A stretch of DNA of 64,000 nucleotides. Origin: an uncultured Candidatus Saccharibacteria bacterium. GTDB lineage: Bacteria > Patescibacteriota > Minisyncoccia > Phycocordibacterales > JACNGX01. A program made the translations under genes and the position numbers. Of this stretch, positions 1 to 64,000 are shown in pieces. The stretch is from the NCBI GenBank assembly GCA_964621395.1, contig CAZULS010000002.1, forward strand, positions 170,252 to 234,251, written 5' to 3'. How positions within the stretch are numbered: position 1 is the first letter of the stretch; each line of letters opens with the position of its first letter. A model generated the notes under the pieces. The model did not search any database. It was not told where the DNA came from and saw nothing but the letters and a program-made list of their open reading frames with translations.

Positions 1-60
1 GTCTTTGACGTCAAATGCATTTCCCACTTTGGGGACGTTTTTCAGTAAGATAACTTTCAT
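1..60 (-). CDS. rplI: 50S ribosomal protein L9, N-terminal 20 codons (partial, continues beyond window start)
   Basis: Minus-strand translation from ATG at 58-60 gives MKVILLKNVPKVGNAFDVKD, matching the canonical L9 N-terminus (MKVILL..V..G..G). The gene is truncated by the window edge. Confidence 0.45.
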   Translation of the reverse strand, partial: MKVILLKNVPKVGNAFDVKD

Positions 61-121
61 AGTTGCTCTATTTAATCATATTCTTCCTCGAAAATCAACT
101 ACTCTCACAACAAAAGACAAA

Positions 122-173
122 GTGCGCCAAAGTTAAGCTTTGGCAGAATTGCCAAAGCTTAACTTTGGCGCAC
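122..173. repeat. 52-bp near-perfect palindromic element gcgccaaagttaagctttggc..gccaaagcttaactttggcgc (family 3), copy 1
   Basis: Seen directly. A near-identical copy lies at 24311-24364 with the central loop inverted. Confidence 0.7.
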
Positions 174-324
174 ACCCACCTCATATACCTGTCATTCCCG
201 ACTTGACCCCAAGCCACAAGCGGCGGGGCAAGTTGAGAATCTTTGTAACACCACCTCTGAAGAATGTTGGAGAAGATTCCGTATCAAGTACGGAATGACA
301 AAAGAGAGTGTGGAATGACATCAT

Positions 325-696
325 TTAGCTTTCCTGCCCGCTCTTTCCTGTATACATCGACGCTCCCACAAGAATACCACCCAGGATAATGAGCGGAAGT
401 GAAATCGCAAAGAGAACGAAGGGTTCGTTCCAAGCATTAAACGCAATGAGCGTGAAGAGTCCAAAGAGAACAACGATAATACCGCTCGCCTTCTCCCACT
501 TCCACGTTGCTCCGGCGAGAATGAGAAGAAGAAGCCATGGCAAAGCATTGGGACTATTTTGAACAATGCCGGAGATGCCACCGCCATACAATTCCGCTCC
601 CGAAAGGAGAGAAAAGATAAAGAAGAACAGCGCAATAAGCGTGAGAAGCACACGTGCGATATTTCGAAGAATGTAGATGAGATGAGAATTATTCAT
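325..696 (-). CDS. hypothetical integral membrane protein (4 predicted TM helices)
   Basis: 123-aa ORF. The translation is strongly hydrophobic with helix-length segments. No recognisable family. Confidence 0.45.
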   Translation of the reverse strand: MNNSHLIYILRNIARVLLTLIALFFFIFSLLSGAELYGGGISGIVQNSPNALPWLLLLILAGATWKWEKASGIIVVLFGLFTLIAFNAWNEPFVLFAISLPLIILGGILVGASMYTGKSGQES

Positions 697-710
697 AGAG
701 CTTGAAATGA

Positions 711-956
711 TTAATTGTCAAAAGGGCGGAGAAAGGTGAAGCGAGGGACGGTGCCTTCCGGTGTTTCCACCGTGTCAGCAAACATTGCAAGCGGGCGGAC
801 CCAAAGAGGTTTGGGACCAAAATCGTCGGTGTCGTAGCGTGCACGATAGAAGACAAGTTCTTCGAGTGTCTCTGTATGACGACCGACACCGAGCACGTCG
901 TACTCTTTATCTTTGTTTTTATAGTGGTGATAAATGCCGGGGGTAATGGTGTTCAT
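711..956 (-). CDS. DUF1653-like small protein
   Basis: Translation MNTITPGIYHHYKNKDKEYDVLGVGRHTETLEELVFYRARYD..LWVRPLAMF resembles the DUF1653 pattern (YRHYKG..Y.V.G..HTET.E..V.Y...Y). The ORF track extends to 980, which would overlap the MITE-B terminus. Confidence 0.5.
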   Translation of the reverse strand: MNTITPGIYHHYKNKDKEYDVLGVGRHTETLEELVFYRARYDTDDFGPKPLWVRPLAMFADTVETPEGTVPRFTFLRPFDN

Positions 957-971
957 AATGACATAGATTTT

Positions 972-1164
972 AGAACCCATCTCACATTAAACCGCTAAAA
1001 TAACACTTTGCACTTCGTGCATAAGCTTGGCAATTCTCGCACCGACTATCCGGCTACGCCTTGTCTCTCGACGAAAACGTACGATAGTACGTTTTCGTCT
1101 CCGAGACTGCGCCTCGCTCGAATAGTCGGCACGAGAATAAGCCATTTAATATGAGATGGGTTCT
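972..1164. mobile_element. MITE-like foldback element, family B copy 1 (TIR agaacccatctcacattaaa / tttaatatgagatgggttct)
   Basis: A 193-bp element with about 20-bp terminal inverted repeats and nested internal hairpins (gacgaaaacgtac gata gtacgttttcgtc). A second copy is at 59319-59515. It lies precisely between the DUF1653 gene start and the ctpA stop codon. Confidence 0.65.
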
Positions 1165-2446
1165 AGTTATCTGCTAAAAACTCAATTGCCGCGTCCATTT
1201 GTGGATCTCTATCGGCCATGATATCTTCATAGGTCATCTCCACTTCAATATCAGGCGCAACGCCGCCATCGGAAATGGAATTGCCGCTCGGTGTAAGCCA
1301 CTTGGCAACGGTGATTTTGAGCGATGTGTTGTCTGTCACCGGGAGAAGTTCTTGCACGGATCCTTTGCCGAATGTGGTAGTGCCAATGAGCGTGGCAATG
1401 TCGTGTTCGGAAAGTGCGCCCGCGAGAATCTCAGAAGCTGAGGCGCTTCCGCCGTCGATCAAGACAACCATCTCAAGCTTATCGGTAAAGATATCGTATC
1501 CCTTGCTTCGGTGCACGTGTTCATCTTCTTTATCGTCGTATGATTCACGGACAATCGTCTTTCCCGACGGCAAAAACCAGCTCGCCATATCGACCGACGC
1601 TTCCAAGTATCCACCCGGATTACCGCGGAGATCGAGGATGAGTTTGTGTGCGCTGGAATCAATAAATTCTTGCAATGCGTTGCGGAAGAGATTGGGCGAT
1701 TGTGCGGAGAAATTGTAGAGCGAAATGACAAAGATATCTTCCTTGGCACCCGTGGCTTTACTCTCTTTTGTTTCGCTATCACGAATGTCGGTGTCGATGG
1801 TGGGAATATCAATGACAGCGCGTGTGATTGCAATATCTTCTGTCTCTCCGGCATCTTCATGAAGCACGGTAAGAGTCACGCTACTGCCTTCCGGTCCGCG
1901 AATAAGGGAGACTGCATCGTCAACCGACATGCTGTCGGTGGTTTCTTCGTCGATAGCCAGAATACGATCACCGCTGCGCATGCCGGCGCGCTCAGCCGGG
2001 GTATCCTTGAGCGGCGCAATCACCGTGAGAATGCCGTCTCTCATGCCAATCTCCATGCCGACGCCTTGGAATTGTCCGCTGATATCTTCTTCAAACTTTT
2101 CCGATTCTTGCGGTGGAAAGAAAACGGTGTATGGGTCGCCCACGGAGCCAACCATGCCGGAAATGGCACCCCACACACGTTCTTGCGCATCGGGGATTTC
2201 CCCGCCATAGTGTTCTTTGAGGAGATTCCACGCTTTCCAAAACGGTTCAAAATCGGCGGCACCGGTGATTTCTTCGTCAGTAATATGAAAGAGGTCAGTG
2301 ACTTTCTCTGCTTCCGGACGTTCCGTGTATCCGGCATACACGCCGAGCCCAAATGATGCAGCGATGAGTGCAACAGCCAGTACACCGAAGACGATACGAT
2401 GGTAGATGTTCATGAAAGATATTATAGCATAATTTCCGATTGTCAT
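1163..2446 (-). CDS. ctpA: carboxy-terminal processing protease (S41 family, PDZ domain)
   Basis: 427 aa. The PDZ segment is GVGMEIGMRDGILTVIAPLKDTPAERAGMRSGDRILAID. The S41 catalytic region is HKLILDLRGNPGGYL ... GTTTFGKGSVQ, with an N-terminal TM anchor. Confidence 0.85.
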   Translation of the reverse strand: MTIGNYAIISFMNIYHRIVFGVLAVALIAASFGLGVYAGYTERPEAEKVTDLFHITDEEITGAADFEPFWKAWNLLKEHYGGEIPDAQERVWGAISGMVGSVGDPYTVFFPPQESEKFEEDISGQFQGVGMEIGMRDGILTVIAPLKDTPAERAGMRSGDRILAIDEETTDSMSVDDAVSLIRGPEGSSVTLTVLHEDAGETEDIAITRAVIDIPTIDTDIRDSETKESKATGAKEDIFVISLYNFSAQSPNLFRNALQEFIDSSAHKLILDLRGNPGGYLEASVDMASWFLPSGKTIVRESYDDKEDEHVHRSKGYDIFTDKLEMVVLIDGGSASASEILAGALSEHDIATLIGTTTFGKGSVQELLPVTDNTSLKITVAKWLTPSGNSISDGGVAPDIEVEMTYEDIMADRDPQMDAAIEFLADN

Positions 2447-2574
2447 TCCCGGCTTGAACGGGAATCTTTACTGTCATGAAGTACATGGCTAAGTTTCGAG
2501 TATCGAGTTGCGAGACGGCGCACTCCCTGCCCCGTCGGAGCCTTGGCGAAGTGGGGACGCACGCCTCCACAAAA

Positions 2575-2597
2575 AAAGCTGCACCTCGGTGCAGCAC
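2575..2597 (-). terminator. Rho-independent terminator hairpin (gctgcacctcggtgcagc) preceded by an A-run on the plus strand
   Basis: A perfect 7-bp stem with a 4-nt loop. The U-run is on the minus strand, immediately 3' of the HTH regulator stop. Confidence 0.5.
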
Positions 2598-2600
2598 ATT

Positions 2601-2969
2601 TCAATTCTTGCCGAAAGTGTCTTTGTCGACATCAGGATATCCCTTTCCCTTCTGAAACCTATTCCCTCTGTCGGACATTTTTCGTAATCCTTTGAGTATT
2701 TCATCGACGTCGAACGCATCCACAAGTTCATGAAATGCCTCAGAAATCTTGTCTCCTTTCCACAAGTCAGATACCGAGACATCAAGTGATTGCGCGAGTC
2801 TGTCTATTATTTCGAGATGGGGATATGTTTTACCATTTTCTATTTTTTCTAAAAATCCAGAAGAAATATTTGAAATTCGCGCCAATTTTTCCAGAGAAAG
2901 CTTCTTTGCTTCACGATATTTTCTGATGTTATTTCCTAGACTTTCTTCTGACGACCTGTGTTCTTTCAT
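2601..2969 (-). CDS. XRE-family helix-turn-helix transcriptional regulator
   Basis: 122 aa. KLSLEKLARISNISSGFLEKIENGKTYPHLEIIDRLAQSLDVSVSDLW is a classic Cro/C1-type HTH. Confidence 0.7.
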   Translation of the reverse strand: MKEHRSSEESLGNNIRKYREAKKLSLEKLARISNISSGFLEKIENGKTYPHLEIIDRLAQSLDVSVSDLWKGDKISEAFHELVDAFDVDEILKGLRKMSDRGNRFQKGKGYPDVDKDTFGKN

Positions 2970-3161
2970 AATTCCTTGTTCTTTATGTTGCGATGATTTT
3001 TACCGATACTTATAATAAATCCTCATAAGTTTTTGTCAAGCCCACGAAGTGGCGTTCTAACAACTACTCACTAAAAACTAACAACTAAACTATGGTATAC
3101 TATATCCAAGTTATATTACCCTTTTCTCGAAACTCGATACTCGTAACTCGCGACTCTTTTT

Positions 3162-4085
3162 ATGCTTAAGCGCTATACATACAAAAAAATCACATGGGTT
3201 GATTTGGAATCTCCGTCACAGGACGAAATACGCGAAGTGATGCAGGAGTTTCATATTGACCCTCTTGTTGCCGAGGAGCTTCTTGTGCCGACGGTGCGTC
3301 CGAAAGTGGATCTCCATGAAAACTATCTCTACCTCATTCTTCACTTTCCTGCGTATCTGCATAATCACGGTGCGGCGCATGATTACGGCGAACAGGAAGT
3401 CGATTTTATCGTGGGAAAAGATTTTATTATCACCACGCACTATGAGATGGTTGATCCAATTCACGAATTTTCCAAAGTCTTTGAAGTGCATTCCATGGTT
3501 AATCGAAGTGTGATGGGTAATCATGCCGGCTTTGTCCTTTTCTTTATTCTCCGAAATTTGTATCGATCACTTGGCTACGGACTCGATGCCATCGGTGATG
3601 ATTTGGAAGAAATTGAAACACATGTCTTTGAAGGGAGGGAGAAAAAAATGGTGCATGCACTCTCCGGCGTGTCGCGCGATTTACTCAACTTCAAACAGTC
3701 GATTCGGCTTCACAAGGATGTGTTGGAATCGCTTGAAAATGTGGGCCCCGATTTTTTTGGTGCGAAGTTTGCTCCGTATATGCATACGCTTATCGGTGAG
3801 TATTATCGCATTTCCTCGGAGCTTGAAAGTCATCGGGAGTCGTTTATGGAACTTCGCGAAACCAATGACTCACTTTTGACGACCAAGCAAAACGAGACCA
3901 TGAAGGTTTTCACTATCCTTGCTTTTGTCACCTTTCCGCTTTCGCTCGTCGCCAGCATCTTCGGCATGAACACGCAAGACATGCCGTTTGTCGGCTATCC
4001 GGGAGATTTCTGGGTCGTCATTGGTATTATGGTGGTTGCGACATTGATAATGTTTATGTATTTCCGGCATAAGGATTGGATGTGA
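3162..4085 (+). CDS. corA: CorA-family Mg2+/Co2+ transporter
   Basis: 307 aa. Two C-terminal TM helices and the signature GMN motif (ASIFGMNTQDMPF). Confidence 0.9.
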   Translation: MLKRYTYKKITWVDLESPSQDEIREVMQEFHIDPLVAEELLVPTVRPKVDLHENYLYLILHFPAYLHNHGAAHDYGEQEVDFIVGKDFIITTHYEMVDPIHEFSKVFEVHSMVNRSVMGNHAGFVLFFILRNLYRSLGYGLDAIGDDLEEIETHVFEGREKKMVHALSGVSRDLLNFKQSIRLHKDVLESLENVGPDFFGAKFAPYMHTLIGEYYRISSELESHRESFMELRETNDSLLTTKQNETMKVFTILAFVTFPLSLVASIFGMNTQDMPFVGYPGDFWVVIGIMVVATLIMFMYFRHKDWM

Positions 4086-4408
4086 GAACAGAAGTTAGAA
4101 ATTAGGAATTAGAAATGAGAAAGGCGGCGCGGCTACGCCGCGCCGCTCCCATAGTCAATATCAATATACGTGTCATCCCGTCCAGCCCCACATCATTGAG
4201 CATGGAAATGCATATCCCTAACTCAGCAATAATTCTACCGAGAAAAATCTTTTCTTCTTCAGAATCATAAATGTGGGGCTGGAATGCGGGATCTCCCCGA
4301 ACAGTTTTCGGAAATGATATGACGAAGATTCCGGACTCATGCCCGACCGCTTGCGGTTTAGGGTCAAGTCCGGAATGACAACAATATTTTTTCAGTTCAA
4401 AGTATTTT

Positions 4409-5833
4409 ATGAAAGACATTTACTTCACCAATACACTTACCCGCAAAAAAGAACTCTTCAAGCCAGGGAACCCGCCCTTGGTGTCGATGTATCAGTGCGG
4501 GCCCACGGTATATTGGACACAGCATATTGGTAATCTTCGCGCGGCAGTGATGGGCGATGTGGTGGTCCGTTCTCTCACCTACCTTGGCTACGATGTGAAG
4601 CTTGTGCGGAATTATACGGATGTCGGCCATCTCACCTCCGATGAAGACGAAGGAGAAGACAAAATGGAAAAGGGTGCTCGCCGTGAAGGTCTCTCTCCCG
4701 AGGAAATTGCGCAAAAATATATCGATCGCTATGAGCAAGATGTGGCTGCGCTCCATATCACTCCCCCTGCCGTGTGTCCGCGTGCGACCAATCATATTTC
4801 CGATATGATTGCGCTTACCGAAACGCTTCTCTCGAAAGGTTTTGCATACACTACTCCATCGGCGATTTATTTTGATGTGAGCAAGGTGAAAGACTACACC
4901 AAGCTTTCCGGACAGAATCTCGATGAACTTCGGACCGGTGCCGGTAGCGGTGAGGTGGAAGATTCGGAAAAGAAAAGTCGTCTCGATTTTGCGCTGTGGT
5001 TTTTCAAAGCGGGTACTCATAAAAATGCTCTGCAGACATGGCATTCGCCCTTTGAGTCTCCCCTCGTGGATCACGGCGAAGGATTTCCCGGCTGGCATAT
5101 TGAATGTTCGGCGATGATTGAGGCACATCTTGGCGAGACGATTGATATCCATATGGGCGGTATTGAGCATGTTCCGGTGCATCACACGAATGAAATCGCA
5201 CAAAGCGAATCAGCTCATGACGGAAAAGAGTACGCGCGTATGTGGCTGCACAATGAACACCTTACGGTAAACGGCGGAAAAATGGCCAAGTCTGAAGGCA
5301 CCGGATATTCGCTTGAAGAGGTGGAAGAGAAGGGCTTCTCCCCTCTTGCACTGCGCTATTTTTTCCTCCAGGCACATTATCGTTCGAAGCAGAATTTCAC
5401 CTGGAAAGCGCTTGAGGCGGCTTCGCGCGGTTTGGAGAATATTGCGAAGGCATTTCGTGCGCTTCCCGAAAATGCTGGCGCGAAGCCCGATGAAAAAACA
5501 ATTGCACTCTTTTCCGAGAAAATTGCCGATGACGCAAATATACCGCAAGCGCTCGCTGTTTTTCACGATGTGCTCGGTTCCGATATGGATGCCGGCGAGA
5601 AGCGTGCCACGCTTCTTAACATGGACCGCGTGCTTGGTCTCGGGCTTGCTGATCTTAAAAGCGAAGAGAAAGAATATATTCCCGAAGATATTATCGCCCG
5701 TGCCAAAGAGCGCGACGAGCTTCGTACACAAGGCGACTATGCCGCGTCTGATGCAATTCGTGACGAACTCGCCGAAAAAGGATATGAAATAAAAGACACG
5801 CCCGACGGCGGGCGTGTTGAGAGGGTCTTCTAA
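4409..5833 (+). CDS. cysS: cysteinyl-tRNA synthetase
   Basis: 474 aa. Class I HIGH-type motif (HIGN), KMSKS variant (KMAKSEG), CysRS zinc ligands (CGPTVY..) and a C-terminal DALR-like domain. Confidence 0.95.
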   Translation: MKDIYFTNTLTRKKELFKPGNPPLVSMYQCGPTVYWTQHIGNLRAAVMGDVVVRSLTYLGYDVKLVRNYTDVGHLTSDEDEGEDKMEKGARREGLSPEEIAQKYIDRYEQDVAALHITPPAVCPRATNHISDMIALTETLLSKGFAYTTPSAIYFDVSKVKDYTKLSGQNLDELRTGAGSGEVEDSEKKSRLDFALWFFKAGTHKNALQTWHSPFESPLVDHGEGFPGWHIECSAMIEAHLGETIDIHMGGIEHVPVHHTNEIAQSESAHDGKEYARMWLHNEHLTVNGGKMAKSEGTGYSLEEVEEKGFSPLALRYFFLQAHYRSKQNFTWKALEAASRGLENIAKAFRALPENAGAKPDEKTIALFSEKIADDANIPQALAVFHDVLGSDMDAGEKRATLLNMDRVLGLGLADLKSEEKEYIPEDIIARAKERDELRTQGDYAASDAIRDELAEKGYEIKDTPDGGRVERVF

Positions 5834-5842
5834 CAAAATACG

Positions 5843-6127
5843 CTACTTTGGAGAAAGTGAAATACCGAAATTGAAGTAAATTTTGATATTAAAACCGTCG
5901 ACCTCATGTTCGGTAAAGTCATCAGACGGATCAATGATATTTTGAAGCTCAATACACCCCTCAGCAAAACCGTTCAATGTGTCTGCTATTGGACCGCTAC
6001 CATCTTCGTCTTCTACGGTACTCGCCATTCGTCCGGTAACTGACGAGAGAAGAGTCAGTATTGCGGCTACCGTACTTTTTCCTACGTAATCAGCAGCACG
6101 GGGAATGTCCGGAATTGTAAAACTCAT
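5843..6127 (-). CDS. hypothetical protein (weak call)
   Basis: An ORF convergent with cysS, with only a 9-nt gap to the cysS stop. The translation looks protein-like but has no recognisable family and no RBS. Confidence 0.3.
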   Translation of the reverse strand: MSFTIPDIPRAADYVGKSTVAAILTLLSSVTGRMASTVEDEDGSGPIADTLNGFAEGCIELQNIIDPSDDFTEHEVDGFNIKIYFNFGISLSPK

Positions 6128-6299
6128 TTTTATTATGTTCACATATTTTGCAATAGCAGCGCGCGGACCGAAGGTCCACGCGCTGCTATTCCTGTTTTCT
6201 ATTTCCTAATTCCTACTGTGGCCGAGCATGCTTGTCATGCTTTAGGTCTTTCTGAATCATCCCCAGTTTATCCCCACACTCTCCCCTATTTTTCGGTTT

Positions 6300-7709
6300 T
6301 TGTCGTCTGGTCGCTCTTTTTTGGTATGGTACAATATGGAAACCATGTCAGAAAACACACGAGGCGGTGGACGTATTCCGCCCCAACATCTCGATTCTGA
6401 AAAAGCGCTTCTTGGCGCCATTATGATTAAGCCCGCGGCAATGATTGATGTGGCGGATTTGGTAACTCCGGAAATGTTTTATGCTGACAAGCACGCAATT
6501 ATCTATGAGACGATGCTTGAGTTGCATAAGAAGGGCGATCCGATTGATATCCTCTCTCTTTCTTCGCGACTCGAAGAACGCAAATCACTCGATCGTGTCG
6601 GCGGTAATGCCTACATCACCGAACTTGCCGGCACCGTCCCCTCTGCTTCCAATGCCGAATACTACGCGCACATCGTGAAGTCTAAAGCCATCAAGCGTGA
6701 GCTCATTTCCATTGCCGATCATATCAGCGAGCTCGGCTATGCCGAGGAGAAAGATATTGAAGAGGTTCTTGATACCGCTGAGAAGAAAATCTTCTCTGTG
6801 ACAGGCGCATATACCAAGCGTTCGTTTATGCCGATTGCCGATATTTTGCCGGAAGCATGGGCGAAGTATGAGGAGCTGCACAATAATGAAGGGACGACTC
6901 GTGGCGTGCCCACGGGCTTCCCCGATCTTGATACTCTCCTCTCGGGCTTACAACCTTCTGATATGGTGGTGCTTGCCGCGCGACCTTCGATGGGTAAGAC
7001 GACGCTTGCTCTTGATATTGCTCGCGGCGCCGCTATTGGTCATGGAGTGCCCGTGGGAGTGTTTTCTCTTGAAATGAGCTCGCATCAGCTCGTGAACCGT
7101 ATGCTTTCTGCCGAGGCTAGAGTGGACGCATGGAAGCTCCGCACCGGAAAGCTCAAAAGCGACGAAGAATATGAGAAGCTTCGCGACGCTATTGATCGCG
7201 TTTCAAAAGCGCCAATCTACATCGACGACAAGCCGGGCAACACAATCATGGGTATGCGCTCGATGGCGCGTCAGCTCAAGGCAAAGCATGGTGTGGGGCT
7301 CATTATTGTGGATTATCTTCAGCTCATTACTCCCGCGCGACACTATGATTCCATGGTGAATCAAGTGACGGAGCTTTCCCACGGCATCAAGGAGCTTGCA
7401 CGAGAAGTGGAAGTGCCGGTGCTTATCCTCTCTCAGCTTTCTCGTGCGGTGGAAGCACGCGGCGGTAAGCCTCGCCTCTCCGACCTTCGTGATTCCGGTT
7501 CTATTGAGCAAGACGCTGATGTGGTGATGTTTATTCATCGCGAGGATAAATACAATGATCAATCAGATAAACCCAATGTGGCGCAGATTTTGATTGAAAA
7601 ACACCGCAACGGTCCGACGGGATTTATTGAACTGTATTTCGACGATAAGCAAACCACTTTCCTTTCAATTGATAAAAAGGCGCAGGTGGATCCATTTGAA
7701 TCGCTCTAA
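6300..7709 (+). CDS. dnaB: replicative DNA helicase DnaB (likely true start at ATG 6336)
   Basis: The N-terminal domain is LDSEKALLGAIMIKPAAMIDV. Walker A is ARPSMGKTTLALDIA. The region IIVDYLQLI .. RDSGSIEQDADVV matches the RecA-like fold of DnaB. Confidence 0.9.
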   Translation: MSSGRSFLVWYNMETMSENTRGGGRIPPQHLDSEKALLGAIMIKPAAMIDVADLVTPEMFYADKHAIIYETMLELHKKGDPIDILSLSSRLEERKSLDRVGGNAYITELAGTVPSASNAEYYAHIVKSKAIKRELISIADHISELGYAEEKDIEEVLDTAEKKIFSVTGAYTKRSFMPIADILPEAWAKYEELHNNEGTTRGVPTGFPDLDTLLSGLQPSDMVVLAARPSMGKTTLALDIARGAAIGHGVPVGVFSLEMSSHQLVNRMLSAEARVDAWKLRTGKLKSDEEYEKLRDAIDRVSKAPIYIDDKPGNTIMGMRSMARQLKAKHGVGLIIVDYLQLITPARHYDSMVNQVTELSHGIKELAREVEVPVLILSQLSRAVEARGGKPRLSDLRDSGSIEQDADVVMFIHREDKYNDQSDKPNVAQILIEKHRNGPTGFIELYFDDKQTTFLSIDKKAQVDPFESL

Positions 7710-7825
7710 GGAGCGAAGAATTAAGAATAAAATATGAGAACCTTCTTTCTCTTAATTCGTAATTCTTCATTCTTGGCACGTTGCTCTCTTTACGTTATGT
7801 TACCCCCTCATCCATTCAATTCCTC

Positions 7826-8440
7826 ATGGACCTCATTGATCAATTAACCGAATCATTCAAACGCTTTCCCGGCATTGGCTCGCGCCAGGCGCGGCGCTTT
7901 GCATATTTTCTCTTAAACAGCTCTCCGGGGTTTCGTCAAGCACTTGCACACAACATCACCGCCCTTTCCTCGGAAATCGTGCAATGCGACACCTGCTATC
8001 GTTTCTTCAGAAAAGAAAACGGTGCTGTAACGTGCCCGATATGTGCCGATACCGCACGCGATAATACACGGCTCTTGGTCGTGGAAAAGGATATGGACTT
8101 TGAGAATATTCATGCCATGGGAGTGTTTGATGGAAAGTATTTCGTTTTAGGCGGCTCTCTTCCTGTGTTGGCTGAGGATCCGGCGCGACTTATTCGTATC
8201 AAGGAGCTTGTGGCGCGTGTGGAGAGCGGTGCGCAGGAAGGGCTGAAAGAAATTATTCTCGCTTTTTCAGTAAATGTGGAAGGAGAAAATACGGCACAAT
8301 ATGTGAGGAAAACGCTGGAGCCAATGTGTGAGCGGCTTGGCGTGAATGTGTCGTTGCTCGGGAAAGGGCTTTCCACCGGCACCGAACTCGAGTATTCCGA
8401 CAACGATACATTCCGCAGCGCTTTGGAGAATAGGAGGTAG
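7826..8440 (+). CDS. recR: recombination protein RecR
   Basis: Start MDLIDQLTESFKRFPGIGSRQARRFA (HhH motif), a C4 zinc finger CDTCYRFFRKENGAVTCPICAD, then a Toprim domain (LLVVEKDMDFENIHAMGVFDGKYFVLGG). The ORF track begins at 7781, but the RecR consensus N-terminus starts at 7826. Confidence 0.9.
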   Translation: MDLIDQLTESFKRFPGIGSRQARRFAYFLLNSSPGFRQALAHNITALSSEIVQCDTCYRFFRKENGAVTCPICADTARDNTRLLVVEKDMDFENIHAMGVFDGKYFVLGGSLPVLAEDPARLIRIKELVARVESGAQEGLKEIILAFSVNVEGENTAQYVRKTLEPMCERLGVNVSLLGKGLSTGTELEYSDNDTFRSALENRR

Positions 8441-8819
8441 GAGAACGATAAACTGTTGAACGATAAACGATAAACAAGCGCGGACTAACCCCACTTTGTT
8501 AGGTGCTTCAGCAGAAGCGCAAAAACCATCGAAGGTCTTTTTCTCACCTTCTTATCCCTTGTTGGGGTAAGTGCCTTCTTGGTTGGATATTTTGCTGGGT
8601 CCTTTCCGCTGGGTCAGCTCTTGTACAATATGCTCAGCATCAACTCTTTACATCTTGGTTTTGTTGGCCTTGTGGGGATGTTGGGCATCATCCTTTCACA
8701 AACGACTCTGTATGTTGCAAATAGGTAGTAAGTTTACTATTGTAACCCCCCTTTTTTACTCGGGGGGTGTATTTGTTTTTTTAAACAAAAACAACGCAAG
8801 CATTTAGCTTGTGTTGTCC

Positions 8820-9137
8820 TTATTTAATCTTCGAAATCGTTACCGTATTGTACAGCTGACGGTGCCCGCGCTTTTTGAAGTATCGGCTTTTTGCTTTGTA
8901 GCGGATGACGGTCACTTTGTCACTCTTCCCCGCTTCACCGAATGTGGCTTCTACACTTGCGCCGTCAATATACGGCGTGCCGAGTGTGGTCTTCGCACCG
9001 TCGTCTTTAAGGAGTACACTATCAAATACAACAGTATCCCCTTCCTTATATTCGCCGGAAAGCTTCTCGATTTCAATTGTGTCGCCTTCTGAGACACGAT
9101 ACTGCTTACCACCTGTTTCAATAACTGCTTGTGTCAT
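8820..9137 (-). CDS. rplU: 50S ribosomal protein L21
   Basis: MTQAVIETGGKQYRVSEGDTIEIEKL ... KVTVIRYKAKSRYFKKRGHRQLYNTVTISKIK is canonical L21. The start was chosen at the conserved M (the ORF track extends to 9176). Confidence 0.9.
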   Translation of the reverse strand: MTQAVIETGGKQYRVSEGDTIEIEKLSGEYKEGDTVVFDSVLLKDDGAKTTLGTPYIDGASVEATFGEAGKSDKVTVIRYKAKSRYFKKRGHRQLYNTVTISKIK

Positions 9138-9272
9138 AGTGGTGCATATCATACAGCATATGAACTCTAAATGCAAGCATTCTGGTCAATGGGCATTGAC
9201 TTATATAATAAGGGTGTTATAATACCATTTGTACTGCAATTGTTCACCCAAAACACAAACACAAACAGGAAA

Positions 9273-9407
9273 ATGACAAAAAAAGAAGGCAAACAGATAG
9301 CCACATTCTGGGGTGCTGTCCTTCTTGTCATCCTCCTTGTCAGTTTTTATGTCCAAAGTACTGAGAAAGAGGAGATAAAGGAAACTCCAATCGAGTCTAA
9401 AAAATGA
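9273..9407 (+). CDS. small hypothetical membrane protein (44 aa)
   Basis: MTKKEGKQIATFWGAVLLVILLVSFYVQSTEKEEIKETPIESKK has one TM helix. There is an AGGA 6 nt upstream of the ATG, and a bidirectional hairpin terminator at 9413-9445 follows. Confidence 0.35.
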   Translation: MTKKEGKQIATFWGAVLLVILLVSFYVQSTEKEEIKETPIESKK

Positions 9408-9481
9408 GACTCAAAAGGTGTATATGTTCGCATGTGCACCTTTTTCATTTTATGAACTCTATTATACGGATTCTTCGTGTT

Positions 9482-10597
9482 CTAATTCCCCTTCTCCACC
9501 TCCCCCGGCTTCGAAAGTGACAGAGGTTCAAATTCGGTGTTTTCGCCGGTGATTTTGAGGATGTCTTTGTCGATTTTTGTGAGCTCTTTTTGTGCTTTGT
9601 CGTAGTGATTTACCGTGGTGCCCAAGGAATTACCCACCTTGGTGAAGTATTCGTCATAGGCCTTCAGATGCTTCATAAGCATGCCAACTTGCTTTTCAAT
9701 CTGTACCGCTTGTTCCTCGATCCTAAACGCTTTGAAACCATACAGCACCGATTGGAGATATGCGGAGAATGTTGTCGGCGAAACGATAATCACCTTCTTT
9801 TCATGATAGGCATAGTCAATTAAGCTTCGGGTATTCACCTTGATGGCACCGACTTCATTCACGAGCAAATCATAATAGATACCCTCAGCAGGGATAAACA
9901 TGAATGCAAAGGGCAGTGTCCCCTCTTCCGGACGAATATATTTTGCCGTCTCGTCGATGCGCTTTTTCAAGTCGTTTCTGAATTCTTTTTCGAGTTCCTC
10001 TTTTTTGCTCTCATCCTGCTCATTGATAATACGATTATAATTATCGAGCGAGAATTTTGCATCAACGGGAATGATACCCTCTTTGGTTTTGATGATAGCG
10101 TCTACCTGATCGCCCCCCTTAAAAAGATGCTGCATGGAATAGGCGTCGGGCGGCAGGATATTGGAAAGTGAGAGTTCCAAGCTTGCCTCACCAAGATTTC
10201 CACGCTGCTTTTGATGTTTCAAGACCTTCTCAAGATTTTGGAGCTGCTCCGCCAGGGTAAAGACTTGTTTGCTCGACTCCCCCACCTCGGAAACCTCTTT
10301 TTTCACGCTGAGGAGCTGATCGGTCATTTGCTCATTGATATCGCGGATAAGGCGCTGAGACGCCGAAAATTGGCTCTCAACGGCCTCTCGCATCTCTTTT
10401 CGGGATTCTCCCAGCTTACTGTCGATAGCGCGCGTGAGGTTTTCAAGCTGGTTTTGGAGCATGATCAGGTCTTTGGTCGTCTCCTCAGAATTCTCTTCAG
10501 GGGCAGTCTTTTTGAGTATGCGCACCACGACTAATCCGGCGATGCCGGCAGCAATGACTGAGGCGATAATGGCGATGAGGATTGTTGCGATGTCCAT
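9482..10597 (-). CDS. rmuC: DNA recombination protein RmuC
   Basis: 371 aa. An N-terminal TM helix, a long coiled coil, and the RmuC C-terminal nuclease-like domain (KEFRNDLKKRIDETAKYIRPEEGTLPFAFMFIPAEGIYYDLL). Confidence 0.8.
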   Translation of the reverse strand: MDIATILIAIIASVIAAGIAGLVVVRILKKTAPEENSEETTKDLIMLQNQLENLTRAIDSKLGESRKEMREAVESQFSASQRLIRDINEQMTDQLLSVKKEVSEVGESSKQVFTLAEQLQNLEKVLKHQKQRGNLGEASLELSLSNILPPDAYSMQHLFKGGDQVDAIIKTKEGIIPVDAKFSLDNYNRIINEQDESKKEELEKEFRNDLKKRIDETAKYIRPEEGTLPFAFMFIPAEGIYYDLLVNEVGAIKVNTRSLIDYAYHEKKVIIVSPTTFSAYLQSVLYGFKAFRIEEQAVQIEKQVGMLMKHLKAYDEYFTKVGNSLGTTVNHYDKAQKELTKIDKDILKITGENTEFEPLSLSKPGEVEKGN

Positions 10598-10739
10598 AAT
10601 TACGAATTACGAATAGACGCGAATATACGAATACAAGTTTATTTTTTAAGCATATGAATAAATAATATGAATGGTTATGTAACAAGACACGAAGAGTCAA
10701 TAGTACATACACTATATCACCCATTCGTATATTCGTACA

Positions 10740-13460
10740 TTATTCGTAATTCGTAACTGTTTTTTTCCGCATGAAGACGAAGTATTTCACGCTTTCGATA
10801 CAAATGATGTTTAACATGCCGATGATAATCGCGAAGAGGATGTCGAGAGGCGAAAGCGGAACGAGCGATAGGAGTGTTTGGAGGAATGGCACGGTAAGCG
10901 CCAAAATAAGCGTACCGAAGCTTGCAAAAAGGGCGAGCAGCAAGTATGGATTATTGCGAAAATCGATATGCCAGAGCGGTGTATAGAGGTTTTTCAGAGA
11001 AAATGAGAAAAGAATCGTTCCGACGGAAAGAGCGGTAAACATAATGGTGCGTATTCTCTCTATCGGAAAATCGGATATGTATAACAGAAGATACAAGGCA
11101 ATGAGAAAGACACCGGTAACAGACGAAAGGATAATAATAAGCGTGCGAATATTGGGGATGATAATTTTTTTGCGTTCTTGGGAGCGTGGATTTTTGCGCA
11201 TGATGCCGCTTTCCGCGGGCTCGAATGCAAATGCGAAATTCATGAATCCTTCGCCGACGATATTTGTCCAAAGAATTTGTGTGGGGAGAATCGGCACGGG
11301 AAGACCGACAAAGAGCGCTGCACCAACGACAATGATTTCCGAAAAGCCGGTGGAAAGGAGATAGGCAATAATCTTGCGCATGTTGTCGAGAATGCGTCTA
11401 CCTTCTCTAATGGCGTGGACAATGGTGGTGAAGCTGTTGTTGAGCAGAATAAGGTCGGAGGCCTCTTTGGCGACTTCCGTACCGCTTCCGAGAGCCACGC
11501 CGATATCGGCTCTTCTTAATGCGGGGGCGTCGTTGATGCCGTCGCCGGTCATGGCGACCACTTCCCCGTCTTCGCGCATGAGCCGTGCAATGCGCATTTT
11601 CTGATCCGGCAATACGCGGGCAAAGACGTCCGTGTTTTTGAGTGCCACGCGAAGCTCTGCATCGGTGAGTTCGGCAATGTCGCTTCCGGTGAGCGCTTTG
11701 CGCGACATATTGGTAATGCCGACTTCGATTCCGATGCGTCGGGCGGTATTTTCATTGTCGCCGGTAAGCATGATGACGCGCGCGCCTGCGGCGCGCGCCT
11801 CTTTAATAGAAGCCGCGACATCCTCACGCACCGGATCATGAATGATGAGAAAACCGGCAAAGACAGTTTCTTCGAGAAGGAATGCGGGATCAGAAAACGC
11901 CTCTTTAGGGAACGTGTCCCAATCAACATCTCTATATGCCACACCAATCAGGCGCAATCCTTTTGCCGATTCACTCTCCTGTCTTTCCGCGAGCATGGCG
12001 CGCAACGCTTTCCCCATGCGCTTCTTTTTTCCTTCTCTGTACACATGTGTGGCGTCTTCAAGCAGCACTTCCGGCGCACCTGTCACATACACGCGTCGCT
12101 TTCCTTTCGAGAGTGTGTGGAGCGTTGCGGCATATTTTCGTTCCGATTCAAAGGGAATGGTGTCGCGTTTTGGATACCGCGCAGTGAGTATGTCGGGCTG
12201 TTCCCCTGATTCCACTCCGGCAAGCATGATAGCACGCTCTACCGGCCTACCGTGCACGGTCCATTTCCCTACCGTGTCGTCGTATCCTTCCACGAACGCA
12301 TCGGAGGTGAGCATCGCCATTGCCAGCACATCTTTTTCATCGGTGTTTCCAGACACGTGAGCCGAAGGTGTTTCCGGAGTATCGCCAGATTCCTGCTGCA
12401 GGGTGTGAGGTGTAATGATTGATGCAATGCGCATATCAGCTTGGGTGAGTGTGCCTGTTTTATCGGTGAGGATGGTGGTGGTACTCCCCAAGGTTTCCGC
12501 CGCGAGGAGATTGCGTACCAATCCTTTTTTCTTCAAAATATTTTCCATGCCAAGCGCCAAGACAACAGTGACCGCAGCGGGCAGTCCTTCGGGCATGGCG
12601 GCAACTGCAATAGCAATCGCAACAAGGAGCATATCACCCCACGACTCCCCGCGGAAAAGTCCGATAGCGACGATGAAAAGAAGAGCGACAAAAATGGCAA
12701 AAGTAAGCTGAATGGCGAGCCGCTTGATATTTTTTTGAAGAGGGGTGGCGTGCTCAGTTGCCTCGCCAAGCTCGGCGGCAATGCGACCAATCTGCGTGTC
12801 TTCCGCCGTGTGAACGACCACGCCTACGGCATTGCCCGATACCGCGAGTGTTCCCATCCACGCCATGTTATCACGACTGGTGATGGGGCACTCTTCAGGA
12901 ATGTCTTTCACTTCTTTGACGACTTCCATCCACTCCCCCGTGAGTGCCGATTCATTCACTGCAAAATCAGTCACTGCAATGAGTCTCATATCGGCCGGTA
13001 TATACATACCTGTTTCTATAATGCAGATATCTCCGGGCACGAGTCCTTCAGCGGAAACGATATGACGCTTGCCGGCACGCATCACATGCGCTTCCTTTTC
13101 CTGCGAGTCTTTGAGTTTTTTGAATGCACCGTATGCGCGTTCTTCTTGGAGCGTGCCGATGATGACATTAATAAGCAACGCGGCAATGATAACGATGAGA
13201 TCGATGTATTCGTGAAGAATAAGCGTGGCAAGAGCCGCCCCAAGGAGCACGAAGACAAGCGGATTTTTAAATTGAGTGAAAACGGTACGGAGCAATGAGT
13301 GCGCGGTGCTACCGGCAAATGTATTCGGACCATGCTTACTGAATCGTTTTTCAGCTTCGGTAAGCGGTAATCCTTCTGTCGGATTGACACCCAATGTGTG
13401 GAGCACATCGGTAAGCGGTAGCCGGTACCAGTATGATGTTTTTTCACGCTTTGTAGACAT
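10740..13460 (-). CDS. cation-transporting P-type ATPase (type II, Ca2+/Mg2+-like)
   Basis: 906 aa. Phosphorylation motif DKTGTLT, hinge MTGDGINDAPAL, the TGES-type actuator region and 10 TM segments. Confidence 0.9.
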   Translation of the reverse strand: MSTKREKTSYWYRLPLTDVLHTLGVNPTEGLPLTEAEKRFSKHGPNTFAGSTAHSLLRTVFTQFKNPLVFVLLGAALATLILHEYIDLIVIIAALLINVIIGTLQEERAYGAFKKLKDSQEKEAHVMRAGKRHIVSAEGLVPGDICIIETGMYIPADMRLIAVTDFAVNESALTGEWMEVVKEVKDIPEECPITSRDNMAWMGTLAVSGNAVGVVVHTAEDTQIGRIAAELGEATEHATPLQKNIKRLAIQLTFAIFVALLFIVAIGLFRGESWGDMLLVAIAIAVAAMPEGLPAAVTVVLALGMENILKKKGLVRNLLAAETLGSTTTILTDKTGTLTQADMRIASIITPHTLQQESGDTPETPSAHVSGNTDEKDVLAMAMLTSDAFVEGYDDTVGKWTVHGRPVERAIMLAGVESGEQPDILTARYPKRDTIPFESERKYAATLHTLSKGKRRVYVTGAPEVLLEDATHVYREGKKKRMGKALRAMLAERQESESAKGLRLIGVAYRDVDWDTFPKEAFSDPAFLLEETVFAGFLIIHDPVREDVAASIKEARAAGARVIMLTGDNENTARRIGIEVGITNMSRKALTGSDIAELTDAELRVALKNTDVFARVLPDQKMRIARLMREDGEVVAMTGDGINDAPALRRADIGVALGSGTEVAKEASDLILLNNSFTTIVHAIREGRRILDNMRKIIAYLLSTGFSEIIVVGAALFVGLPVPILPTQILWTNIVGEGFMNFAFAFEPAESGIMRKNPRSQERKKIIIPNIRTLIIILSSVTGVFLIALYLLLYISDFPIERIRTIMFTALSVGTILFSFSLKNLYTPLWHIDFRNNPYLLLALFASFGTLILALTVPFLQTLLSLVPLSPLDILFAIIIGMLNIICIESVKYFVFMRKKTVTNYE

Positions 13461-13475
13461 AGCGGTATAAATCTT

Positions 13476-13660
13476 AGAGCCTGTTTATAATCTCATGTCG
13501 TGCGTAATGCACCATATACCGAGCGAAAATCGTGAAAAATGACGAAGGAGTACTCTCGTACTTCAAGACATTTTAAGCGATTTGCAGCCGGTATATGATG
13601 CATTGAGCCGGCAAGGACATGATATTCTTTTTAATTCCGTTGAGATTATGAACAGGCTCT
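13476..13660. mobile_element. MITE-like foldback element, family A copy 1 (TIR agagcctgtttataatctca / tgagattatgaacaggctct)
   Basis: 185 bp. Terminal inverted repeats plus internal complementary arms. The conserved core is ccgagcgaaaatcgtgaaaaa .. gagtact.tcgtact .. agcgatttgcagccggtatat. Copies are at 29210, 52898 and 59600. Confidence 0.7.
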
Positions 13661-13723
13661 AAAATCACAAGCATCAAATAACAAATAATATCCAAAATTA
13701 AAATTCCAAAATACGTGTCCTGC

Positions 13724-13773
13724 GTCGTCGCCGTGCTCTTTTGGCGCTTGCGCCAAAAGAGCACGGCGACGAC
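13724..13773. repeat. 50-bp perfect palindrome (gtcgtcgccgtgctcttttggcgc tt gcgccaaaagagcacggcgacgac)
   Basis: Read directly. A 24-bp stem with no flanking T-run. It sits between MITE-A1 and the PD-(D/E)XK nuclease gene. Confidence 0.6.
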
Positions 13774-13850
13774 ATTTACTTTTCTTTTACGACAAAATTT
13801 ATATTCTGTCATTCTGAACTTGATTCAGAATCTAAAGTAATATTCCATTC

Positions 13851-14645
13851 TTACCCAAACAGCCCACTTTGCTTCGGCGCCTCAGAACTCTCCTTCGGTT
13901 CCGACACCTGCGTGCGTGCATCGTAATATCGGCAATAATCACACTCAGGATGTGGCGCGGGGATGTTTCCGCCCGCAAGTGTTGCCTTAATCTCCTCAAG
14001 AGTTTGCTCAATCCACGCATCATTACCCTCGTAGGCGATGAGCGTCAGATCAAATTCAAGTTTTTTATTGAAGCCGTCCACCTCCTTCGTGGCATTGGCA
14101 TAGACAAAATATCCGGTATTGGAGACAGTGAAGCCGTTCTCTCGCAAAAGCCACTGATACACTTCCATCTGACGCTTATACCCATCGTGCCATTCTTGGT
14201 CGAGGGCGGTGATTTTTTCATCTTTACTTGTTGATTTGTAGTCGACGATAAAGAGCTCCCCGCTTTCCCCAACCCAAATATCATCAACGGCACCGGAGAC
14301 GGTAAAACCGGTTTTTTGGTGGACTGTCTGCACACCTTTGAAGTTCTCGCGCCACATGTCCATCTGTGCATGATTAAACGGCACGGCATTTACGCCGTAT
14401 TCCTCCATGATGGGGTGTTTGGTGCCGAGGGCGCGGTGCATGTCAAATTCTTTTTTGAGCAGTGCGTCAACGGCGGAGTTGAGTGCAAAAGGAAATCCGG
14501 GCGGTCGGGCGGTACCGAGGCGATTGTCGATATAAAAACATCTCGGACATTCTTTGAAGAGATCGATTTTGGAACGGCTCAAGCGAAAGCGATCCCCTCC
14601 ATAATTCCAATTGGGATTTCTATGCGGTTTGTAGTATTGAGACAT
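13851..14645 (-). CDS. PD-(D/E)XK (RecB/Cas4-like) nuclease with Cys cluster
   Basis: 264 aa. N-terminal Cys (CPRCFY), core IVDYKST (D-x-K) and a C-terminal CDYCRYYDAR. This is the four-Cys arrangement typical of Cas4/AddB-type Fe-S nucleases. No cas genes are nearby. Confidence 0.65.
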   Translation of the reverse strand: MSQYYKPHRNPNWNYGGDRFRLSRSKIDLFKECPRCFYIDNRLGTARPPGFPFALNSAVDALLKKEFDMHRALGTKHPIMEEYGVNAVPFNHAQMDMWRENFKGVQTVHQKTGFTVSGAVDDIWVGESGELFIVDYKSTSKDEKITALDQEWHDGYKRQMEVYQWLLRENGFTVSNTGYFVYANATKEVDGFNKKLEFDLTLIAYEGNDAWIEQTLEEIKATLAGGNIPAPHPECDYCRYYDARTQVSEPKESSEAPKQSGLFG

Positions 14646-14687
14646 GACGTTATTATATCATATTCTCTCATTGCTTTGCCCGAGCAC

Positions 14688-14740
14688 AACTTGTTGTGCT
14701 TTAGGGTCATTCCCGCCTCCGAGCGGGAATCTTCTCTGGT
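14688..14740. repeat. tandem REP-like palindromes: family 2 (gcccgagcacaacttgttgtgctttagggtc) fused to family 1 (gtcattcccgcctccgagcgggaatc)
   Basis: Both families recur many times in the window (see findings). Confidence 0.7.
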
Positions 14741-14824
14741 GTGGTGTATATGGAGAAGTTTCGAGTATCGAGTTGCGAGTTTCGAGAAGGCGCGGCTTGC
14801 GCCGCGCCTTCTACCACCACTCTC

Positions 14825-14915
14825 TATTTTTGTCATTCCTGGCTTGACCAGGAATCTAGAGTTACTATCCACGTATGTCATCCTGGATTTCTGGTCACCA
14901 GGAATGACGATTGTT
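14825..14915. repeat. two family-1 REP-like palindromes (tgtcattcctggcttgaccaggaatc ; gtcatcctggatttctggtcaccaggaatgac)
   Basis: Inverted-repeat units of 25-32 bp with a tgtcattcc..ggaatc frame. Confidence 0.65.
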
Positions 14916-15048
14916 TTTGGACAAAACCGCCGATGAGCGTGAGCTCATCGGTGGTTTATGTTTGATATTTTTCTTTTTTACGTGCCCGAGCACGACTTGT
15001 CGTGCTTTAGGGTCGTTTATAGTTTAACGTTTATCGTTCATCGTTCAC

Positions 15049-15657
15049 TTAAATCCGTACCGCACGAAACGATGCAATCACACCGTTCCCCTCAGGTCCG
15101 GGAAGAAGCATGTCTCCCTCGGCGCTAAACATTTCATCGCCATTATCATCATATGCGGTGATGTAATAGGTATTACTTGCTTCAGTGTTGCGAAGAAGGT
15201 CTATCCATACGCCCTCATGATTTCCCTCTTGGAGTCGCGCTGCACCCAAAATATTGCCCAGTTCACCATTATTGTCTTCCTGGACGGCAATCCATACGGT
15301 ACGATCCGCTGAAACACTGTTGACAAAAACGTGCAATCCCTCCGGCTGCTCAAGAGCGGTTGCGGAAACAGCCAAGATGTCGTTGATAGACGGCTTGGTG
15401 CTTGTGCCGTTCTCGTTCCCCGCTTCCTTCTCATTTGTGTTTTCGGTTTCTTCCGTGTCTTCGGCAATTGCGCCGGTATTGTCACTTACAGAACGATTAT
15501 CCCAGAGATAATGACCACCGAATCCGATTAATATACCGATAATAAAGACGGTCCACATGCGTGCAGTCGATGACGCGCCGCGTGCTTCCGTGTCGTTGTT
15601 GTGCTGTGTGTTTTCCATAATACGCCTATAGTACTCGTTCAGCACACCCCCTGTCAA
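15049..15657 (-). CDS. hypothetical membrane-anchored protein
   Basis: 202 aa. One N-terminal TM helix (MWTVFIIGILIGFGG), then an acidic, polar extracytoplasmic domain. Confidence 0.5.
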   Translation of the reverse strand: MTGGVLNEYYRRIMENTQHNNDTEARGASSTARMWTVFIIGILIGFGGHYLWDNRSVSDNTGAIAEDTEETENTNEKEAGNENGTSTKPSINDILAVSATALEQPEGLHVFVNSVSADRTVWIAVQEDNNGELGNILGAARLQEGNHEGVWIDLLRNTEASNTYYITAYDDNGDEMFSAEGDMLLPGPEGNGVIASFRAVRI

Positions 15658-15748
15658 TCACTTGATTTTTTAACAATTTGGTGGTATGTTTGGTGGCGGA
15701 AGAAATAAAATAAGCACTATAAAATCTCAGATAAAAGGAGGCATTATA

Positions 15749-16099
15749 ATGCCGTTTAAAACAATAGAAGGTTTTCCTTCGGATAAATGCCGAGAGGCAA
15801 GAGAATTGAAGGAATTTATTAAAGAAACAGTCGCTGGAGAGACAGCTTTGAAGCTCAACAAGGAATCGGTCAAGGTGAATTTTATTGCATCGATGAACGA
15901 TTTCTATCCTGGCTTTCCGCCACCTGAGGCGGTGAAGATAACCATAGATATTTGGGATCTGCCTGGTCGCGAGTTTAAACATTTCAAAGCTGTTTGTAAA
16001 AAAATAGCCGAGAAGACCCGTGAATTAGTAGGTCTTGGTATGCCTATTATGGTCTTTCCGAAGCTTTTCGACGGAGTTTCCTTTTGTCCTATTTTCTAA
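15749..16099 (+). CDS. hypothetical protein
   Basis: Perfect RBS AAAGGAGG 8 nt upstream of ATG 15749 (MPFKTIEGFPSDK...). 116 aa with no recognisable family. Confidence 0.5.
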   Translation: MPFKTIEGFPSDKCREARELKEFIKETVAGETALKLNKESVKVNFIASMNDFYPGFPPPEAVKITIDIWDLPGREFKHFKAVCKKIAEKTRELVGLGMPIMVFPKLFDGVSFCPIF

Positions 16100-16116
16100 T
16101 TCCTAACTTCTAAATG

Positions 16117-17238
16117 CTAAATTACTTTTCCCCCTCCCATACACACATCACCATCATAGACGACGAGTGATTGGCCGGGTACTGCCAAGTTGGGTGCGCG
16201 GAAGGAAACGAGAGTCTCATTCTCCGAAATATGCTCCAGTGTGCAGGGAATAACCTCTCCACGATAGCGGATTTGAGCACCATGTTTCTTCCCTTCTTTT
16301 GGTGCTATGCCCGTCCAATGAATTGCGTCAATGCGCATTTCTTTCGTCTCCCAATGCGCCATATCAGGCTCATGGGCCACGGTGATTGTGTTTTCTTTCA
16401 TATTCTTGGCGACGACATAATGCGGCGCGTCATCCGTACCTTTCTTGATAATGGTAAAGCCGTGTCGCTGACCGAGGGTGAAGAAATGTGCCCCGTCGTG
16501 GACACCGATATGGTTACCCTCTCTGTCGAGTACGCTTCCCTCTTTTGGATCAATATAGTATGAGAGAAATTCTTTCAAATCAATGTGTCCGATGAAGCAC
16601 AGTCCTTGGCTGTCTTTGCGTGTGGCTGTGGGGAGATCAAATTCTTTTGCGAGAGCTCGCACTTCGCTTTTTTCATATCCTCCCACGGGAAAGAGGACGC
16701 GCGAAAGCTCATTCTGCCCAAGCGTCCAGAGGAAATATGACTGGTCTTTATTGGCATCTTTTCCACGGCGGAGTCGATACTCATCGCTCCCTTTCTTGAA
16801 AAACCCTCTTTTCTCCGGTGAGGCAATACGCGCGTAATGCCCTGTTGCCACAAAATCCGCACCTTCCCTAAGCGCATGCTCAAGAAAAGCACCAAATTTC
16901 ACATGCTTATTACACAGCACGTCCGGATTGGGTACACGCCCGCTCGCATATTCGGCAATCATGTCATCAACAATCTCTTTTTTGTATGTTTCAGAAAGAT
17001 CGAGCACCTCAAAAGGAATATCGAGATGTGTCGCCACCTTCTCCGCTTCTCTGCGATCGTCCTCTTGCGTGCACGGCATCCACGACGGTGACCACACACG
17101 AATAAACACACCGCGTACATCATACCCGGCCTCCTGCAAAAGCGACGCCGATACCGAAGAATCAACACCCCCCGACATCCCGACAAACACTTTTGGCTTA
17201 GTCGAGGTAGATAGATTTGTAGTAGAGGTGTTCATCAT
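16117..17238 (-). CDS. mnmA: tRNA-specific 2-thiouridylase MnmA
   Basis: PP-loop VFVGMSGGVDSSVSASLL, the catalytic Cys region and the C-terminal beta-barrel. The start was chosen at MMNTSTT (the ORF track extends to 17400, overlapping mltG). Confidence 0.9.
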   Translation of the reverse strand: MMNTSTTNLSTSTKPKVFVGMSGGVDSSVSASLLQEAGYDVRGVFIRVWSPSWMPCTQEDDRREAEKVATHLDIPFEVLDLSETYKKEIVDDMIAEYASGRVPNPDVLCNKHVKFGAFLEHALREGADFVATGHYARIASPEKRGFFKKGSDEYRLRRGKDANKDQSYFLWTLGQNELSRVLFPVGGYEKSEVRALAKEFDLPTATRKDSQGLCFIGHIDLKEFLSYYIDPKEGSVLDREGNHIGVHDGAHFFTLGQRHGFTIIKKGTDDAPHYVVAKNMKENTITVAHEPDMAHWETKEMRIDAIHWTGIAPKEGKKHGAQIRYRGEVIPCTLEHISENETLVSFRAPNLAVPGQSLVVYDGDVCMGGGKVI

Positions 17239-18241
17239 AATTGCGACCGTAGTGGATTTGGCTTTGGAGATCAGAGAGATAGAAATAATACGGGCTTTCT
17301 TCCGGCTCAAGTGCCGCCATGATGGATTCGAGGCCGGGATTGGCAATTGGTCCTTTGGGGAGGCCGGTACGGGTGTAGGTATTGTAATCGGAATCTTCAA
17401 GGAGATCGCTATAGGTCAATTGAAACGTATTTTTATCACGCTCATAAGCAAAAGGGGCATCAACCTGAAGCGGCATGTCGATGTCCATGCGTTTCCAAAG
17501 AATACCGGCAACGATGCGCTTGTCACTGAATGTGATAGCTTCTTTTTCAAGAATAGATGCCATGATGACGATGTCGTGCACACTTTTGTCGGTGTCCTCG
17601 ATCAAGCTCTCAATCATCGGACGTGCTTTTCTGTCAAATATCGTTTCCATATCTGAAATCACTTGCTCGGCTGAAACATTGGGGAGGAATAAATAGGTGT
17701 CGGGGAAGAGAAATCCTTCCTTGTCTTTTGCCTGTTCAATGAATGTGTCTTCGGCTATGGATGGTATGTGGTAGGAAAGAATGATTGCGACATCGTAGAT
17801 GGTTGCTCCCTCGGGGATAGTGACACGAATCGGTGAAAGACCGAATTGCCCATGTGTAACACGCGAGACAACACTCCACACCGATTCGGGAACATCAAAG
17901 AAATAATCGCCATAAAGAACACCGGTATCGGATGCGGTGAGAACGGTAAGTGCTTTAAATATAAATGCCGAGCGAATCACCTCACGTTCCTTGAGTATCT
18001 TGGCGGCTTCTTCCACGGTGGTGCCGTCTTTGATTGACACTAGTGCACCAACCGGAAAGTCTCCCGGCGGTAGAATTGCCATGTGAAAGACGACAAAGAA
18101 GATCAAGCCGGTTGCAGCTCCTGCAAGTGCCGTATAGAGCGGTCGTTTGGGGCGACGAAAGCGGGTATGCGTCCGAAAAAATTCAAGAACCCGATATTGC
18201 ATACGCTCAAGACGCGCGGAAGATTTTTGGGTGGAATACAT
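17198..18241 (-). CDS. mltG: endolytic murein transglycosylase MltG/YceG family
   Basis: An N-terminal TM helix, then the YceG-like domain with GLPKGPIANPG near the C-terminus. The start was chosen at MYSTQK, just downstream of the upstream gene's stop. Confidence 0.75.
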   Translation of the reverse strand: MYSTQKSSARLERMQYRVLEFFRTHTRFRRPKRPLYTALAGAATGLIFFVVFHMAILPPGDFPVGALVSIKDGTTVEEAAKILKEREVIRSAFIFKALTVLTASDTGVLYGDYFFDVPESVWSVVSRVTHGQFGLSPIRVTIPEGATIYDVAIILSYHIPSIAEDTFIEQAKDKEGFLFPDTYLFLPNVSAEQVISDMETIFDRKARPMIESLIEDTDKSVHDIVIMASILEKEAITFSDKRIVAGILWKRMDIDMPLQVDAPFAYERDKNTFQLTYSDLLEDSDYNTYTRTGLPKGPIANPGLESIMAALEPEESPYYFYLSDLQSQIHYGRNYDEHLYYKSIYLD

Positions 18242-18258
18242 ATAACAGCTCTTTTGAA

Positions 18259-19503
18259 TCAAAACGGCAGGTTTGACGGCGGTTCTCCCTTTTGCGATTC
18301 GATGCGTTCGAATGTCGGCGTTTCGGCAACGCTGCCGGGGAAGTGGAAGATTGTCGCGAGTTCTTCCGTATTTAACACAAACGGCTTTCGCGAATAGGGA
18401 GGATGAAAATACCCTCGTGCGCAATACGCATTGAAGATAGCAGCTTTTTTCTTATTGAGACGAGTGCCTTTATAGTCTTGCCAAGGAAAGTCAAAGTTTG
18501 TCGCATTATCGGGCTTAAAGCCGTTGAGGTCGTTGGAGTTGTATTGCTTAAACGATCCCATAAGACCGGGAATAGCTCCTCCGTTGAACGCGTCTCCTTT
18601 GCCAAGATATATCATACGAATGCCGGTGTCAAAACCGAGCTTGCCTGTGCTGCGTTCGATGGCGGCGATTTTTTCCGCTTCCCCTTTCGACATGGCGGTC
18701 GTGGGAGGAAAGGACCCTTCTTTGTCGGGTTTGTTCTTTTTTTTGTATTCCTCTTGTATTTCTTCAACGAGCTTTTCTCCTTCTTTTTGCCAATCACGCT
18801 CACTGCCGAAGATACCAAAAACATTCTTTTTTGTTTTTCTCGTGGCGCAGATGAGTATTTGAATCCATGCCTGTTCCCCTTTTCCTAAGCTTCCCAAATA
18901 CTCAATAACAGCTGTCATCGGGTCAACCTTGTATTCTTCTTTGGGATCTTTATCAAGCCCGTAATCAACATATGTTTTAATCGGATACGGATCATCTTTC
19001 GTGAGGACTACATTTGAGCCGAAGAGTTTCCATTCTGAACCTTCCTGACCGTAGGGAACATGACGCGTGTAATCGACCGCTTCGGTGACTTCCGCCGCTG
19101 GATATTGACCATAGATTTGATTCTCTATAAGCATGCGGAAATCCTCTTCTGTCCAGATGAAGAAACGTACTTTCCCCTCAATAGATACCATTTCGAGCGA
19201 GAACCATGGATATGAGCCTCCTTTTATATATTTGATAAATTGATTTCCTTCACGGAGTGGAAGATGAAGCGCGCCGATAATGATTTCCATGGCGAGCGGT
19301 GATTTATACGTGTCTTTCGGGAGTTTGATTTCAAGGAGGACGCGTTTGCGCTCAAGAATGAATTTTCTTCGGACATACAAAACCCATAATCGAGTAAAGA
19401 CAACGAGGAGCACGGGAGGCAACCAGAAGAGAGCTGTTTCATTCATGAAATACAGCGCATAGATGAGTCCGGTACCGAAGAATGTGATAATACCGTCAAG
19501 CAT
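18259..19503 (-). CDS. hypothetical membrane protein (2 N-terminal TM helices + large soluble domain)
   Basis: 414 aa. No family recognised. It appears co-transcribed with mltG and mnmA. Confidence 0.55.
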   Translation of the reverse strand: MLDGIITFFGTGLIYALYFMNETALFWLPPVLLVVFTRLWVLYVRRKFILERKRVLLEIKLPKDTYKSPLAMEIIIGALHLPLREGNQFIKYIKGGSYPWFSLEMVSIEGKVRFFIWTEEDFRMLIENQIYGQYPAAEVTEAVDYTRHVPYGQEGSEWKLFGSNVVLTKDDPYPIKTYVDYGLDKDPKEEYKVDPMTAVIEYLGSLGKGEQAWIQILICATRKTKKNVFGIFGSERDWQKEGEKLVEEIQEEYKKKNKPDKEGSFPPTTAMSKGEAEKIAAIERSTGKLGFDTGIRMIYLGKGDAFNGGAIPGLMGSFKQYNSNDLNGFKPDNATNFDFPWQDYKGTRLNKKKAAIFNAYCARGYFHPPYSRKPFVLNTEELATIFHFPGSVAETPTFERIESQKGEPPSNLPF

Positions 19504-19624
19504 AGGTCAGGAGATTAGTATATGAGTATGTTAGGAGGTTAGTGAGGCGGCTACGCCGCCTTGAAAACATATTCAGAACTCTTTTATTATACGGTAAAAG
19601 AGCAGGTGATTCCACGGTGGTGGT

Positions 19625-19677
19625 GGACAAAACATACGGCGCGGCGACCGGAGGTCGCCGCGCCGTATGTTTTGTCC
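19625..19677. terminator. long GC-rich hairpin terminator (ggacaaaacatacggcgcggcgacc gga ggtcgccgcgccgtatgttttgtcc)
   Basis: A perfect stem of about 25 bp. Similar GAAG/GGA-loop GC hairpins recur at 4120, 6153, 25832, 45856, 46921 and 49935. Confidence 0.6.
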
Positions 19678-19684
19678 TGGGCGT

Positions 19685-20710
19685 TTACGCAATAGAATAC
19701 CGCCCCTTCGTGTCGCGATTGAAGTATTTCGGATTCTGAAGGTTTACGATAATGGTATTGGGCTTCACGTAGCGTTCTTTCAAAACAAGATCGACGATTT
19801 CATCGCGTGTGAGCGGACCGTGCTTTTCAAGAAGCTGGCGAATCACATCGTGCACCACGCCCGGCATATATCCCCAATCGGTGAGTGCATACAGACCACG
19901 GCCAACAAGCACGAAACGGTCGTCCTTAATGAGCTCATTGTGGCACGTTGCCTTGTGTGCTTTGCGACCGAATGTCTCTTCGATGGCTTTTGCCACTTCA
20001 GAGAAGTGCATCGGATTGCCTTCGCGCCGAATAATCAAGTATGCGAGATCGCGAATGCTTTTGGCGCGCACGCTTGCTGATGCGGCCGGACCCCATTCAC
20101 CGAGAGGGTTCTTATCGATGGTTTTAGCAAGTTTGAGCCAGCGAAGGGCGTTGTCTTCATTTTTGTATTCATCAGCAACATCTTCAAGTGCGTCGAGGAA
20201 TTGTCCAACAAGCTCATTTTCAGGGACGAGTGCATCGCTATCAATTGAGGTGGCAATTTCGCGGAGTGCCCCTTCCACGCGACGAGCGATTTCCGCGTCC
20301 GTAATCCAGCGATGGCGGAATTCAGCATTTTCTTTTTCCTTCATGAAAGGATCACCCAAGACGAGGAAGAAGGTGATGTGATTTTGGACATTAGAATCAG
20401 ACGAGACATAGGAGAGAAGTTCATCTTCAGGCACGATGGCACCGAGCTTGGCAATAACCTCGCGAAGCTCCTCAAAAACCGGATTCGCTTTTTCAAAATG
20501 TTCCGACTTTCGGATAGCGGCAAGTGCGGCATTTTCAATCTGGCGAACACGCTCACGGGTGATGCCGTATTCCTGGCCGATTGCCTCAAGAGTGAGCCCT
20601 TTGTCAGACTCCAAACCAAAGCGCTTCACGACAACGTCGCGTGCACGATCGGAAATCCCCGAAAGGAGTTTCTTCGATATTGTCTTGGGATTAAATGAAA
20701 TGGTTTTCAT
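19685..20710 (-). CDS. sigma-70 region-4 (HTH) domain protein with unknown C-terminal domains
   Basis: At the N-terminus, ISKKLLSGISDRARDVVVKRFGLESDKGLTLEAIGQEYGITRERVRQIENAALAAIRK is a textbook sigma-70 region 4.2. The remaining 270 aa do not resemble regions 1-3 of a sigma factor. Confidence 0.65.
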   Translation of the reverse strand: MKTISFNPKTISKKLLSGISDRARDVVVKRFGLESDKGLTLEAIGQEYGITRERVRQIENAALAAIRKSEHFEKANPVFEELREVIAKLGAIVPEDELLSYVSSDSNVQNHITFFLVLGDPFMKEKENAEFRHRWITDAEIARRVEGALREIATSIDSDALVPENELVGQFLDALEDVADEYKNEDNALRWLKLAKTIDKNPLGEWGPAASASVRAKSIRDLAYLIIRREGNPMHFSEVAKAIEETFGRKAHKATCHNELIKDDRFVLVGRGLYALTDWGYMPGVVHDVIRQLLEKHGPLTRDEIVDLVLKERYVKPNTIIVNLQNPKYFNRDTKGRYSIA

Positions 20711-20824
20711 AAAGATATGATTAAATCTCGTCTGATAAATACTATCCAGAATGTCTATAATTGTCCCTCTAAGATAGCATACCCCCGAAACAGTGTCAAG
20801 CACTGTGTCAAGGGTAGGTGTTCT

Positions 20825-23800
20825 TTATGTCTTTATCACAATATTGACCAACTTTCCGGGAACCGTAATGACCTTGACAATCTCTTTGTTTTCAATGTGT
20901 TTTTGGATTTCGGGGAGTTTTTGTGCCTCCCTCTCAAGCTTATTTGGAGGTGTATCCGCACTCGTTTCAAACGTTCCTCGCACCTTGCCATTGACCTGGA
21001 CAACGATGGTAAGTGTCTCGTCGGCGAGCTTATTCTCATCATAGGAGGGCCATGGAATATCCACCACACTTCCCTCCTCTCCCAAATGCTCTCGAATCTC
21101 TTCAGCGCTATGAGGGCAAAATGGAGCAACGAGCGAGAGGAATGTGAGGTACGTTTCTTTGGAAAGTGTTGATTCTTCCTCAAGTGCATTGGCGAGAATC
21201 ATGAGGGCGGAAATTGCCGTATTGAAGCCAAAGATATCGATGTCTTCCCCCACCTTCTGTATTGTCTTGTGAAGGAGTGTTTCGGTTTTCTTTGGAAGCT
21301 CCGGCGCTTCGTCGGAAACCTTCTCAGCAAGTTTCCACACCCGCTCCACAAATCGTCGGGAGCCCATGATATTCTCCGTGCTCCACTGAGTGTCTTGATC
21401 AAATGCTCCCATAAACATCTCATACACGCGCAATGTATCAGCGCCGTATGTGTTGACGATATCATCAGGATTGATCACATTGCCAAATCGTTTACTCATC
21501 TTTCGGCCGTCTTCGCCGCCGATAAGACCCACGTGCTGGAGTCGGGCAAACGGCTCGCTCTCCGAGACCGCGCCAATATCATGAAGGAATTTATGCCAGA
21601 AACGCGCGTAGATCAAGTGCCGTGTGGCATGCTCGGCACCGCCCACATATGTGTCGACGGGTGACCAATACTTCTCCTTTTCCGGATCAACGAGCGCCGT
21701 GTCATTGTGCGGATCCATGAAGCGCAGATAATACCACGATGAGCCCGCCCACTGCGGCATGGTATTGGTTTCGCGCTTCGCCTTCCCGCCACACTTCGGG
21801 CAGGTGGTGTTGACCCATTCGACAATAGAGGCAAGCGGCGACTCTCCCGTGTCTGTCGGCTCATAGCTTTCAACCTCCGGCAATGTGAGCGGTAATTCAC
21901 TCTCGGGAATTGCCACAGCGCCACACTCTTCACAATGCACGATTGGAATCGGTTCACCCCAGTATCGCTGACGCGAAAAAACCCAGTCGCGGAGCTTGTA
22001 TGTTGTCTTGGAACGACCAACACCTTTCTCTTCCAGCCACGTGGTGATGGCAACGCGTGCCTCCGCCGATGTCATATGCGAGAATTCTCCGGCATCAACG
22101 ACCCAGCCATCGCTCGTAAAAGGAATGCGTCCATCTTTGCGTCTCTCCCATATCGGGAACTCAGCGCAGGCAAGATTCTCTCGCTTCCCTATCTCTTCCC
22201 ACGAAAGCCATGTAGGTGTGTGTTGCGCACGCTCTTCCTCATCCACCTCTTCTTGTGTGTCGTCGACGAGGGTGAAAAGCATGGCGTGCACAAACGCCAA
22301 GCGATTTTCATCCTTGTGTGCTGCAAAGAATTGATTGCGCACCGCTGATCCAAGCGAACGGACAAACTCAATATTGGTGTATCCTGTCTCTTCAATAATC
22401 TCTCTTCGTGCAGCCTCCGGCAAATCTTCCCCTTCATCAACGCCGCCGGTGATAAATGTCGTCCAATTTTGTTTTGGCCACTCCAGGCATAAATACTTGT
22501 CTGTCTTGGGATCATGAACAATGCCATGAATCATCGTACGAGCGACTGTCTCCTTTCCTTCACGAGGAGGGTTTTTCACATCGACAATATCAGGAATAAC
22601 GACATCATTGATTGGGAGGTTGTATTTTTTTGCAAAAGCAAAGTCGCGTTCATCATGTGAGGGCACTGCCATGACCGCACCGCTTCCATAATCACCAAGC
22701 ACATAATCGCCGACGAATACGGGAATATGCTCGCCGTTCGCCGGATTGATTGCTTCAATTCCTTCAATCTTCACACCGGTCTTTTCTTTCCCTTCCGCCG
22801 TGCGTTCGATTTCCGTTTTCTTTCTCGCTGTAGCGACGTAGTCGCGTATGTCGTCGTAATTCGTAATTCTTGATTCATTATTCTCAATCAGTGGATGCTC
22901 CGGCGCTACCACCGCATACGTGCATCCAAAAAGCGTGTCAGCCCGCGTGGTGAAGACGGTGAGACTGTCTGTCACTTCTCTCAGTATCTCTGGAACTTCT
23001 GGAGTCTTTTTTCCGAAATGTCCTTTATCTTCAAAAGTACAAAGTCGTGCATCAAGACCTCTTGCGTTCTCTTCTCCCGCAGAAAAAGGAACCCACTCAT
23101 CATCTTTAGAGTGAATGACGATAAATTCATTGCAGTGTTTTTTGATTTTTGAAAAATCATATCCTGTCTCCGAGAAAAATCCCTTTGATGATTTTTCTGC
23201 TTTTCCGGAATTTGTACTTACGAGTACGACTTTTGCGATTTGTTCTGAATCTTTAAGTTGCTCAAGGTACCGCATAACTGCCACGCCTCCTCGAGAGTGT
23301 CCGACGAGGATGGTGTTTGAGTCTAGTTTTAGGCTGTCTAAAACATCCAGCCATTCTTTGATATCGGGGTCTTCTGGAGACGGAAGCTCGGGAATTTCCA
23401 CCATATAGCCAAGGGACTCTAATTCTTGCGAAATCCACGGATACCATTTCTCTTTCGGAGACGTGTCTTTTCCATGCATGATAATGACACGTCTTTTTTC
23501 TTCAGAAACAATCGGAAAGTCAATTTCTGTTCCCACGCTCTTGCCGATCCAATTACGCTGGGATTCTTTAATTGATTCCGGCCAATCGAGACCTTCCAAA
23601 TCTTCGAGAAGACGGTCAGCATAATCGGTAATGCGAAGTACCCATTGGCGCATTGATTTCTTCTCGGTTTCCGTGCCGCAACGTTCACACATCGTGCCTT
23701 CGAGGTCTTCATTTGCAAGCCCTGTCTTGCACGAAGGACACCAGTTGATCGGCTCATCTGATTCATATGCGAGCCCTTTCTCAAACATTTTCAGAAATGC

Positions 23801-24238
23801 CCATTGTGTCCATTTGTAATACGCTGGATTGGTGGTGTTGATTTCACGTTCCCAATCATAGGAGAGGCCGATGATGGAGAGTTGCTTTTTATATCGCGCG
23901 ACATTCTCTTTCGTACACACTGCCGGATGGGTTTTGGTTTTCAGTGCGTAGTTTTCAGCGGGCAAGCCGAAAGCATCCCATCCCATCGGATGAAGCACAC
24001 TATATCCTTCCATTCTTTTTTTACGTGCGATTACATCGGTGGCAATATAGCCCTTCGGATGACCCACGTGAAGTCCTTGACCCGACGGATACGGAAACAT
24101 ATCCAAAATGTATGCCTTCTTGGGATTTGTGAGACTCTCGGGCGTACGATACACACCCTCCTCTGCCCATTTTTTCTGCCACTTCTTCTCAATGGATACG
24201 TGATCGTATTTCATAGGATTTGTGCACAAGCTGTACAA
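20825..24238 (-). CDS. leuS: leucyl-tRNA synthetase with inserted alpha/beta serine-hydrolase and Nudix hydrolase domains
   Basis: 1137 aa. HMGH (HVGHPKGY), KMSKS (KMSKRFGN), the LeuRS CP1 editing motifs TTRADT and GSGAVMAVPSHDERD, and the anticodon-binding domain. A hydrolase with GHSRGG is inserted at about 22970-23500. A perfect Nudix box GGVDEGEDLPEAARREIIEETGY is inserted at about 22124-22597. Confidence 0.9.
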   Translation of the reverse strand: MYSLCTNPMKYDHVSIEKKWQKKWAEEGVYRTPESLTNPKKAYILDMFPYPSGQGLHVGHPKGYIATDVIARKKRMEGYSVLHPMGWDAFGLPAENYALKTKTHPAVCTKENVARYKKQLSIIGLSYDWEREINTTNPAYYKWTQWAFLKMFEKGLAYESDEPINWCPSCKTGLANEDLEGTMCERCGTETEKKSMRQWVLRITDYADRLLEDLEGLDWPESIKESQRNWIGKSVGTEIDFPIVSEEKRRVIIMHGKDTSPKEKWYPWISQELESLGYMVEIPELPSPEDPDIKEWLDVLDSLKLDSNTILVGHSRGGVAVMRYLEQLKDSEQIAKVVLVSTNSGKAEKSSKGFFSETGYDFSKIKKHCNEFIVIHSKDDEWVPFSAGEENARGLDARLCTFEDKGHFGKKTPEVPEILREVTDSLTVFTTRADTLFGCTYAVVAPEHPLIENNESRITNYDDIRDYVATARKKTEIERTAEGKEKTGVKIEGIEAINPANGEHIPVFVGDYVLGDYGSGAVMAVPSHDERDFAFAKKYNLPINDVVIPDIVDVKNPPREGKETVARTMIHGIVHDPKTDKYLCLEWPKQNWTTFITGGVDEGEDLPEAARREIIEETGYTNIEFVRSLGSAVRNQFFAAHKDENRLAFVHAMLFTLVDDTQEEVDEEERAQHTPTWLSWEEIGKRENLACAEFPIWERRKDGRIPFTSDGWVVDAGEFSHMTSAEARVAITTWLEEKGVGRSKTTYKLRDWVFSRQRYWGEPIPIVHCEECGAVAIPESELPLTLPEVESYEPTDTGESPLASIVEWVNTTCPKCGGKAKRETNTMPQWAGSSWYYLRFMDPHNDTALVDPEKEKYWSPVDTYVGGAEHATRHLIYARFWHKFLHDIGAVSESEPFARLQHVGLIGGEDGRKMSKRFGNVINPDDIVNTYGADTLRVYEMFMGAFDQDTQWSTENIMGSRRFVERVWKLAEKVSDEAPELPKKTETLLHKTIQKVGEDIDIFGFNTAISALMILANALEEESTLSKETYLTFLSLVAPFCPHSAEEIREHLGEEGSVVDIPWPSYDENKLADETLTIVVQVNGKVRGTFETSADTPPNKLEREAQKLPEIQKHIENKEIVKVITVPGKLVNIVIKT

Positions 24239-24310
24239 ACAGTATGAATGATTGTATCAGAGATTTTGTGAAAATAAAAGCACAGATATATCGAAGCACG
24301 TAGCACGAGT

Positions 24311-24364
24311 CGCGCGCCAAAGTTAAGCTTTGGCAATTCTGCCAAAGCTTAACTTTGGCGCGCG
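24311..24364. repeat. family-3 palindromic element, copy 2
   Basis: cgcgcgccaaagttaagctttggcaattctgccaaagcttaactttggcgcgcg. Near-identical to 122-173. Confidence 0.7.
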
Positions 24365-24369
24365 GCTTT

Positions 24370-24535
24370 TCCATCCGCCCGTCATTCCGCACCACCACTC
24401 CACATGTCATCCCGCACTTGATGCGGGATCTACATGTTATGAAACAACTCTTTCGAGATCCCGCATCACCCACGCCCCAGTTTTCAAGAAAAAGGAAAAC
24501 TGAGCGGGGCAAGCGTGCGGGATGACATGGAAAGA
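24370..24535. repeat. cluster of family-1 REP-like palindromes (gtcatcccgcacttgatgcgggatc and variants)
   Basis: At least three units in 165 bp upstream of the leuS start. Confidence 0.6.
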
Positions 24536-24622
24536 AAAAGTGAACAGAAAAACAGCGCGACGCCGAAGGTGCCGCGCTGTTTTTTATACATATTTCATAT
24601 TTCGTTTTTCATATTTCTAATC

Positions 24623-25258
24623 TCATTCTCTAAACTTCCGTATGCCGATAATAATAAGCGCAATCAAGGCAATACCGAGGACGATGACGCGGATATATTC
24701 ATCCATGTCCGACCAATAGCCGATTGAACCGATAATGAGCGCCAAGACACCGCCCAAGGAGAATCCATGCATAATGGCACCAAGACCCGGAATAAGCACC
24801 GCTATAAGGATGAGAATAATACCGAAAGCAATCCATGCAATGAAGACATTGCGTTCATAGAGCTCGCGTGCATCATCGTATGCTCCACGACACGTATAAT
24901 CGGTGTCGCAGTATCCTTCCTGCTCTTGTTCAATAATCGGAATCTCCACTCCTTCGCCAGGTACGGTGCGCTGGATATATTTGTCTTCATACCATTTTCC
25001 TCCCACTTCCTCGCAATCCTCCTGGTTTTCGGGAATAATCTTCACCTGTTTTTCTTCGCAGAAGTCATTATATTCCGGCGACGGATAGGCAAGTTGCACA
25101 ACCGACGCGAAAAAGATATTCACAACGACGATAATAGCCAAAATAAGGGCCCATTTAAGAACAGCCGAAAGAGGTTTCTTCGGTTTCTTTGAGGGAGCCG
25201 CTGAGGAAGAAGTCGGCACTTGCTCTCCCTCAGTGTGTGTTTGTGTGTATTGTTCCAT
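24623..25258 (-). CDS. hypothetical membrane protein
   Basis: 211 aa. One TM helix near the N-terminus, a Cys/Glu-rich extracytoplasmic segment and 3 C-terminal TM helices. Confidence 0.5.
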   Translation of the reverse strand: MEQYTQTHTEGEQVPTSSSAAPSKKPKKPLSAVLKWALILAIIVVVNIFFASVVQLAYPSPEYNDFCEEKQVKIIPENQEDCEEVGGKWYEDKYIQRTVPGEGVEIPIIEQEQEGYCDTDYTCRGAYDDARELYERNVFIAWIAFGIILILIAVLIPGLGAIMHGFSLGGVLALIIGSIGYWSDMDEYIRVIVLGIALIALIIIGIRKFRE

Positions 25259-25376
25259 ATGAATATTATTGTATGCCCCTTAGCCATTTTCGACAAGGTA
25301 TTGACAAAATGGTTCAGATGTGTATAATTGTAGACAAGATGTTCCCTAAGTAAGACTAAACTAAAAAAAGCAAAAG

Positions 25377-25541
25377 GAGTGAGAAAATGAAATACGTATT
25401 CAGCATATTGGCTGGATGCTCCATTGGACTTAGTGTCTTTGGTGGAGTTGACGCATCGCTCGCGAGTGGTGTTCTGGCAATGGGAGTCGCTAGTTGTCTT
25501 ATGACAATTAGCGTCATCATTGACGATGCTGTCGAAAAGCT
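25377..25541 (+). CDS. small hypothetical membrane protein (54 aa)
   Basis: RBS AAAGGAGTGAG 7 nt before the ATG. MKYVFSILAGCSIGLSVFGG... is hydrophobic. It is shorter than the ORF-track cutoff. Confidence 0.4.
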
Positions 25542-25831
25542 GAAAAAGTAAAGAGGAGGGGGAGGGTCAAGAATCTGCTCTCAGCCCTTGAAACGGCGTC
25601 TTCTTACAGGCGCCGTTAGTTTTTAGATAGCCGGTATTACGTCCAGCTTTTTCTTCTGTCTCGCAAATGACGGTGTACACTAGTATGCTGTCATCCCGCA
25701 CTTGATGCGGGATCCAGGCAGAAACAAAGTGGTTCATAAACTCTGGATTCCGGCTCGGGGGCCGGAATGACAAAATATTATGGAGATTCTGAAAGACAAC
25801 GTTGGGATAACGTTGTCCCAACGTTGTCTGG

Positions 25832-25868
25832 AAAAAGCGCGGCGACCGAAGGTCGCCGCGCTTTTTAG
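25832..25868. terminator. bidirectional Rho-independent terminator (aaaaagcgcggcgacc gaag ggtcgccgcgcttttt)
   Basis: A perfect 11-bp GC stem flanked by an A5 run and a T5 run. It is downstream of the minus-strand ychF. Confidence 0.7.
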
Positions 25869-25930
25869 TTTATCGTTTACCGTTATTCGTTTTATTATTT
25901 TTAACGTTTAACATTTAATCTCCTATTCTC

Positions 25931-27031
25931 CTAGATCTTAAACTCCACCACATCCCCGTCCTTCACCACATACTCCTTCCCTTCTGTGCGCAGGAGACCT
26001 TTCTCACGAGCAGCTGCATATGAACCGCTTTCAAGAAGTGTGTCGGAGTGGATCACTTCAGCGCGGATGAATCTATCACGAAAATCGCTGTGGATGGCGG
26101 CACCCGCTTCCGGTGCGGTGGAATGATAGCTCACCGTCCATGCGCGTGTCTCGTCGGCTCCTGTGGTGAAATATGTCATAAGACCAAGGAGTGCATATGC
26201 TCCGCGAATTAAATCATTGACCCCGTCGTCGCTTCCCGCTCCCAGCTCTTCACGAAACATGCTCTTCTCCTCCCCTTCCAAACTTGAAAGTTCATGCTCA
26301 ATACCGGCGTCGACAATCACATGCTGAGCGCCATTATCGGTAAGAAATTGCATCAGTGCTTCATATCGTGGATCTTCGGGTGTGTCGGAGAGATTGGTTG
26401 CGCCCGCTTTCGTATTGAGCACATAGAGCATCGGTTTTGCGGAAATAAAATTAAGATGTTTGACCGCCTCACGATCTTCCTTTGAAAGATCGATAATTGC
26501 CGCACGTTTTCCGGCATCAAATCCTTCCAGAAGTTTTTTGATTGCTTGCTCTTCGAGCTGGGCACTTTTGTCGCCACGTTTGAGTTCACTTGCAAGGCTA
26601 CCGAGACGCTTTTCCGCGCTTGCCATGTCAGCGAGAATAAGCTCCATGTTGATGGTTTCGATATCGCGCACCGGATTAATGGAACCATCGACATGAGTGA
26701 CATTGCCATCCTCAAACATACGCACCACATGCGCAATAGCGTTCACCTCGCGGATATGTGAGAGGAATTGATTGCCCAAACCCTCCCCTTCTGCCGCACC
26801 TTTCACAAGTCCTGCGATATCCACGAATTCAATCGCGGCAGGAATGGTTTTTGCTGATTGCGAGAACAGAGAGAGTTTCCCCAAGCGTTCGTCAGGCACA
26901 GCAACAACACCGACCGACGGATCGATGGTACAAAACGGAAAATTCTCCGCAGGAACGGATTTTTTCGTGAGCGCATTAAAGAGTGTTGACTTACCAACAT
27001 TCGGCAGTCCGACGATTCCGATAGAGAGCAT
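25931..27031 (-). CDS. ychF: ribosome-binding ATPase YchF (Obg-family GTPase)
   Basis: G1 is GLPNVGKSTLFNALT. The C-terminal TGS domain is present (EGKEYVVKDGDVVEFKI). Confidence 0.9.
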   Translation of the reverse strand: MLSIGIVGLPNVGKSTLFNALTKKSVPAENFPFCTIDPSVGVVAVPDERLGKLSLFSQSAKTIPAAIEFVDIAGLVKGAAEGEGLGNQFLSHIREVNAIAHVVRMFEDGNVTHVDGSINPVRDIETINMELILADMASAEKRLGSLASELKRGDKSAQLEEQAIKKLLEGFDAGKRAAIIDLSKEDREAVKHLNFISAKPMLYVLNTKAGATNLSDTPEDPRYEALMQFLTDNGAQHVIVDAGIEHELSSLEGEEKSMFREELGAGSDDGVNDLIRGAYALLGLMTYFTTGADETRAWTVSYHSTAPEAGAAIHSDFRDRFIRAEVIHSDTLLESGSYAAAREKGLLRTEGKEYVVKDGDVVEFKI

Positions 27032-27065
27032 AAAAACGAATTACGAATACATACGAATATACGAA

Positions 27066-27530
27066 TTACGAATGGCCAACCTGCCTTTCACGACCTCTTC
27101 GTATTTGAGCTATACATTCATCTTTGAGGATACCTGTTTCGATATGGATAGGATGCGAAGTATGTTTTTGTACATCAAAAACAGTAATGTATGGATTCAT
27201 ATGCTTCTCGCTCGGTGCGCCGAAATAAAACTGAGTGATCCCCGCTTTAACCGCCGCTGACATACACATAGAACACGATTCTGCGTTACTGAAAAGAAGA
27301 CATCCTTTCAAATCTCTTGTTCCCAATTTCTTACCCGCCTTACGAAGAGCGTTGATTTCGGCGTGTGCAGTGGGGTCATTGTGTGTCTTTGTCGTGTTAT
27401 ATGCGGCGACGATAATGGTTCCGTGCATGTCAGCAATAATTGCTCCAAATGGTGCACTGCTTTCTTGTATACCTTTCTCTGCCTCTTTCATTGTACGGCG
27501 AATCAGTTTTTCTTTCTCAGTATCTTTCAT
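27066..27530 (-). CDS. CDA-fold nucleoside/tRNA adenosine deaminase family protein
   Basis: Zinc-binding HAE (HAEINALR) and C..C (CSMCMSAAVKAG) motifs of the cytidine/deoxycytidylate deaminase superfamily, TadA/guanine-deaminase-like. Confidence 0.75.
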   Translation of the reverse strand: MKDTEKEKLIRRTMKEAEKGIQESSAPFGAIIADMHGTIIVAAYNTTKTHNDPTAHAEINALRKAGKKLGTRDLKGCLLFSNAESCSMCMSAAVKAGITQFYFGAPSEKHMNPYITVFDVQKHTSHPIHIETGILKDECIAQIRRGRERQVGHS

Positions 27531-27533
27531 AAT

Positions 27534-27692
27534 TTAAGGAGTATCTTCAGTATATAATTCCACCGCTTCTTTTAGTGCGGACATTGCCTCTTTCCGAGAG
27601 TTGCCGAAACTTGAAACGCCGGTGTCAGGATTGAGCGCAACAAACATTTCTCCTTCTTTCCATATGCGACTTTTAATTGGTGTCGAGTTCAT
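27534..27692 (-). CDS. HicB-like / UPF0150-family small protein (52 aa)
   Basis: Translation MNSTPIKSRIWKEGEMFVALNPDTGVSSFGNSRKEAMSALKEAVELYTEDTP resembles HicB/UPF0150 antitoxin N-domains. The start is 4 nt after the upstream gene's stop. It is below the ORF-track cutoff. Confidence 0.45.
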   Translation of the reverse strand: MNSTPIKSRIWKEGEMFVALNPDTGVSSFGNSRKEAMSALKEAVELYTEDTP

Positions 27693-27695
27693 AGT

Positions 27696-28388
27696 CTACG
27701 CCACCTGTGCAAAAATGACAACGTAATTTTTTCCGAATGTTTTGGCGCATTTCGGACATGCGGTATAGTAGAAATACATCTTTTTGAGTTCCTTGTTCTG
27801 CGAGCCGACATATTCTTCCATCTCCTGTATCCATTGACGCATATTGCTGTACGGTCCTTCAAATACTTTTGTGAGGAAGGTTCCCGACATGCTCGCCATC
27901 TCACATCCGGGCACCTCGCGATCTACTTCCAGATATGCGTCGGCGCCCCAGAGGGATGTTTCGTCTGAGAGCATGATACCGTTTTCAGGGTATGCTTCAG
28001 CGGCTTCCACCTTTGTGTGCATGCGACCCATAACACTTCCGAAATTAAGCGGCATGTGAAGAAAAGAACGAATATGGTCTTTCACAAAAAGCTTGTTGTC
28101 CCACATAAACTCCTTCCCATCAAAATCTTCCGGATTGATGAGTGCACAGCATCCCGTTTGCGCATTGTCGTAATCGGAGCCAGTCTCACTGAAAATCGCG
28201 CAGGAAGAAAAAAATGTGTTAAAGAGCTGCGCTTGGCAGTTCTCGCACCTACATTGCGGCTGCACCTTGCCGCTCGACTGTGCCGCACAAGAGTGCGGCA
28301 CAGTCTCCGCAACTACGGTTCGCACGCAATCTATGCGCGAGAACAAGCCATTTTCAGTGAGACTGGCTCCGGTTTCTGATAGTTTCAT
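27696..28388 (-). CDS. hypothetical Cys-rich protein (putative Zn-ribbon pairs)
   Basis: 230 aa. CRCENC near the N-terminus and CPKC near the C-terminus. No family recognised. Confidence 0.5.
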   Translation of the reverse strand: MKLSETGASLTENGLFSRIDCVRTVVAETVPHSCAAQSSGKVQPQCRCENCQAQLFNTFFSSCAIFSETGSDYDNAQTGCCALINPEDFDGKEFMWDNKLFVKDHIRSFLHMPLNFGSVMGRMHTKVEAAEAYPENGIMLSDETSLWGADAYLEVDREVPGCEMASMSGTFLTKVFEGPYSNMRQWIQEMEEYVGSQNKELKKMYFYYTACPKCAKTFGKNYVVIFAQVA

Positions 28389-28472
28389 ATAGATAACGAT
28401 AAACTATAAATAAATAAACGATAAAAAGTCATCGAGTATGATCATCATCATTCGACATCAAGCAACTAGCTA

Positions 28473-28712
28473 CTAGCGTCTAGGTTGTCCCATTGCGCGC
28501 TGGAGTTCTTCCTTGTATTTCGGCATCACGGCAAATGTTGCCGCCATCTGATCTTTCCCCTTTTTCATTTCCGCCTTGATATCAGCGGAGATTTTCTGGA
28601 AAAGCTCAGGATTCTTTTCCACGGCAGTGAGAATGGCATCCTGCTGATCCTGTGGCATCCCTTTCATTTGGGAACCAATCATCTTCTTCATGAGCATTGA
28701 TTTGAGTGACAT
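28473..28712 (-). CDS. hypothetical small helical protein
   Basis: 79 aa, K/E/M-rich. No family recognised. Confidence 0.35.
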   Translation of the reverse strand: MSLKSMLMKKMIGSQMKGMPQDQQDAILTAVEKNPELFQKISADIKAEMKKGKDQMAATFAVMPKYKEELQRAMGQPRR

Positions 28713-28812
28713 AGGTGTAAAATAAAATAAATGAAAAAATATTATACCACACTTTTTTCAATTTTTTAAAGCCGGACTTTGTTTTTGGTGAAATTATGTG
28801 GTGTTATCCGTA

Positions 28813-29196
28813 TTATCCGAGCACCTGACGAATTTTTCCGAGAACATCCGTGATACTCCAATCGGATTTAACCAGATAATCCACCTTTGGATAGCTGGTC
28901 ACTTCGGCAACATACGACATATCGCTCATATTTGTGAGCATGATAATGGGAATGTGTTCTGTTGCCTCATTATTGCGAATTTCTTTTAAAGCGGCGCGAC
29001 CATCCATATTGGGCATAAGGATATCAAGAAGGATGAGATCGGGAGTATGAGCGATTGCCTGAGCAACACCTTCTTGTCCGTCTTTTGCTTCGATAGCATT
29101 GAATCCTTCGTGAGTGAGTGTGTCAACAACAGCTCGGCGAAGCGGTTCTTCATCTTCAACGATGAGCACTGTTTTATGTGAAGTGGTGTCTGTCAT
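28813..29196 (-). CDS. stand-alone response-regulator receiver (CheY-like) protein
   Basis: VLIVEDEEPLRR..DLILLDILMPNMDG..K fits the REC domain with phospho-Asp and Lys. Confidence 0.8.
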   Translation of the reverse strand: MTDTTSHKTVLIVEDEEPLRRAVVDTLTHEGFNAIEAKDGQEGVAQAIAHTPDLILLDILMPNMDGRAALKEIRNNEATEHIPIIMLTNMSDMSYVAEVTSYPKVDYLVKSDWSITDVLGKIRQVLG

Positions 29197-29209
29197 AGAT
29201 TATTTCTTA

Positions 29210-29396
29210 AGAGTCTGTTTATGGTTCTCTGTCGTGCGTGATGTGTTCGTATGTCGAGCGAAAATCGTGAAAAACTTCGCAGGAGTACTGTCGTACTTCA
29301 AGATGTTTTGAGCGATTTGCAGCCGATATACGGACATATCAGCCGACAAGGACCTATTTTCTCCATTCAATTCCGTTGAGATTATGAACAGGCTCT
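29210..29396. mobile_element. MITE-like foldback element, family A copy 2
   Basis: 187 bp, same TIRs and core as 13476-13660. The right TIR supplies the last five codons (LRACS) and the stop codon of the REC gene at 29382-29759. Confidence 0.7.
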
Positions 29397-29759
29397 AAGC
29401 GCATACTCGATGTCAGTAATAATTTGAGAGAGATCATAATCGGTCTTGGTGTAATATTGATCCACACCAAGCTGGATATAGGACTTCATGCTCTCGGAAC
29501 TCGTAGAGTTTGAGACCACAAAAATAGGAACAGAAGCGATGCTCGGCATGGTGCGTACTTTAGCGACAAAATCAATACCGTCCTCTTTGCCCAGAAGATA
29601 ATGGTCGAGCCAAATAGCGTCAACGGCCGTGTCGGAGAGTATGGTGATACCTTCTTGAACACTGTGTGCCGTATGCGTCTTAAATCCCCGCATGGAGAGT
29701 TGATGCTCAATTGCGGAAGCAAGAACAGTGTCGTCTTCGAGAATAAGGATGCGTTTCAT
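29382..29759 (-). CDS. stand-alone response-regulator receiver (CheY-like) protein
   Basis: MKRILILEDDTVLASAIE .. DAIWLDHYLLGKEDG is a REC domain. Confidence 0.8.
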   Translation of the reverse strand: MKRILILEDDTVLASAIEHQLSMRGFKTHTAHSVQEGITILSDTAVDAIWLDHYLLGKEDGIDFVAKVRTMPSIASVPIFVVSNSTSSESMKSYIQLGVDQYYTKTDYDLSQIITDIEYALRACS

Positions 29760-29831
29760 AGTTCAAATGATAAATAATATTACACCACACTTTTTCGCAA
29801 AAAAAGAGGACGGTCCTTTCGGAGTGGTGTG

Positions 29832-31619
29832 TTAAACAAGAGGTTTAGAACCTGCGGTTTCGGTTGGTTTTTCCTTCCGTATGGGCAGTATACCATAGAA
29901 GATAGTGCCTGTCCCTTGCTCTGATTCAAAGCGAAGAGAGCCGCCCGCTTTCTCAATAATGGATTTGATGATATAGAGTCCAAGGCCGGTACCGGTTGTG
30001 TCCACTTCACGGGCATTGTCCGCACGAAAGAGCTTGTTGAAGATCTGCGGTTGTTGTTCTTTGGGGATACCGATACCTGAGTCGGCAACAGAGAAGAATA
30101 TATTGTCTCCTTCAGGACGAACAGACACGGTGACAACACCTCCTTCGGGAGTATACTTTACCGCATTGGAAAGAAGATTTTGAAAAATCATACGCATATG
30201 TTGCGGATCAAACCACAGTTCGGGTATATCCGGTGCATATTCTTCTTTGAGAGAAAGTTTCTTGTGGGCAATCCTCGGACGTAATTCTCCGATGACACTT
30301 TTTACAATCGGCGGTATCACAATCTTTTCCGGCTCACTGTGAACAGTGCCCATGTCGATTCGTGAGACATTGAGAAGTGAGTTCACCAAATCAATCATGC
30401 GAATATTCGCCGCATATACTTCTTCCAGGTAGGATTTTTGTGTATCGGTGATTGCGCCGCCCATACCCTCTTTGAGCATTTCCGTATACCAGCGTATCGC
30501 TGAAAGCGGCGTCCTCAGCTGGTGCGATGCCAGAGAAACGAATTCGGTTTTAGCATGATCAATCTCTTTACGCCGGGTAATGTCACCGGCAATAATAGCA
30601 AAGAACACCACCCTCCCATCGTCTATGACGGGAGACATGGATATTTCTGCCGTGTACGCCTCGTCTTTGTTATCGGCGCGAATGCCATGGAAGTCGTCGC
30701 TTACAAATGATGTTGTGTCTTTGAGCGCTTTTTTAAGCTGACGCATGTGAATACTTTGTGTGTGCTCTTCAAAAGGAGTGAAAAATTCTTTCGGAGCTTC
30801 CTTTTTTGCCATGCCGATAAGACTATACCATGCATCATTTGCGTGAACGACTTCGCCTTTCGTGTCGACGATAGTGATAGCATCGTGAGCGCTTTCCACC
30901 GCCTGTTGAAACTTTCGCGTGTTTCGTATTTCTTCTTTAATTTGCGCGTTAGCCTTTCGTAATTCATGTGTGCGTCGTTTTAATACCTCCTCAGCAATAC
31001 GAATAGGTGTCTCATCATGGCTTGAGCCGATGAGTTTGTGTGTGTTCCCTTCCACCACAACCGAGCCGTAATCACGGACATAGCGATACTCTTCCGATGT
31101 GCCCGAGCGGATACGATATTCATTTTTATACGCACGTGCTTTTGTATCGATGCCATGTCGTGCCAGACGAAGAAAAGCGTCTCTGTCATCCGGGTGCACA
31201 AGCAGTATCCATTCTTCAAGATTCTTTGGTGCGGTGGCTTCGGTGTATCCATAGAGCTCACGCCACCGCTCCGAGACATACACGGTGGCGCTTTTGCCGG
31301 AAATTGTCCATTCCCAGGTGCCCGTTTTTGAGCTCTCAAGTGCGTGGGCGTAGCGGTCGCGGCTTTCCTTGAATGCGTGGGTAATGTGCGCCGCCGCCTT
31401 GAGGCGGCGGCGCACCAACATCAAAAACACACCACCGGAGAGCGCGTACCCGATTGTTGCACCCAAAAGCACAAACGTGACAAACTCGGTTCCGGGAATA
31501 TATTGAAAAATAAACGTTGCCCCCATACACATCACAAGGACAGCTCCATACCATACGAACCAGCGTGTTGGCACGCGAAATGCGTGTGCCGTGGCATGTT
31601 TTTCAATACGTGATGTCAT
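29832..31619 (-). CDS. PAS-domain sensor histidine kinase
   Basis: 595 aa. 2 N-terminal TM helices, two PAS/PAC-like regions, HisKA (SLASHQLRTPLSAIRWYTEML) and HATPase_c (GTGLGLYIIKSIIEKAGGSLRFESEQGTGTIFY). Confidence 0.9.
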   Translation of the reverse strand: MTSRIEKHATAHAFRVPTRWFVWYGAVLVMCMGATFIFQYIPGTEFVTFVLLGATIGYALSGGVFLMLVRRRLKAAAHITHAFKESRDRYAHALESSKTGTWEWTISGKSATVYVSERWRELYGYTEATAPKNLEEWILLVHPDDRDAFLRLARHGIDTKARAYKNEYRIRSGTSEEYRYVRDYGSVVVEGNTHKLIGSSHDETPIRIAEEVLKRRTHELRKANAQIKEEIRNTRKFQQAVESAHDAITIVDTKGEVVHANDAWYSLIGMAKKEAPKEFFTPFEEHTQSIHMRQLKKALKDTTSFVSDDFHGIRADNKDEAYTAEISMSPVIDDGRVVFFAIIAGDITRRKEIDHAKTEFVSLASHQLRTPLSAIRWYTEMLKEGMGGAITDTQKSYLEEVYAANIRMIDLVNSLLNVSRIDMGTVHSEPEKIVIPPIVKSVIGELRPRIAHKKLSLKEEYAPDIPELWFDPQHMRMIFQNLLSNAVKYTPEGGVVTVSVRPEGDNIFFSVADSGIGIPKEQQPQIFNKLFRADNAREVDTTGTGLGLYIIKSIIEKAGGSLRFESEQGTGTIFYGILPIRKEKPTETAGSKPLV

Positions 31620-31727
31620 AATGGAGCTTGTAACTGATAGCTTTTAGCTTGTAGGTCGCGCGCTACTCGTCCCGCAGAGCTTTAGCGAAGTAGGAACAAC
31701 GCGCGCTCCCTTTTTCTGCCGTGCCCG

Positions 31728-31790
31728 AGCATGACTTGCCATGCTTTAGGGCCCTGCCCGAGCACAGCTTGCTGTGCTTTAGGGTCATTC
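31728..31790. repeat. two tandem family-2 REP-like palindromes (gcccgagcatgacttgccatgctttagggcc ; gcccgagcacagcttgctgtgctttagggtc)
   Basis: Read directly. The same unit occurs at 6218, 14688, 14982, 34588, 34620, 40706 and 50025. Confidence 0.7.
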
Positions 31791-31796
31791 CGCACT

Positions 31797-32996
31797 TTAT
31801 GACCTGCGAAGCCTTGGCGGAGTAGGTGATACGGAATCTTCGTGTGTTTCAGGAATACGTTCATATGTTATCGAGAGAAGAAGCGGTGCCAGTATGGTGG
31901 AGAGTGCACTTCCGGCGATAAATGTTGCGATAAGAGTGCTATCAAGGAGTCCGAGTGATGCACCGGCAAAGACAGCGGCAAACATGGTAGAAAGCTGAGG
32001 AATCTGAGAAAAGCCCAAGGCAAGACGCTCAGCCGAAGATTGCAGACCACTTACTATTCCACCGATGTATCCGCTTACGAATTTTAAGAGAAACGCACTG
32101 CCAAGGACACTACCGAGAATGATAAGCGAGCGAGTATCTGAGAAGAGTCCTCCGATATCGGCCTGTACACCGACAAGCACAAAAAAGATGGGAATGAACA
32201 CGCCGTAGGCAAGTGCATGGAGTTTGTCTTTGAGGATGTCGGTTTTTACCGATTCGGAAAGTACGAAGCCGACGAAGAATCCGGCAATGACCGCATGAAG
32301 TCCGAGGAGTTCAAAGATGACCACCGTGCCAATCATGAGCATGAGTATGAGGCGTATCTCACGCTCAAAAGCATGTTGCGTGGAAAGGTGACGAAAGAGA
32401 TTATGAACACGGGGGATGCCCCATTTGAGAAGGACGAGAATGCCCAACAAGAGCGGATAAAATATCCACAAAGAGAGTGTAGTGGAAGGATGGATACTTT
32501 GCAAAAAAATAGAGAGAAGAACGAGTCCGGCGATATCGGCGACCATTGCCGAGCCGAGAATAGTGTCGCCGAGCGGTGTTCCGAGAGCATTGCGCGCGTT
32601 GAGCGTTGGAAGAATAACGGCAATAGAGGATGCAATAAAGACAATACCGAGCAGAAGCGCAGTAGAAAAGGGGAAACCGAGGCCGACACCAAGCAACACT
32701 CCTCCGGCAAAGGGAACGATGGTGGTAAAAATGCTGACGATGGCAATTGGTTTTAAGCGCCCTTGAATACGTGACCATTTCGTCTCGAGGCCGGCCATAA
32801 ACATGAGAAAAATGAGTCCGATTTCACTCAAGAAAAGAAGTGTCGGATCTCCGGTGGGCACAATTGCCAAACCGTGCGGACCAAGTACAAAACCGGTTAC
32901 CAATAATGCAACCACCCACGGCACATGAAGCCGACTAAATATTCCGGAGAGAAACAAGCCGGCAATGAGAATGATGAAAAAGGAAAGGAACTCCAT
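31797..32996 (-). CDS. cation:proton antiporter (CPA-family Na+/H+ or K+/H+ exchanger)
   Basis: 399 aa, about 12 TM helices. The N-terminal FLSGIFSRLHVPWVVALLVTGFVLGPHGL is typical of the Na_H_Exchanger family. Confidence 0.8.
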   Translation of the reverse strand: MEFLSFFIILIAGLFLSGIFSRLHVPWVVALLVTGFVLGPHGLAIVPTGDPTLLFLSEIGLIFLMFMAGLETKWSRIQGRLKPIAIVSIFTTIVPFAGGVLLGVGLGFPFSTALLLGIVFIASSIAVILPTLNARNALGTPLGDTILGSAMVADIAGLVLLSIFLQSIHPSTTLSLWIFYPLLLGILVLLKWGIPRVHNLFRHLSTQHAFEREIRLILMLMIGTVVIFELLGLHAVIAGFFVGFVLSESVKTDILKDKLHALAYGVFIPIFFVLVGVQADIGGLFSDTRSLIILGSVLGSAFLLKFVSGYIGGIVSGLQSSAERLALGFSQIPQLSTMFAAVFAGASLGLLDSTLIATFIAGSALSTILAPLLLSITYERIPETHEDSVSPTPPRLRRS

Positions 32997-33155
32997 GAAT
33001 TACGAATGTACAAATCACTACAAATCTACAAATGGTACGAATAATACGAATGACGAATCGGATATTTGCTGTCATCCCGCACTTGATGCGGGATCTTCAT
33101 TATATGACCACTCTGCGAAATTTTTTCCATACCAAGGTTTAACCTTGGTATGGCA

Positions 33156-33599
33156 TTACTCCGCAATATTCTCTACACATGCTGTGAAATCAGGGGTCTC
33201 CGTCCATCCACATTGCCCGCTTTCCTGGCGTTCACACGTTGCTTTTCGGTAGCAACCATACAGCGGTGTCCATTCGCATGTGGTGACTATTTCATGTGCG
33301 ACATCCGTGGGGACGCATAACTGCGAACTGCACCCGGCGGGGATGCACTGCTGGGGTGTCAGCACGTCGGGAGCGTACATGACATGCTCCACAAATGTAC
33401 GTTCACCGTGGCGACATTGGCGCGGATACGATTCCATAACCGGATTTCCTGCAGCGGCACAACTTTGAAAATCGGTGACGATACTCTCTGCGGGAGCGGC
33501 CATTCCTCCCTCTCCTACACGAGTAATTGCCACACCAATACCACCGATGATAATAACACCGATGAGCGCAAAAAAGATTGTCTGTTGCGATATATGCAT
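33156..33599 (-). CDS. hypothetical secreted/membrane-anchored Cys-rich protein
   Basis: 147 aa. An N-terminal TM/signal anchor and 10 cysteines in the mature part. Confidence 0.45.
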   Translation of the reverse strand: MHISQQTIFFALIGVIIIGGIGVAITRVGEGGMAAPAESIVTDFQSCAAAGNPVMESYPRQCRHGERTFVEHVMYAPDVLTPQQCIPAGCSSQLCVPTDVAHEIVTTCEWTPLYGCYRKATCERQESGQCGWTETPDFTACVENIAE

Positions 33600-33733
33600 A
33601 GTGGAGCTTGTAGCTGATAGCTTTTAGCTTATAGATCGCGCACTGCGTGCGCTCCTTTTCAAAAGTGAGGTTGTCGCGACACCAAGGTTCAGCTTTGGTA
33701 TGAATACCAAAGCTGAACCTTGGTGTCGCCCAG

Positions 33734-34447
33734 TCATTCCTTCTCCCCAATCGTCTCACTCGCTTTCTGTATTTCTTCCTCCTCAGCCATCTCCTTTTTC
33801 TCTTTTTCAATCGCGCGCATGGCAACACCGCGCCGCACGTAGAAATTCATAAGTGAAAACGTGACCATAGCGGCAAAGACAATACCGATAACATTGAGCA
33901 AGAAAATAATGAATCCGCCGGTCATAGCGCCCCAACTTCCCTTCGCTAACCCGACACCCGTCATGGCAATCGGCGGAATGAGTGCGACGGCAATCGCAAC
34001 ACCCGGAAGCATTTCATTGAGTTCTTTTTTCACAATGGCAAATGATGCGGCAAGCCCGGCAACGATAGCCACAGCAATATGCAGGAGCGACGGATCCATA
34101 TAGCTTGATGACATATCAGTACTGTTTCCAAAAAGGAGTGTGGCAGCCGCTGCGGCAATAACAGCCACAACAATTGATTTCCCAATCGTGATAAGCGAAC
34201 GTTGCACAAGTGTGGTATCGGAAATAACAAATCCAAGCGAGAGCGAAAGCACGGGCGAGAGAAGCGGTGCCACGAGCATACTTCCGATAAGGACGGGTAT
34301 ATTATTCATGATAAGACCGAATGCCGCCATGAGGACCGACAACGAAATCATGAGAAAGAAATCCTTACTCGGACGGCTCTGAGCAATCATTTTCTCAATG
34401 GCAATCGCTTTGTCGTCTTCTGAAAGGTTGTTGAATACTGAAAACAT
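33734..34447 (-). CDS. DUF389-like integral membrane protein
   Basis: 237 aa. Multiple TM helices with the GSMLVAPLLSPV .. IAVALIPPIAMTGVGLA pattern, reminiscent of the DUF389/TIGR00341 family. Confidence 0.5.
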   Translation of the reverse strand: MFSVFNNLSEDDKAIAIEKMIAQSRPSKDFFLMISLSVLMAAFGLIMNNIPVLIGSMLVAPLLSPVLSLSLGFVISDTTLVQRSLITIGKSIVVAVIAAAAATLLFGNSTDMSSSYMDPSLLHIAVAIVAGLAASFAIVKKELNEMLPGVAIAVALIPPIAMTGVGLAKGSWGAMTGGFIIFLLNVIGIVFAAMVTFSLMNFYVRRGVAMRAIEKEKKEMAEEEEIQKASETIGEKE

Positions 34448-34672
34448 GACCTTAGTATATCAGCACGCGTGTTTTTGCGCTAGCGCAAAAACACGCGTGC
34501 TGATAGTACGTCAGTATGTCAGGAGGTCAGTAAAAACAATCGGCGGGGCTTTCGCCCCGCCATCTGCTTTCCAACTTTTTTGCCATGCCCGAGCACGACC
34601 TGTCGTGCTTTAGGGTCGTGCCCGAGTGCGACTTGTCGCGCCTTAGAGTTTTTAGTGGGTAGTTTAGCAAGA

Positions 34673-35395
34673 CTATTTCCTCTCTGCAAAAATATCCAGT
34701 ACGTCACGTGCGGAGTCCTCCCCTACCTTTTTCTCAAAGAATTTCAATTCATCAAACTTTCTAAGCAAGATAAAGACAAAAATGATTGAACTCGCAAAAG
34801 CTCCCTTGAGGATGGAACTATAGACAAGCTCTTGAGATGGAATGATAGAAAGTGTGAGAAAAAGAATGGTGCCGAGGAAGTACATAAGCATCCACTGAAA
34901 GCGCGGCACTCGTTCGTAGTAGAGTGCAATCATGCTTTTGCGAATACTTTGGAGATCTTTGAGAGCATAGAGAATACGCTGAACGGAAAACGCAGCCACA
35001 GTTGGTAATTGCTCTCCCCCAAGCTTCTCTTCAATGAGAGTGTGTAGAGATGTAATGGTTTCAGATTTATGAGTGACATGGTAATCCCATGCATGGTTGG
35101 AGAGAATTGTCTCATAGTGTGCCGTGATAATCTGTTTTGATTTTGCTTGCACGTCAGTTCCTAAATGTCCGCATAACCGATAAATACCTGAAAGAGTCCC
35201 GTCAAAAGACGTGACGCGGTCGCGGATGGCGCTGTAACGATTACCTTGGCGCGCAATGAAAAATCCGGTGAAGATAGAGAAAAGGAATGTTGAAATCGTG
35301 AGAAGAATTTCGTAGTGCGCGATATGCCCGAAAGGCTGCACATAATACACAACAGACAAGACAGGAAAAATGAGGAAAGAAAGATAGTGTGCCAT
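34673..35395 (-). CDS. hypothetical membrane protein
   Basis: About 240 aa with N- and C-terminal TM helices. No family recognised. Confidence 0.45.
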   Translation of the reverse strand: MAHYLSFLIFPVLSVVYYVQPFGHIAHYEILLTISTFLFSIFTGFFIARQGNRYSAIRDRVTSFDGTLSGIYRLCGHLGTDVQAKSKQIITAHYETILSNHAWDYHVTHKSETITSLHTLIEEKLGGEQLPTVAAFSVQRILYALKDLQSIRKSMIALYYERVPRFQWMLMYFLGTILFLTLSIIPSQELVYSSILKGAFASSIIFVFILLRKFDELKFFEKKVGEDSARDVLDIFAERK

Positions 35396-35436
35396 ATAGC
35401 GTATAGTATAACACGGCAATAAGTCAGTATGTGTAT

Positions 35437-36021
35437 TTATACGATACCAAGTGCCAGATTAAGATACCGATACAGAAAGATACAGAGGACGACGAGTGCA
35501 ATGACCACGAAGAAAGCGAGGACAGTGAGGTTGTTTCCGGTTTGCTTTGCACCTTTTGCATTGGTATGGACGACCCCCACCTCATCTTCTTCTTCAGGAG
35601 TCCAACCGTGTGATGGTGGATGAATGGTCTCCTGCTCTCTGGCGGACGCTGAAGGAGGAAGCTCGCTCCCAACCTTTACGGTGTCGGGAATGTGTTGCGG
35701 AGCACCTTCAGGCATGCCGGGCGCGCGATATGCTCCTTTTTCAGGCTCACTCTGCTCTACCTCAGGAGATGTTTCTTCTCTTCGTGATTCTGGTGCGGGA
35801 GTAGAGTTTGTGGGAGGTATAGTATCGGCGCGCGCTTCGCGCGCGCCTTCTTCGACCGATTCTGTCTTGGCAGGATGTAGGTCTTCGACCGACCAAGCAT
35901 CACCCTCGCCGTCAGGCGAAAGTGATGCTTGGTTCAGGTCCTCGACCGATTTCGCTTCAGTATCACTATCCCCCTCATCAGGCCAAAACCGATTCGGATT
36001 GTTGGAAGTATTTTCATCCAT
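35437..36021 (-). CDS. acidic low-complexity protein with C-terminal TM anchor; contains palindrome-encoded SVEDL(H/N)P repeats
   Basis: 194 aa, a D/E/P-rich tail-anchored protein. The repeats SVEDLNQASLSPDGEGDAWSVEDLHPAKTE are encoded by nested DNA palindromes. Confidence 0.5.
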   Translation of the reverse strand: MDENTSNNPNRFWPDEGDSDTEAKSVEDLNQASLSPDGEGDAWSVEDLHPAKTESVEEGAREARADTIPPTNSTPAPESRREETSPEVEQSEPEKGAYRAPGMPEGAPQHIPDTVKVGSELPPSASAREQETIHPPSHGWTPEEEDEVGVVHTNAKGAKQTGNNLTVLAFFVVIALVVLCIFLYRYLNLALGIV

Positions 36022-36536
36022 ATATACAAGTATATCACGGAAAAACTTTATCTGTCATTGCAAATAAAATTATTTTCTGTCATTCCCGCCTCCGAGCGGG
36101 AATCTACAAAGTCGTATAGCCAACCTGCGTTTCTTCACAAATCTTCACACATTCTCGCTATGCGAAACTCAACTCCCTATAAAAACAAACACCCTATACC
36201 TGGTTGGTATAGGGCACCCTTTCCAAAGGTTAAACCTTTGGAAAGCCTGTATACCAAGGTTAAACCTTGGTATAGATGAGGGGTGTGCTGAAAACACACA
36301 GCGGCGCCAAAGGCACCGCTGTGTGTTTTGTTTGATTTTGTCATTCCGTACTTGATACGGAATCTTCCCAAACAATTTCTAAAAATAAGATAGAGGAGAT
36401 TCTGAATCGCCAGAGCCCCACTTTCACCAACAAGCGTTTTCAGTAAAATACTCTCTTTTTTCTTCTATCGTTTCTCCTTTCTTGCTTATTCAGTGAAAGT
36501 GAAGCTCGGCAAGAGTTCAGAATGACAGGGAGATAA

Positions 36537-38129
36537 TTATTCCTCTCCCTGTATATTAGGTTGGTTTTGAGACATGGTACCCTCTCCTTTCTTATCCAAT
36601 TTGCGCTTGATGCACCAAATGATGAGCACGAGCAATAGAATCGCGAGCGGAATAATCGGACAGAAGATGCCAAAGAGATAGAGGATAAAGATTGCGATAA
36701 CGTCACACAGAATCCAGAGACGCAAATCTTCTTCCCTACTCACCTCGTAGCCATGCTTTTCTCGCCATGCCCGATACAATCGCCAAATGATTGCAATGAT
36801 AACAAGAACGAGGATAAACCAGAATGCGCACATGGCAAGTTCGGCAAAGCTTGCCGGCAAAAATCCAAGACCTGCCGGAAGGAGTCCGTTGCCGTCGTCT
36901 TTCAGAAGCTCTTCCTCCTCGCCTCCACCACCTGGAAGGACGTTTTCTTGTGAGGGAGGTGTATAGGTTCCGCCACCCACTGTGCCTCCATCGGCAAGTG
37001 GTCCGCCTGTTCCTCCCTCGGCCGATCCTGCTTCAGCAGGATTTAGGCCTCCTCCATCATCACTCGGTCCGCTTTCGTCTCCATAGGGAATGGTAAATTC
37101 ATGCTGATAGCTTACAGTCGCCGGCGAAGCGTGCGAAACCACACGATACACATACGTGCCGCCCACTTCCAAACCGGTAAGGGTGACTTCATGGTGTGTG
37201 ACCAACGTTGGGTCTTCTGTCGTGGCGTGCGGATACCCAAAATTCGGCTGTGTGAGGTTGATACTGTATGGATAGCCTGCCGCGGGATTACCGTCGCCAT
37301 GAGTCTTGAGTCCGTAAATAACCTGACTGGTCGCCGGCTCAAGTGCACCGTTGCGGTATGTTTCCCATCGAATAATTGCTTCACCACTTGCATCACCGAT
37401 TGCCGTCGGCGACGGTGTGCTCAAGTCGGCAACTCGCTCATTGGCGATAGTAAGCGGCGAGCTCTCAATAATACCGCCACCACCTCCACCGGAGCCGCCT
37501 CCTCCACCTCCGTTTCCGCCGCATGAGCCACAGTCGGAAGGACAAATTTCGCACGATTCATCGCCGTTACACGTGCCATCACCGCAGTACGGATCCTCTC
37601 CGTCGCTGATTTGCGTACCGCAGACATAGCCATTAGGGTCTTCAAAGCCGACACAAATATCAAACGACAAGCTCTTTTCCTGCATGTCATTACCGGTCAA
37701 TTCTTCGAAAGAAACCGTATAGGTATAGATAATTGTTTGACCAGGGTCAATATCGCCGAGCGACACTTCGCCGTCATCAAGGAAATTGCCAAAGAAGTCG
37801 TTGTACCACTCTATACTCGTCACATTATCGGTAATCACCAGCGTCATGTGATCACCTAAGCCGTCAGGATCGGATTCGAAGATGGTATCGGTGTGTACGG
37901 TTTCCGTCTCACTGCCATTGTTGGTCACATGCGCCGTACCCACGGCAGTATCGCCGGGGAGAAAATTGGTTTCGCCAAACATGGCCGTTGAGGATGCCAC
38001 GCCATTGAAAAGCACCTCAAGATTTCCATTTGCATGTGCGGTGGAAGACCCAACAAACAGTCCCATCGCCATAACGGTGAAGAGCAGTCCTCCGAGAAGC
38101 GTATTGTGCATGAATGTATTCATAGTCAT
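36537..38129 (-). CDS. secreted surface protein with Cys-rich knot, poly-Gly linker, beta-rich domain and C-terminal TM/Cys-rich tail
   Basis: 530 aa. An N-terminal signal/TM segment, CGDGTCNGDESCEICPSDCGSCGGNGGGGGGSGGGGGG, and the in-frame palindromic repeat GGLNPAEAGSAEGG. Confidence 0.6.
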   Translation of the reverse strand: MTMNTFMHNTLLGGLLFTVMAMGLFVGSSTAHANGNLEVLFNGVASSTAMFGETNFLPGDTAVGTAHVTNNGSETETVHTDTIFESDPDGLGDHMTLVITDNVTSIEWYNDFFGNFLDDGEVSLGDIDPGQTIIYTYTVSFEELTGNDMQEKSLSFDICVGFEDPNGYVCGTQISDGEDPYCGDGTCNGDESCEICPSDCGSCGGNGGGGGGSGGGGGGIIESSPLTIANERVADLSTPSPTAIGDASGEAIIRWETYRNGALEPATSQVIYGLKTHGDGNPAAGYPYSINLTQPNFGYPHATTEDPTLVTHHEVTLTGLEVGGTYVYRVVSHASPATVSYQHEFTIPYGDESGPSDDGGGLNPAEAGSAEGGTGGPLADGGTVGGGTYTPPSQENVLPGGGGEEEELLKDDGNGLLPAGLGFLPASFAELAMCAFWFILVLVIIAIIWRLYRAWREKHGYEVSREEDLRLWILCDVIAIFILYLFGIFCPIIPLAILLLVLIIWCIKRKLDKKGEGTMSQNQPNIQGEE

Positions 38130-38134
38130 GGTAT

Positions 38135-40609
38135 TTAGGCGGTCTCTTCGCCGTTATCTGATAATGTGTCATCTTCGACAGAAGTGTCCGGCTCGTTTCC
38201 GGTGTCGGAATCACTCTCATGTTCTGAAGAGTCGCCTGATTCTTCATGTGTTTCTTGAGAAGTATCATCTTCGGTGGGCGGTACATCTTCTGTTGTTTGG
38301 GCATCATGCTGATCTTCCAGAGGTGTGTCCTCTTCTCGCAGTGCTTCTTGCTCATCTTCCTCTACGGCAGAACCGGGCATCTCTTCTTCACTTTCTTCTT
38401 CGACCGATCCCGCTTCAGCATCGCTTGAATCTTCTTCCTCCGTATTCTCGGAAACTGTCTCCTCAGAGCCTTGTGTTTCGACATCCTCAGACTCGTCAGA
38501 AGCGGCAGTATCCGTGCCCTGTTCTTCACTCTCGGCCGATTCGCCCGACTCTGATTCCTCATCTTGAGAAGCTGTTTCGTCGTTCTCCTCGCCAACTTCA
38601 TCTTCCTCGACCAATCCTGCTTCAGCAGGACTGAGGTCTTCACCGTCTTCATCTCCTTCGCCCGATTCTGACGCATCACCTTCTTCATTGTCCTCATTAT
38701 TTTCAGAAGCCGTCGCGCTACCGTCATCAGCTGCTCCATCCTCAGCACCCGCGCCATCACTATCATCACCGGAATCCGAAGCACCGTCAGTACCATCGTC
38801 ACCGAGCATCATCGTATCACCTGATTCAACATCCGAACCCTCGGCCGATCCAGCTTCAGCTGGATGTAGGCTTTCCTCAGGCACAATCTCAATCGCCGGC
38901 ACCGCATAGGAAGCTGCATCCGGCACCTCTTCCCCTTCGTAGACAACCACAAGTCGTGTACCTGTGAGCTCATACCCGTCTGCCTCCGCTGTGTACACAA
39001 TCTCGTATACCCCCGCCACAGCGGTATCAACAGTTCCTTCCGTGTGCACGCTCATATCAGCACCCGAAGCATTCAAAACGCGCGCACCCATATCGCTATA
39101 CGAAGAACCAAGTGCCACAAGAGCCGGATTGTTGCCCACAATCTCCATTTCCGGCATCGGCTCATCCTCCGCCGGCACCGGCGTCATAAGCGGCTCGTCC
39201 ATCATCGCTTCAATCGGGAACGGATCCCATACACGACCACTAAAGGTAAAGGCATGTACCATTGGATTTTCCGGTCCGTATGCCACAAGTTTAATCCAGA
39301 TATTACCCACAAATCCGCTTGGCACCGTCCAGTCGTATTCTCCGGTATTACCAATACCCGTTGCAATCACGTGCTCGGTATCACCGTCGTCAATCACTTC
39401 ATCAGCATTGATATCGCGAATGTACGAAAGATCAATAGAGAGATCTCCGTCAGGACCGTTGTGGTTCTCTGCATTCCATTCAATGGTATAGGTGTATGTC
39501 CAGTACCATGTTTGTGAATTGTCGTTTTCATCGGGATTGAGCATATCCACGCTCGGCGGAAGAAGCTCACTCCAGTCCGCAGGTGTGTCGGTGTCGGTTC
39601 CCGAAGGATTACGCGCAAGCATGCCGCCCTCTTGCACAAGAGGTGCAGCCGGATCCCATACCGCCGTGTCGTCTCCCCAACCCACAGCATCAATCACCAC
39701 ACCATCGGGGCGCTTCAAAAGCAAATGGTCGCCATCGTTTGCCAAACCGCCACCGATTGCATTGTCGTCAATCTCAATCTTCACCACCTCATCCGGAATA
39801 TTCCAATAATCCCATGTCGTGCTCGTTGCTGAAATCACCGCATATCCGCCGGCGGGAATTGCCGGCGTGGACGTTGGCATAACATCACATGATGTATTAT
39901 CACACAGTTCCCACTCGGCAAATTCAAGCGGTACATCCGTCTGATTGAAAATCTCTATCCATTCATTCGCCGGCTCACTGCCGAGAGACGGCGCAACATC
40001 ATAATACACCTTATTGATACGCAATCCCCATGAGCTAATGGTATTTTCCACCTTTTCTGTATCGTAATATCCACCGAGCATGTATCCCGGCAGTTCCTTT
40101 TGCCAACCGTCGTACACAATATCAAACGAGCAAATCTTATTCTGATGATTTACCGGCGACGTGAGTGTGTAGTGCCAGGTGCCGAGGGTGTCTGCATCCG
40201 GTGCACTGGAAAACGCGGTAAGCGCACCATTATAGTATGTAGTCGAATCGTATTCGGCTTTAATATTCAAATCGTCACAGTAGTCGACATCGCCCGCCAT
40301 ATTATCAGCATGAGCGACGTAGTAAAAATCAGTACTGGTGCCTTCGTCGATAATTTCAATGTCTCGAAAACCGGTATTGCCGTAGAAAAGGTCTGCCTCC
40401 GATTCCGGCGGAGTCCAACTCGTCGGCTCCAAACGAAAGTCCAGCATATGCGCCGCAAAAAGATTGCCGTCTGAGCGTTCGGTATCGTTGTAGTAGCCAA
40501 ACGTCTCACCCACCGCCGAGAGCCCGGCGGCATTCATGCCCACAACAAGAAACACGGCGACGATGCGTCGAATTGCTTCTTGAATGTATTGTTCGTTAAG
40601 ACGAGTCAT
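38135..40609 (-). CDS. SipW-cognate (TasA/camelysin-like N-terminus) surface protein with lamin-tail domain and long acidic C-terminal tail
   Basis: 824 aa. The N-terminus GETFGYYNDTERSDGNLFAA parallels the AFFSDTETSTGNTFTAG motif of SipW-cognate proteins. An LTD-like segment is present (NEWIEIFNQTDVPLEFAEWELCD..AIPAGGYAVIS). The C-terminal 260 aa are D/E/S-rich with LHPAEAG / LSPAEAG / SDAEAG repeats. Confidence 0.7.
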   Translation of the reverse strand: MTRLNEQYIQEAIRRIVAVFLVVGMNAAGLSAVGETFGYYNDTERSDGNLFAAHMLDFRLEPTSWTPPESEADLFYGNTGFRDIEIIDEGTSTDFYYVAHADNMAGDVDYCDDLNIKAEYDSTTYYNGALTAFSSAPDADTLGTWHYTLTSPVNHQNKICSFDIVYDGWQKELPGYMLGGYYDTEKVENTISSWGLRINKVYYDVAPSLGSEPANEWIEIFNQTDVPLEFAEWELCDNTSCDVMPTSTPAIPAGGYAVISATSTTWDYWNIPDEVVKIEIDDNAIGGGLANDGDHLLLKRPDGVVIDAVGWGDDTAVWDPAAPLVQEGGMLARNPSGTDTDTPADWSELLPPSVDMLNPDENDNSQTWYWTYTYTIEWNAENHNGPDGDLSIDLSYIRDINADEVIDDGDTEHVIATGIGNTGEYDWTVPSGFVGNIWIKLVAYGPENPMVHAFTFSGRVWDPFPIEAMMDEPLMTPVPAEDEPMPEMEIVGNNPALVALGSSYSDMGARVLNASGADMSVHTEGTVDTAVAGVYEIVYTAEADGYELTGTRLVVVYEGEEVPDAASYAVPAIEIVPEESLHPAEAGSAEGSDVESGDTMMLGDDGTDGASDSGDDSDGAGAEDGAADDGSATASENNEDNEEGDASESGEGDEDGEDLSPAEAGLVEEDEVGEENDETASQDEESESGESAESEEQGTDTAASDESEDVETQGSEETVSENTEEEDSSDAEAGSVEEESEEEMPGSAVEEDEQEALREEDTPLEDQHDAQTTEDVPPTEDDTSQETHEESGDSSEHESDSDTGNEPDTSVEDDTLSDNGEETA

Positions 40610-40785
40610 GTACCTAGGAAATTAGGAGATTAATAAGTTAGGAGGTTAGTATTCGCGCGCTAACGCGCGCTCCTCATATTCACCAAAGCAAACGGCTAAT
40701 TCAAGCTTTGCCCGAGCACAGCTTGCTGTGCTTTAGGGTCATTTTTTGTTTGGTTTTTGATATTTTTCTTTTTATCGTTCATCGT

Positions 40786-41367
40786 TTATAGTTTATCGTT
40801 TACAGAGTCAGCGTGTCCTTCACTATCTATTTCTCCACCACCATCCTCTTTCTTACCACGCCCCTTCCGCACCTCCTTAATTATCTTCCACACCTCATCC
40901 ACAATAATCGCCCCCGCGGGAATCACAATAAGGAGAAAGAATCCAATCGGTTTTTTCGCAAAATCAATAATATATCCAAGATAGGGAATGGAAAACAGCA
41001 CCTTTCCAATCACTTCCCCTTCACCAACCTCGCGCACATCCGGATCTTCATTGGCATCTCCCTTCGTTTGAAAGAGCGTCTGTCCCGCTTCGACACGCAT
41101 GTCAACAATACGGTGCGTCGTTGGAACCTTCTCACGTGTGTCTTCGCCGAATGTGATAATGTCGTCGATGGCATACATGCTCTGCGGCAAAATGACAGCC
41201 AAACTCCCCGTGTGAATTGCCGGCTCCATCGAACCCGACGACACAATCTTCACCTGGACATTCCCCTTCATCGGAATGAGCGAGAAGACAAGAATGGCGG
41301 CGATGCAGAGAACGGCAGCCGTAAACGCATAATATGCGATTTTCCAGATGGTATTGATGAGGTTCAT
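40786..41367 (-). CDS. sipW: signal peptidase I, SipW-type (archaeal/eukaryotic-like S26B)
   Basis: 193 aa. N-terminal TM, the catalytic Ser box VSSGSMEPAIHTGSLAVI, His in TTHRIVD, and a C-terminal TM. It is adjacent to three SipW-cognate proteins. Confidence 0.8.
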   Translation of the reverse strand: MNLINTIWKIAYYAFTAAVLCIAAILVFSLIPMKGNVQVKIVSSGSMEPAIHTGSLAVILPQSMYAIDDIITFGEDTREKVPTTHRIVDMRVEAGQTLFQTKGDANEDPDVREVGEGEVIGKVLFSIPYLGYIIDFAKKPIGFFLLIVIPAGAIIVDEVWKIIKEVRKGRGKKEDGGGEIDSEGHADSVNDKL

Positions 41368-41571
41368 ACTCTATATAGCTGTCATTCTGGCCTCCGAGCC
41401 GGAATCTTCGCTATTGCGGACGATTACACCAGTTTTTAGTTGTTAGTTTGTAGTTTTTAGTCCGCGCACTTCGTGCGCTCCTCCACACCCTCTTTTGTCA
41501 TTCCCGACTTGATCGGGAATCTTCGCGATACCAAAGTTAAACATTTGTATCGCCTTCCAACCGACGCCCTA

Positions 41572-41726
41572 GCGAGGCGCCTGATACTAGATTTATGTGT
41601 TTCGAAATGTTAATAGACCGCTCAGCAACATAGCTTCGAGCAGTACATATTATCCAACATCGTCATCAATCTAGTATCAGGCGCCTCGCACACGGTCCCT
41701 AAAACGTAGCAAGCTATGTTTTAGGG
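41572..41726. repeat. large structured element: 21-bp perfect inverted repeats (gcgaggcgcctgatactagat ... atctagtatcaggcgcctcgc) enclosing a 76-nt loop, followed by a second 14-bp hairpin
   Basis: Read directly. A single copy in the window, intergenic between sipW and the next TasA-like gene. Confidence 0.55.
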
Positions 41727-41779
41727 AGCCGCATACGCAAGCGCCGTTTTCAATCAGTAAGTTTTTTCAAAGAATCTGT

Positions 41780-43099
41780 TTATTGAGGAGTGGTAGGAAT
41801 AACCACATCCGCACAATTAAATCCATCATTATTACGCTGCTGTTCCGCATACGCAACAAATTCAGAAATAACCTTGTCCGTCTGTGCTATGTCACCCATA
41901 CCACTTCCACTACAAGTAATGGGATCTGAATCACCGGTGTTTTGAGGACCGGTCTGCGTACCTGCACACCAATCAAAGCCAATAAGACTTACCGGCGTGT
42001 TCGGAAGAAGCGGCATAGCAATCATGTTTTGTTGAATTTGATCGAATGAAGTTCCTGCCGGAACATACACCGTCTCAGAAACATCATACATATTGTTTGC
42101 ATTCGCATCACCCCAAACGAAGAATTCAAGTTCTCCGGAGAGTTCACCCACAGCGTCAGTCGTGTCGTTGGCTTCAATTTCCGGATCAATACGAGTATTT
42201 TCATCGTCGACGATATTGTGCGGGAAGAGACATGAATATGCCTCGTTGCCATACACATGAAGTGAGATAATGCTCTTGCCCCAGTCACCCGGCTTCACAT
42301 CGTTGAAGTTCCAAAATGTTTCGCCGCTCAAGTCTGTTTCACTCCAAAGAGTACACGTACCCCCATAAGTGTATGTGTCATCACAATCAAGTGTTACAAG
42401 AGATATATCGTCAAGATATCCTCCGAGAGTGTCTTGCTGTGAACCGGCATCTGTGAAGCTCACGGTGGTTTGTGCATCAAGAGCGACAAAGTCGTAGGTG
42501 TACTCTTTCCACACTGTACCAGAACCACTATACGAAGGCTGTCCAATGACATCGTTCACCATGACACCGCTTGTTGATGTCACAAGAACACCAAGTTCAA
42601 TTGCATTGTCGGTGTCGGGACCATTGTTCGGTCGCGGTGAGTGGTAGAAAGTGAGACGGTATTGCTGACCGGGCACAGTATCAACCACCTGTTCAATTCC
42701 CGAGGCGCTATCACCGGGAGTATGGCTGTCGAGTTCAGCAAGCTGATTTCCACTATGTGGTGCACCAGCAGCATTATTCTGGATTTCAAGGCCTGCAGAA
42801 CCGCCGGTTACGTCCCAACTCGTGAGTGAGCCGTCGGGATACACAGCCCATTGTCCATTGCCAAGCGCCGGCGTTTCGAATCCGCCGTTTACAATAAGTT
42901 CCGTGTCTCCCTCAACACAGTTATTACACACTTCGCCATTGTACTCAGCGTATGTGTGGTCTACCTTCAAATCAACAGAACCCGCCGTGAAGACATTGCC
43001 TGTGGACGTTTCCGTGTCGTTGTAGAACGCCACCGTAGCGCCTGCGACAACCACACCGACAAGAGCGATAGTCGCAATTCCTGTAAATAATCTGTTCAT
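41780..43099 (-). CDS. SipW-cognate TasA/camelysin-like secreted protein
   Basis: 439 aa. Signal peptide, then ATVAFYNDTETSTGNVFTAGSVDLKVD, the hallmark N-terminal motif of the TasA/CalY (peptidase M73-like) SipW substrates. Confidence 0.75.
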   Translation of the reverse strand: MNRLFTGIATIALVGVVVAGATVAFYNDTETSTGNVFTAGSVDLKVDHTYAEYNGEVCNNCVEGDTELIVNGGFETPALGNGQWAVYPDGSLTSWDVTGGSAGLEIQNNAAGAPHSGNQLAELDSHTPGDSASGIEQVVDTVPGQQYRLTFYHSPRPNNGPDTDNAIELGVLVTSTSGVMVNDVIGQPSYSGSGTVWKEYTYDFVALDAQTTVSFTDAGSQQDTLGGYLDDISLVTLDCDDTYTYGGTCTLWSETDLSGETFWNFNDVKPGDWGKSIISLHVYGNEAYSCLFPHNIVDDENTRIDPEIEANDTTDAVGELSGELEFFVWGDANANNMYDVSETVYVPAGTSFDQIQQNMIAMPLLPNTPVSLIGFDWCAGTQTGPQNTGDSDPITCSGSGMGDIAQTDKVISEFVAYAEQQRNNDGFNCADVVIPTTPQ

Positions 43100-43172
43100 G
43101 TTTTAGGAAGTTAGCTTGCAGCTGATAGCTTTTAGGGTCGTGTGCTCACGCACACTCTTTCTCTCTGTCATC

Positions 43173-43240
43173 CCGTACTCTTGCCGAGCACTTTTTTCGC
43201 TTTAGCGAAAATGGTGCTTGGTGATACAGAATCTTCGTAG
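43173..43240. repeat. family-5 nested palindrome (about 68 bp), copy 1 (inverted relative to copies 2 and 3)
   Basis: tgtcatcccgtactcttgccgagcacttttttcgctttagcgaaaatggtgcttggtgatacagaatc. Copies are at 45690-45757 and 52315-52384. Confidence 0.65.
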
Positions 43241-43386
43241 ATCCTGAATCAAGTTCAGGATAACGAGTTTATCGTTTACCGTTTATAGTTTATCGTTTAC
43301 AAAATCAGCCACACCCAACTCATTTATCTGTCAAAACCCCGAAGGGCAACACCACAATCGCTCACGCGATTGTGGTGTTTGAAAGA

Positions 43387-44802
43387 TTAGTCAACTTGAA
43401 CCAAGAGACCAAACTGTTCTCCCCCGCTTCCCGTGGGAGTTGTTGACCATGTCGCTGTAACTTGACCTGTAAGAGTGAAGCCATCAGCAAGCTGAGTGTC
43501 GCCACTAATGACAAGAGAGCCCTTATCACCTGCTCCTGATGCAGAAGTTGAATCAGGACCGACAGGACTCATGCCGTCAAGTTGAACATTTGCCAGTACG
43601 AGTGATGCGTCGGGAGCATCTGAATTAACCTTCAAAGTAAGACCAAGGTTAGAGCCATCAACTGCCGGAACCGTAGTCACAGCGTTTACAGACTTATCAC
43701 CAACAGTAAACGTTGCATTGCCTGCACCATCGTACGTCAGAGTGAAGTCTTCTGTCACACCGCTACGCCACAAACCTGTTGCGTTATCAGTATGTGTCTG
43801 TGCGATTGGACTACCTCCTCCCGGAAGTCCAATGCGAATTTCGTTTTGTGCAGCAGTTGTTCCTCCGTCACCATAGCGTGCATCTGCTTGCCATGATTCA
43901 TCAAACGAACCCACAGAACTTGCCCATGTTTCGCCTTCCACGGAGGTGATATCGCGAGGGTTCATGCTTGAACACACGAAGTCTCCATTGTTACGTGACT
44001 GTACAGCGTAGAATTCTACATCCACTTCCATACCATCGGTTTGGGTGAGGTTGGTAGTGTTTGCACCGCTACAAGTGAAACCGGTACCACGATCGAGCGG
44101 ACCGTTCTGCCCGGTCTTTCCCTCGTTGTCCTGGGTGACAGCGGCTTCTGCCATGTCACCAAGACACCAGTATTTTGCAATGTAGTGTACCGGCTCATTG
44201 TTGTCACCACCGGCGATGGGACCGCCCGTCTGTGTCCATACATTGTATTGGGAGTCTGCGAGTGCAATGTAACTGCCGTCAAAGAGAGTTGCAGCAGAAC
44301 CTTGTCCCATGAAGATGTATTCACCACCATCGGGACCCTCATACACATTGTCACCATCGTCGTTCCAGAATGCGAATTGGAGCTCGTCCTGAAGCTCGCC
44401 GTCAGTTTCTACGGCACAGGAGTCGTCTACTTCACCTTCCGGCTCTGTACATTCATTGTCTGGTGTCGCCGTGATATCAATCGCCATACATGCATACGCA
44501 TCATTGTTGTTGACATGAATGGAGATGGTGTCTTCACCGCGGTCACCTGGCTTGATGTCGAGGAAATTGAAGAAAAGACCCATGTCCTCATCAATACCCC
44601 AGGACGTAGCAGGGCTTGCCACCAAGTCACCGTCCATGTTGGTGACATAGCTTTCATTGTCGATCTTGAGATCAATCGCGCCGGCGGTGAATGTGTTGCC
44701 GGTTGATGTCTCCGTGTCGGAGAAGAATGCGCCTGTTGCGCCTGCGACTGCAACGCCCGCAAACACAAGCATCGCAATACTCATAAAGAGTTGTTTGTTC
44801 AT
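43387..44802 (-). CDS. SipW-cognate TasA/camelysin-like secreted protein
   Basis: 471 aa. ATGAFFSDTETSTGNTFTAGAIDLKIDNES after the signal peptide. Confidence 0.75.
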   Translation of the reverse strand: MNKQLFMSIAMLVFAGVAVAGATGAFFSDTETSTGNTFTAGAIDLKIDNESYVTNMDGDLVASPATSWGIDEDMGLFFNFLDIKPGDRGEDTISIHVNNNDAYACMAIDITATPDNECTEPEGEVDDSCAVETDGELQDELQFAFWNDDGDNVYEGPDGGEYIFMGQGSAATLFDGSYIALADSQYNVWTQTGGPIAGGDNNEPVHYIAKYWCLGDMAEAAVTQDNEGKTGQNGPLDRGTGFTCSGANTTNLTQTDGMEVDVEFYAVQSRNNGDFVCSSMNPRDITSVEGETWASSVGSFDESWQADARYGDGGTTAAQNEIRIGLPGGGSPIAQTHTDNATGLWRSGVTEDFTLTYDGAGNATFTVGDKSVNAVTTVPAVDGSNLGLTLKVNSDAPDASLVLANVQLDGMSPVGPDSTSASGAGDKGSLVISGDTQLADGFTLTGQVTATWSTTPTGSGGEQFGLLVQVD

Positions 44803-45689
44803 AAATAATCAGTAGAACAGTAATCAGTATGTCGGGATATGAGTATGTATAGAGGATAAAAAAAGTTATCCACAGTTCTTTCCAAAGGTTTAACCTTTGG
44901 AAAACAATATATCTATTCCGACATATCCGAATACTGCAATGAATAAACGAATAAGAAGTATATTTTGAGCGGAGCACAAAAAAACTCTCCACCCGAAATA
45001 CGCTTACAAAGCTGATAAAAAGTGAAAGAGCCAAAGGATCTATGCTGCTATTATATTTTTGTGAGCGCGCGGAAAGTGTTTGTACGTTCGCTGTATTTCG
45101 CACTCGGTAGAACCGAAGACATTCGCCTCGACTCGACCGAGCACGAACATATGGATGTGTTCGCGCACCACATGTTCTCAATTCAAAGTAATGTTTTTCA
45201 GTATCCGAATCGTTTCTCCCCTGCACATAATTGTACTCCTCAGAGAAAAGTGATTCAAATGAAAATAAAGTTGGGAAAGGAAACGGACGGTTCGTCAATC
45301 TCCATGTGACGAAGGATTGAGACGGTATGCCTGACATTGCGTGTCGCGGGTTACCCGACCGCTTGTGTTTTGGCACTGTCTTGAACCGCCTGTATCTTCC
45401 TTCCCCAACATTAAAAAAGAGTCTACTTCCCATACTCTACCCCTCCCGCATATTGTCAAGACCCAAAACAAAGCCCAACATGTCCTTTATGATGTGTCAA
45501 TCTGTTGCCTAAAGGACACCCAAAAAACCCTGCAAAAGAAAGCCCAAAATCCCCTGTCCCTTACATGTCCGATAGAACATATCAAAATACAAAAATAAAA
45601 TATCAAACAAAAACGTAATCCGAAATCTCGCAGACAAAACCAAAGACTATCTTTGGTATGCATACCAAAGATAGTCTTTGGTTTTGTAA

Positions 45690-45757
45690 GATCCCGCATC
45701 ACCAAGCGCCATTTTCACTAAAGTGAAAAAAGTGCTCGGCAAGAGTGCGGGATGACA
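45690..45757. repeat. family-5 nested palindrome, copy 2
   Basis: gatcccgcatcaccaagcgccattttcactaaagtgaaaaaagtgctcggcaagagtgcgggatgaca. Confidence 0.65.
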
Positions 45758-45855
45758 AGCGGCGCGGTCCTTTAGGACCGCGCCGCTTGTCTTTCTGTCA
45801 CGAGTCTCGTGCCAAGGCTTAACCTTGGTCAACCACAAAACATTAGATTGTCAAG

Positions 45856-45890
45856 CAAAAGGGCGGCTCCGAAGGAGCCGCCCTTTTTGC
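45856..45890. terminator. bidirectional Rho-independent terminator (caaaagggcggctcc gaag gagccgccctttttg)
   Basis: A perfect 10-bp GC stem with a GAAG loop, flanked by A and T runs, just 3' of the Fic gene. Confidence 0.7.
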
Positions 45891-45901
45891 TTTGCGGTAA
45901 C

Positions 45902-46774
45902 TCATTCCCCGATTTTCCACTCTCCCTTTTCAAGAAATGCTTCAATCGTTTGCCGCTTTGCCTTATTGAGCAGATTGGAATGTGAAAGTTTACGTTTCTT
46001 TGCATACTCTTTCAATGAGACAATCTGTTTCCCCTCAAGATAGGCAAGCCGTTTATGGTAACTGCGCGCAAGCGCCCGAGCAACGATTTCTTCCATGGGT
46101 TTTGTTTCTTTTTTGGTGTCAAATGCTTTGAACGCATCATAATAGAGAGCACGGTTTTCAAAAGCGATATTTATCGGTACATATCCTTCGCGAATAAAAA
46201 GGTAGTTGTTGAGCACACGTCCGATACGTCCGTTTCCGTCAACAAATGGATGAATACGTTCAAACGTAAGATGAAGTCGCGCAACGCGCTTTACAATATG
46301 TTCGTTTGTGCGCGCGTGATATGTCGCGAGCATGTCGGTTATCAGTGTTTCAATATCTTTCGGATCTGCACCGATATGCGACCCAACGCGTACCCATTCC
46401 CCTTCCGCACGAAATCTGCCGGCAATATCATCACGAATATTGCTGATAAGCATGCGATGGAGAAGAAGTATCATGTCCGTTGAAAGCTCGCTTTCTTTCG
46501 CCTTCCCTTCCATATATTCAACGACACGCGCAAGGTTTTTCGCTTCAAAAATTTCTCGTTCATTCACAAAACGCTCCAAATCAATCTGGAGAAGAATCTT
46601 TTCAGTCTCTTCAAGAGTGAGTGTACTGTTTTCAATCGCATTTGAGTTGTACACATGCTCGGGAACTTCCGCGGCATTGATTGTTGCAATGAGAGACTCT
46701 TTCCCCGGGAGTGCTGCATAATACCGCTCCCTAAGAGATTGAATTGCTGAAAATGTGTGAGATTTTCGTGGCAT
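45902..46774 (-). CDS. Fic/Doc-family protein (putative AMPylase)
   Basis: 290 aa. Canonical Fic motif HPFVDGNGRIGR (HPFx[DE]GNGR). Confidence 0.85.
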   Translation of the reverse strand: MPRKSHTFSAIQSLRERYYAALPGKESLIATINAAEVPEHVYNSNAIENSTLTLEETEKILLQIDLERFVNEREIFEAKNLARVVEYMEGKAKESELSTDMILLLHRMLISNIRDDIAGRFRAEGEWVRVGSHIGADPKDIETLITDMLATYHARTNEHIVKRVARLHLTFERIHPFVDGNGRIGRVLNNYLFIREGYVPINIAFENRALYYDAFKAFDTKKETKPMEEIVARALARSYHKRLAYLEGKQIVSLKEYAKKRKLSHSNLLNKAKRQTIEAFLEKGEWKIGE

Positions 46775-47031
46775 ATACCGTATATTATAGTCTTTTTCAC
46801 GATTATGTCAATAATAATCGTGAAAAAACACGTTTTTTACCACTTTTTAACGATTATTTTTCTGATATTTTCTGTACCAAGGTTGAACCTTGGTACACCA
46901 CATAATATCAAGCTGTCAAGCAAAAGGACGGCTCCTTCGGAGCCGCCCTACGCGCCCTTGACTTTTCACTGCAGAAAGTCCATCCTTGTGAAAGATTGAC
47001 TTTGATAAAAAACACTTCAAAGGAGGCGATA

Positions 47032-47496
47032 ATGAATATCAATGCTCTTGAATTTTCTCCCGGTGTTCTCAGAGGCAGATTGGGCAACATTATCAGTGTT
47101 GTTGCAGCATGTGAAAAAGCCAAAGAATACGCGGCGAAGCATGGAAGACGCGCGTATAACGACAGAGACCCGTTGTTGTACGAATCATTCATGCCGTTTA
47201 CCCCGCAAGTTGTCGGTAGCTATTATTTTTTCCCGAAAGATGAAGATATTGTGAAATTCGCGCATATCCTCGTACGTGAACTCGAAAGTGATCTCGGATT
47301 GATTGATTTCCGTAAAAGAAAAGAGGTCATGCAGGCGAATCACCTCGTTGCATGGCGCGCCGATGCGCCGGCGAACAATCACCTGACGTTCTTGGTACAA
47401 ATGTATGACGGAGTCGGTACTAATGGTAATCTCGGCATTGCCATCGGCATCGCGCATAAAAGTGTCGTTTACGATCTCGCGCATCATACGAATTGA
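47032..47496 (+). CDS. hypothetical protein
   Basis: RBS AAAGGAGG 6 nt upstream of ATG 47032 and a TTGACT -35-like box upstream. 154 aa with no recognisable family. A hairpin plus T-run terminator is at 47510-47540. Confidence 0.5.
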   Translation: MNINALEFSPGVLRGRLGNIISVVAACEKAKEYAAKHGRRAYNDRDPLLYESFMPFTPQVVGSYYFFPKDEDIVKFAHILVRELESDLGLIDFRKRKEVMQANHLVAWRADAPANNHLTFLVQMYDGVGTNGNLGIAIGIAHKSVVYDLAHHTN

Positions 47497-47621
47497 TATG
47501 CACCTACTTCCCCGCTCCTTCGCCGGAGCGGTTTTTTCTTGACAATTTTAGACGGGACATATACCCTTTACAAGGTTTTCAAAAAGCACTATTTTCTTTC
47601 ACAAAAACAAAGCAAGCTATG

Positions 47622-48110
47622 AGTAAAGAAACAAACCTCCTTCTTCTGCACCTGTTTGCGCCGAAGGAAAAACAGGGTGAAAGTGTCAATCAATATGATG
47701 GGCTTCCATCCGCTTCTGCGGTATTTCTCCCCGCGTCCGAGAATGTGGGCGAAATACTTGAAGACGCATCGGTGTGGGAAATTCAGACATGTCTCGCGGG
47801 AGACCGCGGTCTCGGCATGTTTTGCAACGACGTGTCCGCGTACGCCCATCACCGCATGCACGTTGCCGGCAAAGTTGCACCGCACAAAAAACGTATCCTC
47901 CTCGGCGCGCCGGACAACAAGCGCGGATGGATGGTACTCTACACGGCGGAAGAGCCGGTGCCCCAGACCGTTGCGTACCTCAACCAGCTGGTCATGGTAT
48001 GGGGATGCAACAGCGGAAAGATGTATCTCAAAACACTCGTTCCCCGGCAGGAATTTGATGGCGGACTGTTCACGCCCGCCATACCGTTCCTCAAAGTTCC
48101 TTCTTTGTGA
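47622..48110 (+). CDS. hypothetical protein
   Basis: 162 aa. It has its own TTGACA box (47544) and a terminator hairpin (48118-48150). No family recognised. Confidence 0.45.
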   Translation, partial: SKETNLLLLHLFAPKEKQGESVNQYDGLPSASAVFLPASENVGEILEDASVWEIQTCLAGDRGLGMFCNDVSAYAHHRMHVAGKVAPHKKRILLGAPDNKRGWMVLYTAEEPVPQTVAYLNQLVMVWGCNSGKMYLKTLVPRQEFDGGLFTPAIPFLKVPSL

Positions 48111-48210
48111 CAAGTTCCCCTCCCGATCATCCGACTATCGGGAGGTTTTTTCTTGACAACCGCTCCCACTTCGTGCATGATTGGCGCAGAACATACAACA
48201 ACAATCAAAT

Positions 48211-48732
48211 ATGGAGTCTCTTATGGAACACGAACGCATCGTACGCTCCGGTGCCGGTCATGTCATGCTTTTGCATAAGCCATCCGACATGGAGATATGT
48301 TTTAACTTTATCTTCACTCTTTCCAAAGAAATGAGTGAAGAAAACGCCCGAGGTCTGTTCCGGTATTTTTCACCACACGCGATGATCGAAGAAGGGCAGG
48401 CGGTATTTTTCGGATTACAGGAAGAATATGTGCCGGATGTAATGGTGCCCCGCGTATTTTCCCCCGAACCTATCCCTTCTCGCCTCATTATTCAGACAAT
48501 GGACGCTTTGGGAGGAGAAACGGAACACCTTTTCACTTTCAAGGAAGACGGCGAAAAAGATATTGCTGCAACATTTGTAGAGCACGCAAATTTTCTCAAT
48601 ATGGGCGAAATCCCACAGCACAGTATTTCTTCCCTTTTCGGGAATACAAATATACTGGGTGTGTGGAAACCGACACCAAGGTTTATCTCCCTTGTAGAGA
48701 TAAAAATTATTGGTGTTGCAGAAGAAAAATAA
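48211..48732 (+). CDS. hypothetical protein
   Basis: 173 aa. A TTGACA box at 48154. No family recognised. Confidence 0.45.
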   Translation: MESLMEHERIVRSGAGHVMLLHKPSDMEICFNFIFTLSKEMSEENARGLFRYFSPHAMIEEGQAVFFGLQEEYVPDVMVPRVFSPEPIPSRLIIQTMDALGGETEHLFTFKEDGEKDIAATFVEHANFLNMGEIPQHSISSLFGNTNILGVWKPTPRFISLVEIKIIGVAEEK

Positions 48733-48833
48733 CGAGCGGCCCCGAACACGGGCCGTTTTTACTTGCGTAATTTTTGCATGTATGGTATTGTGTAAGCCGT
48801 TTTGTTTTTTGCAACCGCCAAAAGAATACAACT

Positions 48834-49364
48834 ATGAGTACAAGTCAGAGAGAGCCGGAGAAAATCTTTAACATCAAATTTTCCTCAATATCCATGAGGG
48901 ATCTTCGGAGGGAAGCTGAAAAATATGCAGAAGAAGTAGCAGAAAAAGTAGACGAGAAAGTCCCTATACCAGATAAATTGAAAGATATTATTGTCGTGGG
49001 GACAACCGCTCTCCCTCATTTTGACAGAGAAAAAGAAGACGAGAGAAGTATGCAGAAGATTCTCAGAAGAAACCTCAGGGCGTATTTTTCTGCTCTCAAT
49101 TTGTCAATGAATGGCGCTGGGATACTTTTCTTTGAAGAGAAGCATAATCACGATACTCTTGAACAATCAAAAGGGTTCTTTACTGCGTACGCTTCCGCAG
49201 GTGACCATGTGGTCATCTGGGCAGATCTTTTCAAACGATTTGATGCCAGGGTTTATCATGTTCGCCTTGGCCTTGCCTGGAAACCGGTTATGGAAGCCTG
49301 GAAGCTATCAGCGGAAGGTTTACTTGCAGAAGAAAGAGAAAGAGTCGTAAAAGATTTGGTGTAG
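48834..49364 (+). CDS. hypothetical protein
   Basis: 176 aa. The N-terminal half is charged and helical. No family recognised. Confidence 0.45.
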   Translation: MSTSQREPEKIFNIKFSSISMRDLRREAEKYAEEVAEKVDEKVPIPDKLKDIIVVGTTALPHFDREKEDERSMQKILRRNLRAYFSALNLSMNGAGILFFEEKHNHDTLEQSKGFFTAYASAGDHVVIWADLFKRFDARVYHVRLGLAWKPVMEAWKLSAEGLLAEERERVVKDLV

Positions 49365-49453
49365 GGAGATTGGTTACCTCTCTGCATCTTGCAGCGCGGT
49401 CCGTCAGTACCTTGTGGTACGGGGCCGCTTTTTTATGCATAAAGCACGAAGTA

Positions 49454-49481
49454 TTGACAAAAGTATGCTTTTGTGTATAAT
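49454..49481 (+). promoter_or_regulatory. consensus sigma-70-type promoter TTGACA-16nt-TATAAT
   Basis: ttgacaaaagtatgcttttgtgtataat read directly, about 55 nt upstream of ATG 49536. Confidence 0.5.
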
Positions 49482-49535
49482 ACTATTCAGAGTTTTTAGA
49501 CACAATTTTCGCAAAACCTTATCCAAGGGGGACTT

Positions 49536-49751
49536 ATGCGGATGGGAAAAATCACAGTCGTTGCCGCTCTTCTTGTGGCAGCATTCTTTGTCTCTTTCAG
49601 GGCTGGTGTCGTCATACATCAGCTCCCGATTGAGTGGGGTGTACAGCCGGGAGACTGGCTCATGATCACTCCAATCGCTTTTATGGGGGTGGTTATGCTC
49701 TTTGTAGCATACCATCTCATCGCAAAAGCGATAAAAATAATCGGCAATTAG
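49536..49751 (+). CDS. small hypothetical membrane protein (71 aa, 2 TM)
   Basis: MRMGKITVVAALLVAAFFVSF ... ITPIAFMGVVMLFVAYHLIA. Driven by the consensus promoter above. Confidence 0.5.
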   Translation: MRMGKITVVAALLVAAFFVSFRAGVVIHQLPIEWGVQPGDWLMITPIAFMGVVMLFVAYHLIAKAIKIIGN

Positions 49752-50052
49752 CCGAGAACACCGGAGCGTACAGCAGTATTGTACGACTCCGGTTTGTTGT
49801 TTCCGCGGCCGAGCATCCTTATACCAAGGTTCAACCTTGGTATAAGGATGCTATTATGATTATAGCCTTATATTACAATGGTTTTATACTTACCTATACC
49901 AAGGTTGAACCTTGGTATAGATACTTGTGTCAAGAGAAAGCGCGGCGTATGCCGCGCTTTCTATTTCTATCTCCTATAGCTTTTATCGTTAATAGTTCAG
50001 CGTTTTACTGTGGCCGAGCATGCTCGCCATGCTTTAGGCCCGTTCACCAAGA

Positions 50053-50229
50053 TTATTTCTTCCAATCTTCGATGATGAGCCTAGTTCCCTCCTGGCGGAC
50101 GGTGACCTTCTGTTTTTCTCGCCATTTGAGATTACGGACCATTTCTATCGGAAGTGTGACAGCAATACTTCCATTTCCTATTTTTAATAATTTGCGCGTA
50201 TTTCGTTCTCCGAGAGTTTTACGTGGCAT
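50053..50229 (-). CDS. AbrB/MazE/SpoVT-family DNA-binding protein (58 aa)
   Basis: MPRKTLGERNTRKLLKIGNGSIAVTLPIEMVRNLKWREKQKVTVRQEGTRLIIE is the swapped-hairpin beta-barrel signature (KIGNGSIAVTLP). An AT-rich multi-palindrome lies immediately upstream (50231-50285). Confidence 0.6.
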   Translation of the reverse strand: MPRKTLGERNTRKLLKIGNGSIAVTLPIEMVRNLKWREKQKVTVRQEGTRLIIEDWKK

Positions 50230-50422
50230 ATACGTGAGAAAATTAATTAATAAATTATATAATTTATTATATAATAAATTAATTAATTTTTTTATCCACA
50301 CATAATACTTTTCTTCTTTTTTATCATTTCAACCTCTCCGAGTCGGAATAGTGCGGGATGACAAGATGGGTAGTACACAAAAACACCCCCTTTAGGGGTG
50401 TTTTTGTGACTAATGGTCAGTG

Positions 50423-50460
50423 TGGACCCGACTGGGTTCGAACCAGCGACCTCCTGATTG
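50423..50460 (-). pseudogene. tRNA-Ala 3'-half fragment (anticodon-loop position 36 to discriminator)
   Basis: 38 nt identical to the 3' half of the intact tRNA-Ala at 50526-50599. Identity ends exactly at the anticodon loop (..cctgattg|). Confidence 0.7.
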
Positions 50461-50525
50461 TACCGAAAAGCAAGAAGTGGAACGGCTATGCTTTTCATAT
50501 CCCGTAAAAATGATAATGGTCAGTG

Positions 50526-50599
50526 TGGACCCGACTGGGTTCGAACCAGCGACCTCCTGATTGCAAAACAGGTGCTCTAGCCAACTGAGCTACGGGCCC
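50526..50599 (-). tRNA. tRNA-Ala (anticodon UGC)
   Basis: A manual cloverleaf folds with acceptor GGGCCCG/CGGGUCC, the G3:U70 Ala identity pair, a D-arm GCUC-AGUUGGCUA-GAGC, anticodon loop UUUGCAA, T-arm GCUGG-UUCGAAC-CCAGU and discriminator A. CCA is not encoded. Confidence 0.85.
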
Positions 50600-50688
50600 A
50601 CACTACTCACTATAAGGATATGGTACGGACAAAAGGACTTACTCGGGATCTCGAAAAATATATTCGCTTTGCTCATTATTTTTCGGGA

Positions 50689-50724
50689 CAAAACAGGTGC
50701 TCTAGCCAACTGAGCTACAGGCCC
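50689..50724 (-). pseudogene. tRNA-Ala 5'-half fragment (position 1 to anticodon position 35), 1 mismatch
   Basis: 36 nt matching the 5' half of the intact tRNA (gggcctgtagctcagttggctagagcacctgttttg). It ends at the same anticodon-loop junction as the 3'-half fragment. Confidence 0.7.
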
Positions 50725-51294
50725 AAGTGAGGAATATTATATAGAACACACCAAAAAAAGCAAGGGATTTTGGGTGTTAATTGAATAAAAAACCACCTCA
50801 ATCATAGAGGTGGTATGGAAATCGGGAACAAATTTTCGCACGAACGGCGACATTCCCTCACGGATACGTATTTTTTCTTCTCCATTCTCGTTCTTTCTCT
50901 GCGTATTGCTTCCTGTTCCTCGGCCATCGCCTTTGCTTTTTTATACTGACGACAAAGAGTAAATGGGAACAAATGTAATCCATCATCCTCGAAAAGCCCA
51001 ATGCCTTTTTCAGCATACTTCATAAAGGAATTATGGGCATATTTCTCTGCTGCTTTCAAAAAATGCAGGTACATATTACCCGTTGATAGAAAAGAAAAAA
51101 CCGGTTCGGGGGAAAGAATGACGCGCTTCAGTAAGAACAACGATATCCTCTTCGCACCCTTTTCCGCGCATCGACAAGAAAGAGAAAAAAGGATATGGCG
51201 TTTGTATGCTCTGTATATTTCTCTCAAACCGAAAGAAATAAGAGAGCATGTGGTCAAAAAAGATTGTCTGTTCATAGCACACTCCTTTTTGTTT

Positions 51295-51729
51295 TTAAGC
51301 AAAACCGAATATTTGTCTTTCGAAAGTCTGAACAAACTTCTCATTGACAACCGCTTTACGCAGAAGCGCAATAAGAATTTCGTTCAAGGTTTCCGAAGCA
51401 CACGAAAAGTCCGACAAGGACCCTTCTGCCACCCCTTCCACTCGCTCACGCAATTCTAGAAAAGCTTCAACGCTTTTCCCGACACACGGACCTTTTTTCA
51501 ACTCTGCAAGAAGCGAGCTGAAGAAGAGATCTCCGTGATTGATGAGAATTAACCCATTCTTTCTTTGCAGTATGTCAATCCATGTCATCCCTTCAAGCAG
51601 TTCTACAAACCGCTTCTCGTCGGCGGGGGTCATTGCGGTTTTTGAAGGCGTGGCGACACTTTTTCTTCCTTGGTCGTCTCTCAGCAGTGTTTTTTTGCTC
51701 ATTTCCCAAAATTCTTTTGAAGTTACCAA
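51295..51729 (-). CDS. hypothetical protein
   Basis: 144 aa. The translation is protein-like, and there is a divergent promoter region at 51730-51810. No family recognised. Confidence 0.4.
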   Translation of the reverse strand: MVTSKEFWEMSKKTLLRDDQGRKSVATPSKTAMTPADEKRFVELLEGMTWIDILQRKNGLILINHGDLFFSSLLAELKKGPCVGKSVEAFLELRERVEGVAEGSLSDFSCASETLNEILIALLRKAVVNEKFVQTFERQIFGFA

Positions 51730-51816
51730 AAATTCCAGATTTCACCATACCATACACTCATTTTGTTTGTCAAATGCTTGTGTTGAAAAGATGTGTATGG
51801 GATGTATAATGATTGT

Positions 51817-52290
51817 ATGAGTAACCGCTATGAAATGCCAAACGAGGTAGAAGTAATGGTGCCTGAAAAGGCCATTCATAAAGTGGCACAGATTTATACT
51901 GAGCATCTCATGCAGCCAGGTAACGCTGAAGCACTTATTTCCGAGGCGCTTGAGCGTATTGGACGTAAAGAGAAGAACACTATTAATGCCAATGAGGTTC
52001 GCATTGCGGCACTGGAACGTGTTGCTGAAGATAACGGCGGTGTATTACCTGAAGGTTCACTGCGTGATTTGTATAAAGAAAAAGTTATTGAAGAAATTAC
52101 GGAGATAATGTGTGCTGAGCCGTACGATCCCACTGATCCTGAGAGAGTTGTAGAGTATTACAACAAGCCACAACAGCTTCTTATTGCACATGAGCCATTT
52201 CGGGTAATGTTTTCCGGTGAGATAAATAAGATTACGAAGGATATTTTAGGAGATGAACGTCTTGCGTTCAACATTGCTGAGACGGGATAA
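51817..52290 (+). CDS. hypothetical protein (alternative start ATG 51856 with GAGGT RBS)
   Basis: A TTGAAA-16-TATAAT promoter at 51783-51810 sits inside the ORF-track start (51793), so the true start must be downstream. No family recognised. Confidence 0.45.
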   Translation: MSNRYEMPNEVEVMVPEKAIHKVAQIYTEHLMQPGNAEALISEALERIGRKEKNTINANEVRIAALERVAEDNGGVLPEGSLRDLYKEKVIEEITEIMCAEPYDPTDPERVVEYYNKPQQLLIAHEPFRVMFSGEINKITKDILGDERLAFNIAETG

Positions 52291-52314
52291 CTAACGGTTC
52301 TAGATTCCGAAGCT

Positions 52315-52384
52315 GGATCCTGAATCACCAAGTACCATTTTCACTAAAGCGAAAAAAGTGCTCGGCACGAGTTCAGGATGACGA
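52315..52384. repeat. family-5 nested palindrome, copy 3
   Basis: ggatcctgaatcaccaagtaccattttcactaaagcgaaaaaagtgctcggcacgagttcaggatgacg. Confidence 0.65.
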
Positions 52385-52434
52385 TGTTTTGTTTTTAGAC
52401 AAAAAACTGACCTTCGCGGTCAGTTTTAGAGTGT

Positions 52435-52869
52435 CTATGTAAGCGGTTTGATGTCGAATTCGTCTGTACTTCCCTCTTTGAGATATGCGAAATAGAGGAG
52501 TACTTCGACACCGGGAAATGTTTCTTCGACGATTTTCTTTGCCTCCTCAAGGTCTTTGGTGTGCTGAGTAAGTTCTCGTTCTCTAGCTTCGAAATCCATT
52601 GCTTCATAAGCGCCGCAGTCTTCATGATTCAGCAGAATGATTTTTGTGACAGAATGTTTTTTCACCGATACGGTGAGGTCGCGAATCACTGCATCTTTAA
52701 ATCCTTCACTCTGCGGGCGGACGAGATCCTGGATTGCCCCACCGCGAGTGATGAGGTCGCATTCACCGCCGAGCTCTTTAATAAAATCTGCGACATAATT
52801 GCGTCCATCTCCTCTTTGATGAAGGCGGAAGTCTTCACAGGTAATAAGTGCGTGTGTGCAAGTGTGCAT
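52435..52869 (-). CDS. beta-carbonic-anhydrase-like protein (short)
   Basis: The Zn-ligand-like motifs CEDFR (Cx[DE]xR) and HEDCGA (HxxCG) have the spacing of beta-class carbonic anhydrases. At 144 aa it is shorter than typical beta-CAs. Confidence 0.4.
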   Translation of the reverse strand: MHTCTHALITCEDFRLHQRGDGRNYVADFIKELGGECDLITRGGAIQDLVRPQSEGFKDAVIRDLTVSVKKHSVTKIILLNHEDCGAYEAMDFEARERELTQHTKDLEEAKKIVEETFPGVEVLLYFAYLKEGSTDEFDIKPLT

Positions 52870-52897
52870 ATGGAAATAGTGAATGAATAAAATTATA

Positions 52898-53083
52898 AGA
52901 GCCTGTTCGTAATCTCATGTCGTGCGTGATATGCCCATATACCGAGCGAAAATCGTGAAAAACGTTGATGGAGTACTGCCGTACTTCGAGACGTTTTGAG
53001 CGATTTGCAGCCGGTATATGGGCATATCAGCCGACAAGGACAATTTTATTCATTCAATTCCGTTGAGATTGTGAACAGGCTCT
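52898..53083. mobile_element. MITE-like foldback element, family A copy 3
   Basis: 186 bp. TIRs agagcctgttcgtaatctca / tgagattgtgaacaggctct. The internal 17-bp arms gatatgcccatataccg / cggtatatgggcatatc pair perfectly. It ends 3 nt before the atpC stop codon. Confidence 0.7.
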
Positions 53084-53086
53084 AAG

Positions 53087-53527
53087 TTATGACTTATCGG
53101 AACGAATTCTTCCTCCAATATTTCGCCAGCGTCTCATTGCCTTTGTGCGCGCAAGTTCACGCTGAAGGCGTGCTGACGCTGTCGTGAATTGATTCACATC
53201 AACACGGCGACTCTCTTCCATCACTCTTTGTGCCTCTTCTTTTGCTCTCTCCAGGCGTTCTTCGTCGATTTCTTCTGCTCGTTCGGCCGTGTCTGCCAAA
53301 ATAACCGTCTTCTCATGCATCACTTCCACAAAACCACCGGACACCGCCATCACATCACGAGTGCCGTCTTCTTTTTGTGTTTCGATAACACCCGGAGAAA
53401 GTGCTGTCACCATCGGCACATGGCCGGTAAGCACAGTCAACTCCCCTGCCAACGTGGGCAAGGTTAGCGAGGTAACCGTCTCTTTGGAGACAACGCGCTC
53501 AGGTGTAACAATTTCGAATGTAAACAT
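53087..53527 (-). CDS. atpC: F1 ATP synthase epsilon subunit
   Basis: MFTFEIVTPERVVSKETVTSLTLPTLAGELTVLTGHVPMVTAL is a canonical epsilon N-domain. The start is at the conserved M (the ORF track extends to 53611). Confidence 0.85.
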   Translation of the reverse strand: MFTFEIVTPERVVSKETVTSLTLPTLAGELTVLTGHVPMVTALSPGVIETQKEDGTRDVMAVSGGFVEVMHEKTVILADTAERAEEIDEERLERAKEEAQRVMEESRRVDVNQFTTASARLQRELARTKAMRRWRNIGGRIRSDKS

Positions 53528-53693
53528 AGTAATTATTTTTAGGGTTTTCTTGGGGAGACCGAGCACCACATTGATGTGTTTAGAAATATATATATTCAGC
53601 TCAGTAATCATACTACTGAGGAGATTATAAACTCATAATAATCATAGATGTGGTGCTCGGTGACAGAAGAGTGTGTGATGACAAAAAGAATAT

Positions 53694-55103
<1,410 letters not shown>

Positions 55104-55212
55104 TTAAAAATTAAACATCGAATTACGAATATGTACAAATATACAAATTACAAATGGGTATATCAATGGGAAAGACACGGCTATATTTGTAATTTGTATA
55201 TTTGTAATTCGT

Positions 55213-56205
55213 TTACTCAGCTAAAGCATTTGCGCCGGCTGCGATTTCGCTGATTTCGGCGGTAATCGTCGCCTGACGCTCTTTATTATAAAAGAGGGTC
55301 AATTCCTCCACCATTTCTCCCGCGGCCTCCGTTGCGGCATGCATGGCATTCATACGTGCAGAGTGTTCGGACGCATTTGATTCGAGGAGTGCCTGGTACA
55401 GCTGAATATCGATAAGGCGCGGGATGAGATTACCCAGTACTTCAGTAGCGGACGGTTCGAAGAGATACGCAATCGGTGAAAACGGCACCTCCCCTTCCTT
55501 CTTGCAGTGTCTTTGACGTTTTTCTTCAATAAAGGCACGTCGTGTTTCGAGCTTTCCTCCTCTTCCTGCAATACCGAGATATTCATCTTCGGTGCAAATA
55601 TCTACCGGAAGGAGCTGCTTTACGCGTGGTGTCTGTGTGCCGACATTGATGAAATCGGTGTAGGCTACGAGCACCTTATCGTATGCTCCCGCGAGGAACC
55701 CTTCTGTTGCTGTATGCGCGATAGGGCGAATCTCTTCAAATGATGATACCGAATCTTCTTTAGGGAATGCGGCTGTAATGTCGTAGCCATAGTGTGTATA
55801 CATTTCTTTTCCCTTTTCCCCCACCACGATGAACGTGACTTCGCGCCCCTGTTCTTTCTCGTATTTCTGAATCGAATCGTGCGCTTTTTTCATCACGGAG
55901 GTGTTAAATCCGCCACAGAGTCCACGATTGGAAGCGATGAGGATAATGAGTGTTTTCTTCGCGCTGTTGCGCGGATTGGGTGTTTCAAGGAGCGGATGAG
56001 AAAGTTTTTCATCAGAACATGCGCCAATGGATTCAGCGATATTGAGAAGTGTTTCCCAAGAGAGGTTGGCGTATGTGCGGGTGGCAAGTACCGCGGAAAT
56101 CGCTCGACGCATCTTTGTGGCGGCAATCATCTCCATCGCTTTTGTAATCTTTCGAGTACTTCCGACGGATCGAATACGTGTTTTGATTGTTTTGAGATTT
56201 GCCAT
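55213..56205 (-). CDS. atpG: F1 ATP synthase gamma subunit
   Basis: MANLKTIKTRIRSVGSTRKITKAMEMIAATKMRRA is a canonical gamma N-terminus. Confidence 0.9.
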   Translation of the reverse strand: MANLKTIKTRIRSVGSTRKITKAMEMIAATKMRRAISAVLATRTYANLSWETLLNIAESIGACSDEKLSHPLLETPNPRNSAKKTLIILIASNRGLCGGFNTSVMKKAHDSIQKYEKEQGREVTFIVVGEKGKEMYTHYGYDITAAFPKEDSVSSFEEIRPIAHTATEGFLAGAYDKVLVAYTDFINVGTQTPRVKQLLPVDICTEDEYLGIAGRGGKLETRRAFIEEKRQRHCKKEGEVPFSPIAYLFEPSATEVLGNLIPRLIDIQLYQALLESNASEHSARMNAMHAATEAAGEMVEELTLFYNKERQATITAEISEIAAGANALAE

Positions 56206-56268
56206 ACGGTATTTTCGGAAAGGACGGTCCTGTCTGCAGGACGGTGAAAAGTGTAGTGTAATGTTTTT

Positions 56269-57795
56269 TTATTCTTTTTCCTTCTCGAGATAATCGAGCG
56301 TTGCGCGGTAGTCAGTGATAAGCGCTTTCAGTTTCTCTTCGAGTTCATCGTTAAATACCCCTTTTTCAGCGAGCTCGGTGAGCACCTCCTTGCCCGATGT
56401 GTCGGCATAGGCGTACAATCCTTCTTCAAAGGAGCGCACGTGCTCTACCGGCACATCATCCACAAAGCCATGCAGGAGTGCGTAAAAAACGATTACCTGC
56501 TTTTCGTCAGCAATCGGCGCATACTGACCCTGCTTGAAGACTTCTGAAAGACGTTTTCCGCGTTCCAGGCGCTGCGCTGTCTCTTCATCAACATCAGAAC
56601 CAAATTGAGCAAATGCCGCAAGTTCACGATACTGTGCCGCCTCAATACGCATCTTGCCGGCAACTTTTTTCATGACCTTTGTTTGTGCTGATGAGCCCAC
56701 ACGCGATACGGAGAGCCCGGCATTTACCGCAGGACGTACACCTTGGTGAAAGAGATCGGTTTCAAGATAGATTTGTCCGTCGGTAATGGAAATTACATTG
56801 GTCGGGATATATGCAGACACGTCGCCTGATTGGGTTTCGATAACGGGAAGTGCGGTAATTGACCCGCCACCGTAATCATTATTCAAACGACACGCGCGCT
56901 CAAGCAAACGCGAGTGGAGATAGAAGACATCTCCCGGATACGCTTCACGGCCCGGCGGGCGACGAAGAAGGAGTGAAATTTCTCGATAGGCAACAGCATG
57001 CTTGGAGAGATCATCGTAAATCACAAGCACGTCTTCACCTTTATCAAGGAAATATTCGGCAATTGCAGTGCCGGCATACGGAGCAATATATGAAAGAGAG
57101 GCCGGATCCGATGCTCCTGAGAGCACCACAGTTGTGTACTCCATTGCTCCGTGTTCTTCGAGTTTGGCGACAATGCCGGCGACTTTCGACTCTTTCTGAC
57201 CGATTGCCACATACACGCACTTCATGTTTTTACCTTTTTGATTAATGATTGTGTCGATGGCAATTGCTGTCTTTCCTGTTTGGCGATCGCCGATGATAAG
57301 CTCACGCTGACCACGACCAATGGGCACCATCGCATCAATTGCCTTCATGCCTGTTTGCATCGGCACCGACACAGATTGACGTGTAATCACACCCGGGGCC
57401 ACCTTCTCCACCGGATAAAAGGCATCACTTACAACAGCTCCCTTGCCATCAAGTGGTGTGCCAAGCGGACCAACCACCCGACCGATCATTCCCTCACCAA
57501 CAGGCACCTCAAGAATACGCCCTGTTGCTTTTACCGTGTCTCCCTCCTTCATATCGCCATATTCACCGAGAACGATAGCGCCAATCTGCCCTTCCTCAAG
57601 GTTCATCACAACGCCAAAAGCGTCGCTCTCTCCTTCACCGAATGAAAGCATTTCCGACATGCGTGCTTCAGGGAGACCACTTACGGTAACGATACCGTCG
57701 CCGATTGCAACAACCGTACCAAATGATGTGTCGGAGATATCGCGGGTGAAGCCGGCGATACGTTGTTTGAGTTCATCGATGATGATGTCTTTCAT
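56269..57795 (-). CDS. atpA: F1 ATP synthase alpha subunit
   Basis: 508 aa. P-loop GDRQTGKT. Confidence 0.95.
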
Positions 57796-57937
57796 GATTA
57801 GTATGTCAGTATGTTAGTAAATTAGGAGGGTAGTATGTCAGTATGAATCGCTGCTACGCAGCTCCTTTTATTGGTAAATATTTGTACCATTTGTAGATTT
57901 GTAATTATTCGTACATTCGGAGTCCTTGTAATTTGTT

Positions 57938-58342
57938 CTAATGTGTTTTCAGTGCAGTACTGAGTTTCTTCAATGTGTGTTTGAGGCTTCCGTCGAGGAG
58001 GCGATTTTCATATCGGAGGGTAACGCCGCCAAGAAGCGACATGTCTGTCTTCTCAGAGAGCTCAACGAAAGTAGCATTCGTCTTTTCTTTTACATACTCC
58101 GTAATAATATGCTTCTCGCTTTCCGAGAGCTCTTTCGCTGAAGTAACATGAGCATGAACCCTTCCCTCTTCTCTATCATATAAGCGCCGAAGAGCCTCAA
58201 GAATTTCGTCTGCATACGGCAACATCATGTCTTCGGAGAGCACAGTGCAAAAACGGCTGAGAACCTCGGCACGTTCCTCACCGCCTTCTTCGAGGGCGGC
58301 TTTGAGTGCGCGGGCATAATATTGTGGGCTCGGTTTTTTCAT
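57938..58342 (-). CDS. atpH: F1 ATP synthase delta (OSCP) subunit
   Basis: 134 aa. Sits between atpF and atpA. The C-terminal LLGGVTLRYENRLLDGSLKHTLKKL is OSCP-like. Confidence 0.7.
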   Translation of the reverse strand: MKKPSPQYYARALKAALEEGGEERAEVLSRFCTVLSEDMMLPYADEILEALRRLYDREEGRVHAHVTSAKELSESEKHIITEYVKEKTNATFVELSEKTDMSLLGGVTLRYENRLLDGSLKHTLKKLSTALKTH

Positions 58343-58397
58343 AATTCAGTAAGTCAGTACATGAGGAGGGTAGTATGAATCGCCGCTTCGCGGCTCT

Positions 58398-58889
58398 TTA
58401 TGATTCATTACGAATCTCTTCTACAAGACTCTTTTGGGTTTCCGAATCGAGTTTTCCCAATACTTTTTCCAAAGAAAGCACCACTAAATCAGCGGTCTCT
58501 TCGCGAAGCTCGTTTTTCAGCTGTTTTCTTTCCTCTTCCATGCGAGCATGTTCTTTTTCTGCCTCACGCTGCATGTCTTCTTTCATTTCCGTGAGTGCCG
58601 CGACACGGTTCTTTTCCGCGTCTTCCCGTGTTTTTTCGAGGAGTGCATGTGCCTCTTTTTTCGCTTCAGCAAGCTTTTCTTCGTACCCACTGTGTGCTTT
58701 TTTCAGCTGTTCGTCGGCCGCTTGGGCGTCTGCAATTCCTTTCTCTACTTTTTTGGTACGTTCCTCAAGAACATGTGTGAGCGGCTTCACTACAAAGAAA
58801 TACAAAACAGCCAAGACAATGGCAAAGTTGATTACTTGGGCAATGAGAAGCCCGACATCAATGTGAAATGATTCGACGATTGGATTCAT
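58398..58889 (-). CDS. atpF: Fo ATP synthase b subunit
   Basis: 163 aa. One N-terminal TM helix followed by a long charged coiled coil. Confidence 0.8.
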   Translation of the reverse strand: MNPIVESFHIDVGLLIAQVINFAIVLAVLYFFVVKPLTHVLEERTKKVEKGIADAQAADEQLKKAHSGYEEKLAEAKKEAHALLEKTREDAEKNRVAALTEMKEDMQREAEKEHARMEEERKQLKNELREETADLVVLSLEKVLGKLDSETQKSLVEEIRNES

Positions 58890-59094
58890 ACGAGAGCTTA
58901 TAGCTGATAGCTTTTAGCTTATAGGCGCGCGCTTCGCGCGCAGTTTTTATCGTTATGAGTTTCGAGCAAGTGGTTTACACCCTTATCCGGGGAAAATTCG
59001 AGAAGTTGTTAGTTTTTAGTGAGTAGTTGGTAGTGCCGCGCGAGCGAAGCTCGCGCGGCTTTTATCGTTTATAGTTTTTCGTTTAATCGTTCAC

Positions 59095-59515
<421 letters not shown>

Positions 59516-59599
59516 GTTGATTAAGTAATAAAAGCGTATGATACGCACGGAAACGTGTCTCATGCGGGACACACGCTTTCGTTCGTACCACTCCTTCTT

Positions 59600-59785
59600 A
59601 GAGCCTGTTCACAATCTCAACGGAATTGAATGAATAAAAATTTCCTTGTCGGCTGATATGCCCATATACCGGCTGCAAATCGCTCAAAACGTCTCGAAGT
59701 ACGAGAGTACTCCATCAACGTTTTTTACGATTTTCGCTCGGTATATGGGCATATCACGCACGACATGAGATTATGAACAGGCTCT
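59600..59785. mobile_element. MITE-like foldback element, family A copy 4 (inverted orientation)
   Basis: 186 bp, the reverse complement of copy 3 (96-98 percent identical by eye). It is in tandem with the family-B element inside the atpB-atpE spacer. Confidence 0.7.
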
Positions 59786-59819
59786 TAAAAAAGAAAATGC
59801 TGATAATCCAAAGGGATTA

Positions 59820-60704
59820 TCAGTGTCCTTCGGAGGTGTGAATTGTCAAATACGACAGCACCAATATAGCAAAAATGGCAGCCTGAATCAAACCGACCAA
59901 TACCTCCAAAAAGAGGAATGGTAAGGGTAGTCCAAACGCCAATATCGCCGACATCGAAGCCAGGAGCACTTCCCCGGCAAAGATATTTCCAAAGAGACGA
60001 AAGGAAAGACTGGCCACCTTGGCGAACTCTCCAATAATCTCCACCAAACCGACAAATACATTAATCGGATTCACGATGAGCACAGTCGGATCTTTCTTTA
60101 CCTGGGCAGGAATAGCAAGCAGTGCATCAATATTGATGAATGTATTGAAGTGTTTCCACGCCCCCACGGCAATCACACCAAAAATATGGCTTACCACCAC
60201 GCCGATAATAGCGAGTGCGAGCGTGGTATTGAGGTCGGCGCTTCCTCCACGGAGAAATGAGATAAAGGTGTCGTGTCCGTCGACGGACGCAATATAGCCG
60301 ATTGAGCCCACACCCGGGATAAGGCCGAGCCAATTATTAAGCAGAATAAAGAGAAAGAGTGCAAAAACAATCGGGAAGAATGTGAGAGATTTCTTTTTAT
60401 CGCCCGTTACCGAATCGACGATGCCAAGTGCGCTTTCAATCACGAGTTCGAAAAAGCCTTGGAGTTTACCGGGCACCTCTTTTACTGAACGCCTTACGCC
60501 AATACCGATAATCAGAATGACAACAACAACAATCCATGAGGTAAAAAGTGCATTGGTAATTTCAAAGCCACCAATTTCGGCAATAGGCTCTGCGGCAAGA
60601 GAGTGAGCGTGTTCCCCATGCGACTCCCCCTCATGAAGAGCCGCCCCCTCATGGGAGGCGTCATATGCGTGTGTGTCTGTGGAGAGGGCTGTTTCTTCGG
60701 GCAT
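59820..60704 (-). CDS. atpB: Fo ATP synthase a subunit
   Basis: 294 aa. Multiple TM helices with the conserved Arg region RLFGNIFAGEVLL. The N-terminal 60 aa are His/acidic-rich. Confidence 0.85.
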   Translation of the reverse strand: MPEETALSTDTHAYDASHEGAALHEGESHGEHAHSLAAEPIAEIGGFEITNALFTSWIVVVVILIIGIGVRRSVKEVPGKLQGFFELVIESALGIVDSVTGDKKKSLTFFPIVFALFLFILLNNWLGLIPGVGSIGYIASVDGHDTFISFLRGGSADLNTTLALAIIGVVVSHIFGVIAVGAWKHFNTFINIDALLAIPAQVKKDPTVLIVNPINVFVGLVEIIGEFAKVASLSFRLFGNIFAGEVLLASMSAILAFGLPLPFLFLEVLVGLIQAAIFAILVLSYLTIHTSEGH

Positions 60705-60706
60705 AG

Positions 60707-60961
60707 TTAGACTGTATCCTCATCGTCCTTTTTCTGTTCGCCATCCATACGGCGAAACTCGGCAAAAGCGATACGAGCGATACCAACAACCGATATGATA
60801 AAGGAAAGCCCTAAAATAAGCAAGAAAAGCCACGGAGCAGTGCCGTATTTCTCATCAAGCCACGTACCTAAAAGCCCGCCAGCTATAGCGGGCACCAGAA
60901 TCCAGCCGGTCATTGCGCCAAGTAGGCGCGGAATCGTTGTGTACATTTTCGTGTACTTCAT
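60707..60961 (-). CDS. AtpZ/AtpI-like small membrane protein preceding the atp operon
   Basis: 84 aa, 2 TM helices, position 5' of atpB. Assigned by position and topology only. Confidence 0.45.
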   Translation of the reverse strand: MKYTKMYTTIPRLLGAMTGWILVPAIAGGLLGTWLDEKYGTAPWLFLLILGLSFIISVVGIARIAFAEFRRMDGEQKKDDEDTV

Positions 60962-60972
60962 ACCCTTTTTCT

Positions 60973-61014
60973 AGAACCGGTCTCACTGAAAAGATTTTCA
61001 GTGAGACCGGTTCT
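60973..61014. terminator. perfect 19-bp hairpin terminator (agaaccggtctcactgaaaa..ttttcagtgagaccggttct)
   Basis: Read directly. It lies between the upstream surface-protein gene and the atp operon. Confidence 0.6.
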
Positions 61015-61024
61015 GTTGTCATTA

Positions 61025-62758
61025 TTATTTCACTGCTCGTGTGATGTCTTTCAATTCTTTTTGAATGTATTCATGAGCATCCTTCAGATTTTTCTTCATT
61101 CGTCGCATGACCAAACTCTCCTCTTTGGTGAGCTTTCTGCTCTTTCGTGCTTTCTCCAACACACTGCGCTGTTCTTCCAAATCTTCCACGAGTAAGGCGA
61201 ATGCTTTTTTGAGCGCGTCCTCAGCTTCAGACACCTCCCTCCTTAAGGCCGCTCGCCAGAGAATGAATCGATGCCACGCATAATACAGGAGTGCAATAAG
61301 AGCCAATACAAGCACAACAAGCGGCACAAGGACTGCCATGACATGTATTGCTCGGTTTCCGAATTTCATAAGTGCCGTTTGTTCCACCGCAACGGTAACT
61401 CGTCCGGACGGCATACTGCGGGCACCGCGCGTGTCAATTACCTCGGCCCATATGGTACAGAGTCCTTGTTCAGCTCGTTTCTCCGCGACAAAGACAAAGT
61501 TTCCTGATTCGTCGTTGGTCACTCTGTATGATACAACATCTCTATTTCCTTGTTGTACAAAGACTTCCGTGGTGCCTCCCGGGTATAGAGTTTCGCCTTT
61601 TACCACTAGAAATTCTCCCTCAATAAGCTGACGAGTGTACTCGGTAATACGCGGTGTCTCAAGCGAATCAATACTAAATTCAGCGGATCGACTGATACTG
61701 TTTCCCGCTGCGTCCGTCGCACGGACAATCATAATGTAATCGCCGGGGGGAAGAGCAGGTGTTTCATATATATTACTTCCATCGTTTACCCACATCTCGG
61801 TGACATCACCGTTGATAATGATGTCATAGTGATCGATACCGGACATCGTGTCTTCGGCATCAAAGACAAACGCGCGAGTCGGCGAGGTTGGGTCGCTTGT
61901 TTCGACGGGAGTTATTGAAAGTGACGTCGGCGGTTGTGTGTCAATACGAAAACGTGTATGCCCCACACTTCCCCAGCCACTTGTGTCGTGGAACTGCACA
62001 TGCATGTACCACTCACCGTCCTCCATGTCAGGAACCTCTTTTGTATCAATTGGCGGTGTGTAGACAACACTTGGCGTTGAACGAGACGAATCATCAACCA
62101 AAAGACGAACCTTGTCTACGTTGGAAGAAAGGTTCCAGGAAAACGTAGCGGTACGGACAGCATACCACTTCGACGGATCAGGATGCGTACTTGAGACAAC
62201 ATCGGGCGCACCGGGTCCTCCGGCGGTACTTGGTGTTGAAGAAACAGGAACAGCGGGTGATTCACCTGAGAATATATACGATGCTCCCGACACATCCGAG
62301 AGAATATTGGTACCAAGACCATCATTTGCCAGCACTGAACTTTGAGAAAAACGAATTGGCACAGATCCGACCGCCGTTGCTCGTGCGGTGACGCGAAGTA
62401 AGTGTCCGTTTCTGCCTTGGAAGCCGGGATTAAGCACAATACCTTCAAATGAAACCGTGCCACTCGTATTGGAAAAAGACGGTTCCTGTACCCATAAATC
62501 AAACAGAGATGCTGTTTTCGACACAGACAGCACTTTCATTTTATCGGACGGAAAGCTGATACTGCCGGAAACGGCGTTCATTGCTCTGTCGACACTGTCG
62601 ACATACACGGTAAATGAAAACGTATCGCCGACCGTATAATTCCGATCCGACGGCGAGAGTACAAGCTCGGCGGCATGCGCCGCAAACGGAGTGAGGTATA
62701 GAATACAGGCAATGGAAATGCTTGCTACGACGTGTGAGGAGAATATCGTTCTTTCCAT
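61025..62758 (-). CDS. surface protein with N-terminal cohesin-like beta-sandwich domain and C-terminal TM anchor/coiled coil
   Basis: 577 aa. A signal peptide, then SISFPSDKMKVLSVSKTASLFDLW (cohesin-like), Ser/Thr/Pro linkers, a TM helix at about residue 480 and a basic coiled-coil tail. Confidence 0.55.
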   Translation of the reverse strand: MERTIFSSHVVASISIACILYLTPFAAHAAELVLSPSDRNYTVGDTFSFTVYVDSVDRAMNAVSGSISFPSDKMKVLSVSKTASLFDLWVQEPSFSNTSGTVSFEGIVLNPGFQGRNGHLLRVTARATAVGSVPIRFSQSSVLANDGLGTNILSDVSGASYIFSGESPAVPVSSTPSTAGGPGAPDVVSSTHPDPSKWYAVRTATFSWNLSSNVDKVRLLVDDSSRSTPSVVYTPPIDTKEVPDMEDGEWYMHVQFHDTSGWGSVGHTRFRIDTQPPTSLSITPVETSDPTSPTRAFVFDAEDTMSGIDHYDIIINGDVTEMWVNDGSNIYETPALPPGDYIMIVRATDAAGNSISRSAEFSIDSLETPRITEYTRQLIEGEFLVVKGETLYPGGTTEVFVQQGNRDVVSYRVTNDESGNFVFVAEKRAEQGLCTIWAEVIDTRGARSMPSGRVTVAVEQTALMKFGNRAIHVMAVLVPLVVLVLALIALLYYAWHRFILWRAALRREVSEAEDALKKAFALLVEDLEEQRSVLEKARKSRKLTKEESLVMRRMKKNLKDAHEYIQKELKDITRAVK

Positions 62759-63588
62759 ATGAGATGAACACCAAGTATGATGATTACTATCAGTATACCA
62801 AAGAGAACGTACCCCGTCTTATCGCGAGTGAGGATAACTTCACGTGTATTACCATTGCCATCGACAGCAATGACTGTCATGTCAGTGGGCAGCCACCTTT
62901 GTTTGACTCTGTACGGACTTTCAACACGAAGACAACCATATCCGAATTCGCACACTTGATAATGATCAATACCGCTGCCTTTATCTTGGGTGGCGAAGAG
63001 AAGTGTCGGTGCTCCATTGAACAACGATGCATCCCAAACGAGCTCCGGAGTAAAAAGCTCCGGAGGTTCGCGATCGGTGAGCGTCGCAGGGCGATCCGGC
63101 TCTGAGGCATGGGGAGTCCAGGGAAGTACCGACACTTCGTAGGGAGAAACGGACACATCCGCTTCCGTGCCGTGTCCGTCGTGAAGAAGAACGCGACACG
63201 ATTCACACATGATTGGTGCTTTTTTTGCGGCGACACCATGTGCCACGACGGAAAGAAGAATACTCTCTTTGGTATTAAATCCGCCCGGCGTGATGCCTGA
63301 GAACACAACGCCACTTTCCTCGACATGTGGTTCTTCAATCCAGAAATTGATAATAGAATTAGCGTCTACCACACGGGTTATTGCCAACGCTTCAGGATCA
63401 AACATAATTGTGCCCTCCACCGCATTGACTGTCTCCCCTTCCGTATCAATAACGACACGGAATATCTGTTCATCATATACGCGCATGGGACCATATTCCG
63501 GCACGACCCACATATGCGCGGCGAAAAGCTGTGCGGGCACAGTGCACAACAAAAAGAAAAAGAAGAATGTGGTATAAAAGTAGGTCAT
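62725..63588 (-). CDS. paralogous surface protein with cohesin-like domain and C-terminal TM anchor
   Basis: 287 aa. A signal peptide, then GTIMFDPEALAITRVVDANSIINFW. There is a C-terminal TM helix. Confidence 0.5.
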   Translation of the reverse strand: MTYFYTTFFFFFLLCTVPAQLFAAHMWVVPEYGPMRVYDEQIFRVVIDTEGETVNAVEGTIMFDPEALAITRVVDANSIINFWIEEPHVEESGVVFSGITPGGFNTKESILLSVVAHGVAAKKAPIMCESCRVLLHDGHGTEADVSVSPYEVSVLPWTPHASEPDRPATLTDREPPELFTPELVWDASLFNGAPTLLFATQDKGSGIDHYQVCEFGYGCLRVESPYRVKQRWLPTDMTVIAVDGNGNTREVILTRDKTGYVLFGILIVIIILGVHLIWKERYSPHTS

Positions 63589-63589
63589 A

Positions 63590-63985
63590 TTATCCCGTCC
63601 AGTGATATGCCATGATACTGAAGTCTACGAATGTGACAGCACCGTCGCCGTTTAGGCGTTCGCCTTCTGTGATGAAGAACGCATCACTGAGCACACGTTT
63701 GTACCAATATGCGGCAATAGAGAAATCAACGAAGTTTACCCTGTCGTCGTAATTGACATCGCCTATAAGAAAACCCCCTGCCCTTTTGAGAACTGTCTGA
63801 TTACCCACGAGAAAAGCAACAAGCTGGCTTTCCGAACTCACACTCACCCCGTCCACCGTCTTGGAGCGGGTATGATGCTGCCCTTTTTCAAGCGATGATG
63901 TGTCGAATTGATATATGTAGGCACCAATGTCGTCAGTTTCCGTATTGACGAATACCGGATTACTTGATGCAACCATGATGGACAC
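63590..63985 (-). CDS. dockerin-domain protein, C-terminal part (ORF remains open to the window edge; true start probably beyond 64000)
   Basis: Two dockerin-like Ca-binding repeats, GDVNYDDRVNFVDFSIAAYW and LNGDGAVTFVDFSIMAYHW, at the C-terminus. Confidence 0.5.
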   Translation of the reverse strand: MSIMVASSNPVFVNTETDDIGAYIYQFDTSSLEKGQHHTRSKTVDGVSVSSESQLVAFLVGNQTVLKRAGGFLIGDVNYDDRVNFVDFSIAAYWYKRVLSDAFFITEGERLNGDGAVTFVDFSIMAYHWTG

Positions 63986-64000
63986 ATCTGATTCGGGTAT

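Follow-up and report, generated by a model that had tools for sequence, protein, structure and literature searches.

CATACT octamer arrays before start codons in a Patescibacteria genome: a tentative case for a Shine-Dalgarno-independent leader

Several minus-strand genes in a 64-kb stretch of DNA from an uncultured Candidatus Saccharibacteria bacterium (the whole stretch analysed, called the window below) carry short CATACT repeats immediately upstream of their start codons, which raises the question of what these repeats contribute to expression, if anything. The original prediction described six leaders in which such repeats surround a CCTCC core, placed the complement of a Shine-Dalgarno (SD) sequence where the SD itself would be expected, and suggested, among other possibilities, a structured or sequestering leader or a small repeat family. 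To our knowledge, start-codon choice by the ribosomes of Patescibacteria (CPR) is essentially unstudied.

The recurrent CATACT/CCTCC motif is real at the predicted sites. Its repeat unit is an 8-nt tandem with the consensus YNTMCTRA, present on the sense strand only (the six sites are read on the minus strand), and in-register units were found at five of the six sites (Table 1). The six-site description holds less well upstream of the Peptidase_M73/TasA-like gene, where the copy is degenerate and ATCCTCT replaces CCTCC. CCTCC is not a separate core: CCTCCTRA is the C-for-A variant of CATACTRA and shares its 8-nt register. The window holds 44 copies of CATACT, of which 32 are on the minus strand; 19.9 were expected, and no more than 30 appeared in any of 100 shuffles. 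For AYCTCCTRA there are 10 matches against 1.6 expected; both plus-strand matches are tRNA-Ala fragments, while six of the eight on the minus strand lie within pre-start leaders. A strict search for at least two in-register octamers NNT[AC]CT[AGC]A, controlled with 200 dinucleotide shuffles, identified five arrays against 0.175 expected (maximum of 2 in any shuffle). All five are intergenic, on the minus strand and 2-63 nt 5′ of a minus-strand start, which bears out a small sense-strand repeat family directly before start codons. Three of them stop 2-3 nt short of the ATG, the 4-nt GTAC separates array and ATG at the LTD/Ig-like gene, and 57-63 nt lie between the DUF389 array (34448-34541) and its ATG. 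By TRF the atpA array has a period of 8 and 6.0 copies. In a matrix of 40 units T3, C5 and T6 are invariant and position 2 is the least conserved (A16/C13/G3/T8, 0.2 bits). The 3′ end of T[AC]CT shows a preference for a distance of 5-6 nt from the ATG and recurs in 8-nt steps (13, 21, 29 and 37 nt). Exact CCTCC units lie 21-36 nt from the ATG at atpH, atpA, 40609 and 19503, which is not SD distance and does not support the placing of an SD complement at the SD position; in about five genes, TCTCCT or TTTCCT (TTCCT) variants come as close as 5-6 nt to the ATG.

Table 1. Arrays, hairpins and associated elements of the CATACT family in the window.
Feature	Position	Strand	Sequence	Remarks
atpA leader	57796..57849	(-)	GATT + CATACTGA CATACTAC CCTCCTAA TTTACTAA CATACTGA CATACTAA + TC	then ATG at 57795
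atpA GC hairpin	57850..57862	(-)	GCTGC-GTA-GCAGC	directly 5′ of atpA leader; A-tract before hairpin
atpH leader	58343..58381	(-)	GATT + CATACTAC CCTCCTCA TGTACTGA CTTACTGA + ATT	then ATG at 58342
atpH GC hairpin	58382..58394	(-)	GCCGC-GAA-GCGGC	3 nt 3′ of atpF stop codon
Leader, gene 18259..19503	19504..19545	(-)	TCACTAA CCTCCTAA CATACTCA TATACTAA TCTCCTGA + CCT	then ATG
GC hairpin, gene 18259..19503	19546..19560	(-)	GGCGGC-GTA-GCCGCC	
Perfect TATAAT hexamer	19586-19591	(-)	TATAAT	25 nt upstream of gene 18259 hairpin; read from sequence
Leader, LTD/Ig-like gene 38135..40609	40610..40654	(-)	GAATACTAA CCTCCTAA CTTATTAA TCTCCTAA TTTCCTAG + GTAC	then ATG
GC hairpin, LTD/Ig-like gene	40655..40670	(-)	GCGCGC-GTTA-GCGCGC	
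Array upstream of DUF389 gene	34503..34541	(-)	GATTGT TTTACTGA CCTCCTGA CATACTGA CGTACTAT	
DUF389 GC hairpin	34542..34561	(-)	GGCGGGGC-GAAA-GCCCCGCC	
Perfect 46-nt palindrome in DUF389 array	34459..34504	(-)		between two units; fold z = -10; looks like a TA-flanked insertion
Last DUF389 array unit	34448-34458	(-)	(T)ATACTAA + GGTC	runs into ATG at 34447
Degenerate array, Peptidase_M73/TasA-like gene 43387..44802	44803..44857	(-)	CATACT x2; ATCCTCT replaces CCTCC	GC hairpin with GNA loop absent
atpD single unit	55092..55104	(-)	A-TCTCCTAA-CATC	before atpD ATG
atpC single unit	53612..53628	(-)	TCTCCTCA + GTAGT	before annotated atpC ATG
Bestrophin-like gene 34673..35419, single unit	35420..35431	(-)	CATACTGA + CTTA	before TTG start
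LeuRS single unit	24239..24246	(-)	CATACTGT	directly before TTG start
Gene 41780 single unit	43100-43116			

The CATACT family is one of several array families with 7-8-nt units in the window, at least five others of which also precede starts. Period-7/8 arrays occur at 4.8 per 10 kb and are mostly intergenic (26 of 31); they are pyrimidine-rich just before start codons and A-rich just after stop codons, and are often coupled to a GC hairpin with a stem of 5-8 bp and a GNA or GNNA loop. The orientation of the sister families ACTCGAA, AACGATA and AGAAATT follows that of the gene on both strands. Whole cassettes are themselves dispersed repeats (D12, D4, I7), the atpH and atpA modules together forming a 52-nt direct repeat (D12). 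When the hairpins were considered as intrinsic terminators, those read in the sense direction were found to be followed by GATTCATACT or a similar sequence with no T-run, except for the hairpin at 34542-34561, which is followed by GATTGTTTTT; four atp-region hairpins are terminator-like on the antisense strand only. A search of the 64-kb window with Rfam 15 at the gathering threshold returned tRNA-Ala only, with no match at the arrays. The window is also rich in further intergenic repeats and palindromes.

Starts in this genome, which is that of a Parcubacteria-type CPR bacterium, mostly lack SD sequences. SD-like 4-mers precede 4 of 44 starts in the window and 32 of 361 in 32 Patescibacteria loci, against 38 of 75 in non-CPR loci; no G peak was seen at -12 to -7 in the CPR loci, and GGAG, GAGG and AGGA are absent within 20 nt of the ATG from all six CATACT leaders. 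T occupies position -1 at 72% of starts in the window and 67% in the other Patescibacteria loci, against 24% in non-CPR loci. The CATACT leaders contain 1-4 G per 39-55 nt (1 in 42 nt for gene 18259..19503 and 3 in 54 nt for atpA, which has no alternative start codons), and 8 alternative start codons were observed in 15 array leaders against 20.6 expected. Read as mRNA, the array has many stop codons, few start codons and little G; both the low G and the depletion of start codons follow automatically when a unit without them is repeated. Predicted folds of the leaders are not significant, with z-scores of -0.7 to -1.6, and the stretch from hairpin to ATG is drawn unpaired. Over -25 to +10 the mean unpaired probability is 0.67 for CATACT leaders versus 0.45 for coding controls (p = 3e-4), and the other array families are no more accessible than ordinary starts (0.47 versus 0.49). 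The folding check thus spoke against the structured or sequestering leader first suggested. The small plus-strand ORFs at these sites are mostly 3-17 aa, in an organism that hardly uses SD sequences, and find little support; longer ones comprise 44- and 65-aa ORFs (GTG/TTG) at the 19503 site and a 163-aa ORF antisense to atpF.

Our leading explanation, held tentatively with a probability of about 0.45, is that the CATACT arrays are a repeat-derived, unstructured leader for SD-independent initiation. The CATACT/CCTCC element would be one family of cassettes consisting of a GC hairpin and an 8-nt simple-sequence array, serving as 5′-untranslated or intercistronic leaders in a Parcubacteria-type Patescibacteria genome in which initiation is mostly SD-free. 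Anatomy, strand specificity, phase, composition, predicted accessibility, the scarcity of SDs in the clade and evolutionary lability are seen directly in the sequences; transcription of the array as a leader, ribosome loading on it and protection from nucleases by the hairpin are inferred. In the mRNA the array would form a G-poor, predicted single-stranded stretch with its 3′ end 2-4 nt before the AUG, which may act as an SD-independent loading or standby platform for the 30S subunit through S1-type or direct binding, with the clade-wide U at -1 perhaps helping 30S loading. The short GC hairpin at the 5′ edge of this platform would insulate it from upstream structure and probably also block RNase J (5′→3′) and PNPase (3′→5′), so that each cistron would have a protected end. 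RNase J, PNPase and RNase III are retained in CPR genomes (PMC12641178). Arrays would arise and change by replication slippage and whole-cassette copying.

The evolutionary lability of the cassettes was examined in the atp operon of three relatives (L203, L205 and L206; 83-89% identity). The array family is retained in L206, where the number of units differs (7 versus 4 before atpH, 5 versus 6 before atpA), and the L206 atpH hairpin, GTCGC-GAA-GCGAC, is a compensatory double change relative to GCCGC-GAA-GCGGC. In L203 and L205 the same genes are separated by 5-30-nt spacers without CATACT-type arrays. The atpA leader is of the CATACT type here and in L206, of the TTTATCG type in L205 and absent in L203, and the atpF-atpH spacer is 5, 12, 55 or 178 nt long across genomes with 83-100% atpA identity. 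Close relatives disagree by 7-15 residues at the N-terminus of atpA. As L203 and L205 translate these genes from such short spacers, the cassette is not essential and may persist by tolerance instead of selection. Such rapid turnover favours the view that the arrays are repeat DNA of a neutral or selfish kind, which slippage and copy-paste have spread, which adds nothing to expression and which persists only where harmless, that is, between genes and oriented so that G, structure and start codons are avoided. The dispersal of whole cassettes, a window full of other repeats, and the finding of CATACTRA arrays as ordinary microsatellites across numerous unrelated contigs from metagenomes point in the same direction. 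We nonetheless consider neutrality rather unlikely in view of the strict sense orientation, with sister families tracking the gene on both strands, the phasing of arrays relative to the ATG, the split in composition between post-stop and pre-start arrays, the hairpin stems kept by compensatory changes, and the recurrence of like architecture in distant Parcubacteria and Moranbacteria, with an ATTCGTA unit common to the window and L023. All of these points could still come from purifying selection on harmful insertions, without any positive function.

The 5-6-nt phase fits an RBS-like element and also nearly fits the -10 element of a leaderless promoter. As a promoter cassette, CATACTGA followed by CATACT would read as an extended -10 (TGnCATACT, here TGaCATACT) with cTGACA as the -35, together marking a small transcription-unit boundary at which the hairpin stops antisense or upstream transcription and the array launches an mRNA with a short leader or none. 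In favour of this, A at position 2 and T at position 6 are retained in CATACT, the atp-operon hairpins resemble terminators on the antisense strand, and likely leaderless arrangements of the form TGnTATA(A/C)T-N6-7-ATG were found at 13851 (TGATATAATaacgtcATG), 35437 and 33734 (TGaTATACTaaggtcATG), with another likely case in L203 at 4278 (TATACTggggtcATG). A promoter is nevertheless unlikely because position 2, the would-be essential -11 A of the hexamer, is precisely the least conserved (A in 16 of 40 units), while T6 is invariant. Units nearest the ATG are mostly TCTCCT, TTTCCT and CTTACT, which are not -10-like; the last hexamer lies 4-6 nt from the ATG, against 6-9 nt in the leaderless examples, and a consensus scan of the atp region found 10 matches against 10.4 expected. 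The cassettes also sit within the operon, between atpF and atpH and between atpH and atpA, where the tight packing of these junctions in relatives (5-30 nt) implies that the genes are co-transcribed. At two genes a better -10 element precedes the hairpin or array, TATAAT in the case of gene 18259 and TGgTATACT before the ACTCG array in that of gene 3162, and these elements would place both arrays inside 5′ UTRs.

The canonical 16S tail is ACCUCCUUA, and ACCUCCU(A/G)A matches this textbook sequence. An rRNA-related element, in which CUCCU pairs with an altered 16S 3′ tail or mimics the anti-SD tail for an ACCUCCU-binding factor (Era-type KH domain, bS21), could also draw on the TCTCCT or TTCCT found close to the ATG and on the frequency of CTCC-type 4-mers upstream of genes (20% in the window versus 3.9% in other Patescibacteria loci), but is very improbable. 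The CCTCC unit is interchangeable and in register with CATACTRA and usually distant from the ATG, and CTCC-type 4-mers near starts (14 of 50) come close to the roughly 15 estimated by hand from G-poor composition, which further weakens the idea of an SD complement. Canonical SDs do occur in the lineage: gene 50802..51275 has aaaaaggag-N6-ATG and is 66% identical to L203:15938-16411, which has ggggagggg-N6-ATG, with mismatches by codon position of 37/32/73, as a genuinely conserved gene would show. This conserved SD-led gene suggests that the 16S tail of the organism is canonical; the window and the other loci compared contain no 16S gene. In a survey of 16S tails no variant anti-SD was matched by a variant SD (PMC6107228), which also counts against this reading. 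A plain SD/anti-SD pairing element was rejected, as CCTCC/CTCCT on the sense strand is the sense of the canonical tail and not its complement. Least probable of all is a sequestering leader, whose CCUCC would mask or free the start region by pairing with a GGAG at another place in the mRNA: minimum-free-energy folds of the atpA and 40609 leaders do pair GGAG 5′ of the hairpin with CCUCC 3′ of it, and the centroid folds keep five and four of these pairs, respectively, but the pairing is confined to two of six leaders, the L206 atpA ortholog has no GGAG, the fold z-scores are those given above, and the ATG region is unpaired either way.

Within the SD-independent leader explanation, a more specific version appears quite doubtful: that the hairpin, the YNTMCTRA arrays and the sister families with ACU/GCU cores are portable, sequence-specific ribosome-recruitment cassettes, a non-SD "RBS code" whose MCURA core is common to the TAACTGA repeats of Beggiatoaceae, which would be read at 7-8-nt spacing by a dedicated single-strand RNA-binding factor or ribosomal protein and whose copy-paste spread by CPR genomes would rewire translation and cistron-level mRNA stability. 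Should the cassettes indeed attract ribosomes or mark the ends of processed cistrons, they would represent a compact, transferable alternative to the SD, would account for the so far unexplained TAACTGA repeats in giant sulfur bacteria, and would offer parts for gene expression in SD-independent hosts. A practical point holds under neutrality as well: gene callers that rely on SD motifs from their training can misplace starts here, as for the 7-15 residues at the atpA N-terminus.

REP/BIME-type intercistronic hairpins and 5′ stabiliser stem-loops are short GC palindromes between cistrons of one operon. Like them, the hairpins described here could block exonucleases and set differential mRNA stability; they differ from REP/BIME in their 5-8-bp stems, GNA/GNNA loops and coupling to a downstream array. 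G-poor, repetitive, unpaired leaders are known from TMV omega (ACAAUUAC + CAA repeats) and the upstream enhancer of E. coli atpE, and such enhancers promote 30S binding, whether SD-independent or assisted by an SD, an effect classically attributed to protein S1. Each of these is an individual leader that has been tested by experiment, whereas YNTMCTRA is a genome-wide, evolving family known from sequence. Start regions of Bacteroidetes are A-rich, whereas the signal here is U at -1 with pyrimidine/A repeats. SD-independent Bacteroidetes (PMC7797042) and this CPR genome share few SDs lineage-wide and G-depleted leaders, and here at least one conserved gene keeps a canonical SD.

Long simple sequence repeats of prokaryotes, with units of 5-11 nt, are dominated by heptamers, mostly non-coding and attributed to polymerase slippage (Mrazek, Guo & Shah 2007, as summarised in PMC4679880). 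The window arrays are likewise head-to-tail units of this size beyond chance (atpA, period 8 and 6.0 copies; five strict arrays versus 0.175 expected), but they abut start and stop codons with strand-specific composition and are coupled to hairpins, features that this summary does not describe. The closest known analogue is the TAACTGA heptamer, which forms direct repeats upstream of starts in marine Beggiatoaceae, some Cyanobacteria and Bacteroidetes (MacGregor 2015, PMC4679880) and for which a translational function through S1, Csp or Csr binding has been proposed (PMC4679880). Both TAACTGA and YNTMCTRA are short forward tandem direct repeats a few nucleotides before the start codon, overlap the expected RBS, contain almost no G, rarely accompany an SD, and precede genes without functional pattern, housekeeping genes included; the MCTRA core of YNTMCTRA (ACTGA/ACTAA/CCTAA) is also that of TAACTGA. 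The period is 7 in TAACTGA and 8 in YNTMCTRA, which is degenerate, has the C-rich CCTCCTRA variant, is usually preceded by a GC hairpin with a GNA/GNNA loop, and coexists with at least five other pre-start families and A-rich post-stop arrays. Its host, a CPR bacterium, initiates without an SD as a rule and not by way of exception.

The CATACT/CCTCC leader predicted upstream of six minus-strand genes is present at all six sites when the minus strand is read and the coordinates re-verified, and the gene labels attached to them match Pfam (DUF389, LTD plus Ig-like, Peptidase_M73/TasA-like, and OSCP for atpH). CATACT occurs 44 times in the window against 19.9 expected, with 32 of the 44 on the minus strand, and AYCTCCTRA 10 times against 1.6. 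Arrays of at least two in-register octamers of the form NNT[AC]CT[AGC]A number five, whereas 0.175 are expected from 200 dinucleotide shuffles, none of which gave more than 2. Each of the five is intergenic, on the sense strand and 2-63 nt upstream of a minus-strand start. TRF describes the atpA array as 6.0 copies of period 8. Of the six, the 44803-44857 copy is degenerate: CATACT is there twice, ATCCTCT takes the place of CCTCC, and a GC hairpin is lacking. Upstream of the DUF389 gene, the last unit is cut off from the rest of the array by a 46-nt perfect palindrome (34459-34504; fold z = -10).

Array, repeat and palindrome features of the window. Leaders are on the minus strand, spaced in the 8-nt register.
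Feature	Coordinates	Sequence or composition
atpA leader		CATACTGA CATACTAC CCTCCTAA TTTACTAA CATACTGA CATACTAA-TC-ATG
atpH leader		CATACTAC CCTCCTCA TGTACTGA CTTACTGA-ATT-ATG
Gene 18259 leader		CCTCCTAA CATACTCA TATACTAA TCTCCTGA-CCT-ATG
Gene 38135 leader		AATACTAA CCTCCTAA CTTATTAA TCTCCTAA TTTCCTAG-GTAC-ATG
AAGCTAT-type cassettes (~48 nt, own hairpin) before atpF, 33156, 29832, 41780	58887-58941, 33597-33650, 31617-31700, 43100-43160	GC hairpin (loops GAA, GCA, GTGA) + CTAYAAGCTAAAAGCTATCAGCTAYAAGCTCY + 3-4 nt + ATG
Other array families		ATTCGTA/ATTTGTA; ACTCGAA; AAACTAA; TTTATCG
Post-stop A-rich heptamer arrays	4090-4122, 8444-8475, 15013-15045, 24589-24617, 40771-40802, 43267-43299, 55182-55206, 59061-59091	
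~190-nt dispersed element	13512-13662, 29247-29397, 52893-53086; inverted 59597-59790	Terminal inverted repeats AGAGCCTGTTCATAATCTCA ... TGAGATTATAAACAGGCTCT
~140-nt repeated element	1025-1164, 28231-28370, 59375-59515	...AAGCCATTTAATATGAGATGGGT
Small intergenic palindromes, families		GACCCTAAAGCACnnCAAGnnGTGCTCGGGCA, GATYCCGS...SCGGRATGAC, CCAAAGGTTAAACCTTTGG
Small palindromes, one set	14671-14722, 14977-15028, 31716-31800, 34580-34631, 40703-40754	
Small palindromes, second set	24314-24388, 124-198, 45688-45757, 52316-52382, 43166-43235	

Across 40 registered units, including two orthologous leaders from one relative, the consensus is Y-N-T-M-C-T-R-A, with T3, C5 and T6 essentially invariant and position 2 carrying only 0.2 bits. 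The CCTCC sequence that had been taken for the core of the repeats is not a separate element, because changing A to C at positions 2 and 4 of CATACTRA gives CCTCCTRA, in the same register. The end of T[AC]CT is favoured 5-6 nt before ATG, with echoes at 13, 21, 29 and 37 nt (ends at 4-7 nt, 13 against 6.3 expected if uniform), so that array phase is tied to the start codon. A 5-8-bp GC hairpin with a loop of GNA or GNNA type (GTA, GAAA, GTTA, GTA, GAA) ends 0-8 nt upstream of five of the six arrays, and the resulting hairpin-plus-array cassettes of atpA and atpH together constitute a 52-nt dispersed repeat, D12.

CATACT is one of several array families adjoining gene ends in the window. The AAGCTAT-type cassette is nearly identical upstream of four unrelated genes, including atpF, with stem sequences that vary and all pair; the fifth member of this direct-repeat group (D4) is an AAACTAA-type copy at 41423-41470. 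Among 31 arrays of period 7 or 8, 26 are intergenic, 13 are found within 60 nt upstream of a start codon (A.30, C.20, G.11, T.38) and 9-11 come directly after a stop (A.51, C.10); on either DNA strand the arrays are oriented like their gene. The post-stop A-rich arrays (AACGATA, AGAAATT, GAAATAT, TACAAAT) begin 3-12 nt past the stop, in the gene sense and on both strands, carry TAA/TAG in all three frames and often have a GC hairpin downstream of them; on the purine strand they mirror the pre-start arrays. Array density per 10 kb is 4.8 in the window, 5-9 in several Parcubacteria loci and 0-2.3 in non-CPR loci. Three Patescibacteria loci (L022, L004 and the Moranbacteria locus L023) combine a post-stop purine array with a pre-start pyrimidine array on the same plan as the window, often with long inverted-repeat stems, and L023 shares with the window the unit TACGAAT/ATTCGTA, used alike in both. 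In the window, TACGAAT-type arrays stand in opposite orientations at two distant loci (inverted group I7, 32989-33043 and 57879-57933), and in the atpG-atpD spacer (55105-55212) TACAAAT/TACGAAT and ATTTGTA/ATTCGTA arrays form an AU-rich inverted-repeat stem of ~28 bp (fold z = -8), by its predicted fold a plausible RNase III substrate.

Among species-representative genomes, the window atpA is most similar to Candidatus Falkowbacteria and Parcubacteria MAGs (72-73% identity), which places the host in Patescibacteria (CPR); relatives at 83-89% atpA identity were found by protein search and contig look-up. One of these, L206 (GCA_964627865.1), keeps both the atpH and atpA cassettes. Its atpH hairpin, GTCGC-GAA-GCGAC, differs from GCCGC-GAA-GCGGC in the window by a compensatory change and precedes seven units rather than four, and its atpA leader has a different hairpin, GTCTGCC-GGTA-GGCAGGC, followed by TATACTAA CCTCCTCA TTTACTCA CTTACTAA TCTCCTGA-CGT-ATG. 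In L205 (89%), 5 nt separate atpF from atpH, and the atpA leader is of TTTATCG type. The operon of L203 (84%) is compact: five junctions, with spacers of 12, 30, 56, 23 and 4 nt, are free of arrays, although arrays do occur in its atpE-atpF spacer. By this comparison the cassettes are heritable, varying by gain and loss of units with the hairpin fold retained, yet dispensable for a given gene. The array-adjoining start of window atpA (57795; MKDIII) is four codons shorter than in the close relatives L203, L205, L206 and L207, where the protein begins MSTTQHKDII, MSTSETKDII or MPTTETKDII; the cassette may have taken the place of the ancestral first codons and brought an ATG of its own.

SD-like 4-mers precede only 4 of 44 window genes and 32 of 361 genes from 32 Patescibacteria loci, versus 38 of 75 from Acidobacteria and Firmicutes loci with the same query, and the G peak at -12..-7 is absent in CPR loci. 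The share of genes with T at position -1 is 72% in the window, 67% over the remaining Patescibacteria loci and 24% over non-CPR loci; G makes up 15.6% of upstream 40-mers, compared with 25% in coding sense. By locus set, across the window and 36 Patescibacteria loci (L002-L033, L203, L205-L207), T at -1 ranges from 56 to 72% and G from 0 to 4%, with no purine peak at SD distance; this T(-1) preference without such a peak is a clade-wide initiation context. Our preferred reading, tentative at a probability of about 0.45, is that hairpin and array form an SD-independent leader for 30S loading, insulated by the hairpin. Transcription would pass through the short GC hairpin into the array, giving 40-55 nt of G-poor RNA with few start codons, many stop codons and no predicted pairing, ending 2-4 nt before AUG. 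Over 15 array leaders, alternative start codons number 8 against 20.6 expected, and mean unpaired probability at -25..+10 is 0.67 in CATACT leaders, where coding controls reach 0.45 (p = 3e-4) and other starts 0.49. 30S subunits would load on the array without SD pairing, helped by U(-1), and the hairpin would stop upstream sequence from invading the platform. Because RNase J, PNPase and RNase III are kept in CPR genomes (PMC12641178), the hairpin would probably also shield both ends left by processing, 5′ on the downstream and 3′ on the upstream RNA. Each of the three elements of this scheme is inferred from sequence, namely a transcript that includes the array, an array that receives ribosomes and a hairpin that keeps nucleases off.

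That the arrays are instead a neutral repeat is somewhat unlikely. Rapid turnover and cassette dispersal would fit such an origin, as would the many unrelated CATACTGA microsatellites in metagenomes: scans of viral and metagenome collections with CATACTRACATACT-N0-26-CATACTRA gave one viral and at least 120 metagenome matches, and among the metagenome matches listed almost all were unrelated microsatellites in varied GC backgrounds, only four adjoining an ORF. No CCTCC unit lay near the pattern among the matches listed. Strict orientation, start phase, the composition split and hairpin compensation nevertheless point to at least purifying constraints. A promoter role is improbable, even though TGaCATACT looks like an extended -10 element and TGnTATA(A/C)T-N6-7-ATG arrangements that are likely leaderless are present here. 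Position 2 of the unit, the critical one, is the least conserved, the units nearest ATG are not -10-like, genes 18259 and 3162 have better -10 elements upstream of their hairpin or array, and a consensus scan, which misses -10-only promoters, shows no promoter excess.

The original prediction also placed the complement of an SD at the SD position, which would make CCTCC a partner for an altered anti-SD or an anti-SD mimic. This is hardly credible: the CCTCC unit swaps freely with CATACT units and usually lies far from ATG, CTCC-type 4-mers near starts (14/50) approximate a hand estimate from G-poor composition, and a large survey found no variant SD matched to a variant anti-SD (PMC6107228). 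Moreover, gene 50802..51275 (-) keeps a canonical purine SD both here and in L203:15938-16411 (66% identity; mismatches by codon position 37/32/73), and this conservation in two genomes suggests a normal anti-SD in the host; the 16S 3′ end was not found in the window or 81 loci. A structured or sequestering leader was rejected, the leaders folding no better than shuffles (z -0.7 to -1.6), with the hairpin-to-ATG stretch predicted unpaired and significant folds confined to the inserted palindrome and the array-inverted-repeat spacers. Plus-strand "SD + ATG" mini-ORFs, mostly 3-17 aa, were likewise set aside; the longer plus-strand ORFs are two with GTG/TTG starts at the 19503 site (44 and 65 aa) and one of 163 aa antisense to atpF. 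An Rfam search of the window at the gathering threshold returned only a tRNA. The CATACT/CCTCC element can be counted neither as an SD element or terminator nor as an Rfam family.

The product of 50802-51275 (157 aa, conserved, function unassigned) is among the few encoded by SD-led genes in both genomes. A Pfam search of SD-led ORFs gave no matches; one of these ORFs was validated by ortholog comparison and its codon-position mismatch pattern. The surrounding region, 46996-52290, may be a foreign island, because GC is lower (0.43) and several SD-led plus-strand ORFs lack Pfam matches. An exact 50-nt copy of the 3′ part of tRNA-Ala(TGC) (50411-50460 = 50514-50563) lies 103 nt from the gene (50525-50599, minus strand), and another partial copy, of the 5′ part, near 50680-50720; these fragments could be att-like remnants of integration events.

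Palindromes and other repeats are unusually abundant for a CPR genome of small size. Genes 10740, 28813 and 52435 each have a copy of the ~190-nt element, which has no Rfam match, ending ~15-25 nt upstream of their ATG, and the inverted copy, 96% identical to 52893-53086, occupies the atpB-atpE spacer. One copy of the ~140-nt element falls within the 5′ part of ORF 27696..28388, which means either a wrongly assigned start for this ORF or a coding sequence that tolerates the element. Leucyl-tRNA synthetase (20825-24238, minus strand; 1137 aa) contains inserted Ser_hydrolase (residues 251-410) and NUDIX (588-687) domains.

Literature searches on SD use, leaderless initiation and tandem repeats in CPR turned up no account of such arrays there. 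Of published systems, the closest is a family of heptamer direct repeats in Beggiatoaceae, TAACTGA, which are forward-oriented, end ~1 nt before start codons without an SD and have been proposed to function in translation (PMC4679880). Two Acidobacteriaceae atpA-atpG spacers (L043:11540-11600; L066 near 11559) carry (ACTGAGA)n 10-11 nt before the atpG ATG, with a complementary GTTCTCRG array upstream, indicating that ACTGA-core start-proximal repeats exist outside CPR and Beggiatoaceae. The MCTRA core of the window unit is that of TAACTGA; the window arrays differ in their 8-nt period, their degenerate units including CCTCCTRA, their coupling to a hairpin, their coexistence with other families and post-stop arrays, and their CPR host.

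What the first reader, a model, noticed from the sequence alone, without database searches (positions are those of the whole stretch)
20825..24238. Leucyl-tRNA synthetase carrying two extra catalytic-looking domains: an alpha/beta serine hydrolase and a Nudix hydrolase
The 1137-aa LeuRS retains every canonical block: HMGH, KMSKS, and the CP1 editing motifs TTRADT and GSGAVMAVPSHDERD. It has two extra insertions of about 180 aa and about 150 aa. Insert 1 (about 22970-23500) lies between the catalytic-core block NWIGKSVGTEIDFPIV and the start of CP1. It has the RBBP9/YdeN-type serine-hydrolase layout: a MHGKD oxyanion region, the nucleophile elbow GHSRGG, and later Asp (HSKDDEWVP) and His (DKGHF). 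Insert 2 (about 22124-22597) lies between KYNLPI and the KMSKS-proximal core. It has a perfect Nudix box GGVDEGEDLPEAARREIIEETGY (Gx5Ex7REUxEExGU). The CP1 editing domain is still present, so these are additions and not replacements. Aminoacyl-tRNA synthetases generate Ap4A as a side product, and Nudix enzymes are the classical Ap4A and NDP-X hydrolases. A covalent LeuRS-Nudix link would therefore be mechanistically meaningful, as would an extra esterase next to the editing site. I am not aware of this architecture being described.
Basis: partly seen in the sequence, partly recalled or inferred. Interest (0 to 1): 0.85.

Follow-up and report, generated by a model that had tools for sequence, protein, structure and literature searches.

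The report
LeuRS with embedded Nudix and esterase
A leucyl-tRNA synthetase from a candidate-phyla-radiation (CPR) bacterium has two extra, apparently active hydrolase domains built into its proofreading domain, and this is one case of a widespread but seemingly undescribed CPR habit of attaching a dedicated Nudix enzyme to tRNA synthetases.

Summary
Window 20825-24238 (-) is one uninterrupted LeuRS ORF (TIGR00396, 985 bits). Two extra domains sit inside the CP1 editing domain.

- **Insert 1 (aa 246-417):** a YdeN/RBBP9-type serine hydrolase (Pfam E=3e-19; PDB 1uxo E=7e-24; model TM 0.89) with an intact triad.

Both fold alone with pLDDT of about 94, and the CP1 editing motifs are retained.

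The architecture is not unique. Of 120 close LeuRSs, all from CPR/Patescibacteria, 115 carry this Nudix subfamily (up to three copies) and 43 carry the hydrolase. Some also carry HAD or DUF559 domains, spread over five insertion hot-spots.

The Nudix subfamily tracks aaRSs. It is embedded in LeuRS, it occurs as a free-standing gene directly upstream of leuS (once next to an insert-free LeuRS), and it is embedded in two ProRSs. Its dN/dS of 0.034 is below that of the LeuRS core.

Insert 1 is a recent lateral gain. It is absent from a ~94% nucleotide-identical syntenic sister gene, has low GC3, and is closest to free-standing CPR hydrolases.

The likely role is cis clearance of adenylation by-products (ApnN), with the hydrolase as an optional acyl-ester hydrolase. 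Neither substrate was tested. I found no paper describing this.

The parts
20825..24238 (-). leuS ORF, 1137 aa from the TTG; the probable true start is the ATG at 24212-24214, giving 1129 aa
   Evidence: TIGR00396 984.7 bits; P0001 100% identical, 1129 aa
23549..24214 (-). N-terminal half of the class I catalytic core with the ZN1 knuckles (aa 9-230); HIGH motif = HVGH at 24059-24070
   Evidence: (aligns to Tt LeuRS 3-223)
21998..23548 (-). CP1 editing domain (aa ~231-747), interrupted by the two inserts. Domain limits are taken from Tt LeuRS 224-417 (from memory) mapped through the alignment
   Evidence: (PF13603, 176.9 bits)
22988..23503 (-). Insert 1: YdeN/RBBP9-type alpha/beta serine hydrolase domain (aa 246-417), placed between Tt LeuRS residues 242 and 243
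   Evidence: 1uxo E=7.4e-24; RBBP9 E~8e-19; pLDDT 94.9; TM 0.89 / 0.83
23285..23302 (-). Nucleophile elbow GHSRGG (Ser315). The rest of the catalytic set is HG at aa 255-256 (within 23465-23479), Asp379/380 (within 23087-23113) and His407 (within 23015-23029)
   Evidence: (H, S, R, G, G, D, D invariant and His at >=90% in 68 sequences)
22934..22951 (-). CP1 threonine-rich editing motif TTRADT, about a dozen residues downstream of insert 1
22643..22687 (-). CP1 editing motif GSGAVMAVPSHDERD, containing the conserved editing Asp
22118..22597 (-). Insert 2: Nudix hydrolase domain of a CPR aaRS-associated subfamily (aa 548-707), replacing the Tt LeuRS 363-377 loop
22379..22447 (-). Nudix box GGVDEGEDLPEAARREIIEETGY (Gx5Ex7REUxEExG-Y)
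   Evidence: strict box in 128 of 154 related domains
22301..22318 (-). Subfamily signature HKDENR (K and N-R conserved at >=90%)
20828..21997 (-). C-terminal half of the catalytic core (ZN2 knuckles CEEC/CPKC; KMSKS motif = KMSKR at 21488-21502), anticodon-binding domain (20948-21277) and C-terminal domain. The leucine-specific domain of Tt LeuRS (577-637) is absent

Best explanation
This is the real, single-polypeptide LeuRS of a Patescibacteria (CPR) bacterium. Two surface loops of its CP1 editing domain each carry an autonomously folding, probably active hydrolase domain.

**Insert 2 (Nudix).** It belongs to a distinct CPR Nudix subfamily that is functionally tied to aminoacyl-tRNA synthetases. 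It is ancient in this LeuRS clade and under stronger purifying selection than the synthetase core. The most likely job (inferred) is to hydrolyse, in cis, a nucleotide by-product of the adenylation reaction. The candidates are dinucleoside polyphosphates such as Ap4A/ApnN, which form when enzyme-bound aminoacyl-AMP reacts with ATP or another NTP. Hydrolysis would recycle adenine nucleotides and stop alarmone or cap-precursor build-up in an organism with minimal nucleotide metabolism.

**Insert 1 (serine hydrolase).** It is a YdeN/RBBP9-type serine hydrolase, a family whose human member is an aminopeptidase that needs a free alpha-amine. It sits about a dozen residues upstream of the threonine-rich editing motif. 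It was acquired very recently in this lineage, probably by recombination with a foreign leuS allele or hydrolase gene. It is most likely an optional acyl- or aminoacyl-ester hydrolase that supplements LeuRS and is not required by it.

**What is shown.** The domain identities, intact catalytic motifs, independent folding, insertion points, distribution, gene-neighbourhood association, selection and recent gain.

**What is inferred.** Enzymatic activity, the substrates, and any coupling to the synthetic or editing sites.
For: - **Domain identity and integrity:**
- **Insertion points inside CP1:**
- **Canonical editing motifs kept whatever the inserts:**
- **Nudix box conserved** at >=90% per position in 111 embedded copies, with the strict box present in 128 of 154 domains.
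- **Selection:** Nudix dN/dS is 0.034 against 0.065-0.072 for the LeuRS core, measured against the sister strain.
- **Subfamily specificity:** 177 representative clusters score E<=1e-30, and 106 of the top 150 carry LeuRS motifs.
- **Rosetta-stone pattern:** free-standing members lie 1-2 nt upstream of leuS in 2 of 5 loci examined. In one of them the LeuRS has an uninterrupted CP1.
- **Same subfamily in other positions and hosts:** 25 sequences carry a 170-370 aa insertion at a second LeuRS site, and the ones scanned hold one or two copies of this Nudix. It is also inside two independent ProRSs.
- **Structural and profile neighbours** are enriched for ApnA hydrolases, RppH and decapping enzymes.
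- **aaRSs are the main ApnN producers** (PMC7705103).
- **Insert 1 is recent:** it is absent from the ~94% nucleotide-identical syntenic gene, where a 17-19-aa linker takes its place. It is absent from the 8 nearest LeuRS cores. Its GC3 is 0.355 against 0.47-0.57. It is 56-59% identical to free-standing CPR hydrolases but only 28-39% identical to most LeuRS-embedded ones.
- **RBBP9 biochemistry:** PMC8866121.
Against: - No substrate was tested.
- Some related LeuRSs have no Nudix, either embedded or within 4 kb (P0070, P0024). Three of five free-standing Nudix genes are not next to leuS.
- The same loops host unrelated domains (HAD, DUF559 nuclease, a second hydrolase). This argues for structural permissiveness.
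- Insert 1 is dispensable between near-identical strains. The two free-standing homologues examined are not linked to leuS. It also lacks RBBP9's alpha-amine anchor Glu108, having Lys at the aligned position.
- The ProRS-embedded copies have a partly degenerate Nudix box.
- No 3D coordinates were available, so distances between active sites are unknown.
Confidence: 0.6

Rival explanations
1. Permissive-loop hitch-hiking. LeuRS surface loops in CPR bacteria simply tolerate insertions. Free-standing housekeeping hydrolase genes have fused into an essential, constitutively expressed gene, through genome streamlining or co-expression. They do jobs unrelated to leucylation or editing.
For: - There are five insertion hot-spots and at least four unrelated domain families, including a DUF559 nuclease and a HAD phosphatase.
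- Insert 1 is present or absent between ~94% nucleotide-identical strains.
- Free-standing Ser hydrolases are abundant in Patescibacteria, and the two examined are not linked to leuS.
- Some LeuRSs lack everything.
Against: - The Nudix is one specific subfamily, found overwhelmingly in or next to aaRS genes.
- It recurs at two different LeuRS sites, in ProRS, and as an upstream operon partner of an insert-free LeuRS.
- It is more constrained than the LeuRS core.
- This rival is more credible for insert 1 than for insert 2.
Confidence: 0.22
2. The Nudix domain acts on RNA and not on free nucleotides. It would be an RppH-like pyrophosphohydrolase or decapping enzyme (5'-ppp, Np4A or NAD caps), tethered to a tRNA-binding enzyme so that it processes tRNA or other RNA 5' ends.
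Against: The scores are no better than for ApnA or NTP hydrolases, and the RppH model score is far below cut-off. Mature tRNA 5' ends are monophosphates generated by RNase P (general knowledge). Free-standing members exist without any RNA-binding partner.
Confidence: 0.12
3. The inserted domains are non-catalytic. They would act as structural, ligand-sensing or protein/tRNA-docking modules, as in the Nudix folds of NrtR, MutY or mitoribosomal L46.
Against: In the window protein and most relatives, the full Nudix box and the Ser-Asp-His triad with its oxyanion HG are intact and conserved at >=90%. dN/dS is very low.
Confidence: 0.05
4. Artefact or selfish element: a mis-assembly or chimera, frameshifted separate genes, or an intein-like mobile insertion.
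For: Insert 1 has anomalous GC3 and is a strain-level indel. A nuclease domain (DUF559) occupies the same site in P0054.
Against: - The ORF is continuous.
- The identical protein occurs on two contigs (sources NCBI and Logan).
- The architecture recurs in more than 100 divergent sequences.
- The junctions are clean and in frame.
- There are no intein boundary residues: no Cys/Ser/Thr at the insert N-terminus and no His-Asn at the C-terminus.
- Pfam finds no Hint or intein domain.
Confidence: 0.01

Closest known systems
Bacterial-type LeuRS with CP1 editing domain (T. thermophilus 1H3N/2BYT; E. coli 4AQ7)
   Same: The match covers the full length (E=1.5e-225 to 1h3n). HIGH and KMSKS variants, the Zn knuckles, the CP1 T-rich and HDxRD editing motifs, and the anticodon-binding and C-terminal domains are all present.
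   Different: A 172-aa hydrolase sits between Tt residues 242 and 243. A 160-aa Nudix replaces Tt 363-377. The leucine-specific domain (Tt 577-637) is missing.
YdeN (B. subtilis, PDB 1UXO) / human RBBP9 serine hydrolases (Pfam PF06821)
   Same: Sequence E=7e-24 and 8e-19; model TM 0.89 and 0.83. The HG oxyanion motif, the GxSxG elbow, Asp and His all align. The domain is the same size, about 180 aa.
   Different: It is embedded in a loop of another enzyme. RBBP9's alpha-amine anchor Glu108 is Lys at the aligned position. The elbow is an invariant GHSRGG in the CPR clade. The substrate is unknown, and YdeN itself is uncharacterised.
Nudix dinucleoside-polyphosphate hydrolases and RppH/NudH (e.g. 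T. thermophilus Ndx1, Aquifex Ap4A hydrolase 3I7U, lupin 1F3Y, M. tuberculosis Rv2985, E. coli RppH 4S2W/7SP3)
   Different: It is not a member of any curated subfamily: RppH NCBIfam scores 26 bits against a cut-off of 116. It has its own hKxxNR signature and an N-terminal extension. The best structural match is the uncharacterised E. faecalis 2AZW.
aaRSs carrying an extra enzyme domain, and free-standing trans-editing or clean-up factors (NCBIfam NF040702 'IleRS, N-acetyltransferase domain-containing'; AlaX, YbaK, DTD; the mammalian LysRS-Ap4A-NUDT2 axis)
   Same: The concept is the same: an accessory catalytic module associated with an aaRS. NF040702 is listed. The Ap4A-producer / Nudix-hydrolase pairing is known in trans (PMC7705103, PMC4856261).
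   Different: Here the hydrolases are inserted inside the CP1 domain rather than appended. They belong to the Nudix, alpha/beta-hydrolase and HAD superfamilies, none of which is a known editing fold. A producer-hydrolase pair would be covalent.

Membership tests
Bacterial leucyl-tRNA synthetase (TIGR00396 leuS_bact) | Whole-protein score above the curated equivalog cut-off | tested here: met
   984.7 bits against a cut-off of 548.4
Bacterial leucyl-tRNA synthetase (TIGR00396 leuS_bact) | Class I signature motifs HIGH and KMSKS | tested here: met
   HVGH at aa 57-60 and KMSKR at aa 913-917; both are accepted variants
Bacterial leucyl-tRNA synthetase (TIGR00396 leuS_bact) | CP1 editing domain with the T-rich motif and the conserved Asp | tested here: met
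   PF13603 at 176.9 bits; TTRADT and SHDERD align to Tt TTRPDT and AHDQRD
Bacterial leucyl-tRNA synthetase (TIGR00396 leuS_bact) | Leucylation and editing activity | not testable with these tools
   Requires biochemistry
Nudix hydrolase superfamily (PF00293) | Nudix box Gx5Ex7REUxEExGU | tested here: met
   GGVDEGEDLPEAARREIIEETGY at aa 598-620. The last position is Y, not an aliphatic residue. The box is conserved at >=90% in 111 homologues
Nudix hydrolase superfamily (PF00293) | Pfam gathering score and Nudix fold | tested here: met
Asymmetric Ap4A/ApnA hydrolase or RppH (NudH) subfamily | Score above the curated subfamily model cut-off | tested here: not met
   The best RppH NCBIfam model scores 26.2 bits against a cut-off of 116
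Asymmetric Ap4A/ApnA hydrolase or RppH (NudH) subfamily | Aromatic residue (Tyr) about 16-18 residues after the Nudix box (criterion recalled from Dunn et al. 1999, not verified here) | tested here: inconclusive
   The query has F at +17 and +18. Many homologues have Y/F ('EYFAAHK'). The criterion comes from memory
Asymmetric Ap4A/ApnA hydrolase or RppH (NudH) subfamily | Hydrolysis of ApnA or of 5'-ppp / Np4-capped RNA | not testable with these tools
   Requires an enzyme assay
Ser_hydrolase PF06821 (YdeN/RBBP9) | Pfam gathering score and a close match to the solved members | tested here: met
   69.9 bits against 22; 1uxo E=7.4e-24; TM 0.89
Ser_hydrolase PF06821 (YdeN/RBBP9) | Ser-Asp-His triad and oxyanion HG | tested here: met
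   S315, D379/380, H407 and H255-G256 align to YdeN and RBBP9. They are invariant or at >=90% in 68 CPR homologues
RBBP9-type aromatic aminopeptidase | Alpha-amine anchor Glu108 (with Ser76 and Tyr99) of RBBP9 | tested here: not met
   In the HMMER alignment, Glu108 aligns to Lys and Ser76 aligns to Arg316 (residues named in PMC8866121)
Intein / Hint-domain mobile insertion | Cys/Ser/Thr at the insert N-terminus, His-Asn plus a nucleophile at the C-terminal junction, and a Hint domain | tested here: not met
   The junctions read ...SEE|KRRV... and ...EVTDS|LTVF..., and ...LPIN|DVVI... and ...RIPFTSDG. Pfam finds no Hint or intein domain

The most novel reading that the evidence does not exclude
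CPR bacteria have turned LeuRS, and occasionally ProRS, into a covalent multi-hydrolase 'clean-up platform'.

A dedicated aaRS-associated Nudix subfamily would destroy ApnN or other adenylation side-products at their source. The YdeN/RBBP9-type serine hydrolase, with the HAD domain in some relatives, would act as additional, previously unknown editing or salvage sites working on aminoacyl esters, adenylates or nucleotides.

This would be a new class of aaRS accessory catalytic domains. They would be exchangeable by recombination between leuS alleles and interchangeable with operon-encoded stand-alone versions.
Probability: 0.3. Interest if true: 0.85.

Novelty: new variant of a known kind. Interest (0 to 1): 0.72.

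Why it matters
**New accessory folds for aaRSs.** Accessory domains usually reveal new biology, such as editing, signalling or alarmone production. Here three house-cleaning hydrolase superfamilies (Nudix, alpha/beta-hydrolase, HAD) are built into the editing and catalytic domains of an essential synthetase. None of them is known as an aaRS editing fold. This holds across a huge, uncultivated bacterial radiation.

**A testable Ap4A question.** The Nudix case has the classic Rosetta-stone signature of fused, split-operon and second-host (ProRS) forms. It points to a direct physical coupling between the enzyme that makes Ap4A-type dinucleotides and the one that destroys them. How cells control aaRS-derived ApnN is a long-standing question, and this protein makes it directly testable with one recombinant construct.

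**A natural experiment in domain insertion.** A 172-aa catalytic domain was gained in frame between strains that differ by about 6% at the DNA level.

**Annotation.** These proteins are currently labelled variously 'LeuRS', 'class I tRNA ligase family protein' or 'alpha/beta fold hydrolase'.

Tried and rejected
- **Word-index homologue search with the Nudix insert alone** returned nothing. This is a tool limitation. The exhaustive HMMER search found 177 clusters at E<=1e-30.
- **The search for related loci with the Nudix alignment** failed because no stretch was conserved enough. I replaced it with a single-sequence query spanning CP1, Nudix and core.
- **Paralogues in the window:** tblastn of both inserts and of the core found none.
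- **RNA leader:** Rfam found no T-box or other leader upstream of leuS, and only one tRNA-Ala in the window.
- **Intein, mis-assembly or frameshift:** rejected.
- **'The esterase replaces a defective editing site':** rejected, because the editing motifs are intact in all architectures.
- **'The Nudix is LeuRS-editing specific':** weakened by the ProRS examples.
- **Insert-free LeuRSs always have an adjacent Nudix:** not true for P0070 or P0024.
- **Literature:** eight searches for a prior description found nothing relevant.
- **Active-site geometry:** a full-length model was not attempted because the tool returns no coordinates.

Full report
**1. Observation**

The ORF listing shows one uninterrupted ORF at 20825..24238 on the minus strand, 1137 aa from a TTG. 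The identical public protein P0001 is 1129 aa. M9 ('MKYDH') aligns with residue 3 of T. thermophilus LeuRS. The true start is therefore probably the ATG at 24212-24214.

All quoted motifs are present at the stated positions, with two small corrections: HIGH is HVGH and KMSKS is KMSKR.

Pfam finds tRNA-synt_1, the LeuRS editing domain PF13603 and Anticodon_1. Above their gathering cut-offs it also finds Ser_hydrolase PF06821 (aa 251-410, E=3.3e-19) and NUDIX PF00293 (aa 588-687, E=4.8e-13). NCBIfam leuS_bact scores 984.7 bits against a cut-off of 548.

**2. Anatomy**

I aligned the protein to T. thermophilus LeuRS (1h3n, E=1.5e-225).
- Insert 1 (aa 246-417; window 22988-23503) falls between Tt residues 242 and 243. 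This is the hairpin just before the threonine-rich editing motif, and TTRADT starts about a dozen residues after the insert.
- Insert 2 (aa 548-707; window 22118-22597) replaces the short Tt 363-377 loop after 'KYGLPI'.

Both inserts therefore lie inside CP1. The query also lacks the leucine-specific domain, Tt 577-637.

- **Insert 1:** it matches B. subtilis YdeN (1uxo, E=7.4e-24) and human RBBP9 (E about 8e-19). The oxyanion HG, the GHSRGG nucleophile elbow, the SKDD Asp and the GHF His all align.
- **Insert 2:** it is a divergent Nudix. Single-sequence PDB hits reach only about 1e-3. A 40-sequence profile reaches about 1e-8 to the AvrM14 decapping effectors, 2azw, and the lupin and Aquifex Ap4A hydrolases.

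AlphaFold2 models of each insert alone are confident: pLDDT 94.9 with pTM 0.91, and pLDDT 93.6 with pTM 0.86. The inserts are autonomous folds.
- **Insert 1, Foldseek:** YdeN at TM 0.89 and RBBP9, including its Phe complex, at about 0.83.

**3. Distribution**

The 119 best LeuRS homologues all come from CPR/Patescibacteria assemblies, named Paceibacterota, Yonath-, Moranii-, Woese- and Vogelbacteria among others. Scanning them with profiles built here gives the following tallies, counted over 120 sequences including the query.

| Feature | Count |
|---|---|
| At least one Nudix of this subfamily | 115 |
| Two or three Nudix copies | 28 |
| At least one YdeN-like hydrolase | 43 |
| T-rich CP1 motif retained | 120 |
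| HDxRD motif retained | 119 |
| Nudix domains with the strict box | 128 of 154 |
| Hydrolase domains with the GxSxG elbow | 43 of 47 |

Five insertion hot-spots exist:
- **After Q216:** 25 sequences have an insertion of 170-370 aa. The ones scanned hold one or two Nudix copies.
- **The insert-1 site:** one or two hydrolases, or a DUF559 nuclease in P0054.
- **The insert-2 site:** Nudix.
- **After Q772-776:** a hydrolase in P0028; unknown segments of about 130 aa in others.
- **After Q816:** a HAD phosphatase in P0013.

In GTDB species representatives, matches that include the Nudix insert are confined to genomes labelled Patescibacteria, Paceibacterota, Saccharibacteria or Gracilibacteria, apart from one 'uncultured bacterium' and one MAG labelled Bdellovibrionales. 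LeuRSs of other phyla lack the segment. A protein with both inserts has been public since 2015 (UniProt A0A0G0RJC7).

**4. The Nudix is an aaRS-associated subfamily**

An exhaustive HMMER search of 1.84 billion representative proteins with the insert-2 profile gives 177 clusters at E<=1e-30. Of the top 150, 106 carry LeuRS motifs, and eight of the ten mid-length motif-less hits scanned with Pfam are CP1-Nudix fragments. About 25 are genuine free-standing proteins of 154-207 aa. These have their own start and end and the same GGxExGE...REx2EETGy...hKxxNR...W signature.

I examined five free-standing loci.
- **P0264:** 1 nt upstream of a Nudix-bearing LeuRS, in a locus syntenic with this window.
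- **P0314:** 2 nt upstream of a LeuRS whose CP1 is uninterrupted, matching 185 of 185 Pfam profile positions with no Nudix. This is a split version of the fusion.
- **The other three:** elsewhere, next to Fpg/SpoU, next to another Nudix, or isolated.

Unexpectedly, P0366 is an archaeal/eukaryote-type ProRS with the same subfamily (141 bits) inserted between its anticodon-binding and C-terminal domains. A second ProRS-Nudix, 69% identical and from another sample, is at L098, while closer ProRS relatives lack the segment. The ProRS copies have a partly degenerate box (KE or NE instead of RE).

Against the ~94% nucleotide-identical sister gene, the Nudix region has dN/dS 0.034, compared with 0.065-0.072 for the three LeuRS core regions.

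Not every relative has a Nudix. P0070 and P0024 have none embedded or within 4 kb.

**5. Insert 1 is a recent lateral gain**

L001 is a syntenic contig carrying the 96% (amino-acid) identical LeuRS P0002. It has a 17-19-residue low-complexity linker (...TSPKSQKTNNTEKSNEDTH...) exactly where the window has the 172-aa hydrolase. The junctions are clean and in frame, and divergence is elevated only over about 15-25 nt on either side.

- **Nearest cores lack it:** the eight LeuRSs with the most similar cores (71-96%) all lack insert 1.
- **Nearest copy sits in a more distant LeuRS:** the most similar embedded copy (P0008, 65%) is in a LeuRS whose core is only 57% identical.
- **Free-standing relatives are the next closest:** Patescibacteria hydrolases of about 180 aa are 50-59% identical over their full length.
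- **Tree placement:** in a neighbour-joining tree, Q plus P0008 lie among the free-standing proteins, apart from the main clade of 31 embedded copies, which are 28-39% identical to Q. The free-standing set was selected by similarity to Q, so the tree is only indicative.
- **Composition:** insert 1 has GC3 of 0.355 against 0.47-0.57 in the rest of the gene.
- **Mosaic genomes:** the window and L001 share blocks at 85-94% identity, interspersed with unalignable segments.

Together these results indicate recombinational acquisition, and probably more than one independent capture of a YdeN-like gene into the same CP1 hairpin. Two free-standing hydrolase loci show no link to leuS. One lies between rplI and rpmA near gltX, and the other is in a variable region.

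**6. Mechanism**

*Shown:* a canonical LeuRS with an intact editing site and two intact-looking hydrolase domains in CP1 loops.

*Inferred, Nudix.* aaRSs are the principal source of Ap4A/ApnN, through attack of ATP or another NTP on enzyme-bound aminoacyl-AMP (PMC7705103). Nudix enzymes are classical ApnN hydrolases. This Nudix subfamily is tied to two aaRSs of different classes, and what those two enzymes share is adenylate chemistry, not CP1 editing. Its nearest profile and structure neighbours are enriched for ApnA hydrolases and RppH. I therefore favour cis hydrolysis of adenylation by-products. I put functional coupling to the aaRS at about 0.7 and ApnN as the substrate at about 0.35. The main alternative is RNA 5'-end chemistry.

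*Inferred, hydrolase.* RBBP9 is a serine aminopeptidase that requires a free alpha-amine (PMC8866121). An aminoacyl-ester or aminoacyl-adenylate substrate is therefore chemically reasonable for a domain placed beside the editing pocket. Three things argue for an optional accessory, or simple hitch-hiking:
- the RBBP9 amine-anchoring Glu108 is not conserved;
- the domain is dispensable between near-identical strains;
- unrelated domains use the same loop.

**7. Novelty and verdict**

Searches of the full-text library found no description of a LeuRS-Nudix, LeuRS-hydrolase or ProRS-Nudix architecture. The sequences themselves are numerous in public databases, with automatic labels.

The general concept of an aaRS with accessory catalytic modules is known, for example NCBIfam's IleRS-GNAT model. 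The folds involved, their insertion inside CP1, their modular exchange and the fused/split/second-host pattern are new. I therefore rate it a new variant of a known kind. It is a real feature of high interest, with the function inferred but not demonstrated.

Noticed in passing
L097:2906-4837 (P0366) and L098:1168-3093: Two independent archaeal/eukaryote-type prolyl-tRNA synthetases, 69% identical and from different samples, carry the same Nudix subfamily between the anticodon-binding and C-terminal domains. Their Nudix box is partly degenerate (KE or NE instead of RE). The closest ProRS relatives lack the segment.
   Followed up: partly
L088:3451-3936 with 3939-5303; L089:492-977 with 980-3217: A free-standing Nudix of the LeuRS-associated subfamily (P0314) lies 2 nt upstream of a LeuRS whose CP1 domain has no Nudix insert. 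This is a split-gene counterpart of the fusion. P0264 is similarly 1 nt upstream of a LeuRS that does carry the insert.
   Followed up: yes
Homologues P0009, P0013, P0007, P0024, P0028, P0054, P0067: Related CPR LeuRSs reach 1300-1558 aa. They carry up to three Nudix domains, two serine-hydrolase domains, a HAD phosphatase domain (P0013 aa 998-1150) or a DUF559/Vsr-like nuclease domain (P0054 aa 266-367, at the insert-1 site). There are five recurrent insertion hot-spots. The ~130-aa inserts after Q773 (for example P0020) have no Pfam match.
   Followed up: partly
window ~21488-21520 (aa ~906-917): This LeuRS lacks the leucine-specific domain, which lies just before KMSKS in T. thermophilus LeuRS (Tt 577-637). 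Only about 7 residues separate the flanking conserved blocks.
   Followed up: no
window 16000-29000 versus L001: The sister-strain contig is mosaic relative to the window. Blocks at 85-94% nucleotide identity (leuS, the sigma-like gene, ychF, mnmA) alternate with segments that do not align by blastn (the 211-aa membrane-protein gene, DUF8128, yceG). Two L001 genes are absent from the window: a 306-aa gene immediately upstream of leuS (L001:4899-5819) and an IS200-type Y1 transposase (L001:12619-13305).
   Followed up: partly
window 24212-24238: The mechanical ORF starts at a TTG (24238), but the public annotation and the alignment to solved LeuRSs favour the ATG at 24212-24214 (1129 aa). No obvious Shine-Dalgarno sequence precedes either codon.
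   Followed up: partly
L082:5001-5543 (P0127): A free-standing YdeN-like hydrolase, 54% identical to insert 1, sits between ribosomal protein genes L9 and L27 and about 2 kb from a GluRS-like gene. Another, P0143 (L084), sits in a variable region with Bro-N and a DNA methylase.
   Followed up: no
window 24239-24622 and the whole window: Rfam finds no T-box or other family in the 384-nt region upstream of leuS. The only RNA gene in the 64 kb window is one tRNA-Ala(TGC) at 50525-50599 (-).
   Followed up: yes

Follow-up and report, generated by a model that had tools for sequence, protein, structure and literature searches.

The window, the whole 64,000-nt stretch of DNA analysed here, carries tandem AGCT heptads on the 5' side of four genes. 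Since all four genes lie on the minus strand, the plus strand displays the reverse complement. The PAS histidine kinase (HK), the camelysin/DUF642 gene (Peptidase_M73/DUF642), and atpF were confirmed by Pfam, and the Cys-rich gene by a precomputed match to Heavy_Cys_CGP. The ATP-synt_B model starts at residue 15 of the atpF product, and the N-termini of all four products are hydrophobic. In each case the tract has the form (CTAnnAG)3-4CT with the unit variants CTAAAAG, CTATCAG, and CTAYAAG, and the spacer bases are nearly identical among the four copies. The tracts and the predicted hairpins adjoining them are located as follows:

31620..31656, minus strand: HK AGCT tract and 5-nt spacer; units at 31625, 31632 (AGTT), 31639, and 31646; ATG at 31617-31619
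31657..31705, minus strand: long GC-clamped stem-loop (MFE structure) directly 5' of the HK tract
33600..33636, minus strand: AGCT tract and 5-nt spacer of the Cys-rich gene; units at 33605, 33612, 33619, and 33626; ATG at 33597-33599
33637..33652, minus strand: GC hairpin GCGCAC/GUGCGC of the Cys-rich gene, with a U-rich tail on the plus (antisense) strand only
43100..43138, minus strand: AGCT tract and 13-nt spacer (aacttcctaaaac) of the Peptidase_M73/DUF642 gene; units at 43113, 43120, and 43127; ATG at 43097-43099
43140..43155, minus strand: GC hairpin GUGUGC/GCACAC (predicted fold), 5' of the Peptidase_M73/DUF642 tract
58890..58924, minus strand: atpF AGCT tract and 5-nt spacer; units at 58895, 58902, 58909, and 58916; ATG at 58887-58889
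58925..58941, minus strand: GC hairpin GCGCGCG-AAG-CGCGCGC (predicted fold), 5' of the atpF tract

An AGCT motif had been reported in an earlier note before the starts of these four genes, and reading the sequence located it at all four sites. The sense strand reads gcgcac-gca-gtgcgc gat CTATAAGCTAAAAGCTATCAGCTACAAGCT ccact ATG at the Cys-rich gene and gcgcgcg-aag-cgcgcgc CTATAAGCTAAAAGCTATCAGCTATAAGCT ctcgt ATG at atpF, and the HK copy has the same tract, apart from its AGTT unit, behind a longer stem-loop (49 nt). The description of four AGCT units directly abutting the start codon needs some revision. Four intact units are present at the Cys-rich gene and atpF, but one unit of the HK tract is altered and the camelysin/DUF642 tract has three units only; the 5-nt spacer bears out the abutment at HK, the Cys-rich gene, and atpF, but the 13-nt gap at the camelysin/DUF642 gene means that this copy is not strictly abutting. 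Allowing at most one mismatch, AGCTNNNAGCTNNNAGCT matched nine times, all at the four loci and nowhere else in the window, against 0.09 matches expected, and none of 100 shuffles got to nine. TRF assigned the arrays at 31625, 33605, and 58895 a period of 7 and 4.3 copies each. Each tract contains a stop codon in the frame of its gene (at -27, -27, -6, and -27), and no other start in this frame lies between the stop and the ATG, so the tracts are non-coding in that frame.

The GC hairpin described 5' of the tract is predicted at all four sites, with differing but compensating stem sequences. Its U-rich tails occur on the antisense strand only (33638, 43140, 58925, and 31657-31720); in the intrinsic-terminator test, the hairpins were followed on the sense strand by the tract and not by U's. 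The suggestion of a structured leader fared less well: the nested hairpin that four AGCU units could form has a predicted energy of -6 to -7 kcal/mol, which is not beyond that of shuffled sequences (z -0.7 to -0.8). Across the whole window, only a tRNA-Ala reached the gathering score of the Rfam covariance models, with no leader, riboswitch, or sRNA match. We found no inverted T-rich AGCT arm, as REP/MITE-like elements would have, in the four spacers, and no RAYT-like transposase was seen. Compared with REP/BIME elements, the AGCT tracts are likewise intergenic, occur in both orientations, form intercistronic stem-loops as inverted copies, and are rapidly gained and lost; however, their arms are tandem heptads without a unique palindromic unit, and the four copies in the window are solo arms.

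The motif had been taken as a signal of four genes, and this did not hold. The AGCT heptads, (CTAnnAG)n, are one of at least six repeat families in an SD-less genome of the Parcubacteria type (CPR), and belong to a class of heptad and octad tracts that extends across the genome. Period-7 arrays number 34 per 100 kb in the window; the corresponding densities are 1.6 for shuffled sequence and 7.7 for loci from outside the CPR. Eleven arrays of period 7, 8, or 14 in the window have their end no more than 15 nt from a start codon. Besides AGCT, at least five families adjoin start codons in the window, namely ATTCGTA, TTATCGT, ACTCG, CATACTGA, and CTCCTAA:

3126..3161, plus strand: ACTCG heptads adjoining the corA ATG, 3' of the extended -10 TGGTATACT
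10598..10739, minus strand: spacer with TACGAAT after the P-ATPase stop and ATTCGTA adjoining the rmuC ATG; same class
27032..27065, minus strand: ATTCGTA tract forming the entire spacer before ychF; same class
28389..28425, minus strand: TTATCGT heptads adjoining the ATG of the Bact_hydrolase gene; same class
32997..33050, minus strand: ATTCGTA/ATTTGTA tract adjoining the ATG of the Na+/H+ exchanger, 3' of a TGnTATAAT-like promoter and a hairpin
40610..40650, minus strand: CTCCTAA-type octads adjoining the ATG of 38135-40609, with hairpin gcgcgcgttagcgcgcg on the 5' side
55092..55212, minus strand: atpG-atpD spacer in which a TACAAAT tract immediately follows the stop codon of atpG and pairs with an ATTTGTA tract in a predicted 28-bp hairpin (z = -8.4)
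57796..57849, minus strand: CATACTGA/CTCCTAA octad tract adjoining the atpA ATG, with a hairpin (57850-57862) on its 5' side
58343..58397, minus strand: hairpin and CATACT/TACTGA tract adjoining the atpH ATG, differing by one 8-nt unit from relative L322

In the window, canonical promoters also lie 5' of tracts from these families, at corA, at the Na+/H+ exchanger gene, and at 18259-19503. Within Patescibacteria, array density did not track the loss of SD sequences (rho 0.04).

The AGCT tract also occurs in more than 120 metagenome contigs, where it precedes unrelated genes, such as groEL, dnaE, atpG, rpmF, recO, and permeases. We counted its distance to ATG-initiated ORFs of at least 80 aa at 110 non-redundant sites. 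In the A-rich orientation, the ATG lies 5-8 nt away at 20 of the 110 sites, 0-1 nt away at two, and 9-60 nt away at seven, while no such ORF starts within 12 nt of a tract in the T-rich orientation. With the ORF cut-off at 60 aa, 23 A-rich tracts and one of the opposite orientation have an ATG within 12 nt; all four window copies are likewise start-proximal in this one orientation, as are TAACTGA-type repeats. The T-rich tracts adjoin stop codons at 31 of the 110 sites, about as many as the A-rich tracts adjoining an ATG, and 25 of these 31 are not leaders, because they have no partner arm downstream. At four of the 22 ATG-adjoining tracts a canonical promoter lies 5' of the tract (TTGACA-N17-TATAAT in L084; also L091, L123, and L201, the last with GTGCTATAnT), so the tract is transcribed there. 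Other copies lie 5' of a -35 box (L130, L190, and many viral contigs) or within coding sequence (L093 and L103). In viral contigs of SD-using hosts, (AGCTAGG/AGCTGAG)n arrays adjoin ATGs and their last unit places GGAG at SD spacing; in these contigs the ribosome-binding signal is carried by the repeat unit.

Comparison of orthologous genes shows that the tracts are readily exchanged. The atpF ortholog of relative L322 lacks the whole module of AGCT tract and hairpin. The module is missing before atpF in a relative whose atpF is 96% identical, and in a relative at 84% identity it is placed before atpC instead. The atpF leaders contain ACTCG heptads at 96% and 84% identity, degenerate CTCnnnn at 68%, and AGCT in the window. 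Copy number shifts by exactly one unit between the near-identical strains L115 and L168, as it does between the atpH leaders of the window and L322. Other orthologs dispense with the module: the intergenic regions of L327 are 4-30 nt long, and atpH of L324 begins 5 nt after atpF. The AGCT tracts are most likely generic and replaceable, not gene-specific regulators.

Such turnover could also come from functionless, slippage-prone repeats of the LSSR/STRR type that spread in CPR intergenic DNA, their bias reflecting insertions tolerated beside start and stop codons, and we regard this as a serious, if tentative, possibility. The single-unit changes, the behaviour of the atpF module, the many unrelated unit sequences in the window and related loci, and the tracts found after stops, 5' of promoters, and in coding DNA all fit inert repeats, and heptanucleotides are the commonest class of long SSR in prokaryotes according to the summary of Mrazek 2007 given in PMC4679880. 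However, tolerance by itself would not readily yield the concentration at 5-8 nt (20 sites, against seven over 9-60 nt) or the 23:1 orientation bias, and the atpF ATG retains some heptad tract over four genomes though the family differs. Furthermore, the rule that ATTCGTA stands at the 5' and TACGAAT at the 3' side of genes is repeated across different genomes (the window, L021, and L022). If the tracts are inert, they give a measure of the slippage-driven DNA tolerated between the essential cistrons of a 'streamlined' genome.

The position of the tract is that of a Shine-Dalgarno sequence, and the absence of the latter, as claimed before, is borne out: the four leaders contain neither a GGAGG core nor any SD-like 4-mer. 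Such 4-mers are almost missing upstream of ATGs in the window (SD fraction 6%) and in CPR loci, whereas they peak at 6-10 nt in non-CPR loci. The CCUCCU anti-SD has been lost in about half of Parcubacteria (PMC9297842). In the SD's place, the window has -10 boxes at leaderless distance and orientation-fixed heptad tracts ending 5-8 nt before the ATG. We know of no alternative start signal for Parcubacteria lacking the anti-SD. One conceivable solution, in which a diverged 3' tail of the 16S rRNA base-pairs with the last AAGCU, or the fold of the tract RNA itself has the effect, appears highly improbable to us. The spacing is that of an SD, diverged tails do exist in Parcubacteria (GGAAUUAUUUUAG in L194, for example), and a nested hairpin is possible with four AGCU units. 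But one rRNA tail cannot match six families at the ATGs of the same genome, which argues against an alternative SD; the L194 tail, the sole one available (the window contains no rRNA gene), has no AGCU complement, and L194 does not use tract leaders. As to structure, the hairpin energy resembles that of shuffles and the other families are not self-complementary.

The earlier argument that the short distance to the start codon excludes a promoter is unsafe, because -10 boxes commonly stand 6-9 nt before the ATG in this lineage, as in leaderless mRNAs. The last unit, either TAnAAG or an nAAGCT that has A at position -11 and T at -7, might be such a box 6-8 nt before the ATG of a leaderless or near-leaderless mRNA, the common mode in CPR without an anti-SD. 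In CPR loci, TAnnnT is most frequent 6-7 nt before the ATG, and TATAAT or TATACT stands 6-9 nt before several ATGs of the window. L194, an organism other than the window's, has genes of the type TATAAT-N7-ATG together with a 16S tail that lacks CCUCC, and TTGACA-N18-TATAAG before 2601-2969 shows that TATAAG is able to pair with a perfect -35. The last hexamer is TAAGCT in 12 of 22 ATG-adjoining tracts and in 26 of 88 others (p = 0.04), the tract, at about 30-35 bp, is as long as a core promoter, and the four intergenic regions of the window show no canonical promoter elsewhere. We nevertheless consider a promoter function fairly unlikely. A TAnnnT is found before atpF (TAAGCT+5) and the DUF642 gene (TAACTT+8) but not suitably placed before HK and the Cys-rich gene, and a recognisable -35 is found in none of the four: the best TTGACA-like hexamer 16-18 bp upstream has 3/6 matches (CCTACA/TCTATA), and the promoter scan lists none at these sites. 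Moreover, a strong canonical promoter precedes the tract in the 4/22 cases above, other tracts lie upstream of a -35, the reverse orientation at stop codons would mean antisense promoters, and the ATTCGTA and CATACTGA families have no TAnnnT 6-8 nt from the ATG. Some tract ends mimic the -10-like hexamer of leaderless-mRNA promoters.

A site for a sequence-specific RNA-binding regulator was also considered, for example a HutP-like ring that reads one NAG triplet per 7 nt and co-regulates envelope and membrane genes. AAG or CAG recurs every 7 nt between nearly invariant spacer bases (the likeness to HutP/TRAP sites is one of sequence only), and the hydrophobic N-termini in the window would suit such targets. 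An OB-fold protein has a footprint of about 7 nt. OB-fold binders have been proposed for TAACTGA repeats (PMC4679880). Against this, hydrophobic N-termini are encoded 3' of 8 of the 22 ATG-adjoining metagenome tracts, compared with a background of 23%, and in other genomes the tract precedes the unrelated genes listed above, groEL, dnaE, and atpG among them. Orthologous genes do not share the module, the window encodes neither a ring-shaped protein of the HutP/TRAP type nor another candidate RNA-binding protein, and five further families would need one protein each. These points make the regulator distinctly improbable.

The closest precedent is the TAACTGA heptamer, a direct repeat of marine Beggiatoaceae and some Cyanobacteria and Bacteroidetes (MacGregor 2015, PMC4679880). 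Its 2-6 copies are intergenic and, when in 'forward' orientation, end no more than a few nt 5' of start codons, in spacers without an SD; the downstream genes are functionally unrelated and some are essential, occasional copies occur at ORF ends or inside ORFs, and the suggested binding proteins are S1, Csp, or CsrA (PMC4679880). The anatomy of the AGCT tracts is the same (tandem 7-nt units, intergenic, start-proximal, SD-less spacer, and unrelated genes), and the CATACTGA/TTACTGA family of the window resembles TAACTGA. The AGCT unit, CTAnnAG with a palindromic AGCT core, does not match TAACTGA, and the phylum, CPR, is a different one. In the Beggiatoaceae genome BOGUAY, where the anti-SD is canonical and about 25% of genes have an SD, there is one inverted repeat among 170 repeat sets (PMC4679880). 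In contrast, the window genome is essentially SD-free with at least six coexisting families, reverse complements of the AGCT tract are common right after stops, inverted pairs can fold the whole spacer, and the window tracts are coupled to a GC hairpin. The unexplained TAACTGA phenomenon is thereby extended to a new phylum.

Other systems share fewer traits. To our knowledge, no link of the long SSR and STRR classes to SD-less translation has been described; the heptanucleotide STRR of cyanobacteria were reportedly the subject of a 1990 study by Mazel. Like the AGCT tracts, long SSRs (Mrazek 2007, as summarised in PMC4679880) and STRR are non-coding heptanucleotide arrays whose copy number changes by slippage, but they are not defined by a fixed orientation and start-codon distance. 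The tract occupies the place of an SD 5-8 nt before the AUG, and the related viral tracts carry GGAG; however, it has no GGAGG, its class uses many unit sequences, and any complementarity to the 16S tail is unlikely to be general. A-rich, G-poor unstructured enhancers or standby sites are represented by the TMV omega leader, CA-repeat tails, and Bacteroidetes A-rich leaders. The AGCT tract is likewise repetitive, G-poor, and predicted to fold weakly 5' of the AUG with a low opening energy, but its AGCU core is self-complementary and some copies are locked in long hairpins. The computed opening energy over -20 to +13 was 5.9 kcal/mol for tract leaders and 12.2 kcal/mol for coding windows (p = 1e-8); the difference from the other window genes (9.8 kcal/mol) was not significant (p = 0.10), and AT-richness alone could be the source of the low values.

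Taken together, we favor the reading that replication slippage gave rise to the tract and that it serves, independently of an SD, as a transcribed leader with weak structure; we put the probability of this reading at roughly 40%. The earlier translational interpretation stands insofar as the tract is non-coding, oriented with its gene, and in the SD's place, and is best read as having a 5' leader role in initiation or compatibility with it; the restriction to four genes does not. We infer this leader function from position only. The tract would form the last 30-35 nt of the transcribed 5' leader and be maintained in a single orientation. It may serve as a G-poor, start-codon-free, weakly structured landing pad for the ribosome that ends 5-8 nt before the first AUG, and initiation would then proceed without pairing to 16S rRNA. 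A factor that binds single-stranded RNA would recognise it, the obvious candidates being OB folds of the S1 or Csp type; both the identity of this putative factor and a requirement for, or benefit of, the tract in translation are deduced. The GC hairpin at the 5' edge would be a separate boundary or stability module, terminator-like in its antisense U tail only. Replication slippage would create the tracts and alter their length, and families could be swapped for one another. Given more than 100 metagenomic instances, stereotyped spacing, and natural presence or absence at the essential atpF, the AGCT tract is a concrete, testable candidate for SD-independent ribosome loading.

An extension of this leader reading, which we consider unlikely as a whole, is a punctuation system for gene boundaries in CPR without an anti-SD. 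A T-rich arm at or in the stop codon (the TAG of TAGCTT...) and an A-rich arm 0-8 nt before the next ATG would fold the spacer into a hairpin that sets stop beside start, and the terminating ribosome would melt the base of the stem and re-initiate beyond it. This would be a bacterial analogue of ribosome shunting, in place of SD-guided internal initiation, and solo A-rich arms, such as the four in the window, would be the landing-pad half. The complementary T-rich arm is present at 8 of the 22 ATG-adjoining tracts and at 17 of 109 sites overall, and where it is present the leader is locked in a hairpin with a predicted energy of -20 to -45 kcal/mol; far from being unstructured, such leaders count against the landing-pad reading favored above.

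We found that an AGCT heptad tract precedes the start codons of four minus-strand genes in the window, which encode a PAS histidine kinase, a small Cys-rich protein (precomputed hit Heavy_Cys_CGP), a camelysin/DUF642 protein and AtpF; Pfam assigned three of the four, as a PAS histidine kinase, a Peptidase_M73 N-terminus plus DUF642, and ATP-synt_B. In the alignment of the four loci, the sense-strand block at each ATG consists of a GC stem-loop, 0-4 nt, CTAyAAG CTAAAAG CTATCAG CTAyAAG CT, 5 nt, and the ATG. The earlier note had described four AGCT units directly abutting the ATG; the 5-nt spacing holds for three genes, but in the camelysin/DUF642 copy three AGCT units are followed by a 13-nt gap before the ATG, and the histidine kinase copy has one unit reading AGTT, in addition to a longer stem-loop of 49 nt. 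With at most one mismatch, AGCTNNNAGCTNNNAGCT matches the window nine times, all within the four loci, where 0.09 matches are expected, and 0 of 100 shuffles reach nine; the heptads noticed before the four start codons are real and highly non-random. All four tracts contain a stop codon in the frame of the gene, and the ATG is the first start thereafter, so the tracts are non-coding, and misplaced starts do not turn the motif into coding sequence. As had been claimed, no Shine-Dalgarno (SD)-like 4-mer occurs in any of the four leaders, and the GC hairpins 5' of the tracts fold as predicted at all four loci, with stems that vary through compensating changes.

A search of metagenome contigs with the CTAAAAGCTATCAGYTNNAAGCT pattern matched at least 120 contigs, and the matches listed gave 110 non-redundant sites, at which the tract has 3-16 units. 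In the A-rich orientation (the sense before the ATG), an ATG-initiated ORF of at least 80 aa begins 5-8 nt past the last AGCT in 20 of the 110 sites listed and at 0-1 nt in two, with just seven further such ORFs at 9-60 nt; in the T-rich orientation (the reverse complement), none begins within 12 nt at these 110 sites. At a 60-aa cut-off, the counts of ATGs within 12 nt among the sites listed are 23 for the A-rich versus 1 for the T-rich orientation. Long ORFs end at most 40 nt upstream of 39 T-rich tracts, 30 of them at -2 to +10 nt, some of which may be spurious antisense frames like the one opposite atpF, and of nine A-rich tracts among the sites listed, where they are evenly spread.

The genes downstream of the sites listed are generic and unrelated (groEL, dnaE, atpG, rpmF, recO, ybaB, lemA, tatD, and permeases). 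The proteins of all four window genes have hydrophobic N-termini; a regulon of envelope genes was rejected because hydrophobic N-termini occur in 8 of 22 proteins of the metagenome set against a background of 23 %, and because groEL, dnaE and rpmF belong to that set. With such unrelated genes elsewhere and many heptad and octad families besides AGCT, the view of the tract as a signal of the four genes was not upheld: it is not a dedicated four-gene signal, and it is improbable that it serves as the site of a specific RNA-binding-protein regulon. The 70 nt upstream of every plausible window gene were listed for tandem units, with the following result.

Other tandem units abutting the start codons of window genes (upstream listing)
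ATTCGTA/ATTTGTA: before rmuC, ychF, the Na+/H+ exchanger gene and atpD
TTATCGT: before the hydrolase gene and 40813-41439
ACTCGnn: before corA
CATACTGA/TTACTGA: before atpA, atpH and 43387-44802
CTCCTAA: before 38135-40609, 18259-19503 and atpD

TRF found 34 period-7 and 14 period-8 arrays per 100 kb in the window, against 1.6 and 1.9 in block-shuffled sequence, and 7.7 period-7 arrays per 100 kb in loci from outside the candidate phyla radiation (CPR). Among the period-7/8/14 arrays of the window, 11 end at most 15 nt from a start codon, eight begin at most 15 nt from a stop, and four lie in coding DNA. The orientation is fixed per family: in the window, ATTCGTA, ATTTGTA and TTATCGT stand before starts, and TACGAAT, TACAAAT and ACGATAA after stops. 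The same rule recurs in other genomes, with CGTAATT at a 5' end in contig L021 and TTACGAAT at 3' ends in contig L022. Two explanations of the rule were discarded: stops in all three frames are a property of the T-rich AGCT arm but not of TACGAAT/TACAAAT, and avoidance of upstream start codons is contradicted by the TTG within ATTTGTA. Inverted heptad arms bound two window spacers, one of which, the atpG-atpD spacer, folds into a 28-bp hairpin (z = -8.4). Non-AGCT families of the window likewise show a promoter, an optional hairpin, the tract, and the ATG in that order.

A GC hairpin at most 25 nt upstream of the tract was found at only 6 of the 109 metagenome sites listed, so an obligatory hairpin-tract module was rejected, and the hairpin belongs to this genome and to a few others (contigs L149, L248 and L307). 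A complementary T-rich arm lies within 90 nt at 17 of the 109 sites listed. Where both arms are present (as in L095, L127, L134, L147, L184 and L189), the whole spacer folds into one hairpin of about -19 to -45 kcal/mol, at the base of which the stop codon (often the TAG of TAGCTT) meets the ATG; the stem is followed by the next ATG after 0-8 nt in most two-arm spacers and after 17-24 nt in L127 and L147. The predicted geometry suggests termination-reinitiation across the stem. Only 6 of the 31 stop-abutting T-rich tracts among the sites listed have a partner arm.

The four AGCU units can pair into a nested hairpin (-6 to -7 kcal/mol) without engaging the AUG, but its energy does not differ from that of shuffles (z -0.7 to -0.8), and the structured leader proposed in the earlier note was dropped on this ground; intrinsic structure, or an alternative SD, is a very improbable account of the tract. 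The cost of opening positions -20 to +13 is low in the 16 tract-bearing leaders, at 5.9 kcal/mol against 12.2 in coding windows (p = 1e-8); the other 25 genes give 9.8 kcal/mol (p = 0.10 versus the tract leaders). Every GC hairpin between the minus-strand atp genes (57850-57862, 58382-58394, 58925-58941, 59035-59059 and 60972-61015) has a T-rich tail on the plus (antisense) strand, as do the AGCT-module hairpins at 33638-33652 and 43140-43155. The sense strand of both sets has an A-rich run and the hairpin, with no U tract, and they look like terminators facing antisense transcription, or processing/5'-stabiliser sites.

By its ATP synthase proteins, the window belongs to a CPR/Patescibacteria genome: AtpA shares 72-73 % identity with MAGs of Falkowbacteria and Parcubacteria, and AtpF 84 % with a protein labelled 'Parcubacteria group bacterium'. 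An identical contig is present in run SRR8146440. SD-like 4-mers 5-13 nt before ATGs are nearly absent from the window and related CPR loci and peak at 6-10 nt in non-CPR atpA loci; the window has an SD fraction of 6 %, and non-CPR loci a median of 30 %. According to Tsurumaki et al. 2022 (PMC9297842), about half of Parcubacteria lack the CCUCCU anti-SD. Neither the window nor the loci of its close relatives contain an rRNA gene. The one locus found with a 16S gene, contig L194, has the 3' tail GGAAUUAUUUUAG with no CCUCC (3' end at ~1276-1330, reverse strand, with GGAAUUAUUUUAGUCAGCGC in place of GAUCACCUCCUUA), and its neighbouring genes have TATAAT (TATAAT-N7-ATG) or TATAGT exactly 7 nt before the ATG; it exemplifies leaderless-type promoters in an organism that lacks an anti-SD, and its AGCT pattern occurs only inside a gene. 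Within Patescibacteria, array density and SD loss were not correlated (rho 0.04), and tract density was accordingly rejected as an SD substitute there.

In CPR loci, TAnnnT hexamers are most frequent 6-7 nt before ATGs, and TATAAT, TATACT or TACAAT lies 6-9 nt before several window ATGs. Together with the promoters of L194, these indicate that leaderless-type promoters are common in the lineage, so the argument that the motif is too close to the ATG for a promoter is invalid. The tract might itself be a -10-like promoter for leaderless mRNA, a reading that suits the geometry at atpF and the DUF642 gene, and tract ends are enriched for TAAGCT (p = 0.04). However, TAnnnT is absent from two of the four copies, a -35 is absent from all of them, and other promoters lie upstream of tracts, which makes this reading unlikely: TTGACA-N17-TATAAT is found 6 nt before the first AGCT in metagenome contig L084, and GTGCTATAnT 24-37 nt before the tract in L091, L123 and L201. 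From these strong upstream promoters, the tract in the four contigs would be transcribed as a 5' UTR. In L130 and L190, the tract lies upstream of the -35 box, and in L093 and L103, AGCT heptads run in frame inside a glycosyltransferase-like ORF (...LKLKAISYKLKA... and ...LKLKAISYKLKARVQFVG), so the repeats can enter coding sequence.

CTCC/CTCCT, the canonical anti-SD sequence itself and not its complement, is enriched 5-7 nt before the ATGs of ~25 % of window genes; it stands at about -12 to -5 of ~9-10 genes, including atpD, atpC, 18259-19503, 38135-40609, and the histidine kinase and Cys-rich protein genes. The enrichment is absent from other CPR loci, and the motif, often found as TAATCTCCT, may be a -10 box plus discriminator.

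The exact AGCT tract has no match in viral contigs, in which the generic AGCT-heptad pattern is frequent but of other unit types. Viral (AGCTnCA)n stands directly upstream of TTGACA-N17-(-10) and, within one group of viral contigs, recurs as a promoter-upstream heptad array; 4-10 units lie against TTGACA, with a -10-like hexamer 17 nt on, in L204, L210, L213, L221, L228, L250, L272, L302, L311 and others. Furthermore, (AGCTAGG/AGCTGAG)n arrays lie against viral ATGs, with a GGAG at SD spacing in their last unit, and the repeat unit of these analogues carries the SD.

The window was compared with contigs carrying atpF at 96, 84 and 68 % identity (L322, L324 and L327, respectively). The flanks in L322 are ~97 % identical to the window, and its 22 nt before the atpF ATG (ACTCG heptads) correspond to 69 nt with hairpin and AGCT tract in the window. 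L324 has ACTCG heptads before atpF and an AGCT tract, ccAGCTATAAGCTAAAAGCTcgtatatATG, before atpC; L327 has degenerate CTCnnnn heptads before atpF, and of the spacers before its other five downstream atp genes, four measure 4-30 nt and the fifth, before atpG, 56 nt. Some heptad tract is present at the atpF ATG in all four genomes, one family replacing another, and these relatives rule out a conserved atpF leader. Single-unit differences were also observed: the atpH leaders of the window and L322 differ by one 8-nt unit, and metagenome contigs L115 and L168 by exactly one AGCTAAA unit in near-identical surrounding DNA. Both kinds of comparison indicate that the modules are rapidly gained, lost, resized, and swapped.

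Tentatively, as the best-supported reading, we take the AGCT tract for a transcribed, SD-independent leader that is made by slippage and recognised without rRNA pairing (probability about 0.4). Such a leader would be weakly structured, with a single G in each heptad and without AUG, GUG or UUG, and would end at an SD-like distance from the first AUG; a factor would recognise it without pairing to rRNA, and slippage would both generate and resize it. What has been observed is where the tracts lie, how they are oriented and spaced, the lack of an SD, promoters upstream of the tract, the generic genes downstream, the exchange with other families, the low opening energy, and viral analogues with the SD in the repeat unit. 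From position alone we infer this function, together with any influence on translation and which factor would bind. Against a leader, copies after stop codons are equally frequent, some copies are locked in long hairpins, orthologs work without the module, and array density does not follow SD loss within Patescibacteria; the tracts might instead be inert slippage repeats under a tolerance filter, which is possible but doubtful. As an SD-independent leader, the tract is a concrete candidate for SD-independent initiation in the CPR, with natural presence/absence variants.

Heptanucleotide arrays are also known as STRR in cyanobacteria. We found no account of such tracts in the literature on repeat sequences, CPR tandem repeats, and leaderless mRNA in Patescibacteria. 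The closest precedent is the TAACTGA repeats, themselves unexplained, which are mostly forward, lie a few nt from start codons without an RBS before unrelated genes, and for which S1, Csp and CsrA were put forward as binders (MacGregor 2015, PMC4679880). The AGCT tracts share every anatomical criterion with them save the unit sequence, but differ in belonging to another phylum and a nearly SD-free host, in the several families within one genome, in the reverse orientation after stops and the inverted pairs, and in the GC hairpin. According to Mrazek 2007, as cited in PMC4679880, no long SSR class is commoner in prokaryotes than heptanucleotide arrays.

Further features were observed in the window.

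13461-13690, minus strand: imperfect palindrome, directly upstream of a P-type ATPase gene
29197-29381, minus strand: second copy, directly upstream of a response-regulator gene
52870-53086, minus strand: third copy, directly upstream of a carbonic-anhydrase-like gene
20825-24238, minus strand: leucyl-tRNA synthetase, 1137 aa, with Ser_hydrolase (251-410) and NUDIX (588-687) inserted between synthetase domains
46800-52430: 5.6 kb in which all ORFs are on the plus strand, start with TTG or GTG and lack a Pfam match
50525-50599, minus strand: tRNA-Ala(UGC), inside this 5.6 kb
49454 (plus strand) and 46811 (minus strand): perfect TTGACA-N16-TATAAT promoters of the same region
50240-50289: AT-rich 12/24-nt repeat
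58375-58866, plus strand: 163-aa ORF exactly antisense to atpF, beginning after GAGGAGGG, the complement of the atpH leader; taken as spurious, with no Pfam match
31718-31784, 33680-33724 and several other spacers: more intergenic repeat families

The three palindrome copies, of 170-190 nt, have no Rfam match; their consensus fold, a rod, has 65 pairs and 4 compensatory changes, and they may represent either a MITE-like element or a structured leader common to the three genes. The intergenic repeats include (c)cctaaagcacagcaagctgtgctcgggca-type hairpins, a tandem pair of which lies before the histidine kinase gene, 'gggaatgac' hairpins, and perfect palindromes of 25-45 nt on ccaaggtt...aaccttgg.
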